DNA of 51,887 nt from a virus. Its lineage: Duplodnaviria; Heunggongvirae; Uroviricota; Caudoviricetes. Location of the stretch: positions 80,429-132,315 of the IMG/VR virus record IMGVR_UViG_2524023210_000007; one strand, written 5' to 3'. A model generated the notes under the pieces. That model was not told where the DNA came from and made no database searches. It worked only from the letters and a program-made list of their open reading frames with translations. Each line of letters begins with the position of its first letter. The first letter of the stretch is position 1. This document shows positions 1 through 51,887 of the stretch, one piece after another. The position numbers were made by a program, and so were the translations under genes.

Positions 1-246
1 GCGGACGTCAAAGTTGTCGCAAAGGGCTATGCGCCTGGTGAACTGGCTCCAGGCATAACCGTCGGCGTTCGCAAGCTGATCGTTTCGCGTCTTGATCTTG
101 AGGACGCCGGATTCCCGGTACCGCCGGTCAAGGGCGACCGGATATTCTTTGGCGCGAACCTCGACGTCGCGACCACGATCGACGCCGTGGACGCCGACCA
201 TCGAGAATATCTCGGCTGCTACGATATCACGACATCGGGCGCCTGA
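1..246 (+). CDS. Head-tail joining/closure protein (5'-partial)
   Basis: Open frame from base 1 (ADVKVVAKGY...CYDITTSGA*) whose TGA overlaps the next ATG; position before neck genes. Confidence 0.5.
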   Translation, partial: ADVKVVAKGYAPGELAPGITVGVRKLIVSRLDLEDAGFPVPPVKGDRIFFGANLDVATTIDAVDADHREYLGCYDITTSGA

Positions 247-899
247 TGGCGCGGATATCGACCTTCGCCAAGGATCTTCAACTCGCCACCGCCGGCATCG
301 CGCCGGAGAACATCGCCCGGGAATTGGCCGCCTTCGCGAAGAGCGAGCTCGCAAAGGCCATCGCGGACGGCGAGGGGTCAGAGCGATATGACCGCTATGT
401 CAACGGCGTGCTCGGAGCCGTGGAAGAGACGGTCGTGCCGCCGGGCCCGATCCTCTACGTCTTCCAGTGGTGGCGCGAGATCATCGAATTTGCGCTGCAG
501 TCCGCAGTTGAGCGATCGCCGGAGAAGTCGGGCGACTACAAGAAGTCTTGGTTCATCATGACGCCCGGTGGCGTCATCAAGAGCTTCGACGAGATCCCGA
601 TCAACTCGACGGTGATCTTGACCAACAATCAGCCCTACAGCCGAAAGATCGACGTCGGGCACATGCGGATGTCGGTGCCGCCAGGCGTCATCGAAGACGT
701 CCGCAAGATGGTGATGGCGAGGTTCGGAAACTTCGTCACGGCCAAGCGGACGCTGATCCCGCTACCAGGCGGCTACATCCTCAAGGGGCGTTTCCGGCGC
801 GGTTATCGGCCGTACGCCCGCACAAAGTTGCGGCCGGACACCCAGGCCGGCGCGCAGATGACCTATCCGGCGTTGGTCATGTCGATGAAGGAGATCTGA
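246..899 (+). CDS. Putative neck/tail-completion protein (HK97 gp10-like)
   Basis: 217 aa; SPEKSGDYKKSW and NNQPYSRKI motifs resemble gp10-like proteins; synteny. Confidence 0.55.
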   Translation: MARISTFAKDLQLATAGIAPENIARELAAFAKSELAKAIADGEGSERYDRYVNGVLGAVEETVVPPGPILYVFQWWREIIEFALQSAVERSPEKSGDYKKSWFIMTPGGVIKSFDEIPINSTVILTNNQPYSRKIDVGHMRMSVPPGVIEDVRKMVMARFGNFVTAKRTLIPLPGGYILKGRFRRGYRPYARTKLRPDTQAGAQMTYPALVMSMKEI

Positions 900-1372
900 T
901 GGCCCTGCCGTACGATCCCGTGTTCGACGCGATCCGCGAATATCTCGGGTACACGGATCTCGAGACAGGGGAGTGGGTGCCAGGCAACTGGGACGCCTCG
1001 CTAGCGCCACTCGTCTACGAGAACGACAGCGATGGCCCGCCAACTGGCGAAGTCTCAAATTGGGTGCTCGTAGTCTTGGACTCGACCTTGTACGGCCAGC
1101 AATCGATCGGCGCCGGCGAGGACCAGGCCGCCAACCGCTGGGATGAAGACGGCACGCTTTGGTTTCACGTCTTCACGCCGCGCGGCAGCGGTTCGCGAGA
1201 GGCGCGTCGGATCGCGAAGGGGCTCGCGAATATGTTTCGCGGCGCCACGATGCTCAATGGCCGGCTCGAGTTCATGGATGCTGACATGGGCGCCAGCGAT
1301 CCCGGCAAAGAGAACGCCAATTATTACCTGCGCTCGGTCAGCATCGACTGGCGCGTCATCGACGCAGAATAG
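899..1372 (+). CDS. Tail terminator-like protein
   Basis: ATG overlaps previous TGA; GTLWFHVFTPRGSG...A..L..MFRG motif; precedes tube gene. Confidence 0.6.
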   Translation: MALPYDPVFDAIREYLGYTDLETGEWVPGNWDASLAPLVYENDSDGPPTGEVSNWVLVVLDSTLYGQQSIGAGEDQAANRWDEDGTLWFHVFTPRGSGSREARRIAKGLANMFRGATMLNGRLEFMDADMGASDPGKENANYYLRSVSIDWRVIDAE

Positions 1373-1380
1373 GGAGGTCC

Positions 1381-1635
1381 GTGATGGACTACGACGTCTT
1401 GAAGCCATTCAACACCGTGAACCGTCGATTCAAGCCGGCCGCAGATGCGGATGCGGCGAGCGCGGCCGGTGGCAACATCGTCTTGGATACCGACGATCTC
1501 ACGCCGCACACCATCGAGACCCTGGAGAAGCGCGGGTTCATCAAGGCCAGGACGGCAAAGCCACCCGTTGCCCCGCCGGCGAACAAGCTGGCGACTGCTG
1601 CCATCGAGCCGGGCCCAGCCACCTCCGAAAAATAG
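1381..1635 (+). CDS. Hypothetical phage protein
   Basis: 84 aa with GGGAGG RBS. Confidence 0.6.
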   Translation: MMDYDVLKPFNTVNRRFKPAADADAASAAGGNIVLDTDDLTPHTIETLEKRGFIKARTAKPPVAPPANKLATAAIEPGPATSEK

Positions 1636-1661
1636 TCCGCCCTCAAATCCTGACCTCACGC

Positions 1662-1687
1662 AAGGCGCCTCTGGCGCTTTTTTCTTT
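1662..1687 (+). terminator. Intrinsic terminator-like hairpin just before the tail tube gene
   Basis: AAGGCGCC-TCT-GGCGCTTT followed by TTTCTTT. Confidence 0.5.
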
Positions 1688-1698
1688 GGGAGAAAGCC

Positions 1699-3186
1699 GT
1701 GACTTCATCCAACCGCACGCAAGTAGCCCTTGTCCGGGAGAGCACGCCGGGAGTCACGCCCACCACACCGCGTATGCGCAAGGTGAGGATCACGGGCGAG
1801 TCGCTGCAGTTCGCGCCGACCTATGTCGACTCCGAAGAAATCCGGGACGACCGCATGCTCGGCGACCCGATCAAGACCAACCAGTCTTCATCGGGCGGCC
1901 TCAACTTCGAGCTCTCCTACCCGGACGATCTCTCTCCATTGTCTGAGCTCATCATGTCGGCGTTCGAGAATGCATGGGTGAACACCCCGCAGTTCTTCAA
2001 CGACGGCACCCCGGATAGCGTCATCACCGACGCCGGCACTGCGGCGAATACCTATGCGGTGACGGCGGGCGGCGCCGCGGTGAAGCAGGGCCATCTGGTT
2101 CGGGCCACCGGTTTCACGAATGCGGCCAACAACCAGATCTTCCCGGTTGCCTCGTCGACCTCGGGTACCATCGTCGGTACGGCCATCGGTTTGACTGCGG
2201 AGACCGCACCTCCCGGCACCGCGAAGTTGAAGGTGGTCGGATTTGCTGGCGCCTCCGGCGACATCACGGCGCTCGCGGACGGTCTCGGCTCGACCACGCT
2301 CGATTTCACGACGTTGGGGCTCGTTCCCGGCCAGTGGGTCAAGGTCGGTGGTTCGGCAGCCGCGTCGCAATTTGCCTTCCTCATCACTGCCGGCGCCAAG
2401 GCACGCGCTGCGGCGTTCGCCCGCATCACGGCGATCGCCGCCCACAAGCTGACCCTCGACAACCTGCCGTCAGGCTGGACCACCGATACCGGTACCGGCA
2501 AGACGATCTGGGTATTCGTCGGCGACCAGATCAAGAACGGCGTCACGCCGAATTCAGTGACGATCGAGCGTGGCTTCCTCGCCCAACCGATCCCGTCGTA
2601 CATCGTCAACCTCGGCATGCGCGTGAACACGTTCAATATCGAGATGACGAGCGGCGACAAGCTGAAGGGAACAGCTGCGTTCATGGGTCTCGGCGGAGGC
2701 ATCGGCACCACCGCACTAGACGCTTCTCCTGATGCGGTCACGACCGGCGTCGTCATGGCGGCCAACGCCAACGTCGGCCGTCTCGGCGTCAACCAGATCC
2801 AACTCGGCGCCCCGAACTGGGCGAAGGGATTCACCGTCCAGATCAACAACAACCTTCGCGCTCTGGACGCCGTCGACTCCGACGTTCCAGTCGGCATCAA
2901 CGACGGCGAGTGCACCGTGACCGGCAACATGAGCACGTACTTCGGCAGCAAAGACGAGGTCGAGGCATTCTACAACGGCACGCCGCGGGGGATAAACTCC
3001 CGCGTCGCAAAAAACGGCCAAGCGCTGATCTTCCAGGTGCCGCGCGCCACCTATCGCGGTGGCGGCAATCCGCAGGCGACCGCGAAGAACACGGACGTCA
3101 TGGCGAACTTCGACTACCAGGCCAGCCAGGATGTCCTCACGAACGCGCACGTCCTCCTCGACCGCTTCGAGTATTTCGAGGCGTGA
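1699..3186 (+). CDS. Major tail tube protein with internal insertion domain
   Basis: 495 aa, GTG start; ES.PGVTP..P....R.TGESL N-terminus typical of tube proteins; synteny. Confidence 0.8.
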   Translation: MTSSNRTQVALVRESTPGVTPTTPRMRKVRITGESLQFAPTYVDSEEIRDDRMLGDPIKTNQSSSGGLNFELSYPDDLSPLSELIMSAFENAWVNTPQFFNDGTPDSVITDAGTAANTYAVTAGGAAVKQGHLVRATGFTNAANNQIFPVASSTSGTIVGTAIGLTAETAPPGTAKLKVVGFAGASGDITALADGLGSTTLDFTTLGLVPGQWVKVGGSAAASQFAFLITAGAKARAAAFARITAIAAHKLTLDNLPSGWTTDTGTGKTIWVFVGDQIKNGVTPNSVTIERGFLAQPIPSYIVNLGMRVNTFNIEMTSGDKLKGTAAFMGLGGGIGTTALDASPDAVTTGVVMAANANVGRLGVNQIQLGAPNWAKGFTVQINNNLRALDAVDSDVPVGINDGECTVTGNMSTYFGSKDEVEAFYNGTPRGINSRVAKNGQALIFQVPRATYRGGGNPQATAKNTDVMANFDYQASQDVLTNAHVLLDRFEYFEA

Positions 3187-3221
3187 GAAGCGAAGCATCT
3201 CTGGCGCAGTGAGGAGGGGCA

Positions 3222-3551
3222 ATGAGCGTGTTTTCTGGCGTCATCGCAAACGGCGGATCGATTTCGGGCGCGATCCCGATCGGCGACAAGGTCATCACTG
3301 GAATCGTGATGCCGGCAGGTTGGGACGCGGCCGCGCTGACCTTCCAGGTCAGCATTGATGGTGGCGTCAATTGGTCGAACCTCTTCGACTCGAGCGGAAA
3401 CGAGGTCGCCTTTCAGGCGGCGGCATCTCGGTTCATCGCGGTCGACCCGACGCTCTGGATCGGCATCAACCACATCAAGATTCGGTCCGGCACGGCGGCT
3501 GCCGCGGTGAATCAGAATGCCGAAAGATCTGTTCGTCTGGTTGGTCAATGA
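3222..3551 (+). CDS. Hypothetical virion protein
   Basis: 109 aa, GAGGAGG RBS, beta-rich. Confidence 0.6.
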   Translation: MSVFSGVIANGGSISGAIPIGDKVITGIVMPAGWDAAALTFQVSIDGGVNWSNLFDSSGNEVAFQAAASRFIAVDPTLWIGINHIKIRSGTAAAAVNQNAERSVRLVGQ

Positions 3552-4885
3552 CGAAGGTGCCGCGCACTCGCCGCGAACTGCTTAAGCCGCGAGGACGACT
3601 GATCCTTGGGAGAGTGGACGTCCCGCCATGGGTGCTGCGCGCTGGCGGGGCCGCGGCGGCTGTCGATCTGGATCTAGCCGGGGGCCGATATTTCGGGGGT
3701 GTGCTGGCCGACCTGCTTTCGTGCTCGCGGGCTTCGACGGGATATGCACAGACGAGCGCCGGGGTCTTGGTGCCGTTTGCGAACAATGTAATGCGCATCA
3801 CTGATCTCGGTTGCCTGATCGAAGAGAGCCGAACAAACCTGATGCTGCAAAACCAGTCGGCCACAGCGGCAGCTTGGAATGCGCAAAATCTAAATCGGAC
3901 CGACAACGCAGCCATCGCTCCCGATAGCACCATGACGGCATCGCTGGTCGCTCGCACCAGCACCGCAGCGAACTGCTATTTTCAAAGCAACATCGCGGTT
4001 ACAGCCACGGCTGGTGCTACCTATACGGTCTCGCGTTACGTCAAGAAAAGTACGGTTGATGGCTTTTTCGGCCTCCGCATCCAAGGAACTTATCCGGTCA
4101 GGGCAGACGCGGTTTTCAACCTGAACAACGGAACCATCGTCGGTACGGCGGTCACCACCTTTTCAGGGCAAAGCGCCACAATCACGCCTTTGGCGAATGG
4201 GTGGTATTTCGTGACACTGACCGCCACCCTCGATGCCGGCACCACAGCGATCCGCGTCGTGAATGGCCCAGCGAGCGGATCAAGCGTTAGCTCGTGGGAA
4301 GGCTCCAGTGCGACGCTTTCCGACGCTCATGTTTGGGGCGGCAACCTCGAACTTGGTGCATTTGCCACGTCCACGATCCCGACCACGACAACGAGCGCGG
4401 TTCGCGTGGCGGACCAAGTTTCGGTCAGCGGGGCGCTCGCCGCGCTGCTGTTCTCCACGTTGGGTTATGCCTTTGCGGCCAAATTGAAGATGCCAACCCC
4501 ACTCAATGTTGGGAATAACAACTATGTGTTGGCCGTGAGTGACGGGACGCTCAACAATCGGATTTCCAACTTCGTTGTCGGTAGCAGCGGCAATGGTTCC
4601 TATCGCCATATTGTCGCCGGCGCAGCCACCAACCCGCTCGATAGATCAGCGTCGTTCCCAGCCGGGACAGCGCACACTTTCGGACGGTCTGTCAGCAATG
4701 TGAGTGACACGAGTTACGTTGATGGCATTGCGGGCGCGGCCGTAGGCCAGACGGCGATGCCGACCGTCAATCAGGGCTACCTCGGATCAAATGAGACCGG
4801 AAATGCCTCGTTCTTCAATGGCTATATTCCGCGCGTTTCGTTTTGGTCCAATGCCGTGAATCTATCCGGCGTGACTGTTCCGTAG
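3548..4885 (+). CDS. Fibre/spike-like virion protein with carbohydrate-binding (LamG-like) domains
   Basis: ATG at 3548 overlaps previous stop; SRASTG...RITDLGCLIEESRTNL and IPTT.SAVRVAD motifs of spike/fibre proteins. Confidence 0.6.
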   Translation: MTKVPRTRRELLKPRGRLILGRVDVPPWVLRAGGAAAAVDLDLAGGRYFGGVLADLLSCSRASTGYAQTSAGVLVPFANNVMRITDLGCLIEESRTNLMLQNQSATAAAWNAQNLNRTDNAAIAPDSTMTASLVARTSTAANCYFQSNIAVTATAGATYTVSRYVKKSTVDGFFGLRIQGTYPVRADAVFNLNNGTIVGTAVTTFSGQSATITPLANGWYFVTLTATLDAGTTAIRVVNGPASGSSVSSWEGSSATLSDAHVWGGNLELGAFATSTIPTTTTSAVRVADQVSVSGALAALLFSTLGYAFAAKLKMPTPLNVGNNNYVLAVSDGTLNNRISNFVVGSSGNGSYRHIVAGAATNPLDRSASFPAGTAHTFGRSVSNVSDTSYVDGIAGAAVGQTAMPTVNQGYLGSNETGNASFFNGYIPRVSFWSNAVNLSGVTVP

Positions 4886-4895
4886 GAGATGACAA

Positions 4896-5291
4896 ATGAA
4901 AACGAAGCTTCATTTGATGCAGTTTGACAGCGAGCAGATCGCGCGAAGCGATTTGGTCGTTGGTGAGTATTATTTTCCAGAGCAGGAACAGGGCGGCGAT
5001 ATCATCCCTGGCACTTGGGACCCAAGTCGTACGTTTCCGAACACGTTGGTCTTCATCACGCAAGACGCTCAAAGCGGCTTCTGGATCATAATCGCGGTCG
5101 ATGACAGCAACACGTCGCTTGCACAGCACGCGAATTGCCGTCTCGCTTGGGACAATCTGAGCGCCGTGATCCTCGGCGGCACCTACACCGGCAACGATAT
5201 GTCGGCGCTCTACGTCTCCCCCGTGCCAGCAGGCGCATACAATCCTTGGAACGGCCAGCCGCCTGCGCCGCCAGAACAGCCCGCGCAGTAG
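4896..5291 (+). CDS. Hypothetical protein
   Basis: 131 aa, AGGAG RBS. Confidence 0.6.
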   Translation: MKTKLHLMQFDSEQIARSDLVVGEYYFPEQEQGGDIIPGTWDPSRTFPNTLVFITQDAQSGFWIIIAVDDSNTSLAQHANCRLAWDNLSAVILGGTYTGNDMSALYVSPVPAGAYNPWNGQPPAPPEQPAQ

Positions 5292-5418
5292 TTCACACTC
5301 TGAGCGTTCTCTGCACCTTATCAAAGCTTCGTTGACCTTGGCGCGGTCGCGGCGATCTTCTTGAATTTGTGGCAAAAGCATGGAATAAACCCTCAGCTTC
5401 CCAAAGTATGAGAATACC

Positions 5419-6210
5419 ATGGCAGAGAGCCTAGCCCCGATCGACGCTTGTATCTTCGAGTCTCCCAATCCCCAATTCGCAATTGATCTGATCGAGGGCT
5501 GGACATCGGCTTTCCCCTCAGAAGCAAAGGTCACTGCCGGAACCGTCAATTTGTTCGCGGATGACCGTGCAAAGTGGGCGTTCACCAAAATCCGCGCCGA
5601 TGGACGGGCTGGTGTGGAGGGGATGGACGTTCTGGAGCTCGGGCCGCTGGAGGGCGCACATACCTATATGCTTCAGCAGGCTGGGGCTAAGTGCATCACC
5701 GCGATTGAGGCCAACAAGCGCCTGTTTATGAAATGCCTTATAACGAAGGAGGTTCTGGGCATGGACCGCACCAAGTTCATGCTTGGTGATTTTATGCCCT
5801 GGCTTGGAACGACGAATCGCAGGTTCGATCTTGTATGGTGTACTGGCGTACTTTATCACATGCCAGAGCCGCTCAAGCTATTGCATGCGGTAAGCAAGGT
5901 CACTGACCGTGTGCACATCTGGACCCATTATGTCGATGAGGCTGGGTTAGATCAGCCGTGGGCGTCGCCAATCATCGCGCCAGATGATCGAAATTTCATG
6001 GGTCGAACTGTCAGGCACTACCGCAGGAGCTATCACGACGCAGCGAAGAGCAAGACCTACTGCGGCGGCGTGTACAATGAGGCTTCGTGGATCACCAAAG
6101 GTGATATCCTCAAACAACTTGAAATAGATGGATTCAAGTCTATCGATATCGCCTTCGACACGCATGACAATCCCAACGGTCCCTGCTTTGCGCTAGTCGC
6201 CCAAAGATAG
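5419..6210 (+). CDS. Class I SAM-dependent methyltransferase
   Basis: VLELGPLEG (motif I), AIEAN, FDLVWCTGVLYH. Confidence 0.85.
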   Translation: MAESLAPIDACIFESPNPQFAIDLIEGWTSAFPSEAKVTAGTVNLFADDRAKWAFTKIRADGRAGVEGMDVLELGPLEGAHTYMLQQAGAKCITAIEANKRLFMKCLITKEVLGMDRTKFMLGDFMPWLGTTNRRFDLVWCTGVLYHMPEPLKLLHAVSKVTDRVHIWTHYVDEAGLDQPWASPIIAPDDRNFMGRTVRHYRRSYHDAAKSKTYCGGVYNEASWITKGDILKQLEIDGFKSIDIAFDTHDNPNGPCFALVAQR

Positions 6211-6234
6211 GCATATCGAAACAGATCTGTCACA

Positions 6235-6254
6235 AAGCCGCCTTCGGGCGGCTT
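6235..6254. terminator. Hairpin after the methyltransferase gene
   Basis: AAGCCGCC-TTCG-GGCGGCTT; only a weak T-tract, and on the minus strand. Confidence 0.5.
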
Positions 6255-6269
6255 CGTCATTGGAGCCCC

Positions 6270-6550
6270 TTCGACGCCAGGGCTGATCCCGATGTCTTTC
6301 GGACTGCGGCGACCCACAGCGACCTTTCGATCACGCAAGGACTAAAATTGCGGCTGCGAATTGGCCCGCAGTTCGTCCGTGATGGTGGCTCGCACGAAGA
6401 GCCGCGACGGTTGGCGGCTGCCGCATAAGTCAAGTACCCGAGTTACCCGCAGGTCTGGGCCGGTCGGTGCCGGCAGAGGATTGGTGTCCTCGTGACCTCG
6501 GGATTTCACCGCCCGGCGCCCCGCCGGGCTTTCCCTTGATCCCAAGGTGA
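6270..6550 (+). ncRNA. Candidate structured RNA in tail-operon intergenic region
   Basis: No credible ORF; nested stems 6330-6383, 6385-6405, 6437-6502, 6511-6529. Confidence 0.4.
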
Positions 6551-6559
6551 CACCAAACC

Positions 6560-7003
6560 ATGACTGAATCGCAGAAGACTTCATCTGTTCGTAGAGTCAA
6601 ACTGTCTTCGCTCAAGTCCGACAGCCAAAAGGAGCGCGAAGGAGATTGGATCCCGGCGCTCGACATCGACCCGGACATCAAGTGGTTTGTCCGATCGACG
6701 AATTACGCACCGTTTAAAATTGCTCGCGACGCCCATGCATCGAAACTCGCGCGCAGGCACGGCGACAACGTCCCCGACGACGTCATGGCTGACGTCTATG
6801 GCAAGCTCGCCGTCGAGCACCTCCTCCTCGGTTGGCAGGGCCTTGTCGACGATGACGAGCGGGACATCGAATTCAGCCCTGAGCGTGCGAAGGAGATCCT
6901 AACCGATCCGGAATATCGGGCGGTCCGTGGGTCGGTCTACCTGGCAGCAACGAAGGTCGGCCGCGAAGAGGTCGAGTTCGTCGAGGCCGGCACAAAAAAC
7001 TGA
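6560..7003 (+). CDS. Tail assembly chaperone (gpG-like)
   Basis: 147 aa before tape measure; ends in slippery A AAA AAC TGA. Confidence 0.8.
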   Translation: MTESQKTSSVRRVKLSSLKSDSQKEREGDWIPALDIDPDIKWFVRSTNYAPFKIARDAHASKLARRHGDNVPDDVMADVYGKLAVEHLLLGWQGLVDDDERDIEFSPERAKEILTDPEYRAVRGSVYLAATKVGREEVEFVEAGTKN

Positions 7004-7401
7004 GAGCGGCCCTTCGCTACGAGCTCGAGCAGAAGGGCAACGACGAGTGGATCGCTGAGCTCGCCGAAGAAGATCCAGACGCTGCTGAATTCGCCGCCAA
7101 CGCGAAGCGACCGGCCGATGCCGTCGTTCCGTTTTGGGCCGAAATCTATTGGCGCGCCTGGCACACGCTTCAGTTCGATCGACAGTACGGCGCCATGGGC
7201 GGCGAGTCGCCCATCACCTTCCTTTCCCTTGATGCGTACGCGCGACGCTACGGCATCGCCGGCGTCGAGTTCGAGCACTTCCTCGCCTTGGTTGGTGCCA
7301 TGGACGAGGAATACCTCGAGCACATCGCGCGCATCATGAAGGCGGAGAAGGAGAGGGCGGCCGAAGAAGCCCGCATGAAGACAAGGGAGGCTGCACCCTA
7401 A
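6994..7401 (+). CDS. Tail assembly chaperone -1 frameshift extension (gpT-like)
   Basis: The -1 frame from the slippery site is open (LRAALRYELEQKG...GAMGGESPITF...) to TAA at 7401. Confidence 0.75.
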   Translation, partial: KKLRAALRYELEQKGNDEWIAELAEEDPDAAEFAANAKRPADAVVPFWAEIYWRAWHTLQFDRQYGAMGGESPITFLSLDAYARRYGIAGVEFEHFLALVGAMDEEYLEHIARIMKAEKERAAEEARMKTREAAP

Positions 7402-7402
7402 A

Positions 7403-10400
7403 ATGGCCGGTGTTGCTCTTTCATCGCTGCGCGTTACGTCGGATTTCGACGCTTCCGCCTACGCCCGCGGTGCCCAACAAAAGATCGACGCCGACAATCG
7501 GATGATCGCCAGCGACCGCGCGCGCAACGCGGCGCTAAAACAAGCCGATGCAGCTCTGGCAAAGGCGATTCCTGGTGTCGGCGGGCTCAGCAAGAGCTTG
7601 CTCGAGGGATACAGTGCCGGCGCTCAGTTCGAGGCCATGATCCGGCGCATCAACAATGCCATGGACAGGGGTCTTGGCCTCGACCGTGCAAACCTGTTGC
7701 TCGACGCCGCGTATCGAAAATTCGGTCTGTTCGCCGATGCGCAGCAGATAGCCGAGCGCGGCTCTCTCGAGCTGGCAAATGCGGTCAATCAACTCAACAA
7801 CGCATACTCGGTTCAAGCCGAGGTTGCCGCGCGCGCCGCTGCTGCTGCGGAACAAGCCGGCGCCGCTCAGCAGGCTCAAGCGCGGTATACAGGCCAGTTC
7901 GGTATCTCCGGCGCGGCGAGCGTTCCGAGTGCCACGGCAAATCAGGTTGCGGCCCGGGTAGACGCCGAGCAGCGGCTCAGCGCGGTCATGGCGCGCCGTG
8001 TTGATCTCGAGGACCAACTGAAGACGGCGCAATCTGCCACGGCCAGCACTGTTTCGGATCTCGAGGCGAAGATCCGAAGCGCTGCCGTCACGACCGATGC
8101 CGCAAACAAGGTCGTCCTCGTCAATATTCAGAAGGTCAACGAGCTCTGGCAGAAGGAGCGCGACTTCTTCATCGAGCCGGGCAATCAGGGGAAACTGCCA
8201 GGCGCGCTCGACTTCATCAAGAATTTCTCGGGAGGCCAGTTCAGCGCCTCTACGCTCGGCGTTCTCGGGGGCGGACAGGTCGGGTTTGACGATGGGCGCA
8301 ATCGCTTTGCGGCGATGCGCGATCTGGGGTTCTCGGCCGCGCCGGTCGCGATGGACCAAGAATCCATCGAAAATGCAAAGCGCCTTGGGCTGATCGTTGT
8401 TCAAACGGAGCAGGACGTCGCGACCAAGGTCGCCGCTATTCAGCAAAGCATCCTCGAGAACGATCGGCGGGTTGCGCAGGAGCGCATCAACGTCGCTTCG
8501 GCGACCCAGGCGAGGATCGACGATTCCCTTCGTGAGGCCCCACAGTCGTCGGAATTCTTCGGTTCGGCGAGAGCGTCTGCTGATGCCTTTATGGCGCAGT
8601 TCGGCGGGCTCGAGGGGATCGCCAAGGCAAGAGCGTCGGAAGCGGCAGCAGCGTTCGCGGACGAACTCGATCGCCGGATGATCGCCGGCGCGGCCAAATC
8701 CGCGCGGGACTCGGCGAGCGTTTTCGAAGCTGAACTTCGACAGGTCGAGGAGGTCGCCCGTCTGCGCGCACAGCAGGCCGGATCCGAGTTCCAGCGGAGC
8801 TTCAATGCTTCCTTGGGCATTGGCGGTCCGTCGGCGACTTCCCAAGGAGCGACCTATTCGGCGCTGGCCGCGCAGATTGAGCGCCTCGACCAGATCGAGC
8901 AGGCGAGGGCGGCCCACAACGCTCAGCAGTTCCAGGCCAACATCAACCTGGCCAGCGGGATTGATCGGCAGGCGAAGTCGGCGCGGGACTCCGCGGCCAT
9001 ATTCCTTCAGGCCGCGCAGGCCGAGGAGGCGGCGGCGAAATCGGCCGCCGATCTCCGCGCGCAGATCGATCCGATGGGTACGGAATTCGCGCGGCTCGGC
9101 GCCCAGATGGCGGATTACCGCAAGCTGCTCAATGACGGCGTGATCTCCGCAAACGAATACGAGCAGGCCCAAGTCCTCCTCGCGAAGCGGCTCACGGACG
9201 TCCAGCAGCAATTGAACACGACCTCGCGCATCGGTCGCGTGACGTCGGGTGAGATGGCGAATCTAGGATATCAGATCAACGACGTCGTCACTGGTCTCGC
9301 GCTTGGCCAGTCGCCGTTCATGATTCTCGCCCAGCAGGGTGGTCAGTTTTTCCAGATCTTCCAGGCCTCGAAGGCGAGCCTATCGGAATTCGTCACGGCG
9401 GCCAGCAGCGGCTTCATGAGCATCCTGAGCGTCGGCAGGGTGGCGTGGGGTGGTGTTGCCGCGGCAACCGGCATCGCTCTCCTGGCGCTCAACTCCTACC
9501 TGACGGCCCAGGAAAAGGTCACCATGGGCCTGCTCGGTGCCGGCCGCGCCGCCGGTACGAACAACGCCGGAATCACTGCCATCGCCGAGGCAGGATCTTC
9601 GCCGACCGGACTGTCGGTCAGCGAAGCTAGGGAATTGGCCACCGCGCTGGCATCGACGGGTAAGGTCGCAAACGACAACCTTCTACCAATCGTCCAGACG
9701 GGCAAGGACATCTCGCGCATCTTCGGCGTCGATGCGACGGAGGCGGCCAAGATGCTGGCGGACGCCTTCGCGGATCCCATCAGGGGCGCGGATCAGTTGA
9801 ACCAGCGCCTCGGTTTCATGGACGCGGCGTCGAGGCGCAACATCCAGAATCTTGTCGATCAAAATAACCTCTATGGCGCCCAACGAGCACTGCTTAGCGG
9901 CGTGCAGCAGGGCCTTCAGGGTGTCTCTGATGCGACGTCGCTCACGAGCAAGGGCTGGACGGCACTCGGCAACGCGATTTCGAACGGTTGGGACGCTCTC
10001 GGCAAGTTCATAACCAAGTCCCTCGGGCTCGACAGTGGCCTCGAAGAGCAATTGGCGAAAGCCAAGGCACAGCTTGATGAGTTGAAGAAGTCGGGCGGCT
10101 ATCTCTTTGCCTACGGCATGGAGATGCCGATCAAACTCGACAATTCGGCTGTCCAAGCCCAGCAGGAGCGCGTCGATCAGCTCACGGCGGCGATAGAGCG
10201 GAACAAAAATGCAGCCTCTGCTGCTGCGGCCGCGCAGCGCTCGTTCTTGGTCGAGTCGACGGCGCGATCGCTAGAGCCCGAGATCGCTGACCGGGAAAAG
10301 CTGACCAACGATCTCGTGGTGCTGAAGTCCGCTCTGGACAGCATCGCGCAGGATGAAGCCGCCGGGGCACGACTTCAGCAACTCGAGCTCTCAATGGAGC

Positions 10401-11755
10401 AGTTGGCGAAGTCTGTCCAGATCGCTAGCGACAGGGCAAAGGCATTCAAGACCGAATTCGAGACCTCGGTTTCGTCGATGAATACGGCGAACCAGGCCAT
10501 CACGGCGTTCTCGCCATCGCAGAAGGGAGCGGTCGCCTACCAGCAGCAGATGGACTCGACGCTTCGGTCGAACCTGACGCTGACCGAGCGCCAAACCCTT
10601 GCTGATCTGGCGGCCGCCAATGCCGTCAAGCAAGCCACGACGGCGCTTTCCGAGCAGGCGCGCGCGCGGGCGCTGACCGCCAATCAGAGCGTCCAGAGCG
10701 AGCAGATCGAGATCGACTTGCTCGGAAAGACTATCGGCCAGCAAGCCGAGATCCGCGCCAACCTGCAAGCCCGGCAGCAATTGGAGCAGGAAGCCAGCCA
10801 GAACAGGACGGCATTCGACGAGGCGCAGTATCAACGGCTCCAGAAGATCAACGCCGAGCTCGGTCGACGCACGCAACTCGCTGCGGTGGCCGCCGTCAAT
10901 GACAACGTTCAGTTTGGCGCCAGGACTTCGCTGTTGTCGCCCGATGACGTTCAAATCGCGCAGCAACTGCGCGGGATCTACCCGGACGTCACGCAGGCGC
11001 TCAGCAGCGTCGAGGCCGCCGGCCTGCGCGCCAATGCCGCGCTGAGCCAGGTCTCATCGTCGGTATCGAACAACCTCACCACTGGCTTCGCCGATGCAGT
11101 CGACGGCACCAAGACGTTCGGGCAGGCGGTGTCGGATACCAGCAAGCTGGTGATCCGGGCAATCGAGGAGATGATCATCAAGATCACGATCGTCGGCCCG
11201 CTGCTCCGGGCGCTCCAGACGTCGATCGGCGGGCCGCTCGGAGGTCTCCTCGGTGGTGGTGACCTCGGTTCGTCACTTGGCTCCGCCGGCATCACCTATG
11301 GCACGCCCGGGGCAGCCGGCAGCAACCTCTTCGGTCCCCTGGCGCCGAGCGCGCGCGGCAACATCTTCGGCGGCGGCAACATCATCCCGTTCCGGCTCGG
11401 CGGCGTCGTGACGCGACCGACGCTGTTCCCGATGGCGAACGGCGGCACCGGACTGATGGGCGAAGCCGGCGAGGAAGCCGTGATGCCGCTGCGGCGCGGT
11501 CGTGACGGCCGCCTCGGCGTCTCGGCAACAGGTGGCGCGGCCGCGAATGACAACGTCGGCGCCGGTGTCGTGGTGAACATCTTCAACGCACCGTCGGGAT
11601 CGACGGCCGAGTCCAGGGTGTCTCAGGGACCTGGCGGAACGACCGTCGACGTCTTCCTCAAGAACGCGGTCACCGGCGTGCTTCTGGATGATGCCGCCAG
11701 GAACGGTCCGATCTCGCAGGCGATCGCCGTCCGCCAGCGCGGATATGGAGTGTAA
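7403..11755 (+). CDS. Tail tape measure protein
   Basis: 1450 aa, Ala-rich helical; GYQINDVVTGLALGQSPFMILAQQGGQ motif; C-terminal GLMGEAGEEAVMPL. Confidence 0.92.
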   Translation: MAGVALSSLRVTSDFDASAYARGAQQKIDADNRMIASDRARNAALKQADAALAKAIPGVGGLSKSLLEGYSAGAQFEAMIRRINNAMDRGLGLDRANLLLDAAYRKFGLFADAQQIAERGSLELANAVNQLNNAYSVQAEVAARAAAAAEQAGAAQQAQARYTGQFGISGAASVPSATANQVAARVDAEQRLSAVMARRVDLEDQLKTAQSATASTVSDLEAKIRSAAVTTDAANKVVLVNIQKVNELWQKERDFFIEPGNQGKLPGALDFIKNFSGGQFSASTLGVLGGGQVGFDDGRNRFAAMRDLGFSAAPVAMDQESIENAKRLGLIVVQTEQDVATKVAAIQQSILENDRRVAQERINVASATQARIDDSLREAPQSSEFFGSARASADAFMAQFGGLEGIAKARASEAAAAFADELDRRMIAGAAKSARDSASVFEAELRQVEEVARLRAQQAGSEFQRSFNASLGIGGPSATSQGATYSALAAQIERLDQIEQARAAHNAQQFQANINLASGIDRQAKSARDSAAIFLQAAQAEEAAAKSAADLRAQIDPMGTEFARLGAQMADYRKLLNDGVISANEYEQAQVLLAKRLTDVQQQLNTTSRIGRVTSGEMANLGYQINDVVTGLALGQSPFMILAQQGGQFFQIFQASKASLSEFVTAASSGFMSILSVGRVAWGGVAAATGIALLALNSYLTAQEKVTMGLLGAGRAAGTNNAGITAIAEAGSSPTGLSVSEARELATALASTGKVANDNLLPIVQTGKDISRIFGVDATEAAKMLADAFADPIRGADQLNQRLGFMDAASRRNIQNLVDQNNLYGAQRALLSGVQQGLQGVSDATSLTSKGWTALGNAISNGWDALGKFITKSLGLDSGLEEQLAKAKAQLDELKKSGGYLFAYGMEMPIKLDNSAVQAQQERVDQLTAAIERNKNAASAAAAAQRSFLVESTARSLEPEIADREKLTNDLVVLKSALDSIAQDEAAGARLQQLELSMEQLAKSVQIASDRAKAFKTEFETSVSSMNTANQAITAFSPSQKGAVAYQQQMDSTLRSNLTLTERQTLADLAAANAVKQATTALSEQARARALTANQSVQSEQIEIDLLGKTIGQQAEIRANLQARQQLEQEASQNRTAFDEAQYQRLQKINAELGRRTQLAAVAAVNDNVQFGARTSLLSPDDVQIAQQLRGIYPDVTQALSSVEAAGLRANAALSQVSSSVSNNLTTGFADAVDGTKTFGQAVSDTSKLVIRAIEEMIIKITIVGPLLRALQTSIGGPLGGLLGGGDLGSSLGSAGITYGTPGAAGSNLFGPLAPSARGNIFGGGNIIPFRLGGVVTRPTLFPMANGGTGLMGEAGEEAVMPLRRGRDGRLGVSATGGAAANDNVGAGVVVNIFNAPSGSTAESRVSQGPGGTTVDVFLKNAVTGVLLDDAARNGPISQAIAVRQRGYGV

Positions 11756-11758
11756 CGG

Positions 11759-12130
11759 ATGGCTCTTCCGTCATGGCCGGCCGTTAACTATCGCCCGCAG
11801 CGGGACGGCTTCCAACCCATCAAGCGGTTTCTGGATCCGCTTGCAACCGACATGGAGGGCGGCAACACCAGGCAGCGCCCGCGGCCCGGGGACAACGTCG
11901 GCACGATCACCCAAACGATCAATCTCACAATAGCCGAGCACAATATCTTCGTGCCGTGGGTGAAAACCACGTTGAACAACGGTACGGCGAGATTCACGGC
12001 CAATGTGTGGCTTGGATCTTCCTATGCCTCCAAGACCTGCCAGTTCACGAAGGATGGGAAGCCAACCTATTCGCCGATCTCATCGAGCCACGTCGCGGTG
12101 ACGATGACTCTTCGGGTTTACGATCTCTGA
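11759..12130 (+). CDS. Distal tail / minor tail protein
   Basis: 123 aa directly after tape measure; TDMEGGNTRQR motif. Confidence 0.6.
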   Translation: MALPSWPAVNYRPQRDGFQPIKRFLDPLATDMEGGNTRQRPRPGDNVGTITQTINLTIAEHNIFVPWVKTTLNNGTARFTANVWLGSSYASKTCQFTKDGKPTYSPISSSHVAVTMTLRVYDL

Positions 12131-12657
12131 TGCCGACCCATAGCGAAGCGTTGCTCGAGGCCTATGCGTCGTGTCGACCGAGCTCGCGCATCTTCTACAC
12201 GCTGGAGATCTGGCAGGCATCGTTCGCAGAGCCTGCGCGAGTCGTCACGAACGTCGGAGACGATATGACCTTCGGCATCGAGGCCGGCGCGCCGCGCAAC
12301 GGCGGCGAGATGGTGACGTTCATCGCCTGCCCGTTCCAAGCGAGTTATCCGGAGCAGCGGGAAGGGCAACCGCCGCAAACCAATATCAAGATCGACAATG
12401 TCAATCGCGAGTTGGTGCCCAAGGTCCGCGCTGCGATGTCGGTCCGGCAGTACATCCAGGTGCTGTATCGCGAGTACCTCAACAACGATCTGACGGAGCC
12501 CGCCTATGGGCCGGTCGAGTTCGAATTACGCAACGTGAAAATTGTCGGCGTCTCGATGACCGGGACCGTGATGGTGAAAAACCTGCAGAACAAGCGGTTT
12601 CCGCGGCTCACCAAGAACTACGACTACGTTCAGTTTCCCAGCTTGCTGCCGACGTGA
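12130..12657 (+). CDS. Tail tip protein (DUF1833-like)
   Basis: ATG overlaps previous stop; FIACPF...PEQ..G.PP...I.IDNV.RE motif. Confidence 0.7.
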   Translation: MPTHSEALLEAYASCRPSSRIFYTLEIWQASFAEPARVVTNVGDDMTFGIEAGAPRNGGEMVTFIACPFQASYPEQREGQPPQTNIKIDNVNRELVPKVRAAMSVRQYIQVLYREYLNNDLTEPAYGPVEFELRNVKIVGVSMTGTVMVKNLQNKRFPRLTKNYDYVQFPSLLPT

Positions 12658-13067
12658 CCCGTTCCGAATTCCTCTCGCCGCTGATCGGCGAGCCGTGGGC
12701 TTGGCAATCCCGCAATTGCTGGGACTTCGCCTGCCATGTGCAGCGCGAACTGTTCGCACGCGCGCTTCCGGCGATCGCGGTGCCGGCCGATTTCTCCAGG
12801 CGCTGGGTGCTGGACGAGTTCGCGGCTCATCCGGAGCGCGCGCTATGGCGCGAGGTTGCCGAGGGGCCGGGCGGCCTGGTGACGGCCGCCGACGGCGCGT
12901 TGGTGCTGATGGCGCACCTGCGCTTTCCCGCGCATATCGGCGTCTGGTTGAGGCCAGAGGCGCGGATCATCCATTGCGACGGCAAGACTGGCGTCGCCTG
13001 TGAGACCCCGCTGGCGCTGCGCCAGATGGGCTGGAAGAAGCTGACGTTCTTCGAACCGAGATCCTGA
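12654..13067 (+). CDS. NlpC/P60-family tail tip peptidase (gpK-like)
   Basis: GTG start; IGEPW....RNCWDF Cys motif, HIGVW and HCD. Confidence 0.8.
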   Translation: MTRSEFLSPLIGEPWAWQSRNCWDFACHVQRELFARALPAIAVPADFSRRWVLDEFAAHPERALWREVAEGPGGLVTAADGALVLMAHLRFPAHIGVWLRPEARIIHCDGKTGVACETPLALRQMGWKKLTFFEPRS

Positions 13068-16000
13068 TGCACCGAACAGCAAAGAAATTCTCGGCGCTCC
13101 CGACGCCGCAACGTTCCCGCGCGCGCCGTGAGCGCCGCAGCGATGCCGCGCGGCAGCCGGTGCTGCATGTCGTCACGCCGGGCCTCGAGGTCGCCCGGGA
13201 GACGCCGCGAAAGGGCGAAACGGTGACGGCCTTCCTGCGCCGCTCCGGCTGGGCCACGCATGACCGCAAGTATGGATGGGAATTTCGCAAGGGACTGCCG
13301 ACCATCCTTGAGATCAACGGCGAGGCGGTGCTGCGCAAGGATTGGCGGCGCCGGCGGATCTCCGCCAACGACAATGTACGGTTCGTTTCGCACCCGCTCG
13401 GCGGTGGTGGCAGCGGCGATACGGCCAAGCAGGTGGTTGGCCTGGTCGCGCTCATCGCGGTGTCGGCGTTCGCGCTCTGGGCCGGACCGGCATTGTTCGG
13501 CGCCGGCACATTCGGTGCCTATGCAACAACGGCAGGTTTGGGCATCGCCGGCGCGCTTGCGATCAATGCGCTCACGGCGCCCAAGCCGGGTGCCACCAAC
13601 GCCCCGGATGCGACGCAGGATCAGATCTATTCGGCCTCCGCGCAGGGTAACGTCGCCAAACTCGGCCAGCCGCTGCCGGTCTGGTATGGGCGCCTCAAGC
13701 GCTATCCTGATCTCGCCGCGACGCCCTGGAGCGAGTTCGTCGGCAACGATCAATATCTGAACATCTTGCTGTCTGTGACGATGGGGAGCCTCGAATACGA
13801 GAGGCTATTCATCGACGACACCGTGCTTTGGGATTTTGTGACCGGGATTTCGGCGTCCTATCCCGGCGCGCAGGTCGCGTTCTATGAGCCGGGCCAGCAG
13901 GTCACGCTTTTCCCGACCAACGTCGCGGCGTCGGACGAAGTGACCGGCCAGCAGTTGCCTGATGGTAGCGGAACGACCGGTGGTTTCTTCGTCCCGGCGA
14001 CTGGGACATCGCCGGGTGCGTGGATCGGGCCGTTCGCGGCCAATCCACCGGGCACGCAGGCGCAATCGCTCGCGGTCGACTTCGTCATGCCGGCCGGCTG
14101 CGCCACTTTCAACCAGACCAACAATGGTGGCCGCGTCGGTTATGGCACGGTGCCGCTCACGGCGGAATACTGCCAGATCGACGACGCCGGCACGCAGATC
14201 AGTTCGTTCGTGCCGCTGTTCTCCGCCATCCTCAGCTATGGCTCGACCAGCCCGATCCGAGACAGCCGCAAGGTGGATGTCGCGCCGGGTCGCTACGCCG
14301 TCCGTTTCCGCCGCAACGATGCGGCGTTCGATTCCTCGCTTGGCTCGAACCAGGTAGTCTGGGCCGGCCTGCGCGCCTTCCTGAAGGGCGACAACTCGTT
14401 CCCCGACGTCTCGACGGTCGCGATCCGCCTGCTTGCTTCACAGTCGACGCAGGGATCTTTCAAATTCGGCGTGCTCGGCACCCGCAAACTGCCGGTCTGG
14501 AACGGCTCGAGCTTCGTCACCCAGGCGACGCGCAATCCAGGCTGGGTGTTTTTGGACGCCGTCACTAACGCGCAATATGGATCCGGCCTGCCGATCTCGA
14601 AGGTCGATTTCAACGCGGTAGTCGCCTTCGCTGCTGGCTGCACCAGCCGCAGCGATACCTTCAATTATTGCTTCACTACTGCCGTCGCGGTGCCGGAGGC
14701 CTTCGACAAGGCTCTGACGGTGGCGCGGTCGCGGCATTTCTGGCTCGGTGACACGGTCTCAGTGGTGCGCGATGAGTGGCGCGACGTACCGACCATGTTG
14801 CTGACGGATCGCGAGATCGTCCGCGACTCGACGCAGGTCACCATCACCCAGCTTGGGGAGGATGATCCTGACGCCGTCATCGTCGAATATATCGACGAGA
14901 ATACCTGGCTGGCTGCACAGGTGCAGTATCCGCCGAATTCACCAACCTTCACTGCCCAGAACGCCGAGACGAAAAGAATCGACGGCGGCACCGACCGGAA
15001 CCAGATGTTTCGAGAATGTGCGTTCTGGTACCTACAATCGATCTATCGCCGCGAGGCGGTGCAGATCGGGACGGAATACGAGGGTAGGGCGATCACCTTC
15101 GGTTCGGTGCTCCGGGTACAGTCCGAATTGCCAGAGGCTTACGGCTACGGCGGCGCCGTGGTCGCGGTCGATAGCAACGAACTGACGCTGTCGCCGGCGC
15201 CGGTGTGGGATAGCGGACCGTTCTATATCCGGCTGCGGCGGCCGAACGGAAAGTTCTTCGGGCCTGTGCTGGCGGGGCCTGGCTCGAGCGCGGCAATAGC
15301 CGTTCTGGACGCAGCCAGCCTTGCCGCTGCCGAGAGCTCACAGAGCACTACGCTCGCGGCTGTGCTGGCGCGCGAGGATGGTGGCGAGGATCCCAGCTTC
15401 GAGCTCGGTACCGGCGTCTCTTCCTCGAAGCTCTGCATGGTGCTCAGTGGCCAGCCGAATGGCGAACTCTGCACCCTGAGTCTGGTGGTCGACGACCAGC
15501 GCGTGCACGCGACCGATCTCGGTACTCCGCCGGTGCTGCCTGTTGGGCAATTCCCGGCCAACGATAAGGTGCCGCTGATCGTCGGGCTGAACGCGATGTT
15601 CAGCCAGGGCATCGCCGAGCCGGTGCTCGCGGCGAGCTGGTTTCCATCCGCCGGCGCGATCTATTACATCGCCGACGTCAGCTATGACAGCGGCAACTCC
15701 TGGATCCAGGTCTACGAGGGCGCCGACAACAAGTTCGACAACAAGGTGGTGACGCCGGCCGCGCTGCGGCTGCGCGTGCAGGCCGTCACCAGCCTGCTGC
15801 GCGGGCCGTATGCGACGGTAGACCTCTCGGCTCCGACGGTCGAAATTGCCAGCGGCGCGGTTGCGCTGAAGTCGCTGATCGACGGCATCAAATATCAGAT
15901 CACGACGCTGATGAACGAAATCAATGACAAGATTGTCGATATCAATCAGCGCATCGCCGCAATCGCCGACAAGGACGCTAGCGATTGGATCGACAGGGAG

Positions 16001-16561
16001 GAGATACGGAGCCAACTGGCCGCTCGGGGTAATGCTGCCTCAGCGGAGATCAACGAGGTACGCCTAGTCGCGGTCGGTACCGCGGATGCATTGGCATCGT
16101 TTTCGCAAGAAGTGACAGCGACGTTCGGCCCGGCGTTTTCCTCCGTCAAGACGGTTTCGCAGGCTGTGGCGACACTGGATGGATACGCCGCGGCGTCGTG
16201 GTCTATCATGCTCAACGTCAACGGGGCCTGGTCCGGAATCCAGTTGGTCGATGGCAGCGATAGCGAAAGCGTCATCAACCTTCTGGCATCCAACGTCAAG
16301 ATATCGCTACCTGGCTTCAATGGCGACGATCCTTACGACCTCTTCGCTACGGGCTTGGTCGGCGGCGTGCCATCGGTTGGCATCAACGGCAATCTGATCC
16401 TCAACGGCACGATCACGGCAGTCATGATGAACGTGGGGACGCTGAGCGCAATCAGCGTCAACGCCGGTGACATCCGAGCCGGCACGCTTGCCGATCCGAC
16501 TGCATCCCGCATGTTCATTGATTTGAACAACGCGCGCATAACGGTATCGGATAACACCTGA
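13067..16561 (+). CDS. Host-specificity / central tail tip protein (gpJ-like, with N-terminal gpI-like region)
   Basis: 1164 aa; GQPLPVWYG, TRNPGW, PDAVIVEYID motifs. Confidence 0.85.
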   Translation: MHRTAKKFSALPTPQRSRARRERRSDAARQPVLHVVTPGLEVARETPRKGETVTAFLRRSGWATHDRKYGWEFRKGLPTILEINGEAVLRKDWRRRRISANDNVRFVSHPLGGGGSGDTAKQVVGLVALIAVSAFALWAGPALFGAGTFGAYATTAGLGIAGALAINALTAPKPGATNAPDATQDQIYSASAQGNVAKLGQPLPVWYGRLKRYPDLAATPWSEFVGNDQYLNILLSVTMGSLEYERLFIDDTVLWDFVTGISASYPGAQVAFYEPGQQVTLFPTNVAASDEVTGQQLPDGSGTTGGFFVPATGTSPGAWIGPFAANPPGTQAQSLAVDFVMPAGCATFNQTNNGGRVGYGTVPLTAEYCQIDDAGTQISSFVPLFSAILSYGSTSPIRDSRKVDVAPGRYAVRFRRNDAAFDSSLGSNQVVWAGLRAFLKGDNSFPDVSTVAIRLLASQSTQGSFKFGVLGTRKLPVWNGSSFVTQATRNPGWVFLDAVTNAQYGSGLPISKVDFNAVVAFAAGCTSRSDTFNYCFTTAVAVPEAFDKALTVARSRHFWLGDTVSVVRDEWRDVPTMLLTDREIVRDSTQVTITQLGEDDPDAVIVEYIDENTWLAAQVQYPPNSPTFTAQNAETKRIDGGTDRNQMFRECAFWYLQSIYRREAVQIGTEYEGRAITFGSVLRVQSELPEAYGYGGAVVAVDSNELTLSPAPVWDSGPFYIRLRRPNGKFFGPVLAGPGSSAAIAVLDAASLAAAESSQSTTLAAVLAREDGGEDPSFELGTGVSSSKLCMVLSGQPNGELCTLSLVVDDQRVHATDLGTPPVLPVGQFPANDKVPLIVGLNAMFSQGIAEPVLAASWFPSAGAIYYIADVSYDSGNSWIQVYEGADNKFDNKVVTPAALRLRVQAVTSLLRGPYATVDLSAPTVEIASGAVALKSLIDGIKYQITTLMNEINDKIVDINQRIAAIADKDASDWIDREEIRSQLAARGNAASAEINEVRLVAVGTADALASFSQEVTATFGPAFSSVKTVSQAVATLDGYAAASWSIMLNVNGAWSGIQLVDGSDSESVINLLASNVKISLPGFNGDDPYDLFATGLVGGVPSVGINGNLILNGTITAVMMNVGTLSAISVNAGDIRAGTLADPTASRMFIDLNNARITVSDNT

Positions 16562-17004
16562 TGGCCCGACGTTTGGTCATCGGTCAGCAAGCGGACGGCA
16601 GTTTCGGTATTCGCTGCTCTGCGCCCGGTTTCGATGCGTTGTTCGCGGCGGACGATGGGCGCTCGATCACGTTTGATAGCCGTTGGGCAGACATCGCAAA
16701 GATACATGCCGTTGGCATCGTCCCCTGGTCCGCAGCGGCGTGGCAGCAAGTCGATAGCTTGGGAAACGTCCTCACTTTCCCTGGGTTTGCCGCTGTATGG
16801 CCTGCGCTTCCGTACAAGCCGTTTATCGAGGTGCGGGCGTTCACTGGCGGAAACGTCGTCCGCGATGATTGGTGGTCGGCGGCGGCGCCGATGGGGAATC
16901 CCGCTGCAATTCTCACCAATGCTTTTCGTATGGGCGGGAATTCTAGTTACGCGGGATACAGCGCAATCTATGTCGTCTATCGAATTCCGGTGCCATCCGG
17001 ATGA
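16561..17004 (+). CDS. Tail tip accessory protein 1
   Basis: 147 aa, translationally coupled to J; N-terminus RRLVIGQ. Confidence 0.65.
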   Translation: MARRLVIGQQADGSFGIRCSAPGFDALFAADDGRSITFDSRWADIAKIHAVGIVPWSAAAWQQVDSLGNVLTFPGFAAVWPALPYKPFIEVRAFTGGNVVRDDWWSAAAPMGNPAAILTNAFRMGGNSSYAGYSAIYVVYRIPVPSG

Positions 17005-17387
17005 GTGATCGCGTTGTTATTGGTCAACGCGCAAATGGTGAATATGGCTTGTTCGTTTCACCGCCGGGCGTAAGCGCAATGTTTGCGCCCGATGACGCGC
17101 TGTTGCTAAGCGTTACGCAAAAGGTATCTCAGCTGATCCTAATGGGGCGGGTGAATTCCAATCAAACGATTGCCCTTGGACTAGGGCGTACACCGGTTGT
17201 GCTGATCACGAGTCAGTTCAATTGGAGTAGCGTCATTGGTCATTCGCTCGGGCCAGGGCCATTTCGACCATCGCCCGCGCCCGGGTCGGGACAATCTAAC
17301 TGCATCATCAACGGTAACGGCGCATCGATGACGATACAATTGTCGCTACCAACGACATACCAAGTTTATAATTCGGCAATCACCTAA
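17001..17387 (+). CDS. Tail tip accessory protein 2
   Basis: 128 aa; N-terminus DRVVIGQ. Confidence 0.65.
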   Translation: MSDRVVIGQRANGEYGLFVSPPGVSAMFAPDDALLLSVTQKVSQLILMGRVNSNQTIALGLGRTPVVLITSQFNWSSVIGHSLGPGPFRPSPAPGSGQSNCIINGNGASMTIQLSLPTTYQVYNSAIT

Positions 17388-17873
17388 ATGGCCCGACGCG
17401 TCATCATCGAAAGCAACGCTGCATCTCCGTTGTTGGTGTCTGTCCCGGGCGTCGACGCGGCGGGCGCGCAATTCAATCAGGTCATCTTCAACGGCAATCA
17501 ACCGCCGCTCCGTTTGGTCGCAACCGGTGTTTCGCTGGTCCCTGGAATTTTCAATAGCGAATATGCTGGCGGAAAAAACATCAACGAGGGACCACCGACA
17601 TTTATTTTCACACCGCCACCGGGCGTAACTCCCGTGTTCATCGTCGCGGTTCGCAACATCAACGAAACTAACCCGGTATTGCAAACACCATATTTCGGCA
17701 TCGGAGCAAGTGGTGGCCCGGGGCAGGCAACCGGAGCAGGCGGCGGCATGGTTGCCGCAGGCTATTTCTGTCCTGCGAACTTCGATGCGGGCTTAATCGT
17801 ACCACCGGGACAATCGGACGTCGCGGGTGATCCATATTACGTCAATCATTGCGTGTTCCGGAATGTGAACTAG
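17388..17873 (+). CDS. Tail tip accessory protein 3
   Basis: 161 aa; N-terminus RRVIIES. Confidence 0.65.
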   Translation: MARRVIIESNAASPLLVSVPGVDAAGAQFNQVIFNGNQPPLRLVATGVSLVPGIFNSEYAGGKNINEGPPTFIFTPPPGVTPVFIVAVRNINETNPVLQTPYFGIGASGGPGQATGAGGGMVAAGYFCPANFDAGLIVPPGQSDVAGDPYYVNHCVFRNVN

Positions 17874-17886
17874 GGGGACGATCAGA

Positions 17887-18348
17887 ATGCTGTACGTCAC
17901 GTATGATCGAGACGGATCAATCAATGGTCAACTCGGCATGATCACGCAAGCCAATAAGTTTTTCGGCAGTCCGCAGGAATTGGCCTCTTATGAGGAGGTT
18001 GCACGCGATCAACTGAAGCAACAGTTCATCAAAGAGAACTCTCCCGGTCTTGTACCACCGGAGTTTTGGTATGTACGCAACGACGCTTTGACAGAACGTC
18101 CGGTGTTAACGAGCATCGGCGTTACCAAAACGATAATAAAGCCGTCCAATGGTGACGATTATGCTCTGATCACAGGCATTCCAGCGGATTCGAAGTATAA
18201 GGTTTACGGCGCGAACGAATTGATTGCTTTCGGTGTGATGGACAGCACCGAAATGCAAGTCAGCATTCCAGTGCCGATGGTCTACGTGATCTACTTGGAC
18301 AAGTGGCCCTATCAGACATTCAAACTCGAGATCAGGGCGCAACTCTGA
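17887..18348 (+). CDS. Hypothetical tail protein
   Basis: 153 aa in operon. Confidence 0.6.
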   Translation: MLYVTYDRDGSINGQLGMITQANKFFGSPQELASYEEVARDQLKQQFIKENSPGLVPPEFWYVRNDALTERPVLTSIGVTKTIIKPSNGDDYALITGIPADSKYKVYGANELIAFGVMDSTEMQVSIPVPMVYVIYLDKWPYQTFKLEIRAQL

Positions 18349-18671
18349 TGGTCGTGATCAACATTGACCCAATGCCCGCGATACGCGCCGCCAAGAAAGA
18401 AGCGGTGAATGCCAACTTCAATGCCGCGAATGCCTCTCACGTTGAGCAAGCGCACATGCAGAAGCGCCTCTGGGCGCAAGCGCAGGACCAGCGGCTGAAG
18501 CCGGAGGCGGACTTGCGCGGCATCACCGTGGCCGATCTCGCCGCTATCATTCTGGCGAAGCCAGACACCTTCGCCGAGCGTGAACTGCAACGCCAGAAGA
18601 TCATGCTGCAGATTGAGGCGGCAACAACACCGGCCGAACTTGACGCTGTCAATGGTCGAACCGTGACCTGA
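18348..18671 (+). CDS. Possible tail fibre assembly protein
   Basis: ATG overlaps stop; helical, C-terminal IEAATTPAELDAV typical of fibre chaperones. Confidence 0.5.
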   Translation: MVVINIDPMPAIRAAKKEAVNANFNAANASHVEQAHMQKRLWAQAQDQRLKPEADLRGITVADLAAIILAKPDTFAERELQRQKIMLQIEAATTPAELDAVNGRTVT

Positions 18672-18763
18672 CCGGCTTAGGGCCGAGAACCTCAAGAATT
18701 AAATTCTGATTATCGAGGCGCCGAACCGCGCCGCGAACTTCTTTCTATTCAGAAAGGGGAACA

Positions 18764-20668
18764 ATGGCTGCTTTCCCGAGCTACTCGACCGGTACGGTTT
18801 CCGTTGGGAACGGTGATCCCACGATCGTCGTCGCCGGTGCGATCTTGTCTGGCGGAAACGCGATGCCTGGTGATGACATCGTCATTCTCGGTCACACCGT
18901 GATCGTCCAAGATGTGATCGACATCGGGCAAATCGAAATCGATCCGTGGCCCTACGACGATGTGGCTCCTGGAACGCCATACAAGATCGTCCAGCGATCG
19001 CCGCAGCGTTACGGAAGCCAGGAGTTGGCGAATGTCAGGGCTCTGTTGAACGTTCTGCGCGTCAAGGGCCTGCTATGGTATCTGGACGTGGCTTGGGACG
19101 ATCCGTCAGAAGCACAGCCGCCTCTTACGGCCGTTGACGGGCAAGGCATCCTGCAGATTGCAACAGGAAAACTCTGGGTCATGCAGGGTGGCGCGTGGAC
19201 GTTTTCCGGCGTCTTCAGAGGGATTAGCCCCAAAGGAGCCTTTGACAACGGAACCGTTTACTCGGCCAATGACATGGTCTCGTCCGCTGGCTCGTCCTAC
19301 GTCTGGATCAACGAGACGCCAGGATCCGGCCATGCCCCGCCGAACGCGACCTATTGGCAAGTTGTCGGCGAGAAGGGTGACAAGGGGGACAAGGGCGATA
19401 CCGGCGCAAGTTACGCCGGCACGTCGACGACGTCGCTCGCGATCGGCCCGGGATCGAAGGCCTTCACGACGCAAGCCGGACTGGCGTATCTCGACGGCGC
19501 TCGTGTGCGCGCCAGTTCGGACGCGAACACCTCGAATTGGATGGAAGGTATCGCGACCTACAGCGGCACGATCCTGACGATCGCGGTGTCCAAGACCAAC
19601 GGATCTGGCACATACGCCGACTGGAATTTCAATGTTGCCGGCGAGCCTGGCGCCGGCGACATGACGTCGTCGAATTATGCTTCTGAATACATCGGTCACG
19701 AAGCGCAGGTGCGCGCGAACATCGCGGCGCAGGCGCTGGGCGATTACGCCGGTATGAGCAACGGCACACTGGTGGCGTCGGCATCGGCCGGCGCTCTAAC
19801 CGTCGCTGTCAAGACGTTTGCGGGGGCCGATCCGAGCGCCGCCGATCCGGTCTATTTCTATTTCCGCGACAGCACACTGACGTCTGGCGCCTTTACGCGT
19901 ATCGCCGTTACATCTGCGCGGTCGGTAGTGATTGGCTCGACCAAGACGCTTGGCGCCGTGAATGGAACTGGCGTGCGAGTGTGGATCACCGCGCATAACA
20001 ACGCCGGGACAGTGCAGCTTGGCGCGATCAATTGTTCGGACACGTCGGGGGTGTTTTGCCCGCAAGAGCACGTCAAATATACGACCGCAGTCCCCGGTAA
20101 CGCTTCCAGAGCTTTCTACACGACATCCGCCATTGCCACCGCGGCGCCGATGCGTTTGCTGGGGTTCTGCGAATGGAATTCGCTGACGACAGCAGGAATG
20201 TGGGTTGCCCCTGAAATCGTGCAGTTGCTTGGCCCTGGTGTCTGCAGACCTGGCCAGGTCGTCCAAACAGCCTTCACCAAGATTTCAACAGTGACGACGA
20301 TAACGACTAATACCCCGACGGGAACCGATTTGATTGCAGGTTTCAACCCCACAAGCACTGCAAACCTTGTACGCGGATCATTTACGGGAAGCGTTCAAAG
20401 CAATAATACAAATCATCGCGCATTCGTTGCTGTGTTTCGTAACGGAGCTGCGTTTCCAAACTTCCCGTTAAGCAGTGTCTTTGCGACTGGAAGTTTTGCT
20501 TCGGCCCCCTGCGCCGGTAGTTGGTTGGATAAGCCTAATTCAACATCTTTGCAAAATTACAGGGTATTCTTGAATAACGACGACAATGCTTCAACTGTTT
20601 CTTTCCCAGATAACGTTGGCACTGGTCAACAAGCCGCTTCGATGACCGTGGACGAGATTATGGGGTGA
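18764..20668 (+). CDS. Tail fibre / receptor-binding protein
   Basis: 634 aa; YSTGTVSV N-terminus, short collagen-like GEKGDKGDKGDTG, beta-rich C-terminus. Confidence 0.8.
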   Translation: MAAFPSYSTGTVSVGNGDPTIVVAGAILSGGNAMPGDDIVILGHTVIVQDVIDIGQIEIDPWPYDDVAPGTPYKIVQRSPQRYGSQELANVRALLNVLRVKGLLWYLDVAWDDPSEAQPPLTAVDGQGILQIATGKLWVMQGGAWTFSGVFRGISPKGAFDNGTVYSANDMVSSAGSSYVWINETPGSGHAPPNATYWQVVGEKGDKGDKGDTGASYAGTSTTSLAIGPGSKAFTTQAGLAYLDGARVRASSDANTSNWMEGIATYSGTILTIAVSKTNGSGTYADWNFNVAGEPGAGDMTSSNYASEYIGHEAQVRANIAAQALGDYAGMSNGTLVASASAGALTVAVKTFAGADPSAADPVYFYFRDSTLTSGAFTRIAVTSARSVVIGSTKTLGAVNGTGVRVWITAHNNAGTVQLGAINCSDTSGVFCPQEHVKYTTAVPGNASRAFYTTSAIATAAPMRLLGFCEWNSLTTAGMWVAPEIVQLLGPGVCRPGQVVQTAFTKISTVTTITTNTPTGTDLIAGFNPTSTANLVRGSFTGSVQSNNTNHRAFVAVFRNGAAFPNFPLSSVFATGSFASAPCAGSWLDKPNSTSLQNYRVFLNNDDNASTVSFPDNVGTGQQAASMTVDEIMG

Positions 20669-20716
20669 CGACTACCGGCGATCTTAGCGTAGCCGTGTGG
20701 ACCAGATGAAAACGGA

Positions 20717-21889
20717 CTATCGGCCGCGACTTTCCTGCGCAACAGCGGCTTCGGGATGGGGCGTTTTTTCGGGGCTCCTAGCTCTTTCGCTGATCTTGAG
20801 CACGAAGCGTCGCGCGGGTCGTTCAAAAAGCCAGAATGATATCGTTGCTGTGGTGATAACCAGGGCTAGAAAGACCGCGATTTCCAATGGCGTCTTCGGG
20901 CTCATGACCATCAGAAACGGCCAATGCCAGAGATAAACTCCGTAGGAAATATTCCCGGAGAACGCCGCAGCCTCGGCTGCAATCCCTGTTAACGAGGCAT
21001 GCGCGAGAGATGCCACGGCAACCGCGAACAGAATGTAGTAGGGGATGTCGCCGGTGGGATGATGCTCCAGAGGAAAGATCGGGAACACCGAAAGCAGGAA
21101 CGCGATCGTCGCGGCTGTCCATCCGATTTTAGGAGGGATCTGCAGTTGAAGACGATAGAGCGTCCAACCGAGCAGAAACATGCCGAGGCAAACGCCATAT
21201 CGCGGCGCGAATTGAACTAGAAAGCCATCTTTCAACTCGCAAAGCGCAAAGATGAGGACCGCTGTGCCGATGCTGATCGTGCGAAGGATGGTGTTCCGTG
21301 AGCTGAGCGCGATGAAGAGAAAGCCACACCAGAATTCAGCGCCAATGCTCCAGGACGGTGCGTTGAAGGACCACTCGCCCGTAAAGAGGGACTGGGTAAG
21401 CGTGATCGTCTCGAACATGGCTGGCTTGAAAATCCAGCTTGAATTTGCGGCACCTAAATAGATCAGCGATCCGAAAGTCACGGCCCAAGTTAGCGCGTGC
21501 AGCGGATATAGTCTCGCAAACCTGGCAATGATGAAACCGCCAAAAGACATTCTCCCTGTCTCTATGGCCTCGCCGTAGGCGTGCGAAAGAACATAGCCTG
21601 AGAGAACAAAGAAGAATGCCACGCACATTGAGTAGGCGGGGCCGTAGTAATCCGGGATGACCGCGGATGTATGGCCGATTGCTACAATGATAGCGGCAAT
21701 GCCGCGTAGAAGGTCGAGCGCTAGAAAGGCGAGGCCTCCGAAAGGTGCTTGTTTTTTCTGACATTCCCGCCCCCGAGATGTGGCGGCGATACCATCTTGC
21801 GCCAACCAGGGCAACATGTTTGCGGCAGGAAGCTTTGAGTCGGCCCCTTGTGCCGGAAGTTGGCTGAACAAGCCGAATTCAACGGCCAC
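20717..21889 (-). CDS. Acyltransferase family 3 (O-acetyltransferase-like); start uncertain
   Basis: ALDLLRGIAA, FFFVLSGY, WSIGAEF, GNISYGVYLWH, FERPAR motifs; multi-TM. Confidence 0.85.
   Translation of the reverse strand: MAVEFGLFSQLPAQGADSKLPAANMLPWLAQDGIAATSRGRECQKKQAPFGGLAFLALDLLRGIAAIIVAIGHTSAVIPDYYGPAYSMCVAFFFVLSGYVLSHAYGEAIETGRMSFGGFIIARFARLYPLHALTWAVTFGSLIYLGAANSSWIFKPAMFETITLTQSLFTGEWSFNAPSWSIGAEFWCGFLFIALSSRNTILRTISIGTAVLIFALCELKDGFLVQFAPRYGVCLGMFLLGWTLYRLQLQIPPKIGWTAATIAFLLSVFPIFPLEHHPTGDIPYYILFAVAVASLAHASLTGIAAEAAAFSGNISYGVYLWHWPFLMVMSPKTPLEIAVFLALVITTATISFWLFERPARRFVLKISERARSPEKTPHPEAAVAQESRGR
21819..21883 (+). pseudogene. Relic copy of tail-fibre C-terminal segment
   Basis: 53/65 nt identical to 20480-20544 by manual count; same frame FAAGSFESAPCAGSWLNKPNST. 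Confidence 0.7.
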
Positions 21890-22731
21890 GCGGAAGTACT
21901 GGGTGTGGCTACGCAGCGTCGACGGAGCTAGCGCTTGCCGCGTTTCACCGACACATCAATGCGGACTATCAAATACAAAGCAATCGCAGCCATGCCAGCG
22001 ATTCCGAGTGAGGCATAGACCGCATTCAAATGAACATCTCCGGCTTGAACGGTAGTGGGTGACTAGGATCTGGCATCCACGACCAGTCCTGAGCAGCATT
22101 ACGTCCTCTGATTTTCCAGAGAATCCTCCGTAACCGACGCAATAGTCTCATCTTCGGCTCAGCTCCCCAGATTTTCCAGATTCGAGAACGTCTGATCCTT
22201 TGAGGTTGTCTCCGGACGCCAACCACAATCGGGGCGCAATCACCCCGAGAGGCGGCCGCGTTATCACATCGAAGCGCAACAAAGGCAACCCCGTACCGGC
22301 TAGTACACGCAAATCTGAGCGGCACTGCACAGTGCGCCGGCCGACGTGATCGCGTCCAGTATCCACCACCAACCGAACAATCCCCATGACCGATTTCAAT
22401 TCCCACTTCCGTGAAATACGGAGCCACGCCTATGACTAAGCTGACCAAGGAGGCGCTGGCGGCTGGCCGGCTGTAATTCAATCCTTTGAGTTCATTTGAT
22501 CGCGCGCCACCAGTCATCCTCGTCCGAATCGGCCTTCTCCCCTGAAGGGGAGTAGATCGCGGAAACGAAGAGCAAAACAAAAATCAAAAGAAAAACGAGC
22601 GGAACCGCCCAGAACATTCCCAGCCCACTTCCTCAGCCGGGGCTGACCTCTATCACCACAACCGATTCGGCAACAACCCCTCCGTAAGGAGCGGCCGCCG
22701 TACAACCGTACCACCAACCGAGAGCAATCCC

Positions 22732-23517
22732 ATGACCGCAGCGACATACGATGCGGCGATGACTCGCGTCTTCGCCGATGAAGGAGGCTATACCAACGAC
22801 CCGGTGGATCCGGGTGGCGCCACGAATTGGGGCATCACCATCAAGGATGCCCGGATGTACTGGAAAGCGGATGCGACGCCGGCGGACGTGAAGGCGATGC
22901 CGAAGGCGGTGGCGGCCGACATCTATCGCAAGCACTACGCCAATCCGATGCGGTACGATGATCTTCCGGCCGGCTTCGATTATTCGGTGCTCGATGCCGC
23001 GATCAACTCCGGCGTCGGCCGCGCGCCGAAATGGGCCGGGCAGGCGCTCGGCATTGCAGCGACATCAATCGGCGCCGTGGTCGGCCCGGCCGCGGCGGCG
23101 AAGGACAAGGTCGCCGTGATCCAGAAATACTGGAGCATCCGCCTGTCGTTTTTGAAGGGCCTGTCGACGTTCTGGCGTTTCGGCAAGGGTTGGACGCGCC
23201 GCTGCACAGGCGGCGAGGCGGCGGCCGTCAAGATGTGGCTCACGATCGGCGAGAAGCTCGCCAGCACCGACGCCAAGGCGCGGCTGGACCAGGAAGCCGG
23301 CAAGGCGAAGGCGCAGAGCAAGAACGCCGCGGCCGGGGCCACGGCGGCCGGATCAGGCCCGACGATCGCGGCGCCGGCGGTCGATCCCGCGCAGTTCACC
23401 TGGGGCGGCAAGGTCGCGCTCGGCATCCTGATCGCCTTCCTGGCGCTGTTCGTCATCTACCTGATCCGCCAGGCCATCATCCACAAGCAGCGCGCGGAAG
23501 CCTACGCCGCGGCCTGA
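22732..23517 (+). CDS. Endolysin, glycoside hydrolase family 108
   Basis: EGGYTNDPVDPGGATNWGIT motif; C-terminal TM helix. Confidence 0.9.
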   Translation: MTAATYDAAMTRVFADEGGYTNDPVDPGGATNWGITIKDARMYWKADATPADVKAMPKAVAADIYRKHYANPMRYDDLPAGFDYSVLDAAINSGVGRAPKWAGQALGIAATSIGAVVGPAAAAKDKVAVIQKYWSIRLSFLKGLSTFWRFGKGWTRRCTGGEAAAVKMWLTIGEKLASTDAKARLDQEAGKAKAQSKNAAAGATAAGSGPTIAAPAVDPAQFTWGGKVALGILIAFLALFVIYLIRQAIIHKQRAEAYAAA

Positions 23518-23560
23518 CGTCGTTTCGCTTTCCCTCAACCTCAAATCGGGAGATCTATCC

Positions 23561-23917
23561 ATGTGGACCGTTCTCGCGGCCAGCCTGGCTGCGCTCGGCA
23601 TCTATCTCGTCCTGCGCCCCACGCTGCATGCGCTGCCGCAACTCAAGGCGGCCTACGCTCGGGCGGATACGTTCTGGGGCAAGGCCTTCGCGCTTGCCCA
23701 CAAATCCGCGACCATCGTTGTGACCTATGTCGGCGCGGCGATCGGCTTCTTGCTCGAGCAACTCGACACCATCGCCCGCGTGGTTGGCGATCCCAGCTTC
23801 CAGGAGCAGGTGTCGAAGGTGCTCGGTGCGGATACTCGCGTGCTCGGCGTCGTGATGATCGGTTTCTCGGCCATCGTGTTCGCCTCGCGCATGCGCTCGA
23901 TCATCAAGGGCGTCTGA
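23561..23917 (+). CDS. Holin-like membrane protein
   Basis: Three hydrophobic segments; follows endolysin. Confidence 0.55.
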   Translation: MWTVLAASLAALGIYLVLRPTLHALPQLKAAYARADTFWGKAFALAHKSATIVVTYVGAAIGFLLEQLDTIARVVGDPSFQEQVSKVLGADTRVLGVVMIGFSAIVFASRMRSIIKGV

Positions 23918-23918
23918 G

Positions 23919-24371
23919 ATGCTGGCGACCATCCTGACATCGATCGCGCCGATGGTGATCGGCAAGCTCGCCGATGCCTTCAAGGCCTATGAGCAGAAAC
24001 AGATTTCGCTTGCCGAGCTGCAGGCGAAGGTTGCGCAGGCGCTGATGGAGTGCTTCAGCGAGGTGATGCGCTCGGAGACCGACGCCCTGGCCAAGACCTT
24101 CGCCAGCTTCGGCCAGGTGATGGCCAACTCGCGCCTGGTGCGTATCGTGTGGGCCATCATCGTGCTCTCGCAGCTCGGCGTATTGGTGTGGCAGCAGCTC
24201 GGCGTTCCCGCGGTGGTCTATCTCTGGGGCGGCGTCTGGCCCTCCGCCGGCGCCACAATCGATTGGGCTTATCTGCTTATCGCCGGCATGTGCGGCCTCG
24301 GCCCCGTGGTGCTCAACGCCGGGCCCGGCAAGGTCAACGTCGACGCCCTGAAGACTCCGATCGGCAAATAG
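23919..24371 (+). CDS. Holin-like membrane protein
   Basis: Coiled N-terminus plus two TM segments. Confidence 0.55.
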   Translation: MLATILTSIAPMVIGKLADAFKAYEQKQISLAELQAKVAQALMECFSEVMRSETDALAKTFASFGQVMANSRLVRIVWAIIVLSQLGVLVWQQLGVPAVVYLWGGVWPSAGATIDWAYLLIAGMCGLGPVVLNAGPGKVNVDALKTPIGK

Positions 24372-24400
24372 AAGCGCGGAAAAGAAAAGGCTCTCGCGGA

Positions 24401-24712
24401 ATGGATACCTCAACGCTGGCCGTAATCATCGCCGGAGGCGCGCTCATGCTCAACTTCGTGGACAAGCTATGGGGCGGCGGCTGGAAGCTTTCCAATCGCA
24501 TCACCAAGCTCGAGACCGGAGTCGACGGCATCCAGTCCGAGATCAAGAAGCTGGTCGAGGCGATCGGCAAGATCGCCGACATGCGTGGTGATATCCGCGT
24601 GCTCGACCAGCGCATTCTAACGGCAGAGCAGGACATCCGCGAGCTGCGGCATGGCGACGGCTTCGTTCGCAACCGGGTGCCTTCCGAGCCTGGCGTCAAT
24701 CGCGAATATTGA
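24401..24712 (+). CDS. Membrane-anchored coiled-coil protein (lysis cassette)
   Basis: N-terminal TM followed by coiled coil. Confidence 0.55.
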   Translation: MDTSTLAVIIAGGALMLNFVDKLWGGGWKLSNRITKLETGVDGIQSEIKKLVEAIGKIADMRGDIRVLDQRILTAEQDIRELRHGDGFVRNRVPSEPGVNREY

Positions 24713-24822
24713 TTAGGCCTCTTGGCCTTTCGTAACTGCCGGCATCCCTAACCCGGTATACCTCAGCCCTCGGGCCCGTTTCTTTCTCGTTGGCGTTCGG
24801 TGAATAGAATGGCGAACGCTCT

Positions 24823-25608
24823 CTATAGATGCTTATCGGTTTGAAGAAACTCGCCCCAGCTTAGCTTACTCATGTGGATTTTCTCGCCAAATGGTAGACT
24901 TTCGAAAGTGCGTGTGACGTTGTCGTGGACCAGCAAATTGTGCTGCGATCCCTGTCGAAAGGTTTGGCTATGCGGCCACCAGTTTGGCGCGTAGCCGCGC
25001 CCATCACGACCAACGACTAGAGCCGTAAGGCCCCTCTCGAGTACCTGTCTCGTAATACTAGCACCACCGCTTTCGACCGAGTACGCATCCCATTTCGTGC
25101 TCAATTGCACATTCGACAGTAGTTCTAGAAACAAGGCTCGGCGGATCATGAATCCGTTGGTGCGGATGTGTGGATTTGGAAAGTCGGGGAACGAAGGCAG
25201 GCTTTCAAACGAGCCTGTCGCACCGACCAGGCCGACGCGGGCAATCTCAAGATTGGCCGAAAGCTTCGCCAGCCATCCATCACAGGCGATTTCACTGTTC
25301 GTGTTGAGAAAGCAGACGCGCTCTTGGTGGATCTGGCGCGCGGCCTCTATGTAGGCACCAATGTCAAAACTATCATCGTCGGTGAAGACCGGATCGTAGT
25401 TTAGTGAACGGAAGATTCTTTGCCCTTCCGACAAATCAGTCTGGCCTTCAAATCCCTTGAAGATGATAACTAAACGATGATCCACCCCAGCATCATATCG
25501 ACTGTAAGACTGCAAGAACTTTCTAAATCTAGACAAATGGTCGACGTCGGCTCCCCGCGCAAGATAGACTAGGGCAAGCGGCTGGCTCGGTGCTGCTCCG
25601 GTTGTCAT
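24823..25608 (-). CDS. Glycosyltransferase-like protein
   Basis: FDIGAY...VCFLNT motifs, GT-A-like; likely start MTTG at 25608. Confidence 0.6.
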   Translation of the reverse strand: MTTGAAPSQPLALVYLARGADVDHLSRFRKFLQSYSRYDAGVDHRLVIIFKGFEGQTDLSEGQRIFRSLNYDPVFTDDDSFDIGAYIEAARQIHQERVCFLNTNSEIACDGWLAKLSANLEIARVGLVGATGSFESLPSFPDFPNPHIRTNGFMIRRALFLELLSNVQLSTKWDAYSVESGGASITRQVLERGLTALVVGRDGRGYAPNWWPHSQTFRQGSQHNLLVHDNVTRTFESLPFGEKIHMSKLSWGEFLQTDKHL

Positions 25609-25610
25609 GA

Positions 25611-28610
25611 TCAGATCAGCCTCGCATTGTGCTGCACAACAAATTTTGGCGGCGCAACCGCCAAATTTGTTTCGTTGTAAAAGGGATCGACAGCGAAAGT
25701 CGCCCATCGCCTATGAAAGTAGCGGAGCTCTGAGAGATCGAGGCGAGGTTCTCTGGACTTCGACTCGAAGTGGATTAGTTCGGCCTTCGGTGCGTAGACA
25801 ATCGTATGGCCCCGCTCAGATACTTTCAGACAATAGTCCACGTCGTTGAAACTTATAGCTAGGGACTCCGTGTAGCCGCCAACCTGCTGGAAAAGTGCAG
25901 CCCTTGTCATCATCACGGCTCCAGTGACTGCGCAATAGTTGCGCGTGCCGCAAGTGCTGAAGAAGTAGCCCTGATCGTCACGTTTTGAGAAACGTCGCAC
26001 ATGGTCTGGATTGCCCGCGTTCACGGCAACTCCAGCGTGCTGCAGAGTGAGATCTGGATAAAGCAATTTTGCTCCCACAACGCCGACGTGTGGCTTCTCG
26101 AAGTGTTCCAGCAGGCGTTCGATCCAGTTTGGCGTAAGTGGCTCGATATCGTCATTCATAAGCAAGAGGATCGGTCCTGAAGCAATTGATGCACCGATGT
26201 TTAGCTTCTTAGCCACATTGAATTCTGGCTCGGTGAACGTCGCGAACTTCTTGACGCAATCAAGGTGGGCTAGGCGAGCGCGATCAAAGTCGCCATTGTC
26301 GATGATGATGAATTCGAGGTTCTTGTAGGTGGAATGGGTTTGAATCTGCTCAATGCAATTGACGATGAGATCGAGTTCTCGGCCATTATGGGCGACGACT
26401 TTTCCAGCGGTCGGGATCACGACTGACACAAGTGGTTCTTGTTTAAGTGACACCTGAACATCGTAGCATCCATGATCCGCAACATTCTGCGAGACCACAC
26501 CATGACGCTCCGTTCGCTGTAGCCGGCCCTCAAGAGCTTGAATGTCCTGAGCGCTCTGTTCAGCCGAAATAGGGCTCAAAGGACCGTGCGCACGATGTAA
26601 CAGCAGTTCGCGGACATGACGGATGTTTCCGGTCCGTTCAACGAAGCGCAGAGTGAAATCATATAGGCTGCTGGAGGCTGAGAGCGCCTCAATTGCCGTC
26701 GAAACACGAAAACAGGCAGCCGATCCAATGTAGTTCATTGCCTCCAGGTAGTCTGGACTCCAGCCAGGTTTATAAAAGGGCCTTTTACGTCCCTCACGAT
26801 GCCATTCATCCTCGTCGAAGTATACCAAATCCGCCTGAGGGTCAGCGTTCAAGGCCGATGCATAAGCGTAAAGCGCCTTCTCGTTGAGACGATCTCCTGC
26901 AGTGATCCAAACAAGATAAAGATTGTCAGTTGCGTCCATCTGACAAACTTCATCTAAAGTGTTCACGATCTGCCACTGGGGATAGAGTTGCAATCGGCAG
27001 CTTTCGATAGTGGCGGCACGATCTGCTGGGTTCCCTCCGTCGATGACGATGACGAAGCTCGGCCGATAGATCATCACATCAATGTGCTGCAGCAGTTCGG
27101 GCCTTTGTAGAACGTCATGAAGTCGTTCTTGATTTGTGTGCGCGCGATAGGGGTCGGGTGACGGTGAAAAGCCGAGAGTCTTCCCCTCCCGCAGATAGTG
27201 AGCCAGTGGATTTATCTTGGCTTCGGCGACATGCGGGTTCTGAGCATTGTACCAGCTGGTTGAGAAGTTGGGGTGCGGATCTCGCCCCTCCATGGCGCCC
27301 GAGGAAACATAATGCGCAAGCGGGTTAAGGCCGGCCATAACGACGTCGAAGTTTTCGCGCAGGTACCACTTTGTATCGAAGCGAGAATTCGGGTTGCGAC
27401 CTTCCCGTGCGCCATACAAGACATAGTGTTCTAGGGGGTCTATCTTTGCTGCGGCAACATCCGGATAGTTCCGCAAATACCACTGCCGATCGAAGACACC
27501 TGCATCTTCAATGGTGGATCGCGCCCAACTTTCTTGATCGGTTCCAAGTTGCGTAGCCTTTCTGCGAAGAACGGTTCGGGCGACGCGTCTAGCAAGCCGC
27601 GCTCCGAAACGAAGGGGGCGGACATATCGCCAGATTGCGGACGCTTGAATATTCTTTAGATCATCTTCTAAGCGCTTGATGTGCGCCAAGTCTCGCTCGC
27701 GCGCCGAGCTACTTTCAGCGAGCTTTAAATTCAGCTGCTGCTTTTCGGCTTCGATGCGCGAAATTTCACGCGCATTGGTGTTCGAGCGCGCGTCAATCTC
27801 GTCGTTAATCCTACCAAGAATAGAAGATTCGATATACCGTTTCTGTTCATCAGCAAGCATCAAAGCTCCCACCTGGGATGTGGGTTGCGCCATGATTCCG
27901 ATAACCGGATCAACGACGTCAGAAGTGATGCCTCCAAGCATGCGACGGTAGGGCGAATTCTTCTCTTTCAAAAGCTTTTCGATCACAATGACCGAATCGT
28001 AAAAGGTGATGCCGGCAAGGTAGCGGTTGAACTGCAGAAGCTCGGGAACTTCGGCACCACCGACGTTTTGGAAGTGATCGGCATTGAGAGCATCTACCAA
28101 GTTCTTGAAGAACTCCATTGCAGACGTGCCAAACCGATACCCACCACCGTGGGATCCCCAGTAGCTCGCATGCAAATCTTCAATGATATATTTGCCGCCC
28201 GGCGCTAGCCTGTCGAACAGCAGTTTAAATGTCGTGATGATGTCGTTCGAAATATGAGACCCGTCATCCACGACTATATCGAATTGTCTGTCGCCAAGTG
28301 CGTCCGCCAGCTTGGAGTTGTCGGTGGCATCTACAACGAATGCTGATATCGCGCCTTCGAAAGTGAGGTTTCCCACTTTTGGATCAATATCAATCCCGAT
28401 GATCTCAGACCCCTCTGGTAGGTATTTCCCCCAGAGCTCAAGGGAGCCGCCGTTCTGAACCCCGATCTCAAGCAGGCGAACGGGTCTCTTTGACTCTAGA
28501 TAAGGCGCGAACTCGCGCGAATAGATCGAAAGATATTGCTCCCATTTGTCGACTGTTTTGCCAGTATGGCCAAAGAAGAGTTCAACTAGTCGTTTATAAT
28601 TTTCTGGCAT
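25611..28610 (-). CDS. Methyltransferase / FDxxWYL-repeat / GT2 glycosyltransferase fusion
   Basis: LLEIGVQNGGS and DIVVDDGSH (MTase); repeated FDRQWYLRNYPDV-type units; VSVVIPT, LMNDD, VTGAVMM, FNDVDYCL (GT2). Confidence 0.85.
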   Translation of the reverse strand: MPENYKRLVELFFGHTGKTVDKWEQYLSIYSREFAPYLESKRPVRLLEIGVQNGGSLELWGKYLPEGSEIIGIDIDPKVGNLTFEGAISAFVVDATDNSKLADALGDRQFDIVVDDGSHISNDIITTFKLLFDRLAPGGKYIIEDLHASYWGSHGGGYRFGTSAMEFFKNLVDALNADHFQNVGGAEVPELLQFNRYLAGITFYDSVIVIEKLLKEKNSPYRRMLGGITSDVVDPVIGIMAQPTSQVGALMLADEQKRYIESSILGRINDEIDARSNTNAREISRIEAEKQQLNLKLAESSSARERDLAHIKRLEDDLKNIQASAIWRYVRPLRFGARLARRVARTVLRRKATQLGTDQESWARSTIEDAGVFDRQWYLRNYPDVAAAKIDPLEHYVLYGAREGRNPNSRFDTKWYLRENFDVVMAGLNPLAHYVSSGAMEGRDPHPNFSTSWYNAQNPHVAEAKINPLAHYLREGKTLGFSPSPDPYRAHTNQERLHDVLQRPELLQHIDVMIYRPSFVIVIDGGNPADRAATIESCRLQLYPQWQIVNTLDEVCQMDATDNLYLVWITAGDRLNEKALYAYASALNADPQADLVYFDEDEWHREGRKRPFYKPGWSPDYLEAMNYIGSAACFRVSTAIEALSASSSLYDFTLRFVERTGNIRHVRELLLHRAHGPLSPISAEQSAQDIQALEGRLQRTERHGVVSQNVADHGCYDVQVSLKQEPLVSVVIPTAGKVVAHNGRELDLIVNCIEQIQTHSTYKNLEFIIIDNGDFDRARLAHLDCVKKFATFTEPEFNVAKKLNIGASIASGPILLLMNDDIEPLTPNWIERLLEHFEKPHVGVVGAKLLYPDLTLQHAGVAVNAGNPDHVRRFSKRDDQGYFFSTCGTRNYCAVTGAVMMTRAALFQQVGGYTESLAISFNDVDYCLKVSERGHTIVYAPKAELIHFESKSREPRLDLSELRYFHRRWATFAVDPFYNETNLAVAPPKFVVQHNARLI

Positions 28611-28905
28611 CTGGGGTCACCGCGGTAGGGATGCACGTCCCACGTCGCACAACCGGGCCAAGGGCGCAACCCTGGCTTCTTTGAAAGGATCTCTGTGGGG
28701 ACACGGCGCTGGTTTTATAGCGATTCCTGGTTTAAATCATCGCCATACTGCGCCGATGGACAGCGTAGAGGGCAGGATGGCGGGGATATCCCCGGGCACC
28801 TTCGTTGAGGCTTAGGCGCTCTTCTTGAAGATCAGTCGTGGCGGTTTGCCCCGGAAATCAACCGTGGTTCAATTTCCAGTTAACCGATTGTCTCTGTTGA
28901 CCTTT

Positions 28906-29109
28906 TTAGGAGCGCTCGCCGTCGGCTTTGCGTACGCTGGCGTGAAAGCCCTCCGGTAACTCCGGCTCGTTGTCCTCGTCGCTGTGGTTGCAAAACGGGC
29001 AGGGCATGCCGGCGCCGCCGCAATTGCAGGCGTGATCGCCGAGCCATGGTTTGCCGGGATGGTTCTCGCAAACCCACCGGCAATTGCCGCAGCGGGCGCA
29101 CCATTTCAT
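28906..29109 (-). CDS. Small Cys-rich (zinc-binding) protein
   Basis: CARC, CENH, CNC, CPFC. Confidence 0.6.
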   Translation of the reverse strand: MKWCARCGNCRWVCENHPGKPWLGDHACNCGGAGMPCPFCNHSDEDNEPELPEGFHASVRKADGERS

Positions 29110-29423
29110 CTAACGCCCTCCGGCCACAGGCGCCCTTGAGAGATGATCTTGTGCACCTTGGCCTTCTTCCGCCTGGCTGTCGGCGGGATAACGTCGCGGG
29201 GTGTGCCGTCGTTCATTGCCTTCAATACCGCGATGCGCGCGAACATCCGGAAGGTGCGCTCCTCTGCGGCCTCGATCAACATCTCGATTGCGAGCTGCCA
29301 CTCCGGCTGGCCGGAGATATCCGCCGGCAGCCGCTGGATGTAGCTCGCCGCATCCTGCAGCGTGATGAGTGGCTCGCCTTCCGGCAGCGCGATCGGCTGC
29401 TCGAATGGCGTCTGCCAGCTCAA
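29106..29423 (-). CDS. Hypothetical protein
   Basis: TTG start overlaps upstream stop; coupled chain. Confidence 0.55.
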   Translation of the reverse strand: MSWQTPFEQPIALPEGEPLITLQDAASYIQRLPADISGQPEWQLAIEMLIEAAEERTFRMFARIAVLKAMNDGTPRDVIPPTARRKKAKVHKIISQGRLWPEGVR

Positions 29424-29686
29424 GCGAACAGCTCGGCGCCTTGCGGCGTGATCTTCACGTAGGTGCCGCTCTCGTGCATCCACAGCCAGCCGCGCTCGAT
29501 CGCGAACTTGAGACAGGCGCCGTACTCGGCGGGCTTGGCCCTGTCCTGGAACAGAAACGGGTAATTGATCTTCTCGATATGGATGCGGCCGTCCTGGACG
29601 GGCTCGATGGCGCGCGCGAGCTCCATCAGGCGCCGGGCGGCTACTTCGGGGTCGTCGTATCGCGGTCTATCTTCGACATATTTCAT
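29420..29686 (-). CDS. Hypothetical protein (possible winged helix)
   Basis: 88 aa, coupled; C-terminal GTYVKIT..G. Confidence 0.6.
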
Positions 29687-30345
29687 GCGGCTAGCTTATC
29701 TTCCTTGTCGGGCCCGCGCATAACGATTTGCAGCGCATCGTCGGGCAGCGGCCGCTGCAGCGATTTGGCCTCATCCCATGGCGCGCGCAGCCAGACGTCG
29801 CGCTCCTCGTCGGTCGTCAGGATCACGGGCATCGCCTTCGGATGGATCGGCGCGACGATCGTGTTCGGCTGGGTGGTGAGGAAGCCGTAGACCAAGTGAG
29901 GGCCGGGGATCGGTTTCGACTTGGTGCCGCGGTCGCCCTTGAACTCGGTCCAGATCCCCGCGAAGGCGGTGAGCGGCCGATCGTCGTTCATTGCGAACCA
30001 GACCACGTCCTTTTTCTTCGTCGCGGGGTTCGGCTCCGGCGCGTACTCGGCGAAGCTGTTGAAAGGGACCAGGCAGCGGTTCTCCGGCTTCAGCCAGCCG
30101 CGCCAGTGCGGGGAAGCCGTATTGCGGATATTGGTCACCGGCGGACCGCCGTTGCGCGGTGGCGGCGGCATGCCCCAGCGCATCAGCACCAGCTCACGGC
30201 CATCGCCGGCGTTCCGGACCACGGGCGCCGGATAGTCGGGGAAGACACCCGGCATTGGCTGCAGGTTGCCGACATAGCGATTCATGACCCGAAACAGTGC
30301 GCGGATCGCTTCCTGGTTCGTGGTGATGGAATACAAATTGCACAT
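29683..30345 (-). CDS. SOS response-associated peptidase (SRAP/YedK/HMCES family)
   Basis: Cys2 (MCNLY), [26 protein letters not shown]. Confidence 0.9.
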
Positions 30346-30785
30346 CAGTCGGCCCCGAATGGGTGAGCGGCGAGCACATGCCTATCCGTGCCGGCGATGT
30401 CGATGGTCACCCCGCAGAAGCAGCCTGAGACACCCGACGTCGTCTGCGTCGGCAGTTTCGCCCCGGCTTCCCACATAGCGTATTTCCAGGTGGTGATGGC
30501 CTGCTCGTTCCGCCACGCTTGAAAATCGGCTTCCGTGCGGCTGTCGCGCAGGATCTCCCATGCGGCCTCGAATGCGGTGCGGGCGACTTGGAAGGTATCG
30601 GCGCTCCCGCTTCGATGATCACCGGGCTCGGTACCGGGATAGAATCCGCACTTCCAGTCCCATTTTGCCTCGTCGCGGGGCCCACCGGTGCGGGCGGCGA
30701 TCGTGCCAACCAGCACGTCACCGTAGTAGATGAGCCAGCATTCCTCGGGGCGGGTGTCGTCGCGGCGCCGGCGCAACTCGGTCAT
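30345..30785 (-). CDS. Hypothetical protein
   Basis: 146 aa, coupled to SRAP; CxC C-terminus. Confidence 0.6.
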
Positions 30786-31234
30786 TCATCCTCCCCGGGG
30801 TAGCGCCGCCGGGGCGGCGCCAGCTGATGCAACTCCGCCGGCGGCCGCTTACCGGCGCGCGCGCATTTCAGGCAGCGCAGTCGGCTCGAGAGATCGTGGA
30901 CGCAGGTCGTCGCGGCATGGGGCAGCGCCGCCAAGTCGACGCTGCGCGGCGTCTTGCAGCGCGAGCACCGGATCTCGAGCCACGCATAGCCGCCGTTGAT
31001 CGCCTGGTCGATCGTGGGTGAGGGGTCGATCGGGCCGCCGTCCGCCCACATCCGCTCGTTCCAGCTTTGACAGGCAAAATCGTCGGCTTCTCGGATCAGC
31101 GCCTCGCCGGCGGCGCGCTTCTCCGCGGCGCGCTCGGCGAGGATCTTGGTCATAGCCCGTGCCTTCGTGAGCTCCTTGGAGAGCGCCTTTCGGTCGCCGC
31201 CGGACAGCGGGGTCGGATGAAATTTTGGGGCCAT
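30782..31234 (-). CDS. Zinc-finger hypothetical protein
   Basis: CSRC and CLKC pairs. Confidence 0.6.
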   Translation of the reverse strand: MAPKFHPTPLSGGDRKALSKELTKARAMTKILAERAAEKRAAGEALIREADDFACQSWNERMWADGGPIDPSPTIDQAINGGYAWLEIRCSRCKTPRSVDLAALPHAATTCVHDLSSRLRCLKCARAGKRPPAELHQLAPPRRRYPGEDE

Positions 31235-31364
31235 GATGTCGCATCAAAGCGCGTCGGCGCGCCGGAGTCGAATCCGCCATATCTTGAGGCGGTTAAGCCG
31301 TCGCGACCACTGCGGGTAGGGCCTCGGAACGGAGAGCCCGGTCGAGAATTGTTGGGTGAGAGGG

Positions 31365-31394
31365 CTTGACGGATTCGCAAAGTTCTGCGCATAC
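31365..31394 (+). promoter_or_regulatory. Putative sigma70 promoter facing the tRNA array
   Basis: CTTGACG-N17-GCATAC resembles alphaproteobacterial housekeeping promoters. Confidence 0.35.
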
Positions 31395-31649
31395 CGCTGC
31401 CCCATCGAATCCGCCGCGCATTTTGCTTCGGCGCTCTTGAGGACCAAGAACCGTGACGCGCTTACGCTCACATATCGTCGCGCTCGCCGCCGCCATCGAA
31501 CGACCGTTCACCCGGTCGAGCGATTGGTCGTGCATGCGCGTGACGAAACAAGGTCCGAATTATCAGCCCGGTACAGCAGGGCTACCGATACCAGCAAGAG
31601 CGTAACCAGGCGGCAGGAATCCTCCTCCGCCAATCGAGCGGAGGGGACA

Positions 31650-31844
31650 GTGTCCCGCAAGACCACCACTGGACTCGATAACCGCGCCGGCGAGCGGATT
31701 TTCTCCTCTCCGGTCGCGCTCGCCTTCGTGCGCATCGTCGTGGCGCGCCGCGGCGTCTCCGAGGCCCAGGCCCGCAAGATCTATCTCGATTACCTCAACC
31801 GAGCCGAGCCGCCGCGGAAGCGCCGGCCGCGCAAGGCTGCATGA
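31650..31844 (+). CDS. Small basic hypothetical protein
   Basis: GGAGGGG RBS, GTG start, 64 aa. Confidence 0.4.
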   Translation: MSRKTTTGLDNRAGERIFSSPVALAFVRIVVARRGVSEAQARKIYLDYLNRAEPPRKRRPRKAA

Positions 31845-31997
31845 CGTGATTTCGACTTCAGGATGATCGCCCCTGCAAGGACATAAGGCGATCCGCTGAC
31901 TCGGTACTGGTCCCCTTCAGTGGGGCGGTAAACGGTGGTTTCCGACAGCGAAGTTTTTCTTTTGGCCGGGCCAGTCCCGGCCGTTTGTGAATTTCAC

Positions 31998-32072
31998 GCC
32001 GGCGTGGCGCAACGGTAGCGCAGCGCTCTCGTAAGGCGAAGGTCGTCAGTTCAAATCTGACCGTCGGCACCA
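31998..32072 (+). tRNA. tRNA-Thr(CGT)
   Basis: Cloverleaf, loop CT-CGT-AA, encoded CCA. Confidence 0.9.
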
Positions 32073-32073
32073 T

Positions 32074-32149
32074 GCTCCGTTAGCTCAGTGGTAGAGCAGC
32101 GCTTTTGTAAAGCGCAGGCCGCAGGTTCGATCCCGTGCACGGAGCACCA
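32074..32149 (+). tRNA. tRNA-Thr(TGT)
   Basis: GCGCT-TT TGT AA-AGCGC; irregular T stem; CCA. Confidence 0.85.
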
Positions 32150-32179
32150 ATCCAACTTGCAAGATTTTCTTTCAGGTTC

Positions 32180-32254
32180 GCTTCCATCGTTCAGCCGGCA
32201 GGACACCGCTTTGGTAAGGCGGCGACGCAGGTTCGAGCCCTGCTGGAAGCACCA
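32180..32254 (+). tRNA. tRNA-Thr(GGT)
   Basis: CCGCT-TT GGT AA-GGCGG; CCA. Confidence 0.9.
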
Positions 32255-32256
32255 TC

Positions 32257-32335
32257 GCGCCGGTAGCCCAACATGGCAGGAGGCATCTCGTTCAGGCCGA
32301 GAGCAGTGCAGGTTCGAATCCTGCTCGGCGCACCA
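32257..32335 (+). tRNA. tRNA-Leu(CAG), short variable loop
   Basis: TCTCG-TT CAG GC-CGAGA; 5-nt variable region; CCA. Confidence 0.85.
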
Positions 32336-32339
32336 ATTC

Positions 32340-32416
32340 GCCCGTGTAGCCCAATCGGTAGAGGCGGCGCTTTCAAACGGCGCGCGTTCGCGGTTCGAAT
32401 CCGTGCACGGGCACCA
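32340..32416 (+). tRNA. tRNA-Leu(CAA), short variable loop
   Basis: GCGCT-TT CAA AC-GGCGC; 5-nt variable region; CCA. Confidence 0.85.
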
Positions 32417-32421
32417 TCTTC

Positions 32422-32505
32422 GCGCGGCTGGCGGAATGAAGACGCAGCAGGTTTAAACCCTGCCGGCCAACGGTCGTCTCGGTTCAAGTCCGAGGCCGCG
32501 CACCA
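32422..32505 (+). tRNA. tRNA-Leu(TAA)
   Basis: GCAGG-TT TAA AC-CCTGC; long variable arm; CCA. Confidence 0.9.
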
Positions 32506-32701
32506 GATTGCGAAGGCGTCGAAACTCCACCGCAGATCGGCGAGATGAATATCTCTGGATAGTGGAGACGCATCGCCTCGATGAGGTTTTCAAGCGCTGC
32601 ACGTCCTGCGCCTGGTGGCACGTCGCTGGGCCCCCACAACGCGAACTCCTTAGGTGTTTCGTTGCAAAACACCGTGAGGGCAAGGAAAGGCTCTTCGGCC
32701 A

Positions 32702-33022
32702 TCACGCGCTCTTCGGCAACGTCTTGATCTTGGCGAGGTCGTCGGCAAGTTTCTGCTTGCTCTGCCAAAGATCGTAGTCCGTCTGCATGTCGGCCCACAA
32801 GTCGGGGCCGTTCCCGAAGAACTTGCCGAGACGCTGCGCCATGTCGGGCGAGATCGGAGACGGATTGTCCTCGCTCATGATGCGACCGAGCGTGACTTTT
32901 GTGGTTCCGATCAGGGGAGCGGCCGACGAAGCATTCAATCCGGCGTCGGCAAGCGCCGTTGCCAGGATGCGGCCAGGATGCGTCGGGGGGCGCTGGCGCG
33001 GGCCTGCCTTGTATTCAGCCAT
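32702..33022 (-). CDS. higA: HigA-family antitoxin (XRE HTH)
   Basis: PPTHPGRIL, ISPDMAQRLGKFFGNGPDLWADMQTDYDL; follows higB. Confidence 0.9.
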   Translation of the reverse strand: MAEYKAGPRQRPPTHPGRILATALADAGLNASSAAPLIGTTKVTLGRIMSEDNPSPISPDMAQRLGKFFGNGPDLWADMQTDYDLWQSKQKLADDLAKIKTLPKSA

Positions 33023-33059
33023 GACGATCTCCGGGGTGACGGGAGGGGCTTCGCGCCCC

Positions 33060-33338
33060 TCAGTGATATTGTTCAAAGTCGACACGATCGGCCTCTCCTT
33101 TATCAAATTCGAAGGTTATCCGCCAAGCGCCGGTTACCCAGATGGAATAGCGAACCGGCTTGAATTGCTTCAGGGGGTGCGTGTTGAACCCCGGAAGGTC
33201 GAGCGCCTGTAAGTTCGTCGCCCTGTTGAGAACGTCAAGCCGTTCAATGACTTTGGCTTGGAGCTTGGAGTCGATCCGGGCGGTGTGGCCCTTCTCGAAA
33301 AGCTCTTTGAGACCTTTGTGTTTGAAGCTCTTAATCAT
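33060..33338 (-). CDS. higB: HigB (RelE-superfamily) toxin
   Basis: MIKSFKHKGLKELFEKG...HPLK...YSIWVTGAWRITFEF...VDFEQYH. Confidence 0.92.
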   Translation of the reverse strand: MIKSFKHKGLKELFEKGHTARIDSKLQAKVIERLDVLNRATNLQALDLPGFNTHPLKQFKPVRYSIWVTGAWRITFEFDKGEADRVDFEQYH

Positions 33339-33348
33339 GAGAAGGAGC

Positions 33349-33386
33349 GTAACGCAATGTGTTACTCAAGTAAAGCGTTTTGTTAC
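33349..33386. promoter_or_regulatory. Two palindromic operator boxes upstream of higBA
   Basis: GTAACGCAATGTGTTAC (33349-33365) and GTAAAGCGTTTTGTTAC (33370-33386). Confidence 0.65.
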
Positions 33387-33403
33387 TTTCCTGAGGTTAT
33401 TTT

Positions 33404-33478
33404 GCGCGCTTAGCTCAGCGGTAGAGCGCCTGTTTTACACACAGGATGTCGGCCGTTCGATCCGGTCAGCGCGCACCA
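33404..33478 (+). tRNA. tRNA-Val(TAC)
   Basis: CCTGT-TT TAC AC-ACAGG; CCA. Confidence 0.92.
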
Positions 33479-33661
33479 AAGGTTGAGGCGATGGAATCGA
33501 AGGGCAGGCATGCTCGAGGCATCCACGTCTCCTCGAAGCCAGATTGATCCGCGCGCGGCGGGGTCACGCCCAGGTCTGCGCGCGCGATGACAACATCTGT
33601 GTCCCGTGGTTCTGGCTGAAGGTCGCCGGGTCGTCCCCGGTCGCTAACGGGACTCGAATTT

Positions 33662-33736
33662 GCGTCCGTAGCTCATCAGCAGAGCGCCGCTGTGACATGG
33701 CGGAGGCGGCAGGGGCGGCACCTGCCGGACGCACCA
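33662..33736 (+). tRNA. tRNA-Val(GAC), non-canonical T-loop
   Basis: CCGCT-GT GAC AT-GGCGG; T-loop GGCGGCA; CCA. Confidence 0.8.
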
Positions 33737-33737
33737 G

Positions 33738-34013
33738 TTATCTCTCGGACAGTCGCGCGATGAGGGCAGCCGTAACGGCATCCTGCACCGACGTAGAAAG
33801 GCGCTGCTGCGGAATGAGGGCTGATGGTTTCTGACGATCGATATAGTGGTCAGCAGCCTCTTCAGAGCCGAGCAACTTAACAAGCGATGCTCGAAATTTC
33901 GCGGAGTCTTTTTTCGGTCTCACATCTTCGGCTGGCCGGGCAGTGCTGGTGCCGAGCTGGAAGTACCGTTTGTCTTGGTTCGCCGGTTGGGCGAAGGGCT
34001 GATAAACCTGCAT
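33738..34013 (-). CDS. Hypothetical protein antisense to the array
   Basis: 91 aa filling the gap between two tRNAs. Confidence 0.45.
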   Translation of the reverse strand: MQVYQPFAQPANQDKRYFQLGTSTARPAEDVRPKKDSAKFRASLVKLLGSEEAADHYIDRQKPSALIPQQRLSTSVQDAVTAALIARLSER

Positions 34014-34072
34014 GGTATCTCCGAAAGGGGGCCTAATAATATCGCAAGCGTGCGGAGTTGCGAGTCTAATTT

Positions 34073-34147
34073 CCACCTTTAGCTCAGCAGCAGAGCGTCC
34101 GGCCGATAACCGGGAGGTCCGTGGGGCAGCACCACGAAGGTGGACCA
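34073..34147 (+). tRNA. tRNA-Ile(GAT), non-canonical T-loop
   Basis: TCCGG-CC GAT AA-CCGGG; T-loop GGCAGCA; CCA. Confidence 0.8.
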
Positions 34148-34218
34148 TCATCTGGAAGAGGCCGAAAATGCACTCTCAATTCAAACCGGCGCGGCTCGCC
34201 GCCGCAACCATCGACCCT

Positions 34219-34309
34219 GGATCGGTAGCCAAGTTGGTCGACGGCCCGGAACTTTTAATTCCGCGGGACATGCGCCCCGCCGTGAGTTCGAATCTCACCC
34301 GATCCTCCA
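34219..34309 (+). tRNA. tRNA-Lys(TTT) with long variable arm
   Basis: CGGAA-CT TTT AA-TTCCG; 18-nt variable arm; T73; CCA. Confidence 0.8.
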
Positions 34310-34313
34310 TCAT

Positions 34314-34402
34314 GGACGAGTAGCCAAGCGGTCGACGGCATCGGCTTCTTAACCCGACGGGCCTTGAGCCCCGCGCTGGTTCGAATCCAGCCTCGTTCAC
34401 CA
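34314..34402 (+). tRNA. tRNA-Lys(CTT) with long variable arm
   Basis: Loop TT CTT AA; variable arm CGGGCCTTGAGCCCCGC; CCA. Confidence 0.8.
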
Positions 34403-34405
34403 ATG

Positions 34406-34564
34406 TCAGTTTTCGCGAGGCAGTTTTGCGATTGCTCGCCCGAGCATAATCTCGATGCACCGTCCGCAGACCAGTTCGCCGTTGCCGGCCGGCGGCGCGA
34501 GAACGACCAGTTGATCTGGTTCGAATTCTTCTTCGCAGTGATCACAGCGAGGGCTTTCGAGCAT
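34406..34564 (-). CDS. Small zinc-finger protein antisense to the array
   Basis: CDHC...CGRC, 52 aa, fits between tRNAs. Confidence 0.5.
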   Translation of the reverse strand: MLESPRCDHCEEEFEPDQLVVLAPPAGNGELVCGRCIEIMLGRAIAKLPREN

Positions 34565-34579
34565 CCCACATTTACCTAC

Positions 34580-34663
34580 GCGCTTGTGGCGGAATTCGGT
34601 AGACGCAGCGTCTTGAGAGGGCGCCGGGAAACCATGCCGGTTCGAGTCCGGCCTAGCGCACCA
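34580..34663 (+). tRNA. tRNA-Leu(GAG)
   Basis: GCGTC-TT GAG AG-GGCGC; variable arm; CCA. Confidence 0.9.
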
Positions 34664-34684
34664 TCTTTGCAGAAAATGCAAATT

Positions 34685-34760
34685 GCCCATGTCCCCATCT
34701 GGTGAAGGGACCGGATTGTCGATCCGGCAAAGGCGAGTTCGATCCTCGTCATGGGCGCCA
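34685..34760 (+). tRNA. tRNA-Asp(GTC)
   Basis: CCGGA-TT GTC GA-TCCGG; G73; CCA. Confidence 0.9.
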
Positions 34761-34764
34761 ATTC

Positions 34765-34841
34765 CGGCGTGTAGCGCAGCCAGGTAGCGCACCTCGTTCG
34801 GGACGAGGGGGCCGCAGGTTCAAATCCTGCTACGCCGACCA
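34765..34841 (+). tRNA. tRNA-Pro(CGG)
   Basis: CCTCG-TT CGG GA-CGAGG; CCA. Confidence 0.92.
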
Positions 34842-34847
34842 ATTCAC

Positions 34848-34923
34848 GGTCCTGGAGCCAGATGGGAAGGCCGGCCGCTCATAACGGCCAGATGAGGGTG
34901 TTCGATCCACCCCAGGACTACCA
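34848..34923 (+). tRNA. tRNA-Met or Ile2 (CAT)
   Basis: GGCCG-CT CAT AA-CGGCC; CCA. Confidence 0.8.
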
Positions 34924-34954
34924 TGTAAACTGCGGACCCGAGAGGAGGTCGACG

Positions 34955-35491
34955 ATGTTTCACGCCAATCCGGCGCTTATCTTGAACGCCGACTTCCAAC
35001 CATTGAGTTATTTTCCGCTCTCGCTCTTCAGTTGGGAGGAGGCGGTGCGCTCGGTGGTGAAGGGATCGCATGTCGTGGTCGCGGAATACGACCAGGTCGT
35101 CCGCAGCCCCTCGACGGTGATGCGGCTCCCCTCTGTGATCGCGCTGCGCGAGTACGTGCGGCCGCCGGCTCGAGTCGCCTTCACGCGGTTCAACGTCTTT
35201 CTCCGCGATCGCTTCCGCTGCCAATATTGCGGCGAGCAGCATCTGCGGGGCGAGTTGACATTCGACCACGTCGTGCCGCGCGCGATGGGCGGCAAGACCG
35301 AATGGACCAACATTGTTGCGGCCTGCAGCCCCTGCAACACGCGCAAGGACAAGCAGGTTTGGAAGCCCTTGCGGGTGCCGTTGGAGCCGACACAGTTCGA
35401 TCTGATGGCGGCGCAGCGGCTCTTTCCGCCGAACTTCCTGCACGAATCCTGGCTCGACTTCCTGTATTGGGATTCCGAGCTCGAGAAGTAA
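34955..35491 (+). CDS. HNH endonuclease
   Basis: GGAGG RBS; LILNADFQPL N-terminus; CQYCG...TFDHVVPR..GG...WTNIVAACSPCNTRK. Confidence 0.92.
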   Translation: MFHANPALILNADFQPLSYFPLSLFSWEEAVRSVVKGSHVVVAEYDQVVRSPSTVMRLPSVIALREYVRPPARVAFTRFNVFLRDRFRCQYCGEQHLRGELTFDHVVPRAMGGKTEWTNIVAACSPCNTRKDKQVWKPLRVPLEPTQFDLMAAQRLFPPNFLHESWLDFLYWDSELEK

Positions 35492-35493
35492 AC

Positions 35494-35531
35494 GCGCCGG
35501 CGGCGACGAGTTTGTGTCCGCCGGCGCACCA
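35494..35531 (+). other. Hairpin ending in ACCA (acceptor-stem mimic)
   Basis: GCGCCGGCGG / CCGCCGGCGC 10-bp stem followed by ACCA. Confidence 0.55.
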
Positions 35532-35532
35532 T

Positions 35533-35608
35533 CACCACGTAGCTCAACTGGATGAGCACGACCCTCCGAAGGTCGAGGATGTAGGTTCGAGTCCTATCGT
35601 GGTGGCCA
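35533..35608 (+). tRNA. tRNA-Arg(CCG)
   Basis: CGACC-CT CCG AA-GGTCG; CCA. Confidence 0.9.
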
Positions 35609-35609
35609 T

Positions 35610-35697
35610 GGGGGAGTAATCGGCGGGGACGCCGGCGCCGTTTTGAAAACGGCTGGGTGCGCCAGCACTGCGGATCAAGACCAGCACTCCTCCGCCA
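35610..35697 (+). tRNA. tRNA-Ser(TGA), atypical D and T arms
   Basis: GCCGT-TT TGA AA-ACGGC; variable arm; G73; CCA. Confidence 0.75.
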
Positions 35698-35701
35698 TTT
35701 T

Positions 35702-35788
35702 GGGCAGTGAACCGGCCGGGCGGCCGGCCTCCGTTGGAAGCGGAGTGGGCGCCTCGGCGCTGCGGATCGAGCCCGCCGCTGTCCGCCA
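35702..35788 (+). tRNA. tRNA-Ser(GGA), atypical D and T arms
   Basis: CTCCG-TT GGA AG-CGGAG; variable arm; G73; CCA. Confidence 0.75.
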
Positions 35789-35792
35789 CCTT

Positions 35793-35880
35793 GGAGAGTC
35801 AACCGGACAGGCGCGCCGGCACGGCTTCGAAAACCGATGGCACCGCAAGGTGTGAGGCTCATGTCCTCGGCTCTCCGCCA
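35793..35880 (+). tRNA. tRNA-Ser(CGA), atypical D and T arms
   Basis: Loop TT CGA AA; variable arm GGCACCGCAAGGTGT; G73; CCA. Confidence 0.7.
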
Positions 35881-35916
35881 CGCTGCTCCCATAATCGTGG
35901 CCTATCCGCGATCGCC

Positions 35917-36261
35917 ATGAGCATTTCGCGACGAGGCTTTCTCGGTGCCGCCCTGGGCTTGCTCGGTGGTGCAGGTGCTGCACGATCGGCGCCGGCGAGC
36001 GGCGGTGTTGTTCTGGGCATCGACGGCGGCGCTGTCCTCGGCGAGGCCGGTACAGAACTCGTCATGCCGCTGCCCGGCCATCCTGCTGGCGGCTTTCCGG
36101 TACCGGATCACATTGCGGATGCCCTGCGCGGCTGGCTCACTCGGGGTGAGATCCTGAAGGCCGAGCGCGCGATCTATTCTGTCTACGGCGGATGTACCCG
36201 GGACATGCCTGAGGAGTTGGAAGCCTCGGCACCTATCGCAGGGTCGAGCACCGGGCGCTGA
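35917..36261 (+). CDS. Hypothetical protein with twin-arginine signal-like N-terminus
   Basis: MSISRRGFLGAALGLLGG; 3' end overlaps next tRNA. Confidence 0.45.
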   Translation: MSISRRGFLGAALGLLGGAGAARSAPASGGVVLGIDGGAVLGEAGTELVMPLPGHPAGGFPVPDHIADALRGWLTRGEILKAERAIYSVYGGCTRDMPEELEASAPIAGSSTGR

Positions 36262-36320
36262 TCAGGCTCATAACCTGATGCCGAAAGGCAAAGTCGGTTC
36301 GATTCCGACCCCTGCAACCA
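36237..36320 (+). tRNA. tRNA-Met(CAT), initiator-like, long variable arm
   Basis: C1xA72 mismatch; TCAGG-CT CAT AA-CCTGA; GCC-GAAA-GGC variable arm; CCA. Confidence 0.75.
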
Positions 36321-36337
36321 ACTTGGAGGTGAATGCC

Positions 36338-36550
36338 ATGGACGCGCTGCTTCAGTTCTTCGCTTACGAGCACCTGCCGCCGCACCTCCAGGCGGTCAGT
36401 GCGCCATTCGGCGATCTGGCACGGGAAATGGCGCGATCGCTTCCGACCAATCCGGAAAGTGCGACGGCCATGCGGAAACTCCTCGAGGCGAAGGACTGCG
36501 CCGTTCGTGCCGTGCTCTTCAAGCCATTGTCGTCAGCCGTCATGGACTAA
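36338..36550 (+). CDS. Conserved small helical phage protein
   Basis: GGAGG RBS; QFFAYEHLP.HLQ.VS.PF..LA...RKLLEAKDCAVRA. Confidence 0.75.
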   Translation: MDALLQFFAYEHLPPHLQAVSAPFGDLAREMARSLPTNPESATAMRKLLEAKDCAVRAVLFKPLSSAVMD

Positions 36551-36569
36551 CGACAAGATCTCGAATTGG

Positions 36570-36728
36570 GCCGGGTGGAGCGACCGGACAATGCGGGGAC
36601 GTTTTGAGCCAAGGATCCGCACCCCAATCTCTGCTGCCAGGCGGCGCCTGCAAGCCGGGCCCGCAACCCCTGATTCAGTTCGGGGGCTCTGGATAGGGAT
36701 GGAGGGCGCGAGATCGCCTGGCAGCGGA
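36570..36728 (+). ncRNA. Candidate structured RNA in array spacer
   Basis: 13-bp stem CTGCTGCCAGGCG/CGCCTGGCAGCGG enclosing further hairpins. Confidence 0.4.
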
Positions 36729-36741
36729 CTTCTTCATTCTC

Positions 36742-36826
36742 GGGTAACGCCAAGTCTGGTGACTGAGCGGGGCTGTAAACCCTGCGCCTTAGCGCATGCC
36801 GTGTTCGATTCACGGGTTACCCACCA
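36742..36826 (+). tRNA. tRNA-Tyr(GTA)
   Basis: CGGGG-CT GTA AA-CCCTG; variable arm; CCA. Confidence 0.85.
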
Positions 36827-36834
36827 TCTTCAAC

Positions 36835-36908
36835 GCGGACAAAAGATTACGGCAGTCGGCGAGTATGCCATGCTCGCAGCGGCGGTTCGACTCCGCCTGT
36901 CCGCACCA
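36835..36908 (+). tRNA. tRNA-Gly(GCC), degenerate D arm
   Basis: CGAGT-AT GCC AT-GCTCG; A73; CCA. Confidence 0.7.
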
Positions 36909-36916
36909 ATTTTTGA

Positions 36917-37016
36917 GGGGGCGCGCACCAGATGCCGGTCGCTCCGGCTGATGGAAAGGCGCGAGCCGGAGTTGATCGCCCGGTGTGAGGTGGTGCGAAT
37001 CCATCCGCCCTGTCCA
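36917..37016 (+). ncRNA. tRNA-like RNA with enlarged anticodon arm
   Basis: Acceptor GGGGGCG/CGCCCTG, T arm GGTGG-TGCGAAT-CCATC, 9-bp arm with 14-nt loop, TCCA end. Confidence 0.5.
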
Positions 37017-37021
37017 AATTC

Positions 37022-37096
37022 GCCTGGATAGCTCAGTGGTAGAGCGGCGTCTTGAAGCGGCGCGCGCCGGTGGTTCGATCCCATCTCCAGGCACCA
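37022..37096 (+). tRNA. tRNA-Phe(GAA)
   Basis: GCGTC-TT GAA GC-GGCGC; CCA. Confidence 0.9.
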
Positions 37097-37103
37097 CGAC
37101 AAC

Positions 37104-37175
37104 GGGGAGCGCGCAAGGGCGCAGCTGATGTTTGCACCATCGGCGCGGTCGGGGCGGTACCGACGCTCTCCACCA
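37104..37175 (+). tRNA. tRNA-Ala(TGC), shortened D arm, non-canonical T-loop
   Basis: G3:U70; loop TT TGC AC; T-loop GGCGGTA; CCA. Confidence 0.7.
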
Positions 37176-37187
37176 TCATCACCAGCA

Positions 37188-37251
37188 CGACCTGCCGATT
37201 TTCGGTCGACCTGCACTTTGGCGGTCGACCTGCCGGTTTGGCTGGACCTGC
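37188..37251 (+). repeat. Four SGACCTGC repeats, period 19/19/18 nt
   Basis: Copies at 37188, 37207, 37226, 37244. Confidence 0.8.
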
Positions 37252-37255
37252 ATAT

Positions 37256-37341
37256 TGCTCGGTGGGGGAATTGGTAGACCCTCGCGACTGTTAATCGCGC
37301 GCCGAAAGGCACTGCAGGTTCGAAGCCTGCCCGAGCAGCCA
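37256..37341 (+). tRNA. tRNA-Asn(GTT) with long variable arm
   Basis: CGCGA-CT GTT AA-TCGCG; GCC-GAAA-GGC variable arm; G73; CCA. Confidence 0.8.
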
Positions 37342-37394
37342 ACCGACAAGGTCCCGAATCGGCGCATCAAATGATGCGGCAAAATGGGACCAAT

Positions 37395-37469
37395 GCTGCC
37401 ATCGTCTAGTGGCCAGGATGCCCGGTTCTCAGCCGGTCGACGCCGGTTCGAGTCCGGCTGGCAGTGCCA
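37395..37469 (+). tRNA. tRNA-Glu(CTC)
   Basis: Loop TT CTC AG; G73; CCA. Confidence 0.88.
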
Positions 37470-37474
37470 ATTCG

Positions 37475-37655
37475 AAGCGAGCGCCAGGACGCGCGAGGTG
37501 GAGCGCCGGTCAGTGCCGGCAGCTTCTCAGCCGCGCGCGGATCGGCGCAGCGCTGGACGTGATCTCGGGGCGGACCTGGTCGATCGGCAGGTCTCAGGCG
37601 AAGCGCGCCGCGCGCATCGAGACGAGAAGTCGAGGGGAAACCTCGGCGAGGCGAG
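37475..37655 (+). ncRNA. Candidate structured RNA in array spacer
   Basis: CGAGGT/ACCTCG closing stem, GCCGG hairpin, GCTTCTC/GAGAAGT and GCGCGCGG/CCGCGCGC stems. Confidence 0.45.
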
Positions 37656-37660
37656 AGTTT

Positions 37661-37739
37661 GCCCGCGTAACCGGCTCTGCCTACGAAGCAGAAGTACCGT
37701 AACTGGAGCATGCAGGTTCGACTCCTGCCGCGGGCTCCA
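37661..37739 (+). tRNA. tRNA-Arg(ACG) lacking a D arm
   Basis: Acceptor GCCCGCG/CGCGGGC; 8-nt linker; TCTGC-CT ACG AA-GCAGA; 19-nt variable region; canonical T arm; CCA. Confidence 0.7.
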
Positions 37740-37745
37740 AATCAT

Positions 37746-37824
37746 CAGCGTGTAGGGGAGCCTGGTCGTCCCTACCTGCCTTGGAAGCAGGGGATCGGTG
37801 GTTCGAATCCACCCACGCTGACCA
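37746..37824 (+). tRNA. tRNA-Pro(TGG)
   Basis: CCTGC-CT TGG AA-GCAGG; CCA. Confidence 0.88.
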
Positions 37825-37902
37825 TCATCTGCCCGTTGATAACATCGCAAGAAGTTCTTCTGCGATCGTTGAGACGTGCGATCTATCCCGCGGGCTTGAT
37901 TT

Positions 37903-37983
37903 TTTGGGCGAGCCCCAGGCGTTCGGTTATCCAACCATTGATGGAAAAGCCCCGATCGCCGTTCTTACGTTCGCCCTCAAAGA
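37903..37983 (+). ncRNA. Y-RNA-like module 1 (minimal)
   Basis: GGGCGAG-CCCCAG...TTCGGTTA 5' arm and CCCGAT...CGTTCGCCC 3' arm, shared with modules 2-4. Confidence 0.6.
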
Positions 37984-37984
37984 T

Positions 37985-38117
37985 ATCGGACGAGCCCCAG
38001 AAGTTCGGTTACCCTTGCTAAGGTAGAGGTCGGCGGTTCGAATCCGTCTCGGGAGAAATCCCGATAGCTCAGTGGTAGAGCGCTAAATCCCGATCTTCGC
38101 TCTCACGTTCGTCCGGT
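37985..38117 (+). ncRNA. YrlA-like Y RNA with circularly permuted tRNA domain
   Basis: Shared stem plus T arm (GGCGG-TTCGAAT-CCGTC), acceptor stem closed by GAAA, then D arm (GCTC-AGTGGTA-GAGC); upstream of Ro60. Confidence 0.8.
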
Positions 38118-38134
38118 CACCTTTGAGGTTTTCG

Positions 38135-38263
38135 ACAGACTGGTTTGCGGGACCGAGCCCCAGAGGTTCGCTTATCTGGATATAGCAGGTTCGACTCCCG
38201 CCATGGCCGCAAGGCCGTGTAAACGCGATCTCGCCATCACGCTCGGCCCCGCAAACCGGTCTG
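38135..38263 (+). ncRNA. Y-RNA-like module 3 (T arm plus acceptor mimic, no D arm)
   Basis: Long outer stem; GCAGG-TTCGACT-CCCGC then CATGGCC-GCAA-GGCCGTG. Confidence 0.7.
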
Positions 38264-38278
38264 CCATCTCGGAGGCCC

Positions 38279-38371
38279 ATCAACTCGAACGAGCCCCAGG
38301 AATTCGGTTATCAGCAATCTTGAAACTTGCACCGAACCCCGATTTCCGCTCTCCCGTTCGTTCGAGTTGAT
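38279..38371 (+). ncRNA. Y-RNA-like module 4 (minimal)
   Basis: ATCAACTCGAACG/CGTTCGAGTTGAT outer stem; shared internal motifs. Confidence 0.65.
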
Positions 38372-38399
38372 CGGCCTCACCAACTCAGAGGAGGCCAAC

Positions 38400-40025
38400 A
38401 TGAAGTATGCAGGACTGATCGCGGCTGACGTGCCGCAGAGCGAGCCGCTGAATGCGCGGCAGGTCAAGAACAACGCCGGTGGTTTCGTATTCGCGATCGA
38501 CAATTGGGCGCGGCTCGACCGCTTCCTGATCCTCGGCAGCGATGCGCCGACCTATTACCAGACCGCGCGGGCGCTGACCCGCGAGAACGCCAAGGTCGTC
38601 GACGAGTGCTACGCCGCGGATCCGGCCCGCACCGTCGCGCGTACGGTCGAAATCTCTGATCAGGGCAGGGCGCCGAAGAACGATCCGGCCATCTTCGTCC
38701 TGGCCATCGGCGCCGTGCATGCCGACCAGAAGGTGCGCCAGCTCGCGTTGGCGGCTGTCCCGAAGATCTGCCGGACCGCGACGCACTTGTTCCAGTTCGT
38801 CAAGGCGGCGCGATCGCTCGGCCGTGGCTGGGGACGGTCGCTGAAGACGGCGATCGCGAACTGGTACAACTCGAAGTCCCTGGATGACGTGGCGTACCAG
38901 GCCATCAAATACCGCGAGCGCGAGGGCTACTCGCACAAGCGGCTCCTCCAGACAGCCCACCCGGCCGCCTCGGAGTCGCCGGCGCGGATCGCGCTCTATC
39001 GCTGGATGCGCGGGCTCGATCCCGGCGGAGAACTCCCGGCGATCGTGCAGGCTCACCTGAAGGCGATGACTCCGGATTTGGGGAAGGGGCATGTCCTCGA
39101 CCTCATCAAGGAGCACCGCCTGCCTTGGGAAGCGCTGCCGACCGAGTACAATGGAGATCCGGATGCATGGCGCGCCATGCTCCCGACTCTTGGGCTCGGC
39201 GCCATGGTCCGCAATCTCGGCAATATGTCCCGGCTCGGCGCCATCAAGCCGCTGTCGGAGTCCGAGGCCGTCGTGGTCAGCCGGTTGTCCGATGAATCCG
39301 CAATCCGGAAATCCCGCCTGCACCCGTTCTCGATCCTGTTGGCCATGGCAGTCTATTCGTCCGGCCGCGGTGTTCGGGGTGCTGGTGCATGGGACCCGTC
39401 CCGGGCCGTGGTCGATGCGCTCGACGGCGCCTTCTACAAGGCGTTCGCCAACGTGCAGGCGAGCGGCAAGCGGATTCTCATCGCGCTGGACGTTTCGGGT
39501 TCGATGGGCTCTCCGATCATGGGATCTCCGATCTCCTGCCGCGATGCCACGGCGGCACTGGCACTGGTCACCATGTCGACTGAGAAGCAGACCCATGTGG
39601 TCGGCTTCACATCGGCGGGTCACGCTCAGCGGCGCTACGGCGGGCAATGGGGTGGCGGCGAGGCTGGGTTGTCGCCTTTGGCGATCTCACCGCGCCAGCG
39701 CCTGACCGACGCCGTGAGAGCGGTGTCAAATCTGCCTTTCGGTGGAACGGACTGTGCCCTTCCGATGCTGTACGCGCTGGAGAAGGGCCTCGAGGTCGAT
39801 GCCTTCTATGTCTATACCGATAGCGAGACTTGGGCCGGAGACGTCCATCCGGTCAAGGCCCTCCAGCAGTATCGGCAGAAGACGGGCATTCCAGCCAAGC
39901 TGGTGGTGGTCGGCATGACGTCGACCGGCTTCTCGATCGCGGATCCGAGCGACGCCGGCATGCTTGATGTCGTCGGCTTCGACGCCGCGGCACCGCTCGT
40001 CATGGCGGATTTCGTTCGCGGCTAA
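38400..40025 (+). CDS. rsr: Ro60/TROVE-domain RNA-binding protein
   Basis: GAGGAGG RBS; QVKNNAGGFVF, GRAPKNDPAIFVLA, KYREREGYSH, vWA MIDAS ALDVSGSM, LDVVGFD. Confidence 0.93.
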   Translation: MKYAGLIAADVPQSEPLNARQVKNNAGGFVFAIDNWARLDRFLILGSDAPTYYQTARALTRENAKVVDECYAADPARTVARTVEISDQGRAPKNDPAIFVLAIGAVHADQKVRQLALAAVPKICRTATHLFQFVKAARSLGRGWGRSLKTAIANWYNSKSLDDVAYQAIKYREREGYSHKRLLQTAHPAASESPARIALYRWMRGLDPGGELPAIVQAHLKAMTPDLGKGHVLDLIKEHRLPWEALPTEYNGDPDAWRAMLPTLGLGAMVRNLGNMSRLGAIKPLSESEAVVVSRLSDESAIRKSRLHPFSILLAMAVYSSGRGVRGAGAWDPSRAVVDALDGAFYKAFANVQASGKRILIALDVSGSMGSPIMGSPISCRDATAALALVTMSTEKQTHVVGFTSAGHAQRRYGGQWGGGEAGLSPLAISPRQRLTDAVRAVSNLPFGGTDCALPMLYALEKGLEVDAFYVYTDSETWAGDVHPVKALQQYRQKTGIPAKLVVVGMTSTGFSIADPSDAGMLDVVGFDAAAPLVMADFVRG

Positions 40026-40031
40026 CGACTC

Positions 40032-40060
40032 GAGCGGGGCGCACGCGCCTCGCTCTTCCA
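40032..40060 (+). other. Hairpin ending in TTCCA after rsr
   Basis: GAGCGGGGCG-CACG-CGCCTCGCTC 10-bp stem. Confidence 0.5.
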
Positions 40061-40061
40061 T

Positions 40062-40137
40062 CGGGGATTAGCTTAGTGGCTTAAAGCACCGCGCTCTGAC
40101 CGCGGCACCGTCGGTTCGAATCCGGCATCCCCTGCCA
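40062..40137 (+). tRNA. tRNA-Gln(CTG)
   Basis: CCGCG-CT CTG AC-CGCGG; CCA. Confidence 0.88.
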
Positions 40138-40144
40138 ATTTTAT

Positions 40145-40218
40145 CGCGCGAGGTCCGGGCGGTTAGGACGCGGTCTGCAAAACCGTGAAGACGGGTTCGA
40201 CTCCCGTTCGCGCATCCA
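40145..40218 (+). tRNA. tRNA-Cys(GCA)
   Basis: GCGGT-CT GCA AA-ACCGT; U73; CCA. Confidence 0.85.
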
Positions 40219-40265
40219 TGGAACAAAAACGCCAAAATCGAAGATTTTTTTCAGATCTTTTGCAC

Positions 40266-40341
40266 GCGCTCGTGGGCCAACTGGACGGCCAGCGGATTTC
40301 TACTCCGCCGCATGAGGGTTCGAGTCCTTCCGAGCGCGCCA
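40266..40341 (+). tRNA. tRNA-Arg(TCT)
   Basis: GCGGA-TT TCT AC-TCCGC; CCA. Confidence 0.9.
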
Positions 40342-40342
40342 A

Positions 40343-40588
40343 CTAATCGGACAGATGTCTTGCGAGATGTTTCTCGATGATGTCGACCAGGCTCAGATCG
40401 TCGGGCCAATCGTTGTCGCCGTGCTCGGCGCAGATCCGGCGCAAAGCTGCGATCGCTTTTCCGCGCTCGATGAGCCAATCATGATTGTCCCGCTCCTCAC
40501 CGCCGAGATTTGTCAGGGCCTCGAGCAGCATCTTGCGCCATGCCGCCCGGCTGCCTTCGACGTAGGCTCGTTCCTGGTCTGGGCTCAT
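40343..40588 (-). CDS. Hypothetical protein antisense to the array
   Basis: 81 aa exactly filling the Arg-Ser gap; AAAGGAAC RBS. Confidence 0.6.
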   Translation of the reverse strand: MSPDQERAYVEGSRAAWRKMLLEALTNLGGEERDNHDWLIERGKAIAALRRICAEHGDNDWPDDLSLVDIIEKHLARHLSD

Positions 40589-40608
40589 TGATTTGTTCCT
40601 TTCGAATT

Positions 40609-40695
40609 GGAGAGGTGGCCGAGCGGTAAGGCAGCGCCTTGCTAAGGCGCCGAGTCCTTCGGGATGCGCAGGTTCGATCCCTGTCCTCTCCGCCA
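40609..40695 (+). tRNA. tRNA-Ser(GCT)
   Basis: GCGCC-TT GCT AA-GGCGC; variable arm; G73; CCA. Confidence 0.92.
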
Positions 40696-40879
40696 ATCCA
40701 TGAAGCGGCCGACTGCGGTGTCGGTGCGCGGGGCCAACCCAGTTGCAAACTTTTGCTGATCGCGTGCCCATGCAAAGAGTTCGCTATCTTCAAAATAGAC
40801 GTCGAGTTTTCCGTCGACGATGATCTCATCGGAACGGCGAACATATTCTGTCATGGTCCCCATCAGAAATCCTTCCATA

Positions 40880-40954
40880 GCGGGCTTGGCGTACTGGGGT
40901 GCGCGCTTGGCTTCCATCCAAGAGGTAGGTGTTCGATCCACCTAGCCCGCACCA
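40880..40954 (+). tRNA. tRNA-Gly(TCC)
   Basis: CTTGG-CT TCC AT-CCAAG; A73; CCA. Confidence 0.8.
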
Positions 40955-40958
40955 ACAA

Positions 40959-41216
40959 TCAGATCTCGACAGCGAAGCCGGCCTTATCGCCATAGCCGAT
41001 GCGCAGCGGAGTGCCGCAAAGGGTGTCGACTTTTCTGGCCTCGAGATTGAAAGTCGCTTCCGATCCCATCGCGCGATATTCGAGTTTGATGGCGCTGTTG
41101 AATTGACGCGCCGCCGTCTCGTCGGCGAAACGAATATCGACCGCGGCCGGCATTTCGAGATTGTGCTGGCGACAGAACTGCTGGAGCGCCAGCATCATTT
41201 TCGACAGATCTTTCAT
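40959..41216 (-). CDS. Hypothetical protein antisense to the array
   Basis: 85 aa filling the Gly-Glu gap; its GGGAG RBS is the antisense of the Glu acceptor stem. Confidence 0.55.
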   Translation of the reverse strand: MKDLSKMMLALQQFCRQHNLEMPAAVDIRFADETAARQFNSAIKLEYRAMGSEATFNLEARKVDTLCGTPLRIGYGDKAGFAVEI

Positions 41217-41219
41217 ATT

Positions 41220-41294
41220 GCTCCCTTCGTCTACTGGCTAGGATATCACTCTTTCACAGTGAGGAAACGGGTTCGATCCCCGTAGGGAGCGCCA
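41220..41294 (+). tRNA. tRNA-Glu(TTC)
   Basis: TCACT-CT TTC AC-AGTGA; G73; CCA. Confidence 0.92.
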
Positions 41295-41299
41295 TCAAT

Positions 41300-41388
41300 T
41301 CGGGGATGACCGAGCCAGGTTAAGGTACCCGCCTTTGAAGCGGTGGTCGGCGATCGCCGCGCGCGTTCAAATCGCGCTCCCCGGGCCA
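41300..41388 (+). tRNA. tRNA-Gln(TTG) with long variable arm
   Basis: Loop CT TTG AA; variable stem CGGC-GATC-GCCG; CCA. Confidence 0.75.
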
Positions 41389-41885
41389 GCACCTGGCCGC
41401 CAATCGCCGATGCCGCGTTCGTCGCCGAATCGGTCGCGCACGCCGACCATGTCGAGCCTCAGAGGCCGGTGCCTGCGCTTGCCGCTGGTGGAGATTTGTT
41501 CCTCGTACTGGCTTCCGAGCATGGTGCAGTCACGCCAGTCTTCGTCATCGCCGGCGAGATCCGGGTGCTGTTGCCACATTCTGCAGGTGTTGCCGTCGTT
41601 CGGATGCATGCACTCGGCATCGCTTCCTTCCGGTTCACGTGCCAGCTTGGCGTCAGATTGCAGATCCGGAGGCAATCCTTTCTGCGCCCGCGACAGCGCG
41701 GTTACGAGTCCACCAATTCGGTCGAGGTTGTACTTTCGCTCCGCCCAGATCGGGTTGACGCCTCCGCGTCCCATGATGGCGTCCTGATCTACGGGAGCAC
41801 CGCAAGCGATCATGCCGTCCTGGCGATAGCACGCGCGAGCGCAGGTGCCGCACCGTTTCATCGTATCGGTTTTCAACGTGATCAT
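41367..41885 (-). CDS. Cys-rich hypothetical protein antisense to the array
   Basis: CGTCARAC...C; fills the Gln-Met gap. Confidence 0.5.
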   Translation of the reverse strand: MITLKTDTMKRCGTCARACYRQDGMIACGAPVDQDAIMGRGGVNPIWAERKYNLDRIGGLVTALSRAQKGLPPDLQSDAKLAREPEGSDAECMHPNDGNTCRMWQQHPDLAGDDEDWRDCTMLGSQYEEQISTSGKRRHRPLRLDMVGVRDRFGDERGIGDWRPGAGPGSAI

Positions 41886-41958
41886 CGCAGGGCCTCTCGG
41901 GTAGGGTCTCGGTCTCATAAATCGGGATAGGGCGGTTCGAAGCCGCTACCTGCGACCA
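41886..41958 (+). tRNA. tRNA-Met(CAT), degenerate
   Basis: CGCAGGG/ACCTGCG; loop CT CAT AA; CCA. Confidence 0.65.
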
Positions 41959-41965
41959 TCCATTC

Positions 41966-42040
41966 TCCGACTTCGTCTATCAGCTAAGGCGCTCGGTTGT
42001 GGACCGGGAAAACGCGGGGCAGCACCGCGAGTCGGGACCA
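41966..42040 (+). tRNA. tRNA-His(GTG) without G-1, with A73
   Basis: CTCGG-TT GTG GA-CCGGG; T-loop GGCAGCA; CCA. Confidence 0.8.
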
Positions 42041-42045
42041 TTCTT

Positions 42046-42119
42046 GGGAGTGTCGTCTAGTGGTAAGACGCCGGCCTCCAAACCCGGCTACGTGGGTTCG
42101 ATTCCTGCCGCTCCTGCCA
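42046..42119 (+). tRNA. tRNA-Trp(CCA)
   Basis: Loop CT CCA AA; G73; CCA. Confidence 0.85.
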
Positions 42120-42450
42120 TCCCTTCAAGCGCGAGACGTGCGCGCAGCGCCGCGATGCAGATTGCAATCGCTGCCGGTCGGACCTTGTCCGATACCTCGA
42201 TCCCGCGGCCGGTGCCCGTCGGATACTTCTCCTTGCGGAATAGCTGCACCATCCCCCACTCGTTGATGTTCCAAGTGTACTCGGCCGGCACCAAGGTCAG
42301 GGCTGCGTCGATCGATGCTAAAAAATCCGGGATCTCGTCGTCCGCCATGTCGCCTTCCATCTCGCGATAGAAGTCGAGTCGGGCGATGGCGGCATTGAGC
42401 TCGAACGATGACTCGGTCGCGTTCGTCAGCCGTTCGATCAAGTCCATCAT
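42088..42450 (-). CDS. Hypothetical phage protein
   Basis: SIDAALTLVP motif seen in small phage proteins; C-terminus overlaps tRNA-Trp. Confidence 0.55.
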   Translation of the reverse strand: MMDLIERLTNATESSFELNAAIARLDFYREMEGDMADDEIPDFLASIDAALTLVPAEYTWNINEWGMVQLFRKEKYPTGTGRGIEVSDKVRPAAIAICIAALRARLALEGMAGAAGIEPT

Positions 42451-42830
42451 GTTGTCACCTTCATTGGAAATGCGGCGAGCGCCGCGGCTTCGAACTCGGA
42501 CCGCCTAGCATCCAGGATCTCCCGAGGCGGAGACTGCCACGCCAAGATGCGTCTAGAAGGGTCTCTAGTGGCGTACTCTTCCTTCCACTGCTGGTTCCAA
42601 TCTGACCACAGCTTTGCCTCATACCGCTTTCGATCGCGCCACTGGTCGAGGCAGTTGATTCCGCAGTAATGGTGATCGCGGTCGAGGGGCAATGACACGG
42701 CCATAGCGGTCACAGATGGACCTTGCACGGCCCGCGTCTCGACGACGAGAGCAAGTCGATAGTCGAAGCAATTTCCCGTCGACGTGATGTCAGCTCCGCA
42801 GCCGTCGCATTTGATCTCGATGGTTTTCAT
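42447..42830 (-). CDS. Hypothetical protein with CxxC motifs
   Basis: CDGC, HYCGINC; coupled. Confidence 0.55.
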   Translation of the reverse strand: MKTIEIKCDGCGADITSTGNCFDYRLALVVETRAVQGPSVTAMAVSLPLDRDHHYCGINCLDQWRDRKRYEAKLWSDWNQQWKEEYATRDPSRRILAWQSPPREILDARRSEFEAAALAAFPMKVTT

Positions 42831-42842
42831 CTCGTTCCTCGT

Positions 42843-43379
42843 TCAGAATTCAGGGGACGCATCAATCAGGTCGAGTTCGGCCTGGCGGAGAGAAGCCCAC
42901 GCCTGCTCCAGGAGCGATGCCGGCGCCTTCGTCAGGATCTCGAGCGTGGCGCGCTTCTCCGGCAGATACGTCTTGGCGAAGCCTGGATTGTGCTTTGCGA
43001 TTGTCGACGTGTTGCTGATCAGGTCTGCGCACTTCACACCTTGGCTTTCGGCCCCAGCCGTCGCGAGCCGAGAGCGGTCGATCTCCTTCCGGCGCGCGCG
43101 GTTCAAGCCCGGCGTTGGCGGCGTATCGGTGAGATAGTGCACGATCAGCGCGACGCCGGATCCGAACTTTGCGCAGATCTCCGGGATTGAGGCATCGGTG
43201 TCTTCCACGGTGTCGTGAAGCCACGCCGCGGCGATCGCGGTCTCGGACATGCCGGCGCGCTCCACGATGCGGGCAACTTCCTCGAGATGAACGAAGTACG
43301 GTTCGCCGGTGTATTCGCGCAGCTGCTTCACGTGCTTCTTCCGCGCGAATTCGCGAGCTCGGAAGACCAGATCATTCAT
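42843..43379 (-). CDS. HD-domain hydrolase, Mesh1 / small alarmone hydrolase-like
   Basis: H..QLR..TGEPY.VH, LHDTVEDT, LTD, VKCADLISN: RelA/SpoT hydrolase motifs, no synthetase domain. Confidence 0.85.
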   Translation of the reverse strand: MNDLVFRAREFARKKHVKQLREYTGEPYFVHLEEVARIVERAGMSETAIAAAWLHDTVEDTDASIPEICAKFGSGVALIVHYLTDTPPTPGLNRARRKEIDRSRLATAGAESQGVKCADLISNTSTIAKHNPGFAKTYLPEKRATLEILTKAPASLLEQAWASLRQAELDLIDASPEF

Positions 43380-43547
43380 AGGCCATCACCTTGTCGTGGT
43401 CGCTTGAAGTAGATTTCCCGGGCACCATTTTCACTGCGCTCGGTATGCCATGCCTCCCAACCTTCGCGGGCCCAGCTTGCGTAGAAGGTCGTACCAGCTT
43501 TCGCCGGGGAGGGTGCTTTCCGATCGATATTCCCATTGCTGTTTCAT
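43376..43547 (-). pseudogene. DUF4177-like small gene with a +1 frameshift
   Basis: MKQQWEYR...LRKLG|REGWE...EIYFKRP; 172 nt, coupled at both ends; one extra C near 43468-43473. Confidence 0.55.
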
Positions 43548-43792
43548 CAAGATCTTTTCTCCGCAGCGCGCCGTTGTGCCGCCACGTATTCACGCGCCAA
43601 AGCCCTGGACGCGTCATCACCAGGCAACTCCCCCAGATCTATCATTCGATTCCTCCATCCATGCCAAAACGATCGGCCGCGGTTCGGGCCTGGCTCCGGG
43701 TCGCCGCGCTCGGCCGACAGATGTCCTTCGACAATCTGATCCCGATCAAGTGTCTCGAGATCGGCGAGGGTACGCACCGGTTCGAACTTCAT
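43547..43792 (-). CDS. Hypothetical protein
   Basis: 81 aa, coupled. Confidence 0.55.
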   Translation of the reverse strand: MKFEPVRTLADLETLDRDQIVEGHLSAERGDPEPGPNRGRSFWHGWRNRMIDLGELPGDDASRALAREYVAAQRRAAEKRS

Positions 43793-44007
43793 TGCGATTC
43801 CTTGACCGGCTCGACGCTCGGCCGATTGAGCGTGATCACGATGCGGTCGATCGTATTCCAGTCCGGACCGCGCTCGACGAGCTCGTCGAGATCTTCGAGT
43901 TCTTCAAGGAGAACCAACCTCGGCTTGTCCTCTCCCCGATAGAACAGCTCGGCCATCCAGCGATCCGGTACTACTGTGCCGATGAGTTCTTTCGCACGAC
44001 GCGACAT
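43789..44007 (-). CDS. Hypothetical protein
   Basis: 72 aa, GGAGA RBS. Confidence 0.5.
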   Translation of the reverse strand: MSRRAKELIGTVVPDRWMAELFYRGEDKPRLVLLEELEDLDELVERGPDWNTIDRIVITLNRPSVEPVKESQ

Positions 44008-44033
44008 TCGCCGTTCTCCTTCCGGTGTCCTGA

Positions 44034-44276
44034 TCAGGCGCGGCGGATTGCGGCCGCGCTCGGCTTCGCATGCTGATAGTCGCCGGCCGTGCCCGTATTG
44101 TGCGTCGCTGCCCAAAGACCATCGCCGCCGCGCTTCCATGCCCAATTGTCGCGCTGCTCTCCAGTCTTCATGTCGTACGACCGGCAGCAACGATGGCAGA
44201 AGAAGCGCTGTTCGCGCTGGTACGCGATAGGCTTTTTGAGGCAGTTCGGGCAGCGGCCTTTGGCGTCAAGCTTCAT
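44034..44276 (-). CDS. Zinc-ribbon protein
   Basis: CPNC, CHRC. Confidence 0.5.
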   Translation of the reverse strand: MKLDAKGRCPNCLKKPIAYQREQRFFCHRCCRSYDMKTGEQRDNWAWKRGGDGLWAATHNTGTAGDYQHAKPSAAAIRRA

Positions 44277-44288
44277 AGGCTTCCCCTT

Positions 44289-44621
44289 TCATGGTCGCAT
44301 CATGCCGCCGAAGAACGCGTTCTCGAGCGAACGCTCGGCGGCTTGCTTCAATTGCTGCTCGAACCGCACCTTCAAAGCCGGGTGGGCGTAGATCGTACCG
44401 CCGACCTGCCACATCGCCGGCTCCTTCCGGAACTCGCCGCCAAACCGCTTGACCAGTTTCTTGTGGATCCGGCGCGATCGATGCCGCGAGGCCGGAAATA
44501 GACGCTCGGTCGTTTCCTTCAGCGCCGAGGTGGTGAAGAGCACGCGCGGTGCTGCCGGCGCCGGCCTGACGCTCCTCATGGCATCCATGATCTTCTGAAT
44601 TGTCAGGACGCCGTCGGTCAC
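44289..44621 (-). CDS. Hypothetical protein
   Basis: 110 aa, coupled. Confidence 0.5.
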   Translation of the reverse strand: MTDGVLTIQKIMDAMRSVRPAPAAPRVLFTTSALKETTERLFPASRHRSRRIHKKLVKRFGGEFRKEPAMWQVGGTIYAHPALKVRFEQQLKQAAERSLENAFFGGMMRP

Positions 44622-44827
44622 GACTCGGCGCTCCTAACCTTGATATCAACGCGCCGGCACGCATAACCGATGCGTCGCCACCATGGCCAATCTCGCTTCA
44701 CCTTGTCGGCATCGTCCAGGAATGCAGCTATTGATGACGAGCGCCTGATCCTGGCACTGCAGAGAAATGCCGTGCCGTGTCCGTCGACGACGCACCAAAA
44801 GGTCTTGTATTTGCGAGGCCAACTCAT
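44618..44827 (-). CDS. Hypothetical protein
   Basis: ATGA overlaps at both ends. Confidence 0.45.
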   Translation of the reverse strand: MSWPRKYKTFWCVVDGHGTAFLCSARIRRSSSIAAFLDDADKVKRDWPWWRRIGYACRRVDIKVRSAES

Positions 44828-45015
44828 GGTGGTGGGAAACCTTTCGGATTGTGGCATCTGGTGCATTCTTGGAAATGCGGATCGTTGAAACCCGTGCTGT
44901 AGCATTCCCAGCCGCCGTTGAAGCAAACTGGACAGTCATCGTCCGGCGATGGTTGCTTGTGCTCAATCTCGTTGAGCCTGGCGCCGATCGCTGCGAAGTC
45001 ATCGACGATGCTCAT
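44824..45015 (-). CDS. Small zinc-finger protein
   Basis: CPVC, CTRC. Confidence 0.5.
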   Translation of the reverse strand: MSIVDDFAAIGARLNEIEHKQPSPDDDCPVCFNGGWECYSTGFNDPHFQECTRCHNPKGFPPP

Positions 45016-45132
45016 CGCCGGCCCCTTGCGCGCAAACGCACCAGCACGATCAACGTCGCGAGAGTTCCGCCAATCCCCAGAATCCGTAGATTAGGTACGG
45101 AATAAGCGGAGCATTCGAGGGGATAGATCCGA

Positions 45133-45324
45133 TCATGATTGACCGTCCCCGGGGCAAATCTGCGGTGCTCCCATGTAAGACCACCGATCCGACACGGTGT
45201 TGAAAAGGTAGTCCTTGCTGACAATTCGCCGTCGATAGACGAGCCGCAGCCACTTCCAACCCCAATCTTCGGTGCGGACTGGATGCCAAGCGAAATAGCG
45301 CTCGTACGGGCCAAAGAACATCAC
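45133..45324 (-). CDS. Hypothetical protein
   Basis: FAWHPVRT..WGWKWL motif. Confidence 0.45.
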   Translation of the reverse strand: MMFFGPYERYFAWHPVRTEDWGWKWLRLVYRRRIVSKDYLFNTVSDRWSYMGAPQICPGDGQS

Positions 45325-45342
45325 CGGTCCTCGCCATCAGTC

Positions 45343-45519
45343 TTAGGCATACCAGGGCGCTCCCTTCACGAAGAAGCCGAGCCAGATGAACAGGGCTACG
45401 AACGGCGCGGCTTCGATCAGAAGCAGCCAGGGCCAGATCCAATATGAGACGCCGGCCACAACAGCCATCCCAAGCCAGATCCGCTGATTGTCCTTGTCCG
45501 CCCACCAGACGTGGTTCAT
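45343..45519 (-). CDS. Small membrane protein
   Basis: Two hydrophobic segments. Confidence 0.45.
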   Translation of the reverse strand: MNHVWWADKDNQRIWLGMAVVAGVSYWIWPWLLLIEAAPFVALFIWLGFFVKGAPWYA

Positions 45520-45637
45520 GGCAGATACCTCCATGCGAGTGAGATGATGGCGAGGCCGAGCGCCGAAAACGCCACTCGGTTGAAGCCGACGGCGCCGGCG
45601 AATACTCCGACGATGGTTGCGATGATTGCTGAGGTGA

Positions 45638-46624
45638 TCACGGCGAGACGTCTCCAAAGAGATCTCCGTCGCCGCGCCGACGCTTGGCCGTGCGTTTAGC
45701 TTTCAGGTTCGCGTCGTATTCGGAGAACGGGATCGATCGATAGAGGCCGGTGACAGCCCAGCGTTGGAAGCGCTTGAGGTCGCGTCGCGCCTGGTCGAAT
45801 GGCATCGGGTAGGGCAGGATGCCGCGCTCGACCATGCGGTTGAAACGGTGGTGGATACGTTCCCAGGTCTCGCGCTTGTCGAACCCAACCAGCATGTAGG
45901 CCATCAGATGCTTTGCAGGCACGCCGGCAGCCTCGAGTATGTCGACGCCGTGGAAGAAGACCTCTTCGTCTTTCAGGTTGTCCCAGGCGGTGTAGAGGCG
46001 CCGGCGCCGGAACTCATTGCAGCGGTATTCGACGCCAGCGACCGCCGCCGCGACCTCGGAAGTCATGGCGCGGACATTGATCCCCTGGCTAAAACAGACC
46101 TTGAAACCGCCATCGCGGATCTCAGCGATCCGGCCCTGCCAATCGGGTTGGCCGAAGAAATCGTTGTCGAGCAGGTGCAGGTGTTTCGGTGTAGAGCCGC
46201 CGCGCCAGACCTGCGCAATGGTCGCGGCCTGCCGCGGCTTGCCTTCCTTCGTCGGCACGACGCAGAACTTGCATGACAGCCGGCAGCCGCGCTGCGTGAA
46301 ACCGATGCTGGCCTCGAAGTCAGGGTAGAGGCTGTAGTCGAGGCCGGCGGCGTCGCCGATCAGCCTCTCGACTGTGACTGTGCTGTCAGTGCCGGTCCCC
46401 CCGACAATGGCCCCAGGGAACTCGTTCATGAAACGGGCCAACCGGTCGGCCGAGAACTTGAAGATGGCACTGCCATAAACGACGTCGTAGGGCGGTTCGA
46501 AGAGCTCTCGCCGGACACGGCGGGTGAAGTGCACCTGGTCGCCGCGGGTGCGATGGTGAGCGGCCAGCCGCATGAGCGCCAGGTTGGGGAGCGCGCCGTC
46601 GATCTGGGTGACCCGGACGTGCAT
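45638..46624 (-). CDS. Radical SAM protein (phage family)
   Basis: CRLSCKFC (CxxxCxxC), LPNLALMRL, YGSAIF, LLDNDFF. Confidence 0.88.
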   Translation of the reverse strand: MHVRVTQIDGALPNLALMRLAAHHRTRGDQVHFTRRVRRELFEPPYDVVYGSAIFKFSADRLARFMNEFPGAIVGGTGTDSTVTVERLIGDAAGLDYSLYPDFEASIGFTQRGCRLSCKFCVVPTKEGKPRQAATIAQVWRGGSTPKHLHLLDNDFFGQPDWQGRIAEIRDGGFKVCFSQGINVRAMTSEVAAAVAGVEYRCNEFRRRRLYTAWDNLKDEEVFFHGVDILEAAGVPAKHLMAYMLVGFDKRETWERIHHRFNRMVERGILPYPMPFDQARRDLKRFQRWAVTGLYRSIPFSEYDANLKAKRTAKRRRGDGDLFGDVSP

Positions 46625-46626
46625 GG

Positions 46627-46986
46627 TCAAAGCCCCAGTTCTTCGGGCGATCGACCGACCCGGATCCAATCCCGGCGCAAGTCCGTGGCCGGTTGGACGA
46701 AAGGATGCGGCGCGCGCGGGTCGAGTTGCCGGCGGGTCCAGTCGAAGGCTTGACCGCGGAGCACCGCGACGGCGTGAAAAAAACAGGGGTCCTTTGACGG
46801 GTAATCGTCGACCCGGTTGGGGAAGTACCGCCGAGAGCCGAGCAGGTAGACGACCTCAGCGCCGGGGGCGAAGAACCGAAACCAGCTTGACGCCCAGCAG
46901 CAGAGCCCGGCGCAACCCTCGGCGGACCTGAGTTCCGGGAAGCGGCGTTCGAAGGCCGAAACGATGCGCGGGAGCGTTGCGATCAT
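46627..46986 (-). CDS. Hypothetical protein
   Basis: 119 aa; first gene of the leftward operon. Confidence 0.5.
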   Translation of the reverse strand: MIATLPRIVSAFERRFPELRSAEGCAGLCCWASSWFRFFAPGAEVVYLLGSRRYFPNRVDDYPSKDPCFFHAVAVLRGQAFDWTRRQLDPRAPHPFVQPATDLRRDWIRVGRSPEELGL

Positions 46987-47023
46987 CGCTGACGCTCCGC
47001 CAAGAACAGCCGCAGAACAGACT

Positions 47024-47041
47024 TTGTAAACTGGTTTACAA
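47024..47041. promoter_or_regulatory. Perfect palindrome, putative operator
   Basis: TTGTAAAC-TG-GTTTACAA, about 40 nt upstream of the leftward operon. Confidence 0.55.
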
Positions 47042-47111
47042 TCTGGGCTCGGAAACGGCCGTTTGCGCCGAGTCGATCAGATGCTATGCTGTTGATGCAT
47101 CGTCTATTTTC

Positions 47112-47157
47112 TGGTGAGCGCGGAGGGACTCGAACCCTCGACCCCATGATTAAAAGT
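47112..47157 (-). other. att core: 3' half of a host-type tRNA-Lys(TTT)
   Basis: Minus strand ACTTTTAATCATGGGGTCGAGGGTTCGAGTCCCTCCGCGCTCACCA; no 5' half upstream; next to integrase. Confidence 0.85.
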
Positions 47158-47274
47158 TGCATCGGGGCCATTTTTATAACGTGCTCTAATCGTTGTTCAA
47201 AAATCGTAAAGGCTAGAATTCGCTTATCTTTTTTTCATTTTTCATCATCGCGTCACGTCGCGTCTCAATCGATC

Positions 47275-47318
47275 GTGTAGCACCGAATTTGCTACACGGT
47301 GCTACATGGGTGCTACAC
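47275..47318. repeat. TGCTACA repeats (putative integrase arm sites)
   Basis: One inverted copy (47275-47282) and three direct copies (47290, 47300, 47311). Confidence 0.65.
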
Positions 47319-47338
47319 GAATCCGCGCAGAGAGCACC

Positions 47339-48631
47339 ATGGCTAAGCAGAAAAGAAAGCCGATCAGGATCAGCAAGCGCACAGTCGACGCGCTCGCAAA
47401 GGGCGAGACGATCTATGACGACGCCATCCGGGGCTTTCGGGCGGTATGCCTGCCGAGCGGCAAGGTCACGTTTGGGTTCCAGTACAGCATTGGCGGGCGG
47501 CGGCCGTATCTGGCGCTTGGCCTTTTGGGGGAGGTGACACCCGACCAGGCCCGCACGTTCGCCGAGCGGGCCGTCGTGGCGGTCAAGGAAGGCCGCGACC
47601 CGGCGGGCGAAAAGAAGATGGAGGAGGCCAAGACCGAGAACACGGTCAACCACGTTATCGACGAGTGGCTTCGCCTGTACGCGCGCGACCCGTCCGACCC
47701 GCTCCGGAGCGCCGACGCAATCGCGGGCATCTTTGACCGGCATGTGCGGCCAGAGATCGGGGAGAAGGCGATCTATGACGTCACCCGAAAGGAAATCGTC
47801 GCCATGCTGGACAAGGTGCGGGAGAACGGCGGCACCAAGGGCGGCGGCCCGATGGCTAACCGGGTGCACTCGCACCTGAAGACCGCTTTCGAGTGGTGGC
47901 GGGACCGTGACGACAAGTTCGCCACGCAGCCGATGACGCGCAGGAAGCCAGCCAAGGAGAAGGCCCGAAACCGGTTCCTGCCGTTCGATGAAGTTCTCGA
48001 CCTCTGGCGCGCCAGCGATGAACTTGGTGACGTTCACGCCCACTATTGGAAGGCGGTGCTGTTCTCCGGTGGACGCCGTTCCGAGGTCTCGAAGATGCAC
48101 AGCCGCGAGCTGGATAAGGCGCATTCGAACTGGATGGTCCCGGCTGGCCGCTACAAAACCAAGGTCAACCACGTGCTGCCGCTCACGCCCTCGCTCAAGG
48201 CATTGCTGCCGAAGCTGCCGAAGGATGGCTACGTGTTCTCGACGACGGGCGGGGACGTGCCGATCTCCGGCTTCAGCAAGATGAAGATCGCAATCGACAA
48301 GAAGATCGCGGAAATCCGGAAACGGGAGGGCAGGCCGCCTATGGCGCCGTGGCAAATCCGAGACCTGCGCCGTTCTTGCCGGACCCTCATGATTGCCATC
48401 GGCATTCCCGAGTTGCATGCGAAGGCGGTGAACGGCCACAAGATTCCCGGTGTCGATGGGGTCTATAACGTTTGGGATTACCTGCCGGAAAAGACCGCCG
48501 CGATCGACAGGTTCATCGCACATATCAAGGCGCTGCTCGATACACCGACACCGACGCCAGCCCCCGACAATGTTATCACGTTCAAGTCATCCCCGAGCGC
48601 TGCCCCGCGCCGCGCGCTCGGCAGAGGTTGA
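47339..48631 (+). CDS. int: Tyrosine recombinase/integrase with N-terminal arm-binding domain
   Basis: IYDDAIRGF..V..PSGK.TF.FQY; GGRRSEV, RDLRRS, VNGH, GVYN. Confidence 0.92.
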   Translation: MAKQKRKPIRISKRTVDALAKGETIYDDAIRGFRAVCLPSGKVTFGFQYSIGGRRPYLALGLLGEVTPDQARTFAERAVVAVKEGRDPAGEKKMEEAKTENTVNHVIDEWLRLYARDPSDPLRSADAIAGIFDRHVRPEIGEKAIYDVTRKEIVAMLDKVRENGGTKGGGPMANRVHSHLKTAFEWWRDRDDKFATQPMTRRKPAKEKARNRFLPFDEVLDLWRASDELGDVHAHYWKAVLFSGGRRSEVSKMHSRELDKAHSNWMVPAGRYKTKVNHVLPLTPSLKALLPKLPKDGYVFSTTGGDVPISGFSKMKIAIDKKIAEIRKREGRPPMAPWQIRDLRRSCRTLMIAIGIPELHAKAVNGHKIPGVDGVYNVWDYLPEKTAAIDRFIAHIKALLDTPTPTPAPDNVITFKSSPSAAPRRALGRG

Positions 48632-48799
48632 CGTGAACGTGTGCTGTTCGAGCCATTTGTCGAGATCGGTGGAGTTGTAGAGCACCTTTCTGCCGATCTT
48701 GATGTATCTCGGTCCGCCGCCTCTCACGCGCATGATATCCAGCGTGCTTTTGGCACACCCGACATATTCGGCGGCTTGCTTGGTGTCCAAGCGGCTCAT
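48587..48799 (-). CDS. Excisionase-like HTH protein (AlpA/MerR-like)
   Basis: LDTKQAAEYVG...GGGPRYIKIGRKVLY...DLDKWL; convergent with int. Confidence 0.8.
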   Translation of the reverse strand: MSRLDTKQAAEYVGCAKSTLDIMRVRGGGPRYIKIGRKVLYNSTDLDKWLEQHTFTSTSAERAARGSARG

Positions 48800-49070
48800 T
48801 GCTCGGTCTCCGGCGCGCCGTCGAACCGTGCATCAATCCATTCTCTGATCGCCTCACATTCGCGGAGATTGATCGCGGCATCTGCATCAGTCATTGTTCG
48901 CTTCACGTTTGTAGGAGTATGTCACGTACTATGATGATGCGTTGCGAATGTATCCAGATGGGCGGCGTGTGCTCAGTGTTGACAGCGATACTTCGGCATT
49001 CACGGATGCGAGAAACGGCTGTGATCAACGGGCGCATTTGCGAGAGTTGATCACAGCGCCGTTTCGCGGC

Positions 49071-49535
49071 TTATTTTCTCTTCGCCACTGGCATTGATCG
49101 TTGAAGCGCGCCGCCGAGGATTGCGGCGCGGTGTCTGTCATTGAGCTGTTCAAGCGCGCCCTCGACGGCCGCCATCGCGGCGACCGTTGCGGCCTCCATC
49201 TGTGCTGCAACGGCCTCGGCGCGTGTGATGCGCCGGGCTTCGCCAAGTGCATCCAGCATGTCGCGCAGCCATTCCTCGCCGCTCGGCGATATCGAGATGC
49301 CGACGCCGAGCCGCCGGGCAGGCCATCGCGTTACGAAGGTCCGCATCGCGCCCTCGGCGGCGCACGCCTCGGCGGCATCGGTCACCTGCCTATGCAGGAT
49401 GGACCGCCGGAGCGCCCTGATATCGGCCGCAAGCTTCGTCAGGTGCGCGGCGGCATCAACCTTGTGCTGTGCGGTGCGTTGCTCGGCGCACCATTCGAGG
49501 TCTTCAGCCTCGCGGATCAGGAAATTTCTGATCAT
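49071..49535 (-). CDS. Hypothetical protein
   Basis: Helical, 154 aa. Confidence 0.45.
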   Translation of the reverse strand: MIRNFLIREAEDLEWCAEQRTAQHKVDAAAHLTKLAADIRALRRSILHRQVTDAAEACAAEGAMRTFVTRWPARRLGVGISISPSGEEWLRDMLDALGEARRITRAEAVAAQMEAATVAAMAAVEGALEQLNDRHRAAILGGALQRSMPVAKRK

Positions 49536-50135
49536 CACCGCCCCGCCAGCCAAGGGCCTAACGACGGATAGACGGCAACCAAGATGAGCAAGCCCGCCAA
49601 GATGGCAAGCAGGATTAAGAGAGTCCGATTTTCCATTGTGACAGCCTCTGCGCTGCCCGGCCCCGGTGGTGCCGGGAGTTTCAAATCGGCAAGCAGAGGT
49701 TTGCCGCCCCCCATATTACCGCCACGCGAGGAATGACCTCGCGCTGCTACTAACGGATATTTTGGGGGCCTCCCGGCCTAAGCCGGCGAAACCTCTGCCG
49801 CCTTGGGTTTGGCGCCAGACAGATTTGAAGCCATCTGGCGCAACCGTAAGCCTAGCTTGACGCGGCGGATGATGCAACGCCCGACACGGGGTCTTGTCCG
49901 GCGTGATCGCGCTCAAACGAGGTAGAACGAACGCCCCTCGCGCTGGCCGCGCTTCCACAGCCGATAGGACATCACCCACCAGATTAGCGTGATCAAACTC
50001 GCCATTTTTGCTGCTCCAGGCCGAATGCATCGCGGGGCTGCGCGCAGGGCGAGACATCACAAGCAACCGTTACTCCCGTCAATACCGTAAGCTGTCTATA
50101 CGCTCCGCGATAGCAGATGGGGACAAGCAAAAACG

Positions 50136-50504
50136 ATGATCGACGTTCGAGCGTTGGCAGTGATTGCCGGAGCCGTGCTTCTCCTCGCGCCGATTGATGC
50201 CTCCGGTAGGGCGGAGCCAGTCACCATGACCTGTGACGGGGAAATGACATCGTCAAATTTCACAACGTCGATTCATTGGAGCGCGGTCGTCGACTTGGAA
50301 GCGCGCACGGTCACGGTCAACACCGAGACCTATAAGGTTATCGGGTTCAACGAGAACATCATCACCTTCGGCGGCCCGGTTCGATCAACCACGGTCGACG
50401 GATGGATGAATCGAATCACGGGGCGGATGATTTTGAACATCGACGAAGACAATTGGAGCCAATCGACCACGGCCCACTGCACGCCGACGAAAAAGCTATT
50501 CTGA
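50136..50504 (+). CDS. Secreted protein, paralog A
   Basis: Signal peptide; AEPVTMTC...CTPTKKLF. Confidence 0.65.
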   Translation: MIDVRALAVIAGAVLLLAPIDASGRAEPVTMTCDGEMTSSNFTTSIHWSAVVDLEARTVTVNTETYKVIGFNENIITFGGPVRSTTVDGWMNRITGRMILNIDEDNWSQSTTAHCTPTKKLF

Positions 50505-50518
50505 CAGGGGAGGGGCAG

Positions 50519-50911
50519 ATGACCTACACTCGAATGATAGCCGTTTCGGGGGTGCTGCTGTTCGCGCCTTGCGTCGTCAAGGCAGAGCCGATCGTGATGA
50601 ACTGCAGCAGCGTAGTGGAAATGCTTTTCAACGAAACGACGGAGTCCGTGCCGGACATGGGGCTGATGTTAGATGAGGACCGATCGACAGTCACCTTGCA
50701 AACCTACGGCACGTTCCCGCTTGTGCAGACTGATGAACTCTCTATCGTGTTCGGCGGCCGGGGCAATGTGCAGGCGTTTGGAAGGCTGGACCGGGTTTCT
50801 GGACAGCTCGATATGGACATCGATCCGCCCGACAATCTCCCAAGCTCCGCTTGGAAGGTCTTTGTGGCGCACATTGGTGCCCGCTGCATCCCCGCGAAGA
50901 AACTGTTCTGA
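50519..50911 (+). CDS. Secreted protein, paralog B
   Basis: Signal peptide; AEPIVMNC...CIPAKKLF. Confidence 0.65.
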   Translation: MTYTRMIAVSGVLLFAPCVVKAEPIVMNCSSVVEMLFNETTESVPDMGLMLDEDRSTVTLQTYGTFPLVQTDELSIVFGGRGNVQAFGRLDRVSGQLDMDIDPPDNLPSSAWKVFVAHIGARCIPAKKLF

Positions 50912-50923
50912 TGGAGCGCCGCT

Positions 50924-51316
50924 ATGATTCGGATGTTATTCTGCCTTGCGACCGTTGCTGTCTTAGGCGGCCTAGGTAAGGCGAAGGCAGATTCGGCGCA
51001 AATTCTCACAAGTTGCGAGATTCTACTGCGAGAATTGAAGTTGAACGGCGAGCGAGTGGTCTTCCCGGAAGGTGGCTATCCGTGTTGGTTCTATCTTTTG
51101 GCCCTTCAGGACGTGTCTGTTATCAGTCCTGATGGTGGAAAAACGAGATGGCTAGGAGCTTGCGCACCGCCAGAGACGAAGCTTACCACCCTCATCCGGG
51201 TGTTCACGCGATATGCAGAGCAAAACCCAGCAGAACTGAACCATCCGCCTGTTTTTATCGCTATGAACGCGTGGCAACGGGCCTTCCCTTGCCCTGAACA
51301 GCCGCCGGGCCGGTGA
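50924..51316 (+). CDS. Rap1a/Tai-like immunity protein
   Basis: Signal peptide; ILTSC, CWFYL...D, CAPP, RVFTRYAEQNPAEL, AFPC pattern. Confidence 0.7.
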   Translation: MIRMLFCLATVAVLGGLGKAKADSAQILTSCEILLRELKLNGERVVFPEGGYPCWFYLLALQDVSVISPDGGKTRWLGACAPPETKLTTLIRVFTRYAEQNPAELNHPPVFIAMNAWQRAFPCPEQPPGR

Positions 51317-51542
51317 ACTTTAACTTTCGCCGAGCCTCTGGGAAGCCCGCTGGCGGGGCTGATGGCGAGGGCCTGCGATGGCGCAGGCCTCGCCGACAAA
51401 CGCACAGGCCGGGCGCGCTCGCTATTCTGCGCCAGCGTCGACGCATCATCGCCGATCAGGGTCGCCCTCGTCTGGGTGGATGATCGTCCTATTCTGATCG
51501 ATCATCTCCTTTAGAGATTGAGGACCGGGGTCCGCCCAATCC

Positions 51543-51887
51543 TCAGAAACTGTTGCAGTCGATGATGCCAGCATGGTTCATGCACTGCGTGTGCATCGGC
51601 GGCGATGGTGTTGGCGACGGCGTCGCATTGATGCTTTGCAGACTTTGCCCCATCTGCTGCAGACCTTCCGCAACGCGTTGGCTGCGCTGGTCATCGAGCT
51701 GCTGCTGCATAAGAACCATGCTTCGAATGCAGTCTGCGTAACCGGGCTGTCCTCGCTTGTAACCCATCTGCTCGCAGTTCTGTGATTGCTTGACAATCAT
51801 TTCCTGCTGACGCTCGGCCGCCGACTGGCAGCCGGTAAGTGCGAGCGCAAAAATCAGGGCCGCGCTCGCCGTCGTCTTCTCTCTCAT
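51543..51887 (-). CDS. Lipoprotein
   Basis: Lipobox LTGC; C..MGY..G...YADC. Confidence 0.6.
   Translation of the reverse strand: MREKTTASAALIFALALTGCQSAAERQQEMIVKQSQNCEQMGYKRGQPGYADCIRSMVLMQQQLDDQRSQRVAEGLQQMGQSLQSINATPSPTPSPPMHTQCMNHAGIIDCNSF

Follow-up and report, generated by a model that had tools for sequence, protein, structure and literature searches.

INTRODUCTION

Ro60 (Rsr) proteins and their YrlA/YrlB RNAs are known from bacteria and phages, examples being the Salmonella rsr-yrlBA-rtcBA operon and the Ro60-Yrl1/2 system of Thermus phage phiLo (PMC4201824, PMC7790460, PMC12135203). Host PNPase is bound by phage Ro60–Y RNA complexes (PMC12135203). Long tRNA arrays (L-arrays) have been described in the trn operon of Anabaena PCC 7120 (PMC8421152) and in Mycobacterium plasmids and phages (PMC5966550). 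The Anabaena array, which has HNH and rtcB genes as neighbors, is induced by translational stress and improves survival under such stress; previously studied L-arrays are poorly expressed and horizontally spread (PMC8421152). Ro60 goes unmentioned in both L-array papers (PMC8421152, PMC5966550). In jumbo phages, tRNA sets are accompanied by RNA ligases, RlaP and end-healing enzymes, and in some cases by a TROVE protein, a combination read as counter-measures to host RNases (PMC7824862). MESH1 and ATfaRel are small alarmone hydrolases (SAHs) that counter toxic alarmone synthetases, and SAH enzymes also remove pyrophosphate from the CCA end of tRNA (10.1101/2021.04.30.441581).

Here we analyze a window of 51,887 nt from virus record IMGVR_UViG_2524023210_000007, in which a tRNA array, a Ro60/Y-RNA module and an SAH gene lie together.

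RESULTS

A large prophage carries the array at its right end

The host genome is Bradyrhizobium-like. The prophage, of ~117 kb, spans contig C4 10872–127541 and is integrated in tRNA-Lys; its own integrase lies at contig C4 10981–12267. The tRNA array, Ro60/Y RNAs and SAH form its right end, which is marked in the window by an attachment repeat:

47112..47157, no strand: right-hand prophage attachment repeat, copying the 3' 46 nt of tRNA-Lys(UUU)

Other copies of this repeat occur at contig C4 329, 10825 and 127541, with the intact tRNA at 142890. The integrase gene at 47306–48631 was considered as the prophage's own and rejected, being part of a neighboring island. Such a large array had been thought unusual for a temperate alphaproteobacterial phage. 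It is less exceptional than that, as the prophage is not small and similar arrays are present in five or more related proviruses.

Besides the array, the host has 57 tRNAs. Neither RtcB nor RlaP was found in the prophage-bearing genome, so this copy of the cassette has no ligation arm. Searches of the host also turned up no toxic small alarmone synthetase and no tRNA-targeting defence.

Thirty-eight tRNA genes form a predicted near-complete decoding set

The window contains 38 tRNA-like genes on one strand (+) between 31998 and 42119, representing all 20 amino acids, and 3' CCA is encoded in 38/38. This agrees with the count of the sequence-only reading. ARAGORN with default settings called 31, all on the plus strand and spanning 31998–42119; the remaining seven are non-canonical. 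Rfam added Ile-GAT (34073), Ser-TGA (35610) and an odd Arg-ACG (37661), and relaxed ARAGORN added Ser-GGA (35702) and Ala-TGC (37104). Ser-CGA (35793) and His-GTG (41966) were recovered by searching for N-CCA placed after a 7-bp acceptor stem. The genes fall in four blocks:

31998..32505, +: tRNA block 1, Thr-CGT, Thr-TGT, Thr-GGT, Leu-CAG, Leu-CAA, Leu-TAA (ARAGORN; Rfam tRNA 48–64 bits; CCA ends throughout)
33404..34923, +: tRNA block 2, Val-TAC, Val-GAC, Ile-GAT, Lys-TTT, Lys-CTT, Leu-GAG, Asp-GTC, Pro-CGG, Met-CAT (ARAGORN/Rfam)
35533..37824, +: tRNA block 3, Arg-CCG, Ser-TGA, Ser-GGA, Ser-CGA, Met-CAT, Tyr, Gly-GCC, Phe, Ala-TGC, Asn, Glu-CTC, Arg-ACG, Pro-TGG (ARAGORN default/relaxed, Rfam, stem/CCA scan)
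40062..42119, +: tRNA block 4, Gln-CTG, Cys, Arg-TCT, Ser-GCT, Gly-TCC, Glu-TTC, Gln-TTG, Met-CAT, His-GTG, Trp (ARAGORN, Rfam, stem/CCA scan; order same in relatives)

The two Lys tRNAs of block 2 are 91 and 89 nt long and have long variable arms. In block 3, Met-CAT is initiator-like, with a C1/A72 mismatch, and Arg-ACG has no D arm; the slots of Ala and Arg-ACG hold canonical genes in relatives. Even with lax filters, the Rfam tRNA model gave no score for Ser 35702, Ser 35793, Ala 37104, Met 41886 or His 41966. We accepted these five because each has a cloverleaf, an anticodon and a position in the order common to relatives. The absent D arm in one array tRNA and the non-standard T loops in four, like the Rfam failures, may reflect decay.

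None of the array genes is nearly identical to a host gene. The best host matches are mostly short fragments, the longest being 59–65 nt at 85–86% identity. By standard wobble rules, the anticodons called here would read every codon box except CUA. Near-complete reading of sense codons favors the earlier proposal that the array replaces the tRNA pool over codon-bias compensation. The tRNA-His has A73 and no G-1, following the alphaproteobacterial rule, whereas G-1/C73 is found in actinobacterial cassettes. Being supernumerary, host-diverged, sporadic and HNH-bearing, it belongs to the long horizontally transferred tRNA arrays, or L-arrays.

An HNH gene is shared with related arrays and higBA is not

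An HNH gene and higBA lie between tRNA blocks:

34955..35491, +: HNH endonuclease (Pfam HNH_5 and HNH)
32702..33338, –: higBA toxin–antitoxin pair (higB 33060–33338; higA 32702–33106), an antisense insertion in the array

We placed the HNH start at the third Met, since translation from the preceding ones would overlap tRNA-Met. Six related arrays have an orthologue (60–80% identity) in this slot, and on a Mycolicibacterium plasmid a 40% homologue follows tRNA-Met within an array of 27 tRNAs. HigB matches the Pfam HigB-like toxin (E 6e-13) and HigA matches NCBIfam TIGR02607 (64 bits; cut-off, 48). No counterpart of higBA was present in any related array compared. It is a recent insertion outside the system, contrary to its earlier inclusion as a component, and its antisense placement would break any single array transcript.

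Four Y RNAs precede an intact Ro60 gene

A Ro60/Y-RNA module is inserted between tRNA-Pro(UGG) and tRNA-Gln(CUG). Using a covariance model built in this analysis (R1), we found exactly four Y RNA modules, the number first reported, immediately upstream of the Ro60 gene:

37903..37979, +: Y RNA module 1, short, handle and small hairpin (R1 62.3 bits; fold; orthologues in Bradyrhizobium sp. C9 and phage G302)
37985..38117, +: Y RNA module 2, full permuted tRNA-like domain with T arm, closed hairpin and D arm (R1 93.9 bits)
38148..38251, +: Y RNA module 3, handle, T-arm-like hairpin and one further hairpin (R1 74.2 bits; fold)
38284..38366, +: Y RNA module 4, short, ending ~30 nt 5' of the Ro60 ATG (R1 68.8 bits; fold z-score –6.3)
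38400..40025, +: Ro60 (Rsr) gene, 541 aa (Pfam vWA_Ro60 1e-64, TROVE 6e-34; NCBIfam Rsr E 1e-155)

All four modules have in common one covarying Ro60-type handle stem. Across 147 homologues, handle pairing was 92.9%, versus 66.6% for shuffled and 32–43% for slid controls. R1 matches all lie on the Ro60 strand, nearly all within ~1 kb upstream of Ro60. Module 2 is the only one to match Rfam YrlA, in its tRNA-like part only (model positions 23–88, 40.6 bits, E 1.4e-7) and below the gathering score of 69.

Ro60 is full length and the only copy in the genome. Its MIDAS motif, D-x-S-x-S, is intact and invariant, a GGAGG lies 6 nt 5' of the ATG, and the protein is 86% identical to that of C9. With ~30 nt ahead of the ATG and tRNA-Gln beginning 36 nt past the stop, a promoter or terminator of its own cannot fit.

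An SAH gene faces the array

Convergent with the array is a gene for a small alarmone hydrolase:

42843..43379, –: SAH, Mesh1/SAH-type HD_4 protein, 178 aa (Pfam HD_4 5e-15)

Its PDB relatives include Lmo0812 (1e-15) and human MESH1 (5e-15), and the HD...ED motif is present. Pfam, NCBIfam and PDB matches thus bear out the identities first given to Ro60, HNH, higBA and this hydrolase. Lying on the minus strand, SAH is not co-transcribed with the array. At least five tRNAs were found at 18/71 viral SAH loci, compared with 2/80 loci of a control neighbor gene; in phages, this clade of SAHs shows a specific association with tRNA arrays and genes for RNA repair. Elsewhere, SAH neighbors are RlaP, RtcB, a kinase and phosphoesterases, and in locus L114 SAH sits within a 30-tRNA array, adjoining a P-loop kinase and two phosphoesterases. 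Such RNA end-healing neighbors favor tRNA-end repair, for example removal of CCA-end pyrophosphate, over damping of the stringent response, the role first proposed.

The cassette recurs, and its modules are separable

Array, Y RNAs and Ro60 occur in the same order in Bradyrhizobium sp. C9, G210, G179, L018, L019 and L025, a set comprising C9, two same-family MAGs and three further alphaproteobacterial MAGs. C9 also has an SAH orthologue (78%) at the same place. Related prophages of Bradyrhizobium type have this arrangement. Alphaproteobacteria and Actinomycetota have compact chromosomal versions, set among ordinary cellular genes and mostly accompanied by the RNA ligase RtcB. Arrays of at least 10 tRNAs were present at 17/56 Ro60 loci that are 15 kb or longer; RtcB is present at 12/17 with an array versus 4/39 without. 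Many of these co-occurrences come from related elements and hence are not independent. RlaP is present in G302 and in actinobacterial cassettes.

Synteny of array, TROVE and HD genes, proposed as a check on the first reading, is only partly kept. The order of C9 is matched, but the related phage G302 has SAH-RlaP-Y RNAs-Ro60 and no tRNAs, and the related proviruses L105 and L107 have array and SAH and no Ro60. In sister proviruses the Ro60 slot of the array is variously filled by Ro60, replaced, or empty of Ro60, and in G179 both Ro60 and RtcB are pseudogenes. Recurrent order and the SAH–array link support the coordinated module first envisaged; the unique higBA and the separability of modules in close relatives do not, and the modules need not act jointly.

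DISCUSSION

We think it probable that 31998–42119 is a phage-borne mobile L-array with a Ro60/Y-RNA module, providing a spare decoding set and RNA clearance, with SAH in end healing. The cassette most likely sustains translation when tRNAs are attacked. The array block would be transcribed as tRNA-type polycistrons, from which RNase P and 3'-processing enzymes would free tRNAs, Y RNAs and Ro60 mRNA. The spare tRNAs, a near-complete second set with bodies unlike the host's, could carry translation through cleavage or blocking of host tRNAs (by anticodon nucleases, toxins or other defences) or through translational stress. Y-RNA-bound Ro60 may recruit host PNPase, so that damaged or misfolded RNA is cleared. 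In sister cassettes, RtcB and RlaP would religate cut tRNAs. The most likely task of SAH is to heal the 3' ends of tRNAs, or else to remove alarmones made by toxic synthetases.

Could the array instead be cryptic selfish cargo, spread and maintained by its HNH nuclease and phage transfer, mostly silent and slowly decaying, with Ro60 and Y RNAs there through easy insertion and processing in tRNA operons? The poor expression and horizontal spread of earlier-studied L-arrays (PMC8421152), the non-canonical or degenerate tRNAs, the lost RtcB, the G179 pseudogenes, the variable Ro60 slot and the sporadic distribution (2/300 same-family genomes) all fit. Yet we regard this as unlikely. Order and anticodons are maintained across genera despite diverging bodies, with conservation of 75% for tRNAs versus 45% for spacers; Ro60 is intact and close to that of C9; identity elements follow host clade; and the Anabaena L-array is inducible and beneficial to survival (PMC8421152). 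Quite improbable, in our view, is a plain translation booster for late-gene tRNA supply or codon-usage offset, with Ro60/Y RNAs and SAH as unrelated accessories. Many tRNAs are common in large phages, and this prophage is large, but the array covers all amino acids and nearly every codon box, not a biased subset, is tightly linked with RtcB, RlaP, Ro60 and SAH, and recurs as a compact island among cellular genes with no phage genes to boost.

It seems very unlikely that SAH hydrolyzes (p)ppGpp to damp the host stringent response, as third arm of one coordinated module including higBA. The fold and catalytic motif are those of a (p)ppGpp hydrolase, and SAH is linked to arrays. However, it is encoded on the other strand, in a separate operon, it is partnered in relatives by enzymes of RNA end healing and repair, pyrophosphorylated tRNA is a known SAH substrate (10.1101/2021.04.30.441581), and higBA occurs only in this element.

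With MESH1 and ATfaRel, SAH shares a single HD_4 domain of ~180 aa and the HD...ED motif, though its activity is predicted only; unlike them, it has no toxic synthetase partner in the genome, its genomic partners being tRNA arrays and RNA-repair genes. Jumbo phages likewise combine a tRNA set with RNA-handling genes, but this prophage is much smaller, temperate, and without ligase and RlaP. The locus resembles bacterial and phage Ro60-Yrl systems in its TROVE+vWA ring protein, adjacent small RNAs and, in sister loci, linked RtcB. Each of its RNAs has the 5'/3' stem, asymmetric internal loop and upper helix of Yrl RNAs, and at least one has a tRNA-like domain. It differs in having four tandem modules within a tRNA operon, a Y handle sequence scoring under the Rfam YrlA gathering score and no RtcB, RtcA or RtcR.

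Like L-arrays, this one has >20 same-strand, non-periodic, supernumerary tRNA genes, is sporadic and HNH-associated, and has rtcB near its relatives; unlike those of PMC8421152 and PMC5966550, it is in a temperate alphaproteobacterial prophage and has Ro60 and Y RNAs embedded. Actinophages come close. In the 115-kb Gordonia phage Sixama (MN484601), an annotated Ro-like gene is directly followed by ~31 same-strand tRNAs with interspersed HNH genes; in such actinophages, Mycobacterium cluster C phages among them, the Ro-like gene is ~46–49% identical and adjoins a large tRNA array, and the actinophage comparison showed a Y-like RNA in an array spacer. Host phylum and array order differ, and our element is an integrated prophage with Ro60 mid-array, four Y RNAs and SAH at the array end. 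The cassette is thus real, recurring and mobile, built of components and layouts previously known.

Content of the tRNA array

The sequence-only reading had counted 38 tRNA genes covering all 20 amino acids, and both claims hold. ARAGORN at default settings, run over the whole window, found 31 tRNA genes; every one of them is on the plus strand and within 31998-42119. Rfam at an E-value threshold added Ile-GAT at 34073 (43 bits), Ser-TGA at 35610, whose variable arm is long, and an unusual element at 37661; relaxed ARAGORN added Ser-GGA at 35702 and Ala-TGC at 37104, which has a G3-U70 pair. A search for N-CCA preceded by a 7-bp acceptor stem recovered all of these and contributed Ser-CGA at 35793 and His-GTG at 41966. 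All 38 genes encode the 3' CCA. By ordinary wobble rules, the ~36 anticodons cover every codon box but CUA. The host has 57 further tRNAs, none of them a close copy of any array gene.

The Rfam tRNA gathering score is reached by 27 array genes. Elements at 35702, 35793, 37104, 41886 and 41966 receive no score from this model, even with lax filters, and the element at 37661, Arg-ACG, is missing its D arm. Since canonical Ala, His and Arg-ACG genes occupy the matching slots of related arrays, we consider the non-canonical elements to be diverged tRNA genes and not chance folds.

Several array tRNAs have unusual dimensions. Long variable arms (84–91 nt) are seen for Lys-UUU, Lys-CUU, Met-CAU, Asn and Gln-UUG (34219-34402, 36237-36320, 37256-37341 and 41300-41388); the Lys, Asn and Gln orthologues in Bradyrhizobium sp. 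C9 are of normal length. An 87-nt Lys-CUU is kept in two same-family metagenome-assembled genomes (MAGs) with a related array, G210 and G179, and tRNA-Asn is 86 nt in a Mycolicibacterium plasmid array. Leu-CAG and Leu-CAA (32257-32416) are short, at 77–79 nt. A non-standard T loop (GGCAGCA, GGCGGCA or GGCGGTA) is found in the following plus-strand genes:

33662-33736, Val-GAC
34073-34147, Ile
37104-37175, Ala
41966-42040, His

The D loops of Val-GAC, Ile and His lack the usual GG, and the Ala D arm is atypical too. The T loop of the C9 His orthologue is normal.

Between the window and the C9 locus, the order and anticodons of the tRNAs are identical. The tRNA genes themselves are 52–98% identical (mean 75%), whereas upstream DNA is 89% and the Ro60 protein 86% identical. 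With order and anticodons fixed and the tRNAs less conserved than the upstream DNA, the comparison suggests that tRNA bodies have been replaced one gene at a time or have diverged fast. The tRNA-His gene follows the identity rule of the host clade here and a different rule in actinobacterial cassettes, which argues that array tRNAs are charged.

Protein-coding genes and signals in the array

Protein-coding features in and beside the array are as follows (window coordinates):

32702-33338, antisense to the array, higB and higA
34955-35491, HNH endonuclease gene
38400 (ATG) to 40025, Ro60 coding sequence, with GGAGG before the ATG and with TROVE and Ro60-type vWA domains
42843-43379, minus strand, SAH (Mesh1-type small alarmone hydrolase), an HD_4 protein of 178 aa

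The HNH gene is kept at the same position in six related arrays, and a homologue lies in the 27-tRNA array of the Mycolicibacterium plasmid, there too after tRNA-Met. By comparison, higBA, which had been counted as part of the module, has a counterpart in no related array, and we set it aside. Also excluded as parts of the system were the small antisense ORFs at 33738-34151, 40343-40771, 40959-41216 and 41367-41918 and the minus-strand ORFs beside SAH, all of which are without family matches and without homologues in related loci. A 90-aa ORF on the plus strand between tRNA-Met and tRNA-Tyr (36278-36550) has no family match and is 82% identical to its C9 copy.

Promoter and terminator scans returned sites no more often than in shuffled sequence. 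A GC-rich hairpin with a T-rich tail (31964-31995), conserved in C9, ends ~3 nt upstream of the first tRNA. We do not accept it as a clear terminator; it may terminate leakily or serve as a processing signal. When the region was compared with phage records by megablast, all matches were tRNA-sized.

Ro60 and its Y RNAs

Ro60 matches the Pfam families TROVE (6e-34) and vWA_Ro60 (1e-64), and over its full length the NCBIfam Rsr model (1e-155), with a score of 519 bits, below the equivalog cut-off of 900. Its MIDAS residues D375, S377 and S379 are invariant, and no second Ro60 was found in the host genome. The gene is tightly packed, with ~30 nt separating its start codon and 36 nt its stop codon from the neighbouring RNA genes.

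Four Y-RNA-like modules had been proposed, and a covariance model search found exactly four in the window. As judged by eye and by folding, these units (37903-38366) are built alike: an internal loop of 4 nt by 8 nt separates an outer stem from an upper helix, which ends in UCGG/CCGA. Unit 2 also contains a permuted tRNA-like domain, corresponding to positions 23-88 of Rfam YrlA (T arm, hairpin, D arm; 40.6 bits, E 1.4e-7). This best match is partial and falls short of the YrlA (RF02553) gathering threshold of 69 bits, a score that nothing in the window attains, nor anything in the six related loci searched.

We built the Y-handle covariance model from 30 aligned units, taken from the window and seven related loci, and ran it over 88 sources (1.57 Mb in total). 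It returned 147 matches, all on the Ro60 strand and nearly all within ~1 kb upstream of Ro60. In the alignment of these 147 homologues, 92.9% of cells pair, versus 66.6% after shuffling and 32–43% with partners slid, figures somewhat biased toward structure by fitting of the alignment to its own model. Double changes occur in 15 of 17 pairs. In Alphaproteobacteria and Actinomycetota, a large set of Y RNAs adjacent to Ro60 escapes the Rfam YrlA model. One Y-handle match (32.8 bits) lies in Gordonia phage Sixama (MN484601, 9855-9977), in an unannotated tRNA-Gln/tRNA-Ile spacer; the annotated Ro-like gene lies 1.3 kb upstream.

Conservation and separability of the modules

This Ro60 is present in 2 of 300 other genomes of the host's family. 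In both, the array order is as in the window and RtcB is placed between tRNA-Pro(UGG) and the Y RNAs; one of the two has broken copies of RtcB and Ro60. Bradyrhizobium sp. C9 has 33 tRNAs in the same order, four Y modules and Ro60, with the HNH gene and SAH (78% identity) placed as in the window. G302, a complete phage of 94 kb with terminal repeats, encodes Ro60 (85%) and three Y RNAs and has zero tRNAs; one of its strands carries a cluster of SAH, an RlaP nucleotidyltransferase, a gene of 155 aa, the Y RNAs and Ro60.

Across species-representative genomes, 80 Ro60 loci were detected, of which we compared the 56 of at least 15 kb. Y matches occur in 53 of the 56, arrays of at least 10 tRNAs in 17, and RtcB in 16 (12/17 array loci versus 4/39 others), these counts coming from related, non-independent elements. 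Among the array loci are many MAGs of Gaiellales and Solirubrobacterales, as well as alphaproteobacterial MAGs in which gene order is unchanged. Two array cassettes are flanked by ordinary cellular genes, so the cassette also lives outside prophages. In actinobacterial cassettes L050, L051, L055, L058, L068 and L076, an RlaP-like gene sits between Ro60 and RtcB, at ~12.2–13.2 kb, and several alphaproteobacterial loci have a small protein of ~70 aa after Ro60.

The expectation that the components would co-occur in relatives is thus borne out in part. The order of array, Y RNAs and Ro60 recurs in C9 and the same-family genomes, but the modules are separable, as seen in the tRNA-free G302 and in two Ro60-free proviruses.

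Genomic setting

The window corresponds to 80430-132316 of host contig C4, in a genome of 9.03 Mb. Tail, lysis and head genes identify a prophage. The 3' 46–48 nt of tRNA-Lys(UUU) are repeated at C4 329, 10825 and 127541, and the intact gene is at 142890; hence, tRNA-Lys(UUU) holds a tandem of three integrated elements, each flanked by the repeat. The array-bearing prophage spans C4 10872-127541 (~116.7 kb), with its own integrase at the left end. The integrase within the window (47306-48631) was rejected as this prophage's own and belongs to the next island, of 15 kb; the tRNA-Lys repeat inside the window starts at 47112. The attachment repeats were identified via tRNA-Lys, and comparison of DNA beside the window integrase with upstream DNA had given chance matches only. 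Between the lysis genes and the array, on the minus strand, are a 999-aa protein in which a methyltransferase domain is fused to a family-2 glycosyltransferase (25611-28610) and SRAP, an SOS-response-associated peptidase (29683-30345).

The alarmone hydrolase and its gene company

Among solved structures, SAH is closest to Listeria Lmo0812 and to MESH1 of human and fly, and it has the HD...ED motif, so the label of Mesh1-like small alarmone hydrolase is correct. Its proposed place in the module needs revision: the gene and the array converge, and the gene lies outside the array transcript.

Viral contigs were scanned with an alignment of three SAH orthologues. At least five tRNAs lie nearby in 18 of 71 viral SAH loci. 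In a control scan with the neighbouring SRAP gene, 2 of 80 loci reached this number of tRNAs, both from the window's own phage lineage. Four isolate proviruses of 108–121 kb have SAH directly after tRNA-Trp of the same array. In two of them Pro(UGG) abuts Gln(CUG) and Ro60 is absent; in another, the sister provirus L104, this slot holds a different, 450-aa TROVE+vWA protein and a Y-like RNA:

L104 7138-8490, minus strand, shorter TROVE+vWA protein
L104 8737-8873, Y-like RNA

On a 164-kb phage contig (L114, 7400-12900), SAH lies within a 30-tRNA array, next to genes for a GNAT protein, an AAA_33 P-loop kinase, a calcineurin-like phosphoesterase and a dual-specificity (DSP)-type phosphatase, which look like an RNA end-healing set. 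Another viral contig has RtcB, SAH and RlaP together.

SAH had been proposed to damp the stringent response. Its assignment to the small alarmone hydrolases fits that role, yet MESH1 and ATfaRel also remove pyrophosphate from tRNA CCA ends (10.1101/2021.04.30.441581). From this published activity and the gene company of SAH, we predict that a role in tRNA-end healing or against toxSAS is likelier than a general dampening effect on the stringent response. The host genome yielded no small toxic alarmone synthetase.

A proposed working of the cassette

Our data establish the parts of the locus, their order and conservation, and the separability of its modules. With so few nucleotides on either side of its coding sequence, Ro60 is probably expressed on transcripts shared with the flanking RNAs and freed by tRNA processing. 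The array would provide a nearly self-sufficient decoding set with tRNA bodies unlike the host's. Given RtcB and RlaP in sister cassettes, the common theme may be upkeep of the tRNA pool when it is attacked or stressed. In this copy, tRNAs would be replaced and cleared without religation, because the ligase is absent; neither RtcB nor RlaP was found in the host genome. Ro60/Y RNA recruits PNPase (PMC12135203), translational stress induces the L-array (long horizontally transferred tRNA array) of Anabaena (PMC8421152), and the rsr-yrl-rtcBA operon is reported to respond to damaged tRNAs (PMC7790460).

A broader reading, which we put forward tentatively and regard as rather doubtful, would unite Ro60, its Y RNAs, HNH and the L-array in a single mobile cassette that serves the tRNA pool ('replace, repair and clear') and has RtcB, RlaP and SAH as interchangeable arms; it would move among large temperate phages and the chromosomes of Actinomycetota and Alphaproteobacteria. 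SAH would then be a tRNA 3'-end pyrophosphatase acting against CapRel/FaRel2-type immunity, and an arms race with tRNA-targeting nucleases would explain why tRNA bodies diverge fast and gene by gene while the anticodon order stays fixed.

The locus bridges two separate literatures, that on L-arrays as a translational-stress reserve and that on Ro60/Y RNA/RtcB as an RNA-damage response. The rhizobial lysogen offers a culturable temperate system in which to ask whether spare tRNAs shield translation from tRNA-directed attack, what role a bacterial Ro60 with several Y RNAs plays, and whether phage SAH enzymes repair tRNA ends.

Comparison with known systems

Phage Ro60 with Y RNAs has been published (PMC12135203), and jumbo-phage surveys report tRNAs alongside RNA repair genes and TROVE proteins (PMC7824862). 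A Ro60 homologue is present in 361 phage records, and most of those listed are annotated as a Ro-like RNA-binding protein. Our literature search found no paper connecting L-arrays with Ro60; the cassette-level picture and the link between SAH and tRNA arrays may be new.

Like known L-arrays, this one is long, same-stranded, closely spaced and non-periodic (38 genes in 10.1 kb), and is supernumerary to a complete host set. Its foreign origin is evident from its place inside a prophage and from the rarity of the linked Ro60 in the host family (just 2/300 other genomes). The array-embedded HNH gene agrees with the published L-array picture (PMC8421152). The higBA pair has the HigBA type II toxin-antitoxin arrangement, with higB upstream of and overlapping the HTH antitoxin gene higA, and SAH has the single HD_4 domain of ~180 aa and HD/ED catalytic motif of Mesh1/SAH enzymes. 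The locus lacks the RtcB of RtcB-centred RNA repair operons, though sister cassettes have it. In Gordonia phage Sixama, the Ro-like gene is directly followed by ~31 tRNAs with HNH genes. As in Ro60/Rsr-Y RNA ribonucleoproteins, TROVE and a vWA domain with a MIDAS motif are combined here with adjacent same-strand small RNAs bearing a stem/internal loop/stem handle (four modules), one of which, module 2, carries the tRNA-like domain.

Follow-up and report, generated by a model that had tools for sequence, protein, structure and literature searches.

What should be made of tRNA genes that combine class I anticodons with a body that carries a long, paired variable arm, and which amino acids would such tRNAs carry? 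By the textbook rule, an arm of this kind belongs to leucine, serine, and tyrosine tRNAs. The question is raised by five genes of a prophage in a large soil alphaproteobacterium with a 9.03-Mb genome, all within the window, the whole stretch of 51,887 nucleotides that we analysed. The prophage tRNA array spans 31998..42119 on the plus strand and contains 31 tRNA genes called by ARAGORN, all encoding CCA, plus at least five further tRNA-like genes beyond these calls. It is broken up by small ORFs and adjoined by a siphovirus-type tail module, with tape measure, tail, and tail-fibre genes as neighbours. Also present inside the array are a Ro60 gene and a Y-RNA-like element, three Ser-like genes (35609-35882 in the window) that fold as 8/4, and many other odd tRNA shapes and degenerate tRNA-like remnants.

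ARAGORN draws paired variable arms for exactly five genes, Lys(UUU), Lys(CUU), Met(CAU), Asn(GUU), and Gln(UUG), with variable regions of 18, 17, 14, 14, and 16 nt, respectively, and stems of 3 to 4 bp. A preliminary description had claimed paired arms of about 14 to 18 nt in these five tRNAs and class I anticodons on class II bodies, and both claims hold. All five assume a 7/5 cloverleaf with every stem paired, D stems of 3 to 4 bp, and D loops of 7 to 12 nt, and their anticodons (UUU, CUU, CAU, GUU, and UUG) go with discriminator bases (U, A, A, G, and G) that are consistent with Lys, Met, Asn, and Gln. The class I tRNAs that the host encodes outside the prophage are ordinary (Lys, 76 nt; Asn, 75 nt; Gln, 75 and 74 nt; initiator Met, 77 nt). 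Four of the five genes combine the cloverleaf and U33 with scores of 42.9 to 53.1 bits on the Rfam general tRNA model (RF00005; gathering score of 29). The exception is the long Met gene, the weakest of the five by Rfam, whose sole match was a sub-threshold one to the tRNA-Sec model at 31.3 bits. This poor score could be taken as a sign that the five genes are decaying pseudogenes or gene-finder artefacts, as could the long Gln, which is unique among the closest relatives, and the presence of degenerate tRNA-like remnants in the array. We find this hardly credible, given that Lys, Asn, and Gln score 43 to 53 bits on the general tRNA model, that all stems are paired, and that there are orthologs and hundreds of analogues with compensatory changes; for Lys and Asn, such a reading is largely refuted.

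The extra-armed Lys pair and Asn gene recur in related proviruses, in Mesorhizobium phage Cp1R7A-A1, which has been cultured, and in numerous viral contigs unrelated to these. Among syntenic proviral arrays, L030 and L032 have both extra-armed Lys genes while in L031 Lys(CUU) alone was called, and the Mesorhizobium-phage group L001 and L034 has two armed Lys genes and one armed Asn gene. The Bradyrhizobium embrapense genome contains an extra-armed Lys(CUU), and that of Pseudaminobacter soli contains two extra-armed Lys genes and an extra-armed Asn gene. In cellular genomes the design is rare, the strict extra-arm pattern matching 6 of 185,579 species genomes and, among the 400 other genomes searched in the host order, a single one, where the match lies in non-tRNA sequence. 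Metatranscriptome contigs span both genes of the Lys pair and also the Asn gene, with DNA carry-over as a possible source.

The arm is maintained as a paired structure across these relatives. Lys(CUU) is near-identical in the three related proviruses, and in L032 a G:C pair is replaced by A:U in a compensatory manner; in a soil relative that is ∼95% identical, the anticodon stem of Lys(UUU) has undergone a compensatory change from A:U to G:C. The 20 distinct extra-armed Lys tRNAs of our first collection have no fewer than 16 different stems, all fully paired and in a single register. Hairpin content exceeded that of shuffled sequences for Lys (z = 6.9, n = 37), Asn (z = 9.3, n = 116), and Met (z = 4.3, n = 54), and the third pair from the loop was formed in 94% of Lys and Asn tRNAs, compared to 29 to 35% when the 3' partner was slid by one. 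In a model-fitted alignment, the three variable-arm pairs were formed in ∼86% of cells, with 25 to 39 double changes each. This conservation and covariation in relatives exclude a chance origin of the arms. The five genes are real, their arm is conserved and covarying, and the identity marks of Asn, Met, and Lys appear cognate. A search of the literature found no published description of extra-armed phage Lys, Asn, Gln, or Met tRNAs, and the five genes look like examples of a widespread phage tRNA design.

The two Lys genes, like all genes described below, were called by ARAGORN on the plus strand. tRNA-Lys(UUU) (34219..34309, 91 nt, CCA encoded; Rfam, 53.1 bits) has an 18-nt variable arm at 34264-34281 and, as had been noted before, U73. 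tRNA-Lys(CUU) (34314..34402, 89 nt, A73, G2.U71; Rfam, 50.4 bits) has a 17-nt arm, C GGGC CUUGA GCCC CGC, at 34358-34374. Lys(UUU) scores 89.4 bits on the extra-armed Lys model, and its T arm is identical to the Lys tRNA T arms of phage Cp1R7A-A1. The D arms of both genes (GCC-AAG...GGC) combine a 3-bp stem with a large loop that has two additional bases past GG. They had been likened to those of Leu, Ser, and Tyr tRNAs, which is correct for sequence and shape but not as a specific resemblance to these three, since among host D arms the closest by edit distance belongs to tRNA-Gln(UUG), 3 edits away from Lys(CUU) and 6 edits away from Lys(UUU), the latter in a tie with several class I tRNAs, with Ser-type arms next. 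The class II likeness of the D arms is nonetheless borne out by their types, Ser/Gln for Lys, Leu for Asn, and Ser for Gln. Lys-family arms have a 1-nt 5' spacer, a stem of 3 to 5 bp, a tetraloop, and a 3' spacer of 3 to 4 nt of the form C-R-Y-C. The 3' spacer is 3 to 4 nt long in 34 of 37 Lys tRNAs, compared to 0 to 2 nt in 127 of 133 Ser tRNAs, and the arm geometry is Tyr-like, unlike that of Ser.

LysRS in the host is of class I only. In the one class I LysRS system studied, that of Borrelia, U35 and U36 are the major determinants, base 73 is marginal, and G2.U71 is essential (PMC9976931). U35 and U36 are present in both Lys genes, and G2.U71 is present in Lys(CUU) but not in Lys(UUU); the host's own Lys tRNAs also do without it, so the Borrelia rule need not apply in this host.

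tRNA-Asn(GUU) (37256..37341, 86 nt; Rfam, 47.1 bits) has a Leu-type D arm and a 14-nt variable arm, C GCC GAAA GGC ACU, at 37300-37313. It carries the marks of an indirect-pathway tRNA-Asn (G34, U35, G73, and G10 for a nondiscriminating AspRS and U1-A72 for GatCAB) in a host without AsnRS, the host genome giving no match to asnS above the cut-off and containing the GatCAB gene gatB (529.6 bits). GatCAB reads the U1-A72 pair of tRNA-Asn as a mark and also measures the D loop. The U1:A72 pair occurs in 89 of 105 extra-armed phage Asn tRNAs and was not demanded by the search pattern. The D loop of Asn(GUU) is of the large Leu type and might disturb GatCAB.

The initiator-type tRNA-Met(CAU) (36237..36320, 84 nt) has a 14-nt arm, U GCC GAAA GGC AAA, at 36279-36292, with a hairpin, GCCGAAAGGCA, that is identical to that of the Asn arm; its ortholog in L032 is armed as well, with a GAGA loop. 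The features of bacterial initiator tRNA-fMet are all found here, namely C1xA72, A73, G2-C71, C3-G70, and A11:U24. The host initiator has exactly the same anticodon arm (UCAGG-CUCAUAA-CCUGA), including the foot of the stem with two G:C pairs and A29-U41.

For tRNA-Gln(UUG) (41300..41388, 89 nt; Rfam, 42.9 bits), the picture is mixed. The set of elements recognized by Escherichia coli GlnRS comprises a weak 1:72 pair, G73, G2-C71, G3-C70, G10, U35, G36, A37, and U38. The phage tRNA keeps U1.G72, G73, G3-C70, U35, G36, and A37 but has C2-G71, A10, and A38 in place of G2-C71, G10, and U38. The host has GlnRS. At the same time, G73, C11-G24 in a Ser-type D arm, and a 16-nt variable arm of Ser-like geometry (GGU CGGC GAUC GCCG C, at 41345-41360) form a SerRS-like combination, and cognate charging appears least secure for this tRNA among the five.

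The Gln gene brings up the alternative that SerRS, LeuRS, or TyrRS charges at least one of the five, which would place Ser, Leu, or Tyr at codons for Lys, Asn, or Gln as a deliberate or tolerated mistranslation comparable to that of allo-tRNAs and nematode nev-tRNAs. Recognition by SerRS depends on the long arm and not on the anticodon (PMC9976931), and in E. coli, Ser is inserted by allo-tRNAs whose anticodons are not those of Ser (PMC7609411). Beyond Gln(UUG), with its G73 and Ser-like D and variable arms, such an alternative could draw on the Leu-type D arm of Asn, the Ser-like GGA start of 14 of 37 extra-armed Lys tRNAs, their Ser/Gln-type D arm with C11-G24, and a Lys T arm that resembles the host Ser T arm in a by-eye sequence comparison. 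U73 is found in 16 of 118 phage Ser tRNAs and alone does not exclude SerRS. However, G73, present in 100 of these 118 Ser tRNAs, occurs in none of 33 extra-armed Lys tRNAs, where position 73 is always A or U, and the short stems and 3- to 4-nt 3' spacers of the Lys arms are also unlike Ser. The G73 of Asn blocks LeuRS and TyrRS, and the C2-G71 of Gln is an antideterminant for E. coli SerRS (PMC9976931). Furthermore, the arrays have no Lys or Asn tRNA besides the extra-armed ones, so miscoding would strike every phage protein, and the arrays encode their own Ser, Leu, and Tyr tRNAs. Charging by a synthetase for class II tRNAs is therefore improbable in our view, and the noncognate charging proposed in the preliminary description is disfavoured. 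Judging from the gene sequences, the acceptor-end identity marks of Asn, Met, and Lys appear to follow the anticodon and not the body, which makes cognate charging the best reading of these tRNAs and the most likely one for all five.

The explanation that we tentatively prefer, as quite possible if short of probable, is that the five genes encode working cognate phage tRNAs with an arm under selection, for which the most likely benefit would be escape from tRNases. The Lys tRNAs would be charged by the host class I LysRS, Asn would be made on its tRNA through a nondiscriminating AspRS and GatCAB, the Gln tRNA would carry Gln, and the Met tRNA would carry formyl-Met for initiation. Their bodies would have been remodelled by a short variable-region hairpin with a stem of 3 to 5 bp and usually a GNRA tetraloop. 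The extra arm could be tolerated because the enzymes concerned recognize chiefly the anticodon and acceptor end, and the ribosome and EF-Tu already cope with such arms in Leu, Ser, and Tyr tRNAs.

At several slots, armed and unarmed versions occur among close relatives. The Asn slot is unarmed in L030 and L032, the Gln(UUG) slot in all three close relatives (L030, L031, and L032), and the initiator Met slot in L031 and the soil relative. The converse case, in which the arm was lost, is seen in two Leu tRNAs of the array, Leu(CAG) (79 nt) and Leu(CAA) (77 nt) (32257..32416); in both, the variable loop measures 5 nt, the D arm is of the class I type, and position 73 is A. The lability of the arm at orthologous slots fits weak or episodic selection. 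It would also be expected if the arm were a tolerated, nearly neutral insertion in working cognate tRNAs, in arrays that evolve fast and recombine; the premise is that the variable region goes unread by the enzymes concerned, which would let hairpins be gained and lost without benefit. Gain and loss at the Asn, Gln, and initiator Met slots, reversed for Leu(CAG), agree with such neutrality, as do the heterogeneous geometry of the Asn, Met, and Gln arms, the hairpin shared by Met and Asn, which suggests copying within the array, and the many further odd shapes there. What neutrality accounts for poorly is that the geometry and 3' spacer of the Lys arm are constant while its stems covary, from AT-rich to GC-rich phages and across different host phyla, that stems are paired far above shuffle expectation, and that the design is so rare in cellular genomes. 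We consider a neutral arm unlikely, although it deserves to be weighed seriously.

If the arm is indeed selected, its likeliest benefit would be that replacement tRNAs become poor substrates for tRNases that read the tRNA body, whether these belong to host defence systems or are toxins that competitors produce. The targets of AriB are Lys(UUU), Thr, and Asn (PMC12409363), those of a bacterial Schlafen are Lys(UUU) and Met(CAU) (PMC13056530), and the resistance of T5 tRNA-Tyr to retron-Eco7 lies in the variable loop (PMC13096335). Phage tRNAs escape AriB through changes at the cleavage site in the anticodon stem (PMC12409363). This site, UAAUCA, is present in the host Lys tRNAs, while the phage Lys tRNAs have UAAUUC and UAACCC. 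Unarmed phage Lys tRNAs likewise avoid UAAUCA, so the arm is unnecessary for escape at the AriB site, and neither DUF4435 (AriB-type) nor AAA_13 (PrrC/RloC-type) genes were found in the host genome. The preliminary description had proposed evasion of nucleases that target Lys, Asn, and Gln tRNAs; escape from shape-reading tRNA-cutting enzymes is a plausible hypothesis only. A nontranslational role, in which the five tRNAs act as decoys or sponges that occupy tRNA nucleases or tRNA-binding proteins, or serve another tRNA-dependent process, is very doubtful. AriB inhibition by overexpressed viral tRNAs has been raised as a possibility (PMC12409363), some irregular tRNAs are charged yet unused in translation (PMC5389517), and the Ro60 gene and Y-RNA-like element lie within the array. 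However, a decoy needs none of the intact 7/5 cloverleaf, canonical anticodon loops, encoded CCA, and cognate acceptor marks found here, and without these genes a nearly complete tRNA set would lack Lys and Asn. A decoy is not supported over a working replacement tRNA.

The five genes share the 7/5 cloverleaf and a paired variable arm exceeding 10 nt (14 to 18 nt here) with canonical class II tRNAs, and the Lys family also shares their 3-bp D stem with bases 20a and 20b. The Lys family further matches bacterial and phage tRNA-Tyr in its 1-nt 5' spacer, 3- to 4-bp stem, and 3- to 4-nt 3' spacer and is similar to tRNA-Ser in its D arm and acceptor start. Unlike canonical class II tRNAs, in which A73 goes with Tyr or Leu and G73 with Ser, the five have Lys, Asn, Gln, or Met anticodons with discriminators and first pairs that match the amino acid of the anticodon, and none joins a Leu, Ser, or Tyr anticodon to its matching discriminator. 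Long arms with non-Leu/Ser/Tyr anticodons are also known from allo-tRNAs and from the (8/4) tRNA-Ser and tRNA-His of alphaproteobacterial phage clusters (PMC5389517, PMC7609411). Allo-tRNAs occur in soil bacteria and phage tRNA clusters, often near toxin-antitoxin genes (PMC5389517, PMC7609411). They are distinguished by their Ser identity, by an 8/4 or 9/3 acceptor/T-stem branch, and by a D arm made up of a 6-bp stem and a tetraloop, and the five genes, all 7/5 with ordinary 3- to 4-bp D stems and cognate acceptor marks, can be ruled out as members. Nematode nev-tRNAs, which are leucylated, differ in this respect from the five genes, whose identity marks argue for cognate charging. nev-tRNAs similarly have class II bodies with Gly or Ile anticodons but are eukaryotic and are described as decoding an alternative code for leucine (PMC3333845). 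T5-type anti-defence tRNAs are likewise phage replacements for nuclease-cut species, Lys and Asn among them, but the T5 Lys and Asn tRNAs have the class I shape and escape through anticodon-stem base changes without an extra arm. A tRNA of the T5 type resists a defined tRNase and rescues infection, and the five genes are candidates for such a role. For the armless Leu(CAG) and Leu(CAA), the parallel is the type I short-loop tRNA-Leu of Streptomyces coelicolor, a cellular actinomycete gene with no phage array in which arms are reciprocally gained elsewhere, and there the bacterial LeuRS charges both Leu tRNA shapes (PMC6614811).

ARAGORN called 31 tRNA genes in the window, all on the + strand, all with an encoded CCA end and together spanning positions 31998-42119. 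Five of these had been singled out in the preliminary description as joining Lys, Asn, Gln, and Met anticodons to bodies with long variable arms, and the predicted cloverleafs confirmed a paired arm in each: Lys(UUU) at 34219-34309 (91 nt, variable region of 18 nt), Lys(CUU) at 34314-34402 (89 nt, 17 nt), Met(CAU) at 36237-36320 (84 nt, 14 nt), Asn(GUU) at 37256-37341 (86 nt, 14 nt), and Gln(UUG) at 41300-41388 (89 nt, 16 nt). The U73 reported for Lys(UUU) and the GCC...GGC D stem with a large loop in both Lys genes were borne out as well. The general tRNA model of Rfam scored both Lys genes, Asn, and Gln at 43 to 53 bits (gathering score, 29), and the armed Met(CAU) was recognized only through the tRNA-Sec model, at 31 bits. 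To our knowledge, the accepted rule is that bacterial long variable arms are limited to Leu, Ser, Tyr, and Sec tRNAs, a rule that underlies gene finders, identity rules, and orthogonal tRNA engineering.

A single geometry is common to the first 20 distinct extra-armed Lys tRNAs collected: a 1-nt 5' spacer, a stem of 3 to 5 bp, a tetraloop that is mostly GNRA, and a 3' spacer of 3 to 4 nt reading C-R-Y-C. Among them are at least 16 different stems, each Watson-Crick paired. Wider viral scans brought the armed totals to at least 37 Lys, 116 Asn, and 54 Met tRNAs. At least 4 distinct armed Gln tRNAs beyond the window were found among the matches listed; most matches of the viral scan for armed Gln were Ser(UGA) tRNAs with U32. 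Among the matches listed, hairpin content exceeded that of shuffled sequences with z values of 6.9 for Lys, 9.3 for Asn, and 4.3 for Met, and the third pair from the loop was formed in 94%, 94%, and 76% of them, respectively, compared to 29%, 35%, and 46% when the 3' partner was slid by one position. A Lys-family covariance model gave ∼86% pairing at three arm pairs and 25 to 39 two-sided changes per pair over 118 aligned matches, in an alignment that is fitted to the structure and takes in other armed tRNAs besides Lys. Since plain MAFFT placed the arm pairs in inconsistent columns, pairs were counted from the loop outward by script and on the model-fitted alignment; both counts lean toward structure, and the shuffle test is the fairer control. 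The 3' spacer was 3 to 4 nt in 34 of the 37 armed Lys tRNAs versus 0 to 2 nt in 127 of 133 Ser tRNAs among the matches listed, and the Ser stems are longer, so that the Lys-family arm resembles that of tRNA-Tyr and not that of tRNA-Ser. An exact 11-mer, GCCGAAAGGCA, is present in only two copies in the window, at 36280-36290 in the initiator-type Met arm and at 37301-37311 in the Asn arm, both on the + strand. One array gene may have been copied into the other here, or the two arms may have converged on the same stable GNRA hairpin.

With the host genome in hand, the synthetase set is known. It includes a class I LysRS (456 bits), GlnRS (733 bits), and GatB (530 bits), while no AsnRS was found in the host genome and neither was a class II LysRS, for which the best match reached 175 bits and fell below the cutoff. 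The armed Asn tRNA has U1-A72, G73, G10, and G34-U35, marks that would fit charging by a non-discriminating AspRS followed by GatCAB, and of the 105 armed Asn tRNAs from phages among the matches listed, 89 likewise have U1:A72, even though the search pattern was free at 1:72. The armed Met tRNA, the sole initiator-type gene of the array, combines C1xA72, G2-C71, C3-G70, A11:U24, and A73 with an anticodon arm identical to that of the host initiator. The armed Lys tRNAs have U35 and U36, and among the matches listed the discriminator was A in 20, U in 13, and G in none of 33; in the only class I LysRS to have been studied, recognition is dominated by the anticodon and base 73 is marginal (PMC9976931). 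The armed Gln tRNA has G73 together with C2-G71. From these identity marks and the arm geometry, we favor the reading that the armed tRNAs would be charged by their cognate synthetases.

The preliminary description had also proposed charging with a noncognate amino acid, and several features keep this as a caveat. In Gln(UUG), G2-C71, G10, and U38 are missing, the D arm is of the Ser type, and the geometry of the variable arm is Ser-like; the Asn tRNA has a Leu-type D arm that is 3 edits from that of a host tRNA-Leu. Among the matches listed, U73 is found in 16 of 118 phage Ser tRNAs, and 14 of the 37 armed Lys tRNAs start with GGA, as tRNA-Ser does. The T arm of the armed Lys tRNAs is also similar to the host Ser T arm; together with the GGA start, this hints at descent of the armed Lys tRNAs from a Ser body. 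Cognate charging nevertheless remains our preferred reading.

Relatives of the array were found in several searches. When the entire array was compared with phage records by megablast, only short generic tRNA matches were returned, and a distant blastn search with the Lys pair matched a tRNA-Lys of Mesorhizobium phage Cp1R7A-A1, whose array contains Lys(CUU), Lys(UUU), and Asn tRNAs of 88 nt each with paired arms and armless Leu(CAA) and Leu(CAG). A strict pattern joining the Lys D arm to a Lys anticodon matched 25 viral contigs, of which about 11 carry true extra-armed Lys tRNAs; one more holds a class I Lys tRNA that shares this D arm, and the remaining contigs were matched by chance in sequence that is not tRNA. 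In the host's order, the same pattern matched 2 of 401 genomes, the host and one other in which the match lies in non-tRNA sequence, and a tightened pattern had matches in 6 of 185,579 species genomes. The design is widespread among phages and rare in cells. Among named genomes in which a syntenic array was found, that of Bradyrhizobium embrapense is the closest, and we infer that the host belongs to the genus Bradyrhizobium. A sequencing-run search further identified, in 2025 soil metagenomes, a relative with ∼95% identity.

Comparison slot by slot shows that the arm is conserved for Lys and evolutionarily labile in the other tRNAs. Both Lys genes are armed in the window, in the syntenic proviral relatives L030 and L032, and in the Mesorhizobium-phage group (L001 and L034); in the third proviral relative, L031, Lys(CUU) is armed and Lys(UUU) was not called. 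Asn is armed in the window, L031, and L001/L034 and class I in L030 and L032. Gln(UUG) is armed in the window; it measures 77 nt in L030 and L031 and 75 nt in L032, is unarmed in L034 (74 nt), and was not called in L001, and another armed Gln is present on the viral contig L004. The initiator is armed in the window (loop GAAA) and L032 (loop GAGA) and canonical in L031, L001/L034, and the soil relative; none was called in L030, which has Ser(UGA) there. The Leu slots also vary, Leu(CAG) being armless in the window and L001 and long in L030, L031, and L032, and Leu(CAA) being armless in the window, L031, L032, and L001/L034 with a short region in L030 (80 nt). In its U73 and its T arm, GUGAGUUCGAAUCUCAC, Lys(UUU) of the window is closer to the Mesorhizobium-phage type than to its counterparts in the nearest relatives; judged from such sequence comparisons, the arrays are mosaics.

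The array contains further unusual shapes, all on the + strand. Leu(CAG) at 32257-32335 and Leu(CAA) at 32340-32416 are armless, each with a 5-nt variable loop, a class I-type D arm, and A73. Many phage arrays contain armless Leu tRNAs, which account for 71 of the 185 distinct Leu tRNAs among the matches listed, with A73 in all 61 of those listed that have a CCA end. Charging of both Leu shapes by a bacterial LeuRS is known (PMC6614811). Three tandem Ser-type genes missed by ARAGORN, with anticodons UGA (35609-35697), GGA (35702-35792), and CGA (35793-35882), each have G73 and CCA and fold as 8/4: the acceptor stem has 8 bp and the T stem 4 bp, the D stem has 6 bp and is capped by a tetraloop, and the variable arm is long. 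Val(GAC) at 33662-33736, Ile(GAU) at 34073-34144 (missed by ARAGORN; 43 bits with Rfam), and a His(GUG)-like gene at about 41968-42040 share a T loop of GGGCAGC or GGGCGGC in place of GUUCGAAU. A tRNA-like remnant at 37662-37739 retains the acceptor stem, T arm, and UCCA end without a normal D arm; its anticodon is possibly ACG (Arg), and it occupies the slot of Arg(ACG) in L032. A second Met(CAU) of 73 nt at 41886-41958 has a reduced D arm. Its acceptor sequence, CGCAGGG, is also that of the extra-armed initiator, but C1 pairs with G72 in this gene, which could encode an elongator tRNA or, given lysidine modification, one of the Ile2 type.

The window corresponds to G000:C4:80430-132316 of a host genome of 9.03 Mb in 246 contigs. 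Minor tail, tape-measure, central tail-fiber (J-like), and tail-fiber genes lie 5' of the array, and together with the genes inside it they mark it as a prophage tRNA array. Outside the array, the host has class I Lys, Asn, Gln, and initiator tRNAs, all of them ordinary; two long ARAGORN calls, an 87-nt Arg(GCG) on contig C20 and a 91-nt Phe(GAA) on C119, look like false calls in GC-rich sequence without a T loop or CCA. Inside the array, Met(CAU) and Arg(CCG) flank an HNH endonuclease gene (34862-35491, + strand); homing endonucleases near phage tRNA genes are known to promote rearrangements. A HigB-like gene of the RelE toxin family (33060-33338) lies on the - strand between tRNA genes and probably forms a toxin-antitoxin pair (32702-33338) with an adjoining small open reading frame (ORF) that has no Pfam match (32702-33106, - strand). 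A YrlA-like match to Y RNA (38024-38088, + strand; 40.6 bits, below gathering) lies ahead of a Ro60-type gene with TROVE and Ro60 vWA domains (38367-40025, + strand), and repeated GAGCCCCAG...GUUCGGUUAUC units and tRNA-like pieces accompany them within 37840-40025 on the + strand. Just 3' of the array, on the - strand, are a gene with an HD_4 domain, ppGpp hydrolase-like (42843-43379), and a match to a phage radical-SAM family (phrog_9298, 45638-46669) without a Pfam match. The Mesorhizobium phage array likewise has a (p)ppGpp synthase/hydrolase gene nearby. Metatranscriptome contigs covering the Lys pair and Asn were rejected as evidence of transcription, since a neighboring ORF had similar depth and the same contigs reached ∼430x in a DNA run, so that DNA carry-over is possible.

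Why these tRNAs should carry an arm can be approached from the defense nucleases that target the same species. AriB of PARIS cleaves Lys(UUU), Thr(UGU), and Asn(GUU), is neutralized by the variants of T5, and apparently touches the D loop and other parts of the tRNA body (PMC12409363), and a bacterial Schlafen cleaves Lys(UUU) and Met(CAU) (PMC13056530). Retron-Eco7 and Septu cleave tRNA-Tyr in its variable arm, and the T5 tRNA-Tyr withstands retron-Eco7 through a distinctive variable loop (PMC13096335). By analogy, remodeling of the tRNA body by an arm is a plausible escape route, in line with the nuclease evasion first proposed for these genes. A serious rival is that the arm is a neutral, tolerated feature. 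Three observations argue against a simple escape story: the lysogen genome, as distinct from other strains that the phage meets, has no DUF4435 (AriB-type) or AAA_13 (PrrC/RloC-type) gene; phage Lys tRNAs avoid the AriB site UAAUCA equally whether or not they are armed, so that this site does not explain the arm; and in Asn, Gln, and Met the arm is evolutionarily labile.

A bolder proposal, which we regard as improbable, is that the array is a deliberately shape-swapped set, with Lys, Asn, Gln, and initiator Met armed, Leu(CAG) and Leu(CAA) armless, and Ser folded as 8/4, and thereby orthogonal to at least one enzyme that recognizes the shape of the tRNA body. Candidates would be a host defense or a weapon, of phage or prophage origin, directed at the canonical host tRNAs and destroying them, and in the latter case translation would be sustained by the phage's own set. 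The combination of armed Lys or Asn with armless Leu recurs in the unrelated phage arrays L001, L025, and L039, within a collection in which 100 of 107 loci already contain an armed tRNA and which offers no control group for this link.

If a natural armed 7/5 family keeps Lys, Asn, Met, and Gln identity, the arm would be compatible with class I LysRS, with non-discriminating AspRS and GatCAB, with MetRS and the formylase, and probably with GlnRS. The family would then supply ready-made scaffolds for tRNA engineering and could represent a second way, beyond anticodon-loop mutations, for phages to shield tRNAs from defense nucleases. Near relatives with and without the arm at one slot provide natural controls, and the same armed design is present in the cultured lysogens Bradyrhizobium embrapense SEMIA 6208 and Pseudaminobacter soli HC19 and in cultured Cp1R7A-A1. 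In the literature that we searched, no account of phage Lys, Asn, Gln, or Met tRNAs of the 7/5 extra-armed form came to light, although they may already be depicted among the alphaproteobacterial phage tRNA clusters of Mukai et al. 2017. The (8/4) tRNA-Ser has been reported from alphaproteobacterial phage tRNA clusters in that study (PMC5389517), and the three Ser-type genes of the window have the same (8/4) tRNA-Ser/allo-tRNA shape. Class II-shaped tRNAs with unexpected anticodons are of a kind already known, of which the window is a further and unusually tractable member.

What the first reader, a model, noticed from the sequence alone, without database searches (positions are those of the whole stretch)
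37903..38371. Four tandem Y-RNA-like modules with one shared stem and graded effector domains
Seen: four units share CGAG-CCCCAG, TTCG(G/C)TTA, (C/G)CGAT and CG(T/C)TCG, each closed by its own outer stem with different sequence. The inserts differ: a tiny hairpin (1), a full circularly permuted tRNA domain in T arm/closed acceptor/D arm order (2), T arm plus acceptor only (3), a small hairpin (4). Module 4 ends 28 nt before the rsr start and could also autoregulate it. Established: YrlA RNAs have this permuted tRNA fold and lie next to Ro60 genes. Inference: a set of interchangeable Ro60 adaptors, more than the one or two Y RNAs I know of per locus.
Basis: partly seen in the sequence, partly recalled or inferred. 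Interest (0 to 1): 0.85.

Follow-up and report, generated by a model that had tools for sequence, protein, structure and literature searches.

The report
Four Y RNA genes before phage Ro60
A prophage in a Bradyrhizobium-like genome carries four small structured RNA genes in a row just before its Ro60 gene; all four share one Ro60-type "handle" but display different heads, which extends the known one-or-two Y RNA arrangement without being a new kind of system.

Summary
Four tandem units at 37906-38363 share a two-helix handle. A covariance model of that handle finds exactly these four in the 9-Mb genome. It finds one match in one of 150 sampled same-genus genomes and none in 150 same-class genomes.

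Across 117 related modules from 40 loci, 97% of handle positions pair and 12 of 16 pairs show compensatory changes. Arrays of 3-5 modules are the norm. In 23 of 28 loci the nearest module ends 61 nt or less before rsr, on the same strand.

- Module 2 is a YrlA-type permuted tRNA mimic.
- Module 3 is a conserved T arm plus closed acceptor stem, with a retained D-loop GG.
- Modules 1 and 4 are short-loop classes with their own conserved features, not truncated tRNAs, so "graded" is only partly right.

Best reading: four Y RNA genes, probably cut from a tRNA-array/rsr precursor, that bind the prophage Ro60. Neither transcripts nor Ro60 binding could be tested here.

Two Y RNAs per species, several YrlA hits per locus and phage Y RNAs are already published. 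I call this a new variant of a known kind. Earlier notes of this scan report similar arrays on other DNA.

The parts
37906..37976 (+). Y RNA module 1: handle plus a 24-nt loop (37928-37951). Short-loop class that always sits 8-16 nt before a YrlA-type module.
   Evidence: R1 hit 78.3 bits. Fold z -3.5. Same slot and outer helix GGGCGAGC/GTTCGCCC in L006, L021, L054, L058, L071, L073.
37988..38114 (+). Y RNA module 2: YrlA-type. Handle plus a small hairpin (38013-38023), T arm (38032-38048), closed 6-bp acceptor-like stem with GAAA loop (38049-38064), and UA plus D arm (38065-38081).
   Evidence: Rfam YrlA RF02553, 40.6 bits, E 3e-7, model positions 23-88. RNAalifold on 10 homologues recovers the T arm, acceptor stem and D arm with compensatory changes. 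R1 hit 82.8 bits.
38138..38261 (+). Y RNA module 3 (core 38151-38248, with about 13 extra outer pairs). Handle plus conserved CUGG (38176-38179), T arm (38185-38201) and a closed 7-bp acceptor-like hairpin (38202-38219). No D stem.
   Evidence: R1 hit 45.1 bits although it was not in the seed. Fold z -6.0. Orthologues with the same layout in L058, L054, L007, L019, L120, L078.
38272..38378 (+). Y RNA module 4 (core 38287-38363) inside a long, roughly 23-bp outer stem. Head is a small hairpin (38314-38330) with a CUUGAAA loop.
   Evidence: R1 hit 86 bits. Fold z -4.9. The hairpin stem covaries and the loop motif recurs in L006, L044, L109, L039, L035. The extended stem is conserved.
38373..38396 (+). 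Leader hairpin GGCCUC...GAGGCC that covers the rsr Shine-Dalgarno sequence (GGAGG, 38390-38394). Its 5' arm is also the 3' end of module 4's long stem, whose other partner is the GGAGGCC copy at 38271-38277.
   Evidence: -13.1 kcal/mol alone, z -2.8. The two pairings alternate between the MFE and the centroid of the 588-nt fold. The same arrangement, with changed sequences, is seen in L006, L021, L058, L007, L019, L120, L078, L083, L044 and L109.
38400..40025 (+). rsr (Ro60 orthologue), 541 aa.
   Evidence: Pfam vWA_Ro60 1.2e-64 and TROVE 5.6e-34. It is the only TROVE locus in the genome.
31998..42119 (+). Same-strand tRNA array (31 ARAGORN calls) in which the Y RNA/rsr block is embedded. tRNA-Pro(UGG) ends at 37824 and tRNA-Gln starts at 40062.
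   Evidence: No promoter-like or terminator-like sites above shuffle expectation in 31000-43500.

Best explanation
The 470 nt between tRNA-Pro(UGG) and rsr hold four separate Y RNA genes of a roughly 100-kb prophage.

Each RNA pairs its 5' and 3' ends into a shared handle: helix NNNCGAGC/G(U/C)UCGNNN, a CCCA/8-nt internal loop, then helix NNNN-U-UCGG/CCGA-U-NNNN followed by UUAUC. This handle is the likely docking site for the prophage Ro60 ring.

The heads differ:
- M1: a short single-stranded loop.
- M2: a full permuted tRNA mimic of the YrlA type.
- M3: a tRNA 'elbow' made of a T arm, a closed acceptor stem and the D-loop GG.
- M4: a small hairpin.

Inferred, not shown:
- The RNAs are co-transcribed with the tRNA array and rsr, then cut out. 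The long perfect stems of M3 and M4 look like RNase III substrates.
- Each RNA binds Ro60 and either gates it or tethers it to a different partner, as Yrn1 tethers Rsr to PNPase.
- The tRNA-like heads would recruit tRNA-recognising enzymes.
- M4's long stem competes with a hairpin that hides the rsr ribosome-binding site. This would couple Y RNA folding or processing to Ro60 synthesis.
For: The motif set occurs four times here and nowhere else in the window.

The handle model R1 finds exactly these four in the 9-Mb genome. It finds one match in one of 150 sampled same-genus genomes and none in 150 same-class genomes, so it is specific.

M3 was found although it was left out of the seed.

R1 finds 117 modules in 40 genome, viral and metagenome loci. 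97.3% of cells are paired, against 23-50% when the partners are slid. 12 of 16 pairs change on both sides, and no shuffle out of 500 reaches the observed values.

Array sizes are 1 (9 loci, mostly short contigs), 2 (4), 3 (13), 4 (9) and 5 (5). In 23 of 28 loci that include rsr, the nearest module ends 19-61 nt before the start codon on the same strand.

The slot order short, 11 nt, YrlA, about 38 nt, T-arm or double hairpin, about 38 nt, last module, about 35 nt, rsr recurs in L006, L054, L058 and L071.

M2 matches the tRNA-like core of Rfam YrlA. An independent RNAalifold run recovers the T arm, the closed acceptor stem (compensatory changes at all six pairs) and the D arm.

The 588-nt region folds into the four modules with z -7.5.

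The downstream gene is a bona fide Ro60.

Published precedent: M. smegmatis YrlA and YrlB lie upstream of rsr, come from one precursor and are bound by Rsr, and YrlB has a T arm (PMC4201824). Thermus phage phiLo has two Y-like RNAs upstream of its Ro60, and they bind it and host PNPase (PMC12135203).
Against: There is no direct evidence here for discrete transcripts, RNA ends or Ro60 binding.

No Rfam family reaches its gathering score. YrlA scores 40.6 against a threshold of 69, and only its tRNA-like core aligns, not its Ro-binding stem.

The handle carries CGAG (or UGAG) where published bacterial Y RNAs carry GNCGAA or CGAA.

No promoter-like or terminator-like site marks individual genes.

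The covariation alignments were fitted to the model, which favours pairing. The slid controls and the seed-independent hits offset this only in part.

Many of the 117 modules are related, so the counts are not independent events.
Confidence: 0.8

Rival explanations
1. The four modules are not separate RNAs. They are one long structured 5' leader of rsr that controls its translation or stability in cis, for example through Ro60 binding its own mRNA.
For: No promoter or terminator lies between the modules and rsr. The last module sits a conserved 19-61 nt from the start codon in 23 of 28 loci. A conserved alternative pairing links M4's stem to the Shine-Dalgarno sequence.
Against: Modules of the same family occur far from the rsr start. 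Examples are a module 2.8 kb further on, beyond rsr, in L039; arrays 540-690 nt upstream in L049 and L040; and internal gaps of 200-430 nt in L073 and L043. In the published cases the homologous RNAs are released and bound in trans (PMC4201824). Four different conserved heads are hard to explain by cis control alone. A dual role for M4 remains possible.
Confidence: 0.1
2. The modules are decaying or rearranged tRNA genes left over from the surrounding tRNA array, with no function of their own.
For: They lie inside a 31-tRNA array. M2 and M3 contain canonical T arms. M3's T stem has one A.C mismatch.
Against: The non-tRNA handle is the best conserved part and it covaries. M1 and M4 have no tRNA features. 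The permuted order T arm, closed acceptor, D arm is kept over loci whose Ro60 is only 50-60% identical. The same A.C mismatch occurs in L058, with A-U and G-C at that position in relatives, which is the pattern of a covarying pair. The tRNA model scores only 15-18 bits on this stretch, below its gathering score of 29.
Confidence: 0.03
3. The repeats act as DNA, for example as protein-binding sites, recombination sites or a small mobile repeat, rather than as RNA.
For: They are tandem repeats with inverted-repeat ends inside a mobile element.
Against: G.U-type pairs are frequent and strand-specific: the G.U at outer-helix pair 7 is present in 94 of 117 modules. All copies share the strand of rsr. 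There are no copies elsewhere in the genome. The heads contain RNA-specific motifs such as the T loop, D loop and GNRA loops.
Confidence: 0.02

Closest known systems
Mycobacterium smegmatis YrlA and YrlB (Chen et al. 2014, PMC4201824)
   Same: Tandem RNAs upstream of rsr on the same strand, processed from one precursor and bound by Rsr. One is a permuted tRNA mimic (like M2). The other keeps only a possible T arm (like M3).
   Different: Four genes here, not two. Two further short-loop classes are present. The handle motif is CGAG rather than GNCGAA. The locus lies in a prophage tRNA array. Nothing here has been shown experimentally.
Salmonella Typhimurium YrlA (Rfam RF02553; structure described in bioRxiv 10.1101/312249)
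   Same: The head is T arm, closed six-pair acceptor-like stem, UA linker and D arm, attached through a helix to a Ro60-binding stem.
   Different: In Salmonella the RNAs lie 3' of rsr in the RtcR-controlled rsr-yrlBA-rtcBA operon. Only model positions 23-88 align to M2, and the score (40.6) is below the gathering score (69).
Deinococcus radiodurans Yrn1/Yrn2 and small RNAs a-d upstream of rsr (PMC4201824)
   Same: Several small RNAs are encoded upstream of rsr. Yrn1 tethers Rsr to PNPase. [quoted passage not shown]
   Different: The Deinococcus handle resembles the metazoan one on both strands. Only two of the four RNAs are accepted as Y RNAs. The locus is chromosomal, not phage-borne.
Thermus phage phiLo Yrl1/Yrl2 with phage Ro60 (PMC12135203)
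   Same: A phage-encoded Ro60 is preceded by Y-like RNAs that bind it and can bridge to host PNPase.
   Different: Two RNAs, CGAA motif, no tRNA-like heads reported, no tRNA array.
Vertebrate Y RNAs (two to four paralogues per species)
   Same: Paralogous RNAs share a conserved Ro60-binding stem and differ in the loop that binds other proteins.
   Different: They are separate RNA polymerase III genes with a different handle sequence and no tRNA mimicry.

Membership tests
Bacterial Y RNA (Rsr-associated ncRNA) | Encoded within about 4 kb of rsr on the same strand | tested here: met
   All four modules lie 36-423 nt upstream of the rsr ATG on the + strand.
Bacterial Y RNA (Rsr-associated ncRNA) | 5' and 3' ends pair into a long stem that carries the conserved Ro60-binding motif (GNCGAA N0-1 G, or CGAA, on the 5' strand) | tested here: inconclusive
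   A covarying terminal stem is present. The conserved 5'-strand motif is N-CGAG-C (UGAG in some relatives), not CGAA. The Ro-binding stem of the Rfam YrlA model does not align.
Bacterial Y RNA (Rsr-associated ncRNA) | Bound and stabilised by Rsr/Ro60 | not testable with these tools
   Needs immunoprecipitation or gel-shift assays.
Bacterial Y RNA (Rsr-associated ncRNA) | Accumulates as a discrete RNA of about 60-150 nt | not testable with these tools
   Needs northern blots or small-RNA sequencing of the lysogen.
YrlA (Rfam RF02553) | tRNA-like head in the order T arm, closed acceptor stem, D arm, with conserved T-loop and D-loop bases | tested here: met
   Met for M2 only. GUUCGAAUC T loop, AGUGGUA D loop and UA linker are read directly from the sequence. 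M3 lacks the D stem. M1 and M4 lack all of these features.
YrlA (Rfam RF02553) | Score at or above the curated gathering threshold | tested here: not met
   40.6 bits against a threshold of 69, as a local match to model positions 23-88 of 114. No hit in gathering mode.
tRNA | Cloverleaf with an open acceptor end and an anticodon arm | tested here: not met
   ARAGORN calls nothing in 37825-40061. The Rfam tRNA model scores 17.8 and 15.0 bits against a threshold of 29. The acceptor stems are closed by loops.
Ro60/Rsr protein (partner gene) | TROVE HEAT-repeat ring plus C-terminal vWA domain | tested here: met
   PF05731 5.6e-34 and PF25045 1.2e-64.

The most novel reading that the evidence does not exclude
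A fixed cassette of four to five Y RNA classes programmes one phage Ro60 ring for several different partners. The tRNA-shaped heads would recruit tRNA-processing or tRNA-repair enzymes to watch over the phage's own 31-tRNA supply during infection, for instance against host anticodon nucleases. The last Y RNA would also work as a switch that sets Ro60 translation through the competing GGAGGCC / GGCCUC / GGAGGCC pairings.
Probability: 0.15. Interest if true: 0.7.

Novelty: new variant of a known kind. Interest (0 to 1): 0.45.

Why it matters
What bacterial Y RNAs do, and what their tRNA-like heads bind, is still open. This locus and about 40 relatives offer a natural set of RNAs with one handle and at least five recurring heads in a fixed order. 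The heads are a short loop, a full tRNA mimic, an elbow-only mimic, a small hairpin and a double hairpin.

That makes partner identification a comparative experiment: the same Ro60, the same handle, and swapped heads.

It also shows that current database models (Rfam YrlA) miss this handle type and all members without a tRNA-like head, so Y RNA content per locus is under-counted.

Placement inside phage tRNA arrays links Ro60/Y RNA to phage control of the tRNA pool.

Tried and rejected
- **Sequencing runs:** two searches. No RNA holder was listed, so expression and RNA ends could not be examined and read laying was not used.
- **Rfam in gathering mode:** only tRNAs were found.
- **DNA search of the region in 60 relatives:** only short tRNA-like matches. 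The block is not conserved in the genus.
- **blastn against cultured phages:** only the Ro60 coding part matches, at 64-72% identity, in actinophages and one Sinorhizobium phage.
- **Promoter and terminator scans:** nothing above shuffle expectation. A TTGACA-like element that I saw by eye inside the Propylenella-type arrays was not called by the scan, so I make no claim about it.
- **My first helix-descriptor script:** far too unspecific. I replaced it with the covariance model.
- **M3 as a decaying copy (one-base shift in helix 2, A.C in the T stem):** rejected. L058 and L054 share the bulged layout, and the A.C sits between A-U and G-C states in relatives.
- **Literature not available:** the reviews by Sim & Wolin (2018), Boccitto & Wolin (2019) and Sim et al. 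(2020), and the supplements of Chen et al. (2014), are not held. I could not check whether arrays of more than two Y RNAs are listed there.

Full report
**What is there**

The interval 37825-38399 lies between tRNA-Pro(UGG) (37746-37824) and an ORF starting at ATG 38400. That ORF is a clear Ro60/Rsr orthologue (Pfam vWA_Ro60 1.2e-64, TROVE 5.6e-34).

The 10-mer CGAGCCCCAG occurs exactly four times in the window, at 37909, 37991, 38154 and 38290. Each copy lies 13 nt before TTCG(G/C)TTA, and there are no minus-strand copies.

**Is the shared stem an RNA structure?**

I built a covariance model (R1) of the handle from nine modules of the window and two close relatives, leaving module 3 out.

- R1 recovers module 3 at 45.1 bits and nothing else in the window.
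- It finds exactly these four hits in the whole 9.0-Mb genome, one match in one of 150 sampled genomes of the same genus, and none in 150 genomes sampled across the class. The model is specific and the element is sporadic.

Relatives were fetched in two ways: through the Ro60 protein and through a degenerate DNA pattern in viral and metagenome contigs. R1 then finds 117 modules in 40 loci.

On that alignment 97.3% of cells form standard pairs, against 23-50% when the 3' partners are slid. 12 of 16 pairs show changes on both sides, and no shuffle of 500 reaches the observed values. A first set of 33 modules gave the same picture.

Two caveats apply. The alignments were fitted to the model, and many rows are related.

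**Arrays are the rule in this family**

Counting R1 hits per locus gives 1 module in 9 loci (mostly short contigs), 2 in 4, 3 in 13, 4 in 9 and 5 in 5. In 23 of 28 loci where rsr is on the contig, the nearest module ends 19-61 nt before the start codon on the same strand.

The window's layout is short module, 11 nt, YrlA-type, 36 nt, T-arm type, 38 nt, short module, 36 nt, rsr. Nearly the same spacing recurs in:

- L006 (Bradyrhizobium sp. C9, Ro60 86% identical);
- L054, L058 and L071 (soil metagenomes);
- L021, L033, L039, L059, L083 and L117, in shortened form.

In L007 and L019 the array follows an rtcB-like gene instead of tRNAs. That fits the published rsr-rtcB link (bioRxiv 10.1101/312249).

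**The heads**

*Module 2.* It matches the tRNA-like core of Rfam YrlA at 40.6 bits, E 3e-7, model positions 23-88, below the gathering score of 69. RNAalifold on ten homologous modules, run without any model, predicts three elements:

- a 5-bp T arm with a GUUCGAAUC-type loop;
- a closed 6-bp acceptor-like stem, with compensatory changes at all six pairs;
- an invariant D arm preceded by UA.

*Module 3.* It has the T arm and a closed 7-bp acceptor-like hairpin followed by UA, but no D stem. Seven orthologues (the window's module 3 plus L058, L054, L007, L019, L120, L078) all keep CUGG just after the handle.

In the Propylenella-type loci the corresponding slot reads UGGUAGAGC at the 5' side and UAGCUCA at the 3' side. 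That is a D arm split by the handle. I therefore infer that module 3's GG is the retained D-loop G18-G19 and that the head mimics only the tRNA elbow.

Its one-base bulge in helix 2 and the A.C in the T stem are shared with L058 and L054, or flanked by A-U and G-C states in relatives. They are lineage features, not decay.

*Modules 1 and 4.* They have no tRNA features.

- Module 1's predicted 4-bp hairpin is not conserved. What recurs in that slot is the outer helix GGGCGAGC/GUUCGCCC and a 15-25-nt loop with an AUGA-type motif.
- Module 4's hairpin stem covaries (GCAA/UUGC, AGAUU/AAUCU, CAGA/UCUG, CAGU/ACUG) around a CUUGAAA-like loop.

*Slot swapping.* In L006 the third slot carries an unrelated double hairpin. 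In L054, L058, L071, L007 and L019 the same double hairpin fills the last slot.

So heads are exchanged on a constant handle.

**Context**

The window has phage tail genes (tape measure, central tail fibre and others). IMG/VR holds 94-102-kb viral contigs with 86%-identical Ro60 and the same array. The rsr gene here is the only TROVE locus in the genome.

The array of 31 tRNAs, the four modules and rsr all lie on one strand, without promoter-like or terminator-like sites above shuffle expectation. I infer co-transcription and processing, as shown for M. smegmatis YrlA and YrlB (PMC4201824).

Modules 3 and 4 sit in long, nearly perfect stems of roughly 23 bp whose extensions also covary. These are plausible RNase III sites. 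That is inference only.

**Link to rsr translation**

GGAGGCC occurs at 38271-38277, at the base of module 4's long stem, and again at 38390-38396, where it includes the Shine-Dalgarno sequence. Both copies are complementary to GGCCUC at 38373-38378.

- The isolated leader folds into a hairpin that covers the Shine-Dalgarno sequence (-13.1 kcal/mol, z -2.8).
- In the 588-nt fold the MFE uses that hairpin, while the centroid uses the long module-4 stem.
- The same three-part arrangement, with different sequences, is seen in L006, L021, L058, L007, L019, L120, L078, L083, L044 and L109.

I put it at about one in three. It remains untested.

**Comparison with what is known**

Chen et al. 2014 (PMC4201824) reported the following:

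- YrlA-like RNAs near rsr in 254 bacteria and 22 phages, 355 hits in all, so some loci hold several;
- two Rsr-bound Y RNAs in each of three species;
- a T arm in M. smegmatis YrlB;
- four small RNAs upstream of D. radiodurans rsr.

Thermus phage phiLo has two Y-like RNAs before its Ro60 (PMC12135203).

The kind of system is therefore known. In the literature I could reach, the following have not been described:

- the fixed cassette of four (up to five) classes on one divergent CGAG handle;
- the classes without tRNA-like heads;
- the elbow-only and D-split heads;
- the conserved slot order;
- the possible Shine-Dalgarno switch.

Several reviews were not available to me.

Earlier notes of this scan describe comparable arrays of four to seven Y-like genes beside Ro60 in other genomes, including one between a tRNA array and rsr. 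I did not test those.

**Verdict**

The best reading is four Y RNA genes (confidence 0.8). The adaptor function and the processing route are inferred. I class it as a new variant of a known kind, of moderate interest.

Noticed in passing
window 38271-38277, 38373-38378, 38390-38396: GGAGGCC occurs twice, once at the base of module 4's long stem and once as the rsr Shine-Dalgarno region. Both copies are complementary to GGCCUC between them. This looks like a conserved mutually exclusive pairing.
   Followed up: partly
L008:2666-2788, L009:2660-2787, L010:2690-2815: A module whose Ro-type handle is inserted in the D loop of an otherwise nearly complete tRNA-like body: GGUAGAGC, hairpin, T arm, closed acceptor stem, UAGCUCA. 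This is a different permutation from YrlA.
   Followed up: partly
L006:2749-2850, L007:2849-2959, L019:2860-2959, L120:466-573, L008:2832-2932: A recurring double-hairpin head (GCCGGC...GCCGGC, then a hairpin with a CGCAAG-type loop) that fills the third or last slot of arrays. Its function is unknown.
   Followed up: partly
L120:618-769 and L078:1713-1869; also L007:2393-2445: A palindromic element of about 50 nt (CAUGAUCCCGAAA...UUUUCGGA..AGAUCAUG) is inserted in the acceptor-like hairpin of the T-arm class in two loci. It also occurs free-standing upstream of the L007 array, so it looks like a small mobile repeat.
   Followed up: no
window 37661-37735: A tRNA-like sequence not called by ARAGORN. 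It gives a sub-threshold tRNA-Sec match (29.9 bits against 47) with a very short D region.
   Followed up: no
window 37843-37871: An imperfect hairpin (AUCGCAAGAAG...CUUCUGCGAU) followed by a U run just before module 1. It could be a processing or termination signal between the tRNA block and the Y RNA block.
   Followed up: no
L039:9459-9531: An extra short module of the same handle family lies about 1.2 kb downstream of the rsr stop (2.8 kb beyond the upstream array), so members are not restricted to the rsr leader.
   Followed up: no
window 34862-35491 (+) and 42843-43379 (-): An HNH endonuclease gene sits inside the tRNA array, and an HD_4 (RelA/SpoT-type hydrolase) domain protein is encoded on the opposite strand just past it.
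   Followed up: no
whole genome (G000): The prophage rsr is the only TROVE-domain locus in the 9-Mb genome. Only 1 of 150 sampled same-genus genomes has any module of this handle type.
   Followed up: yes
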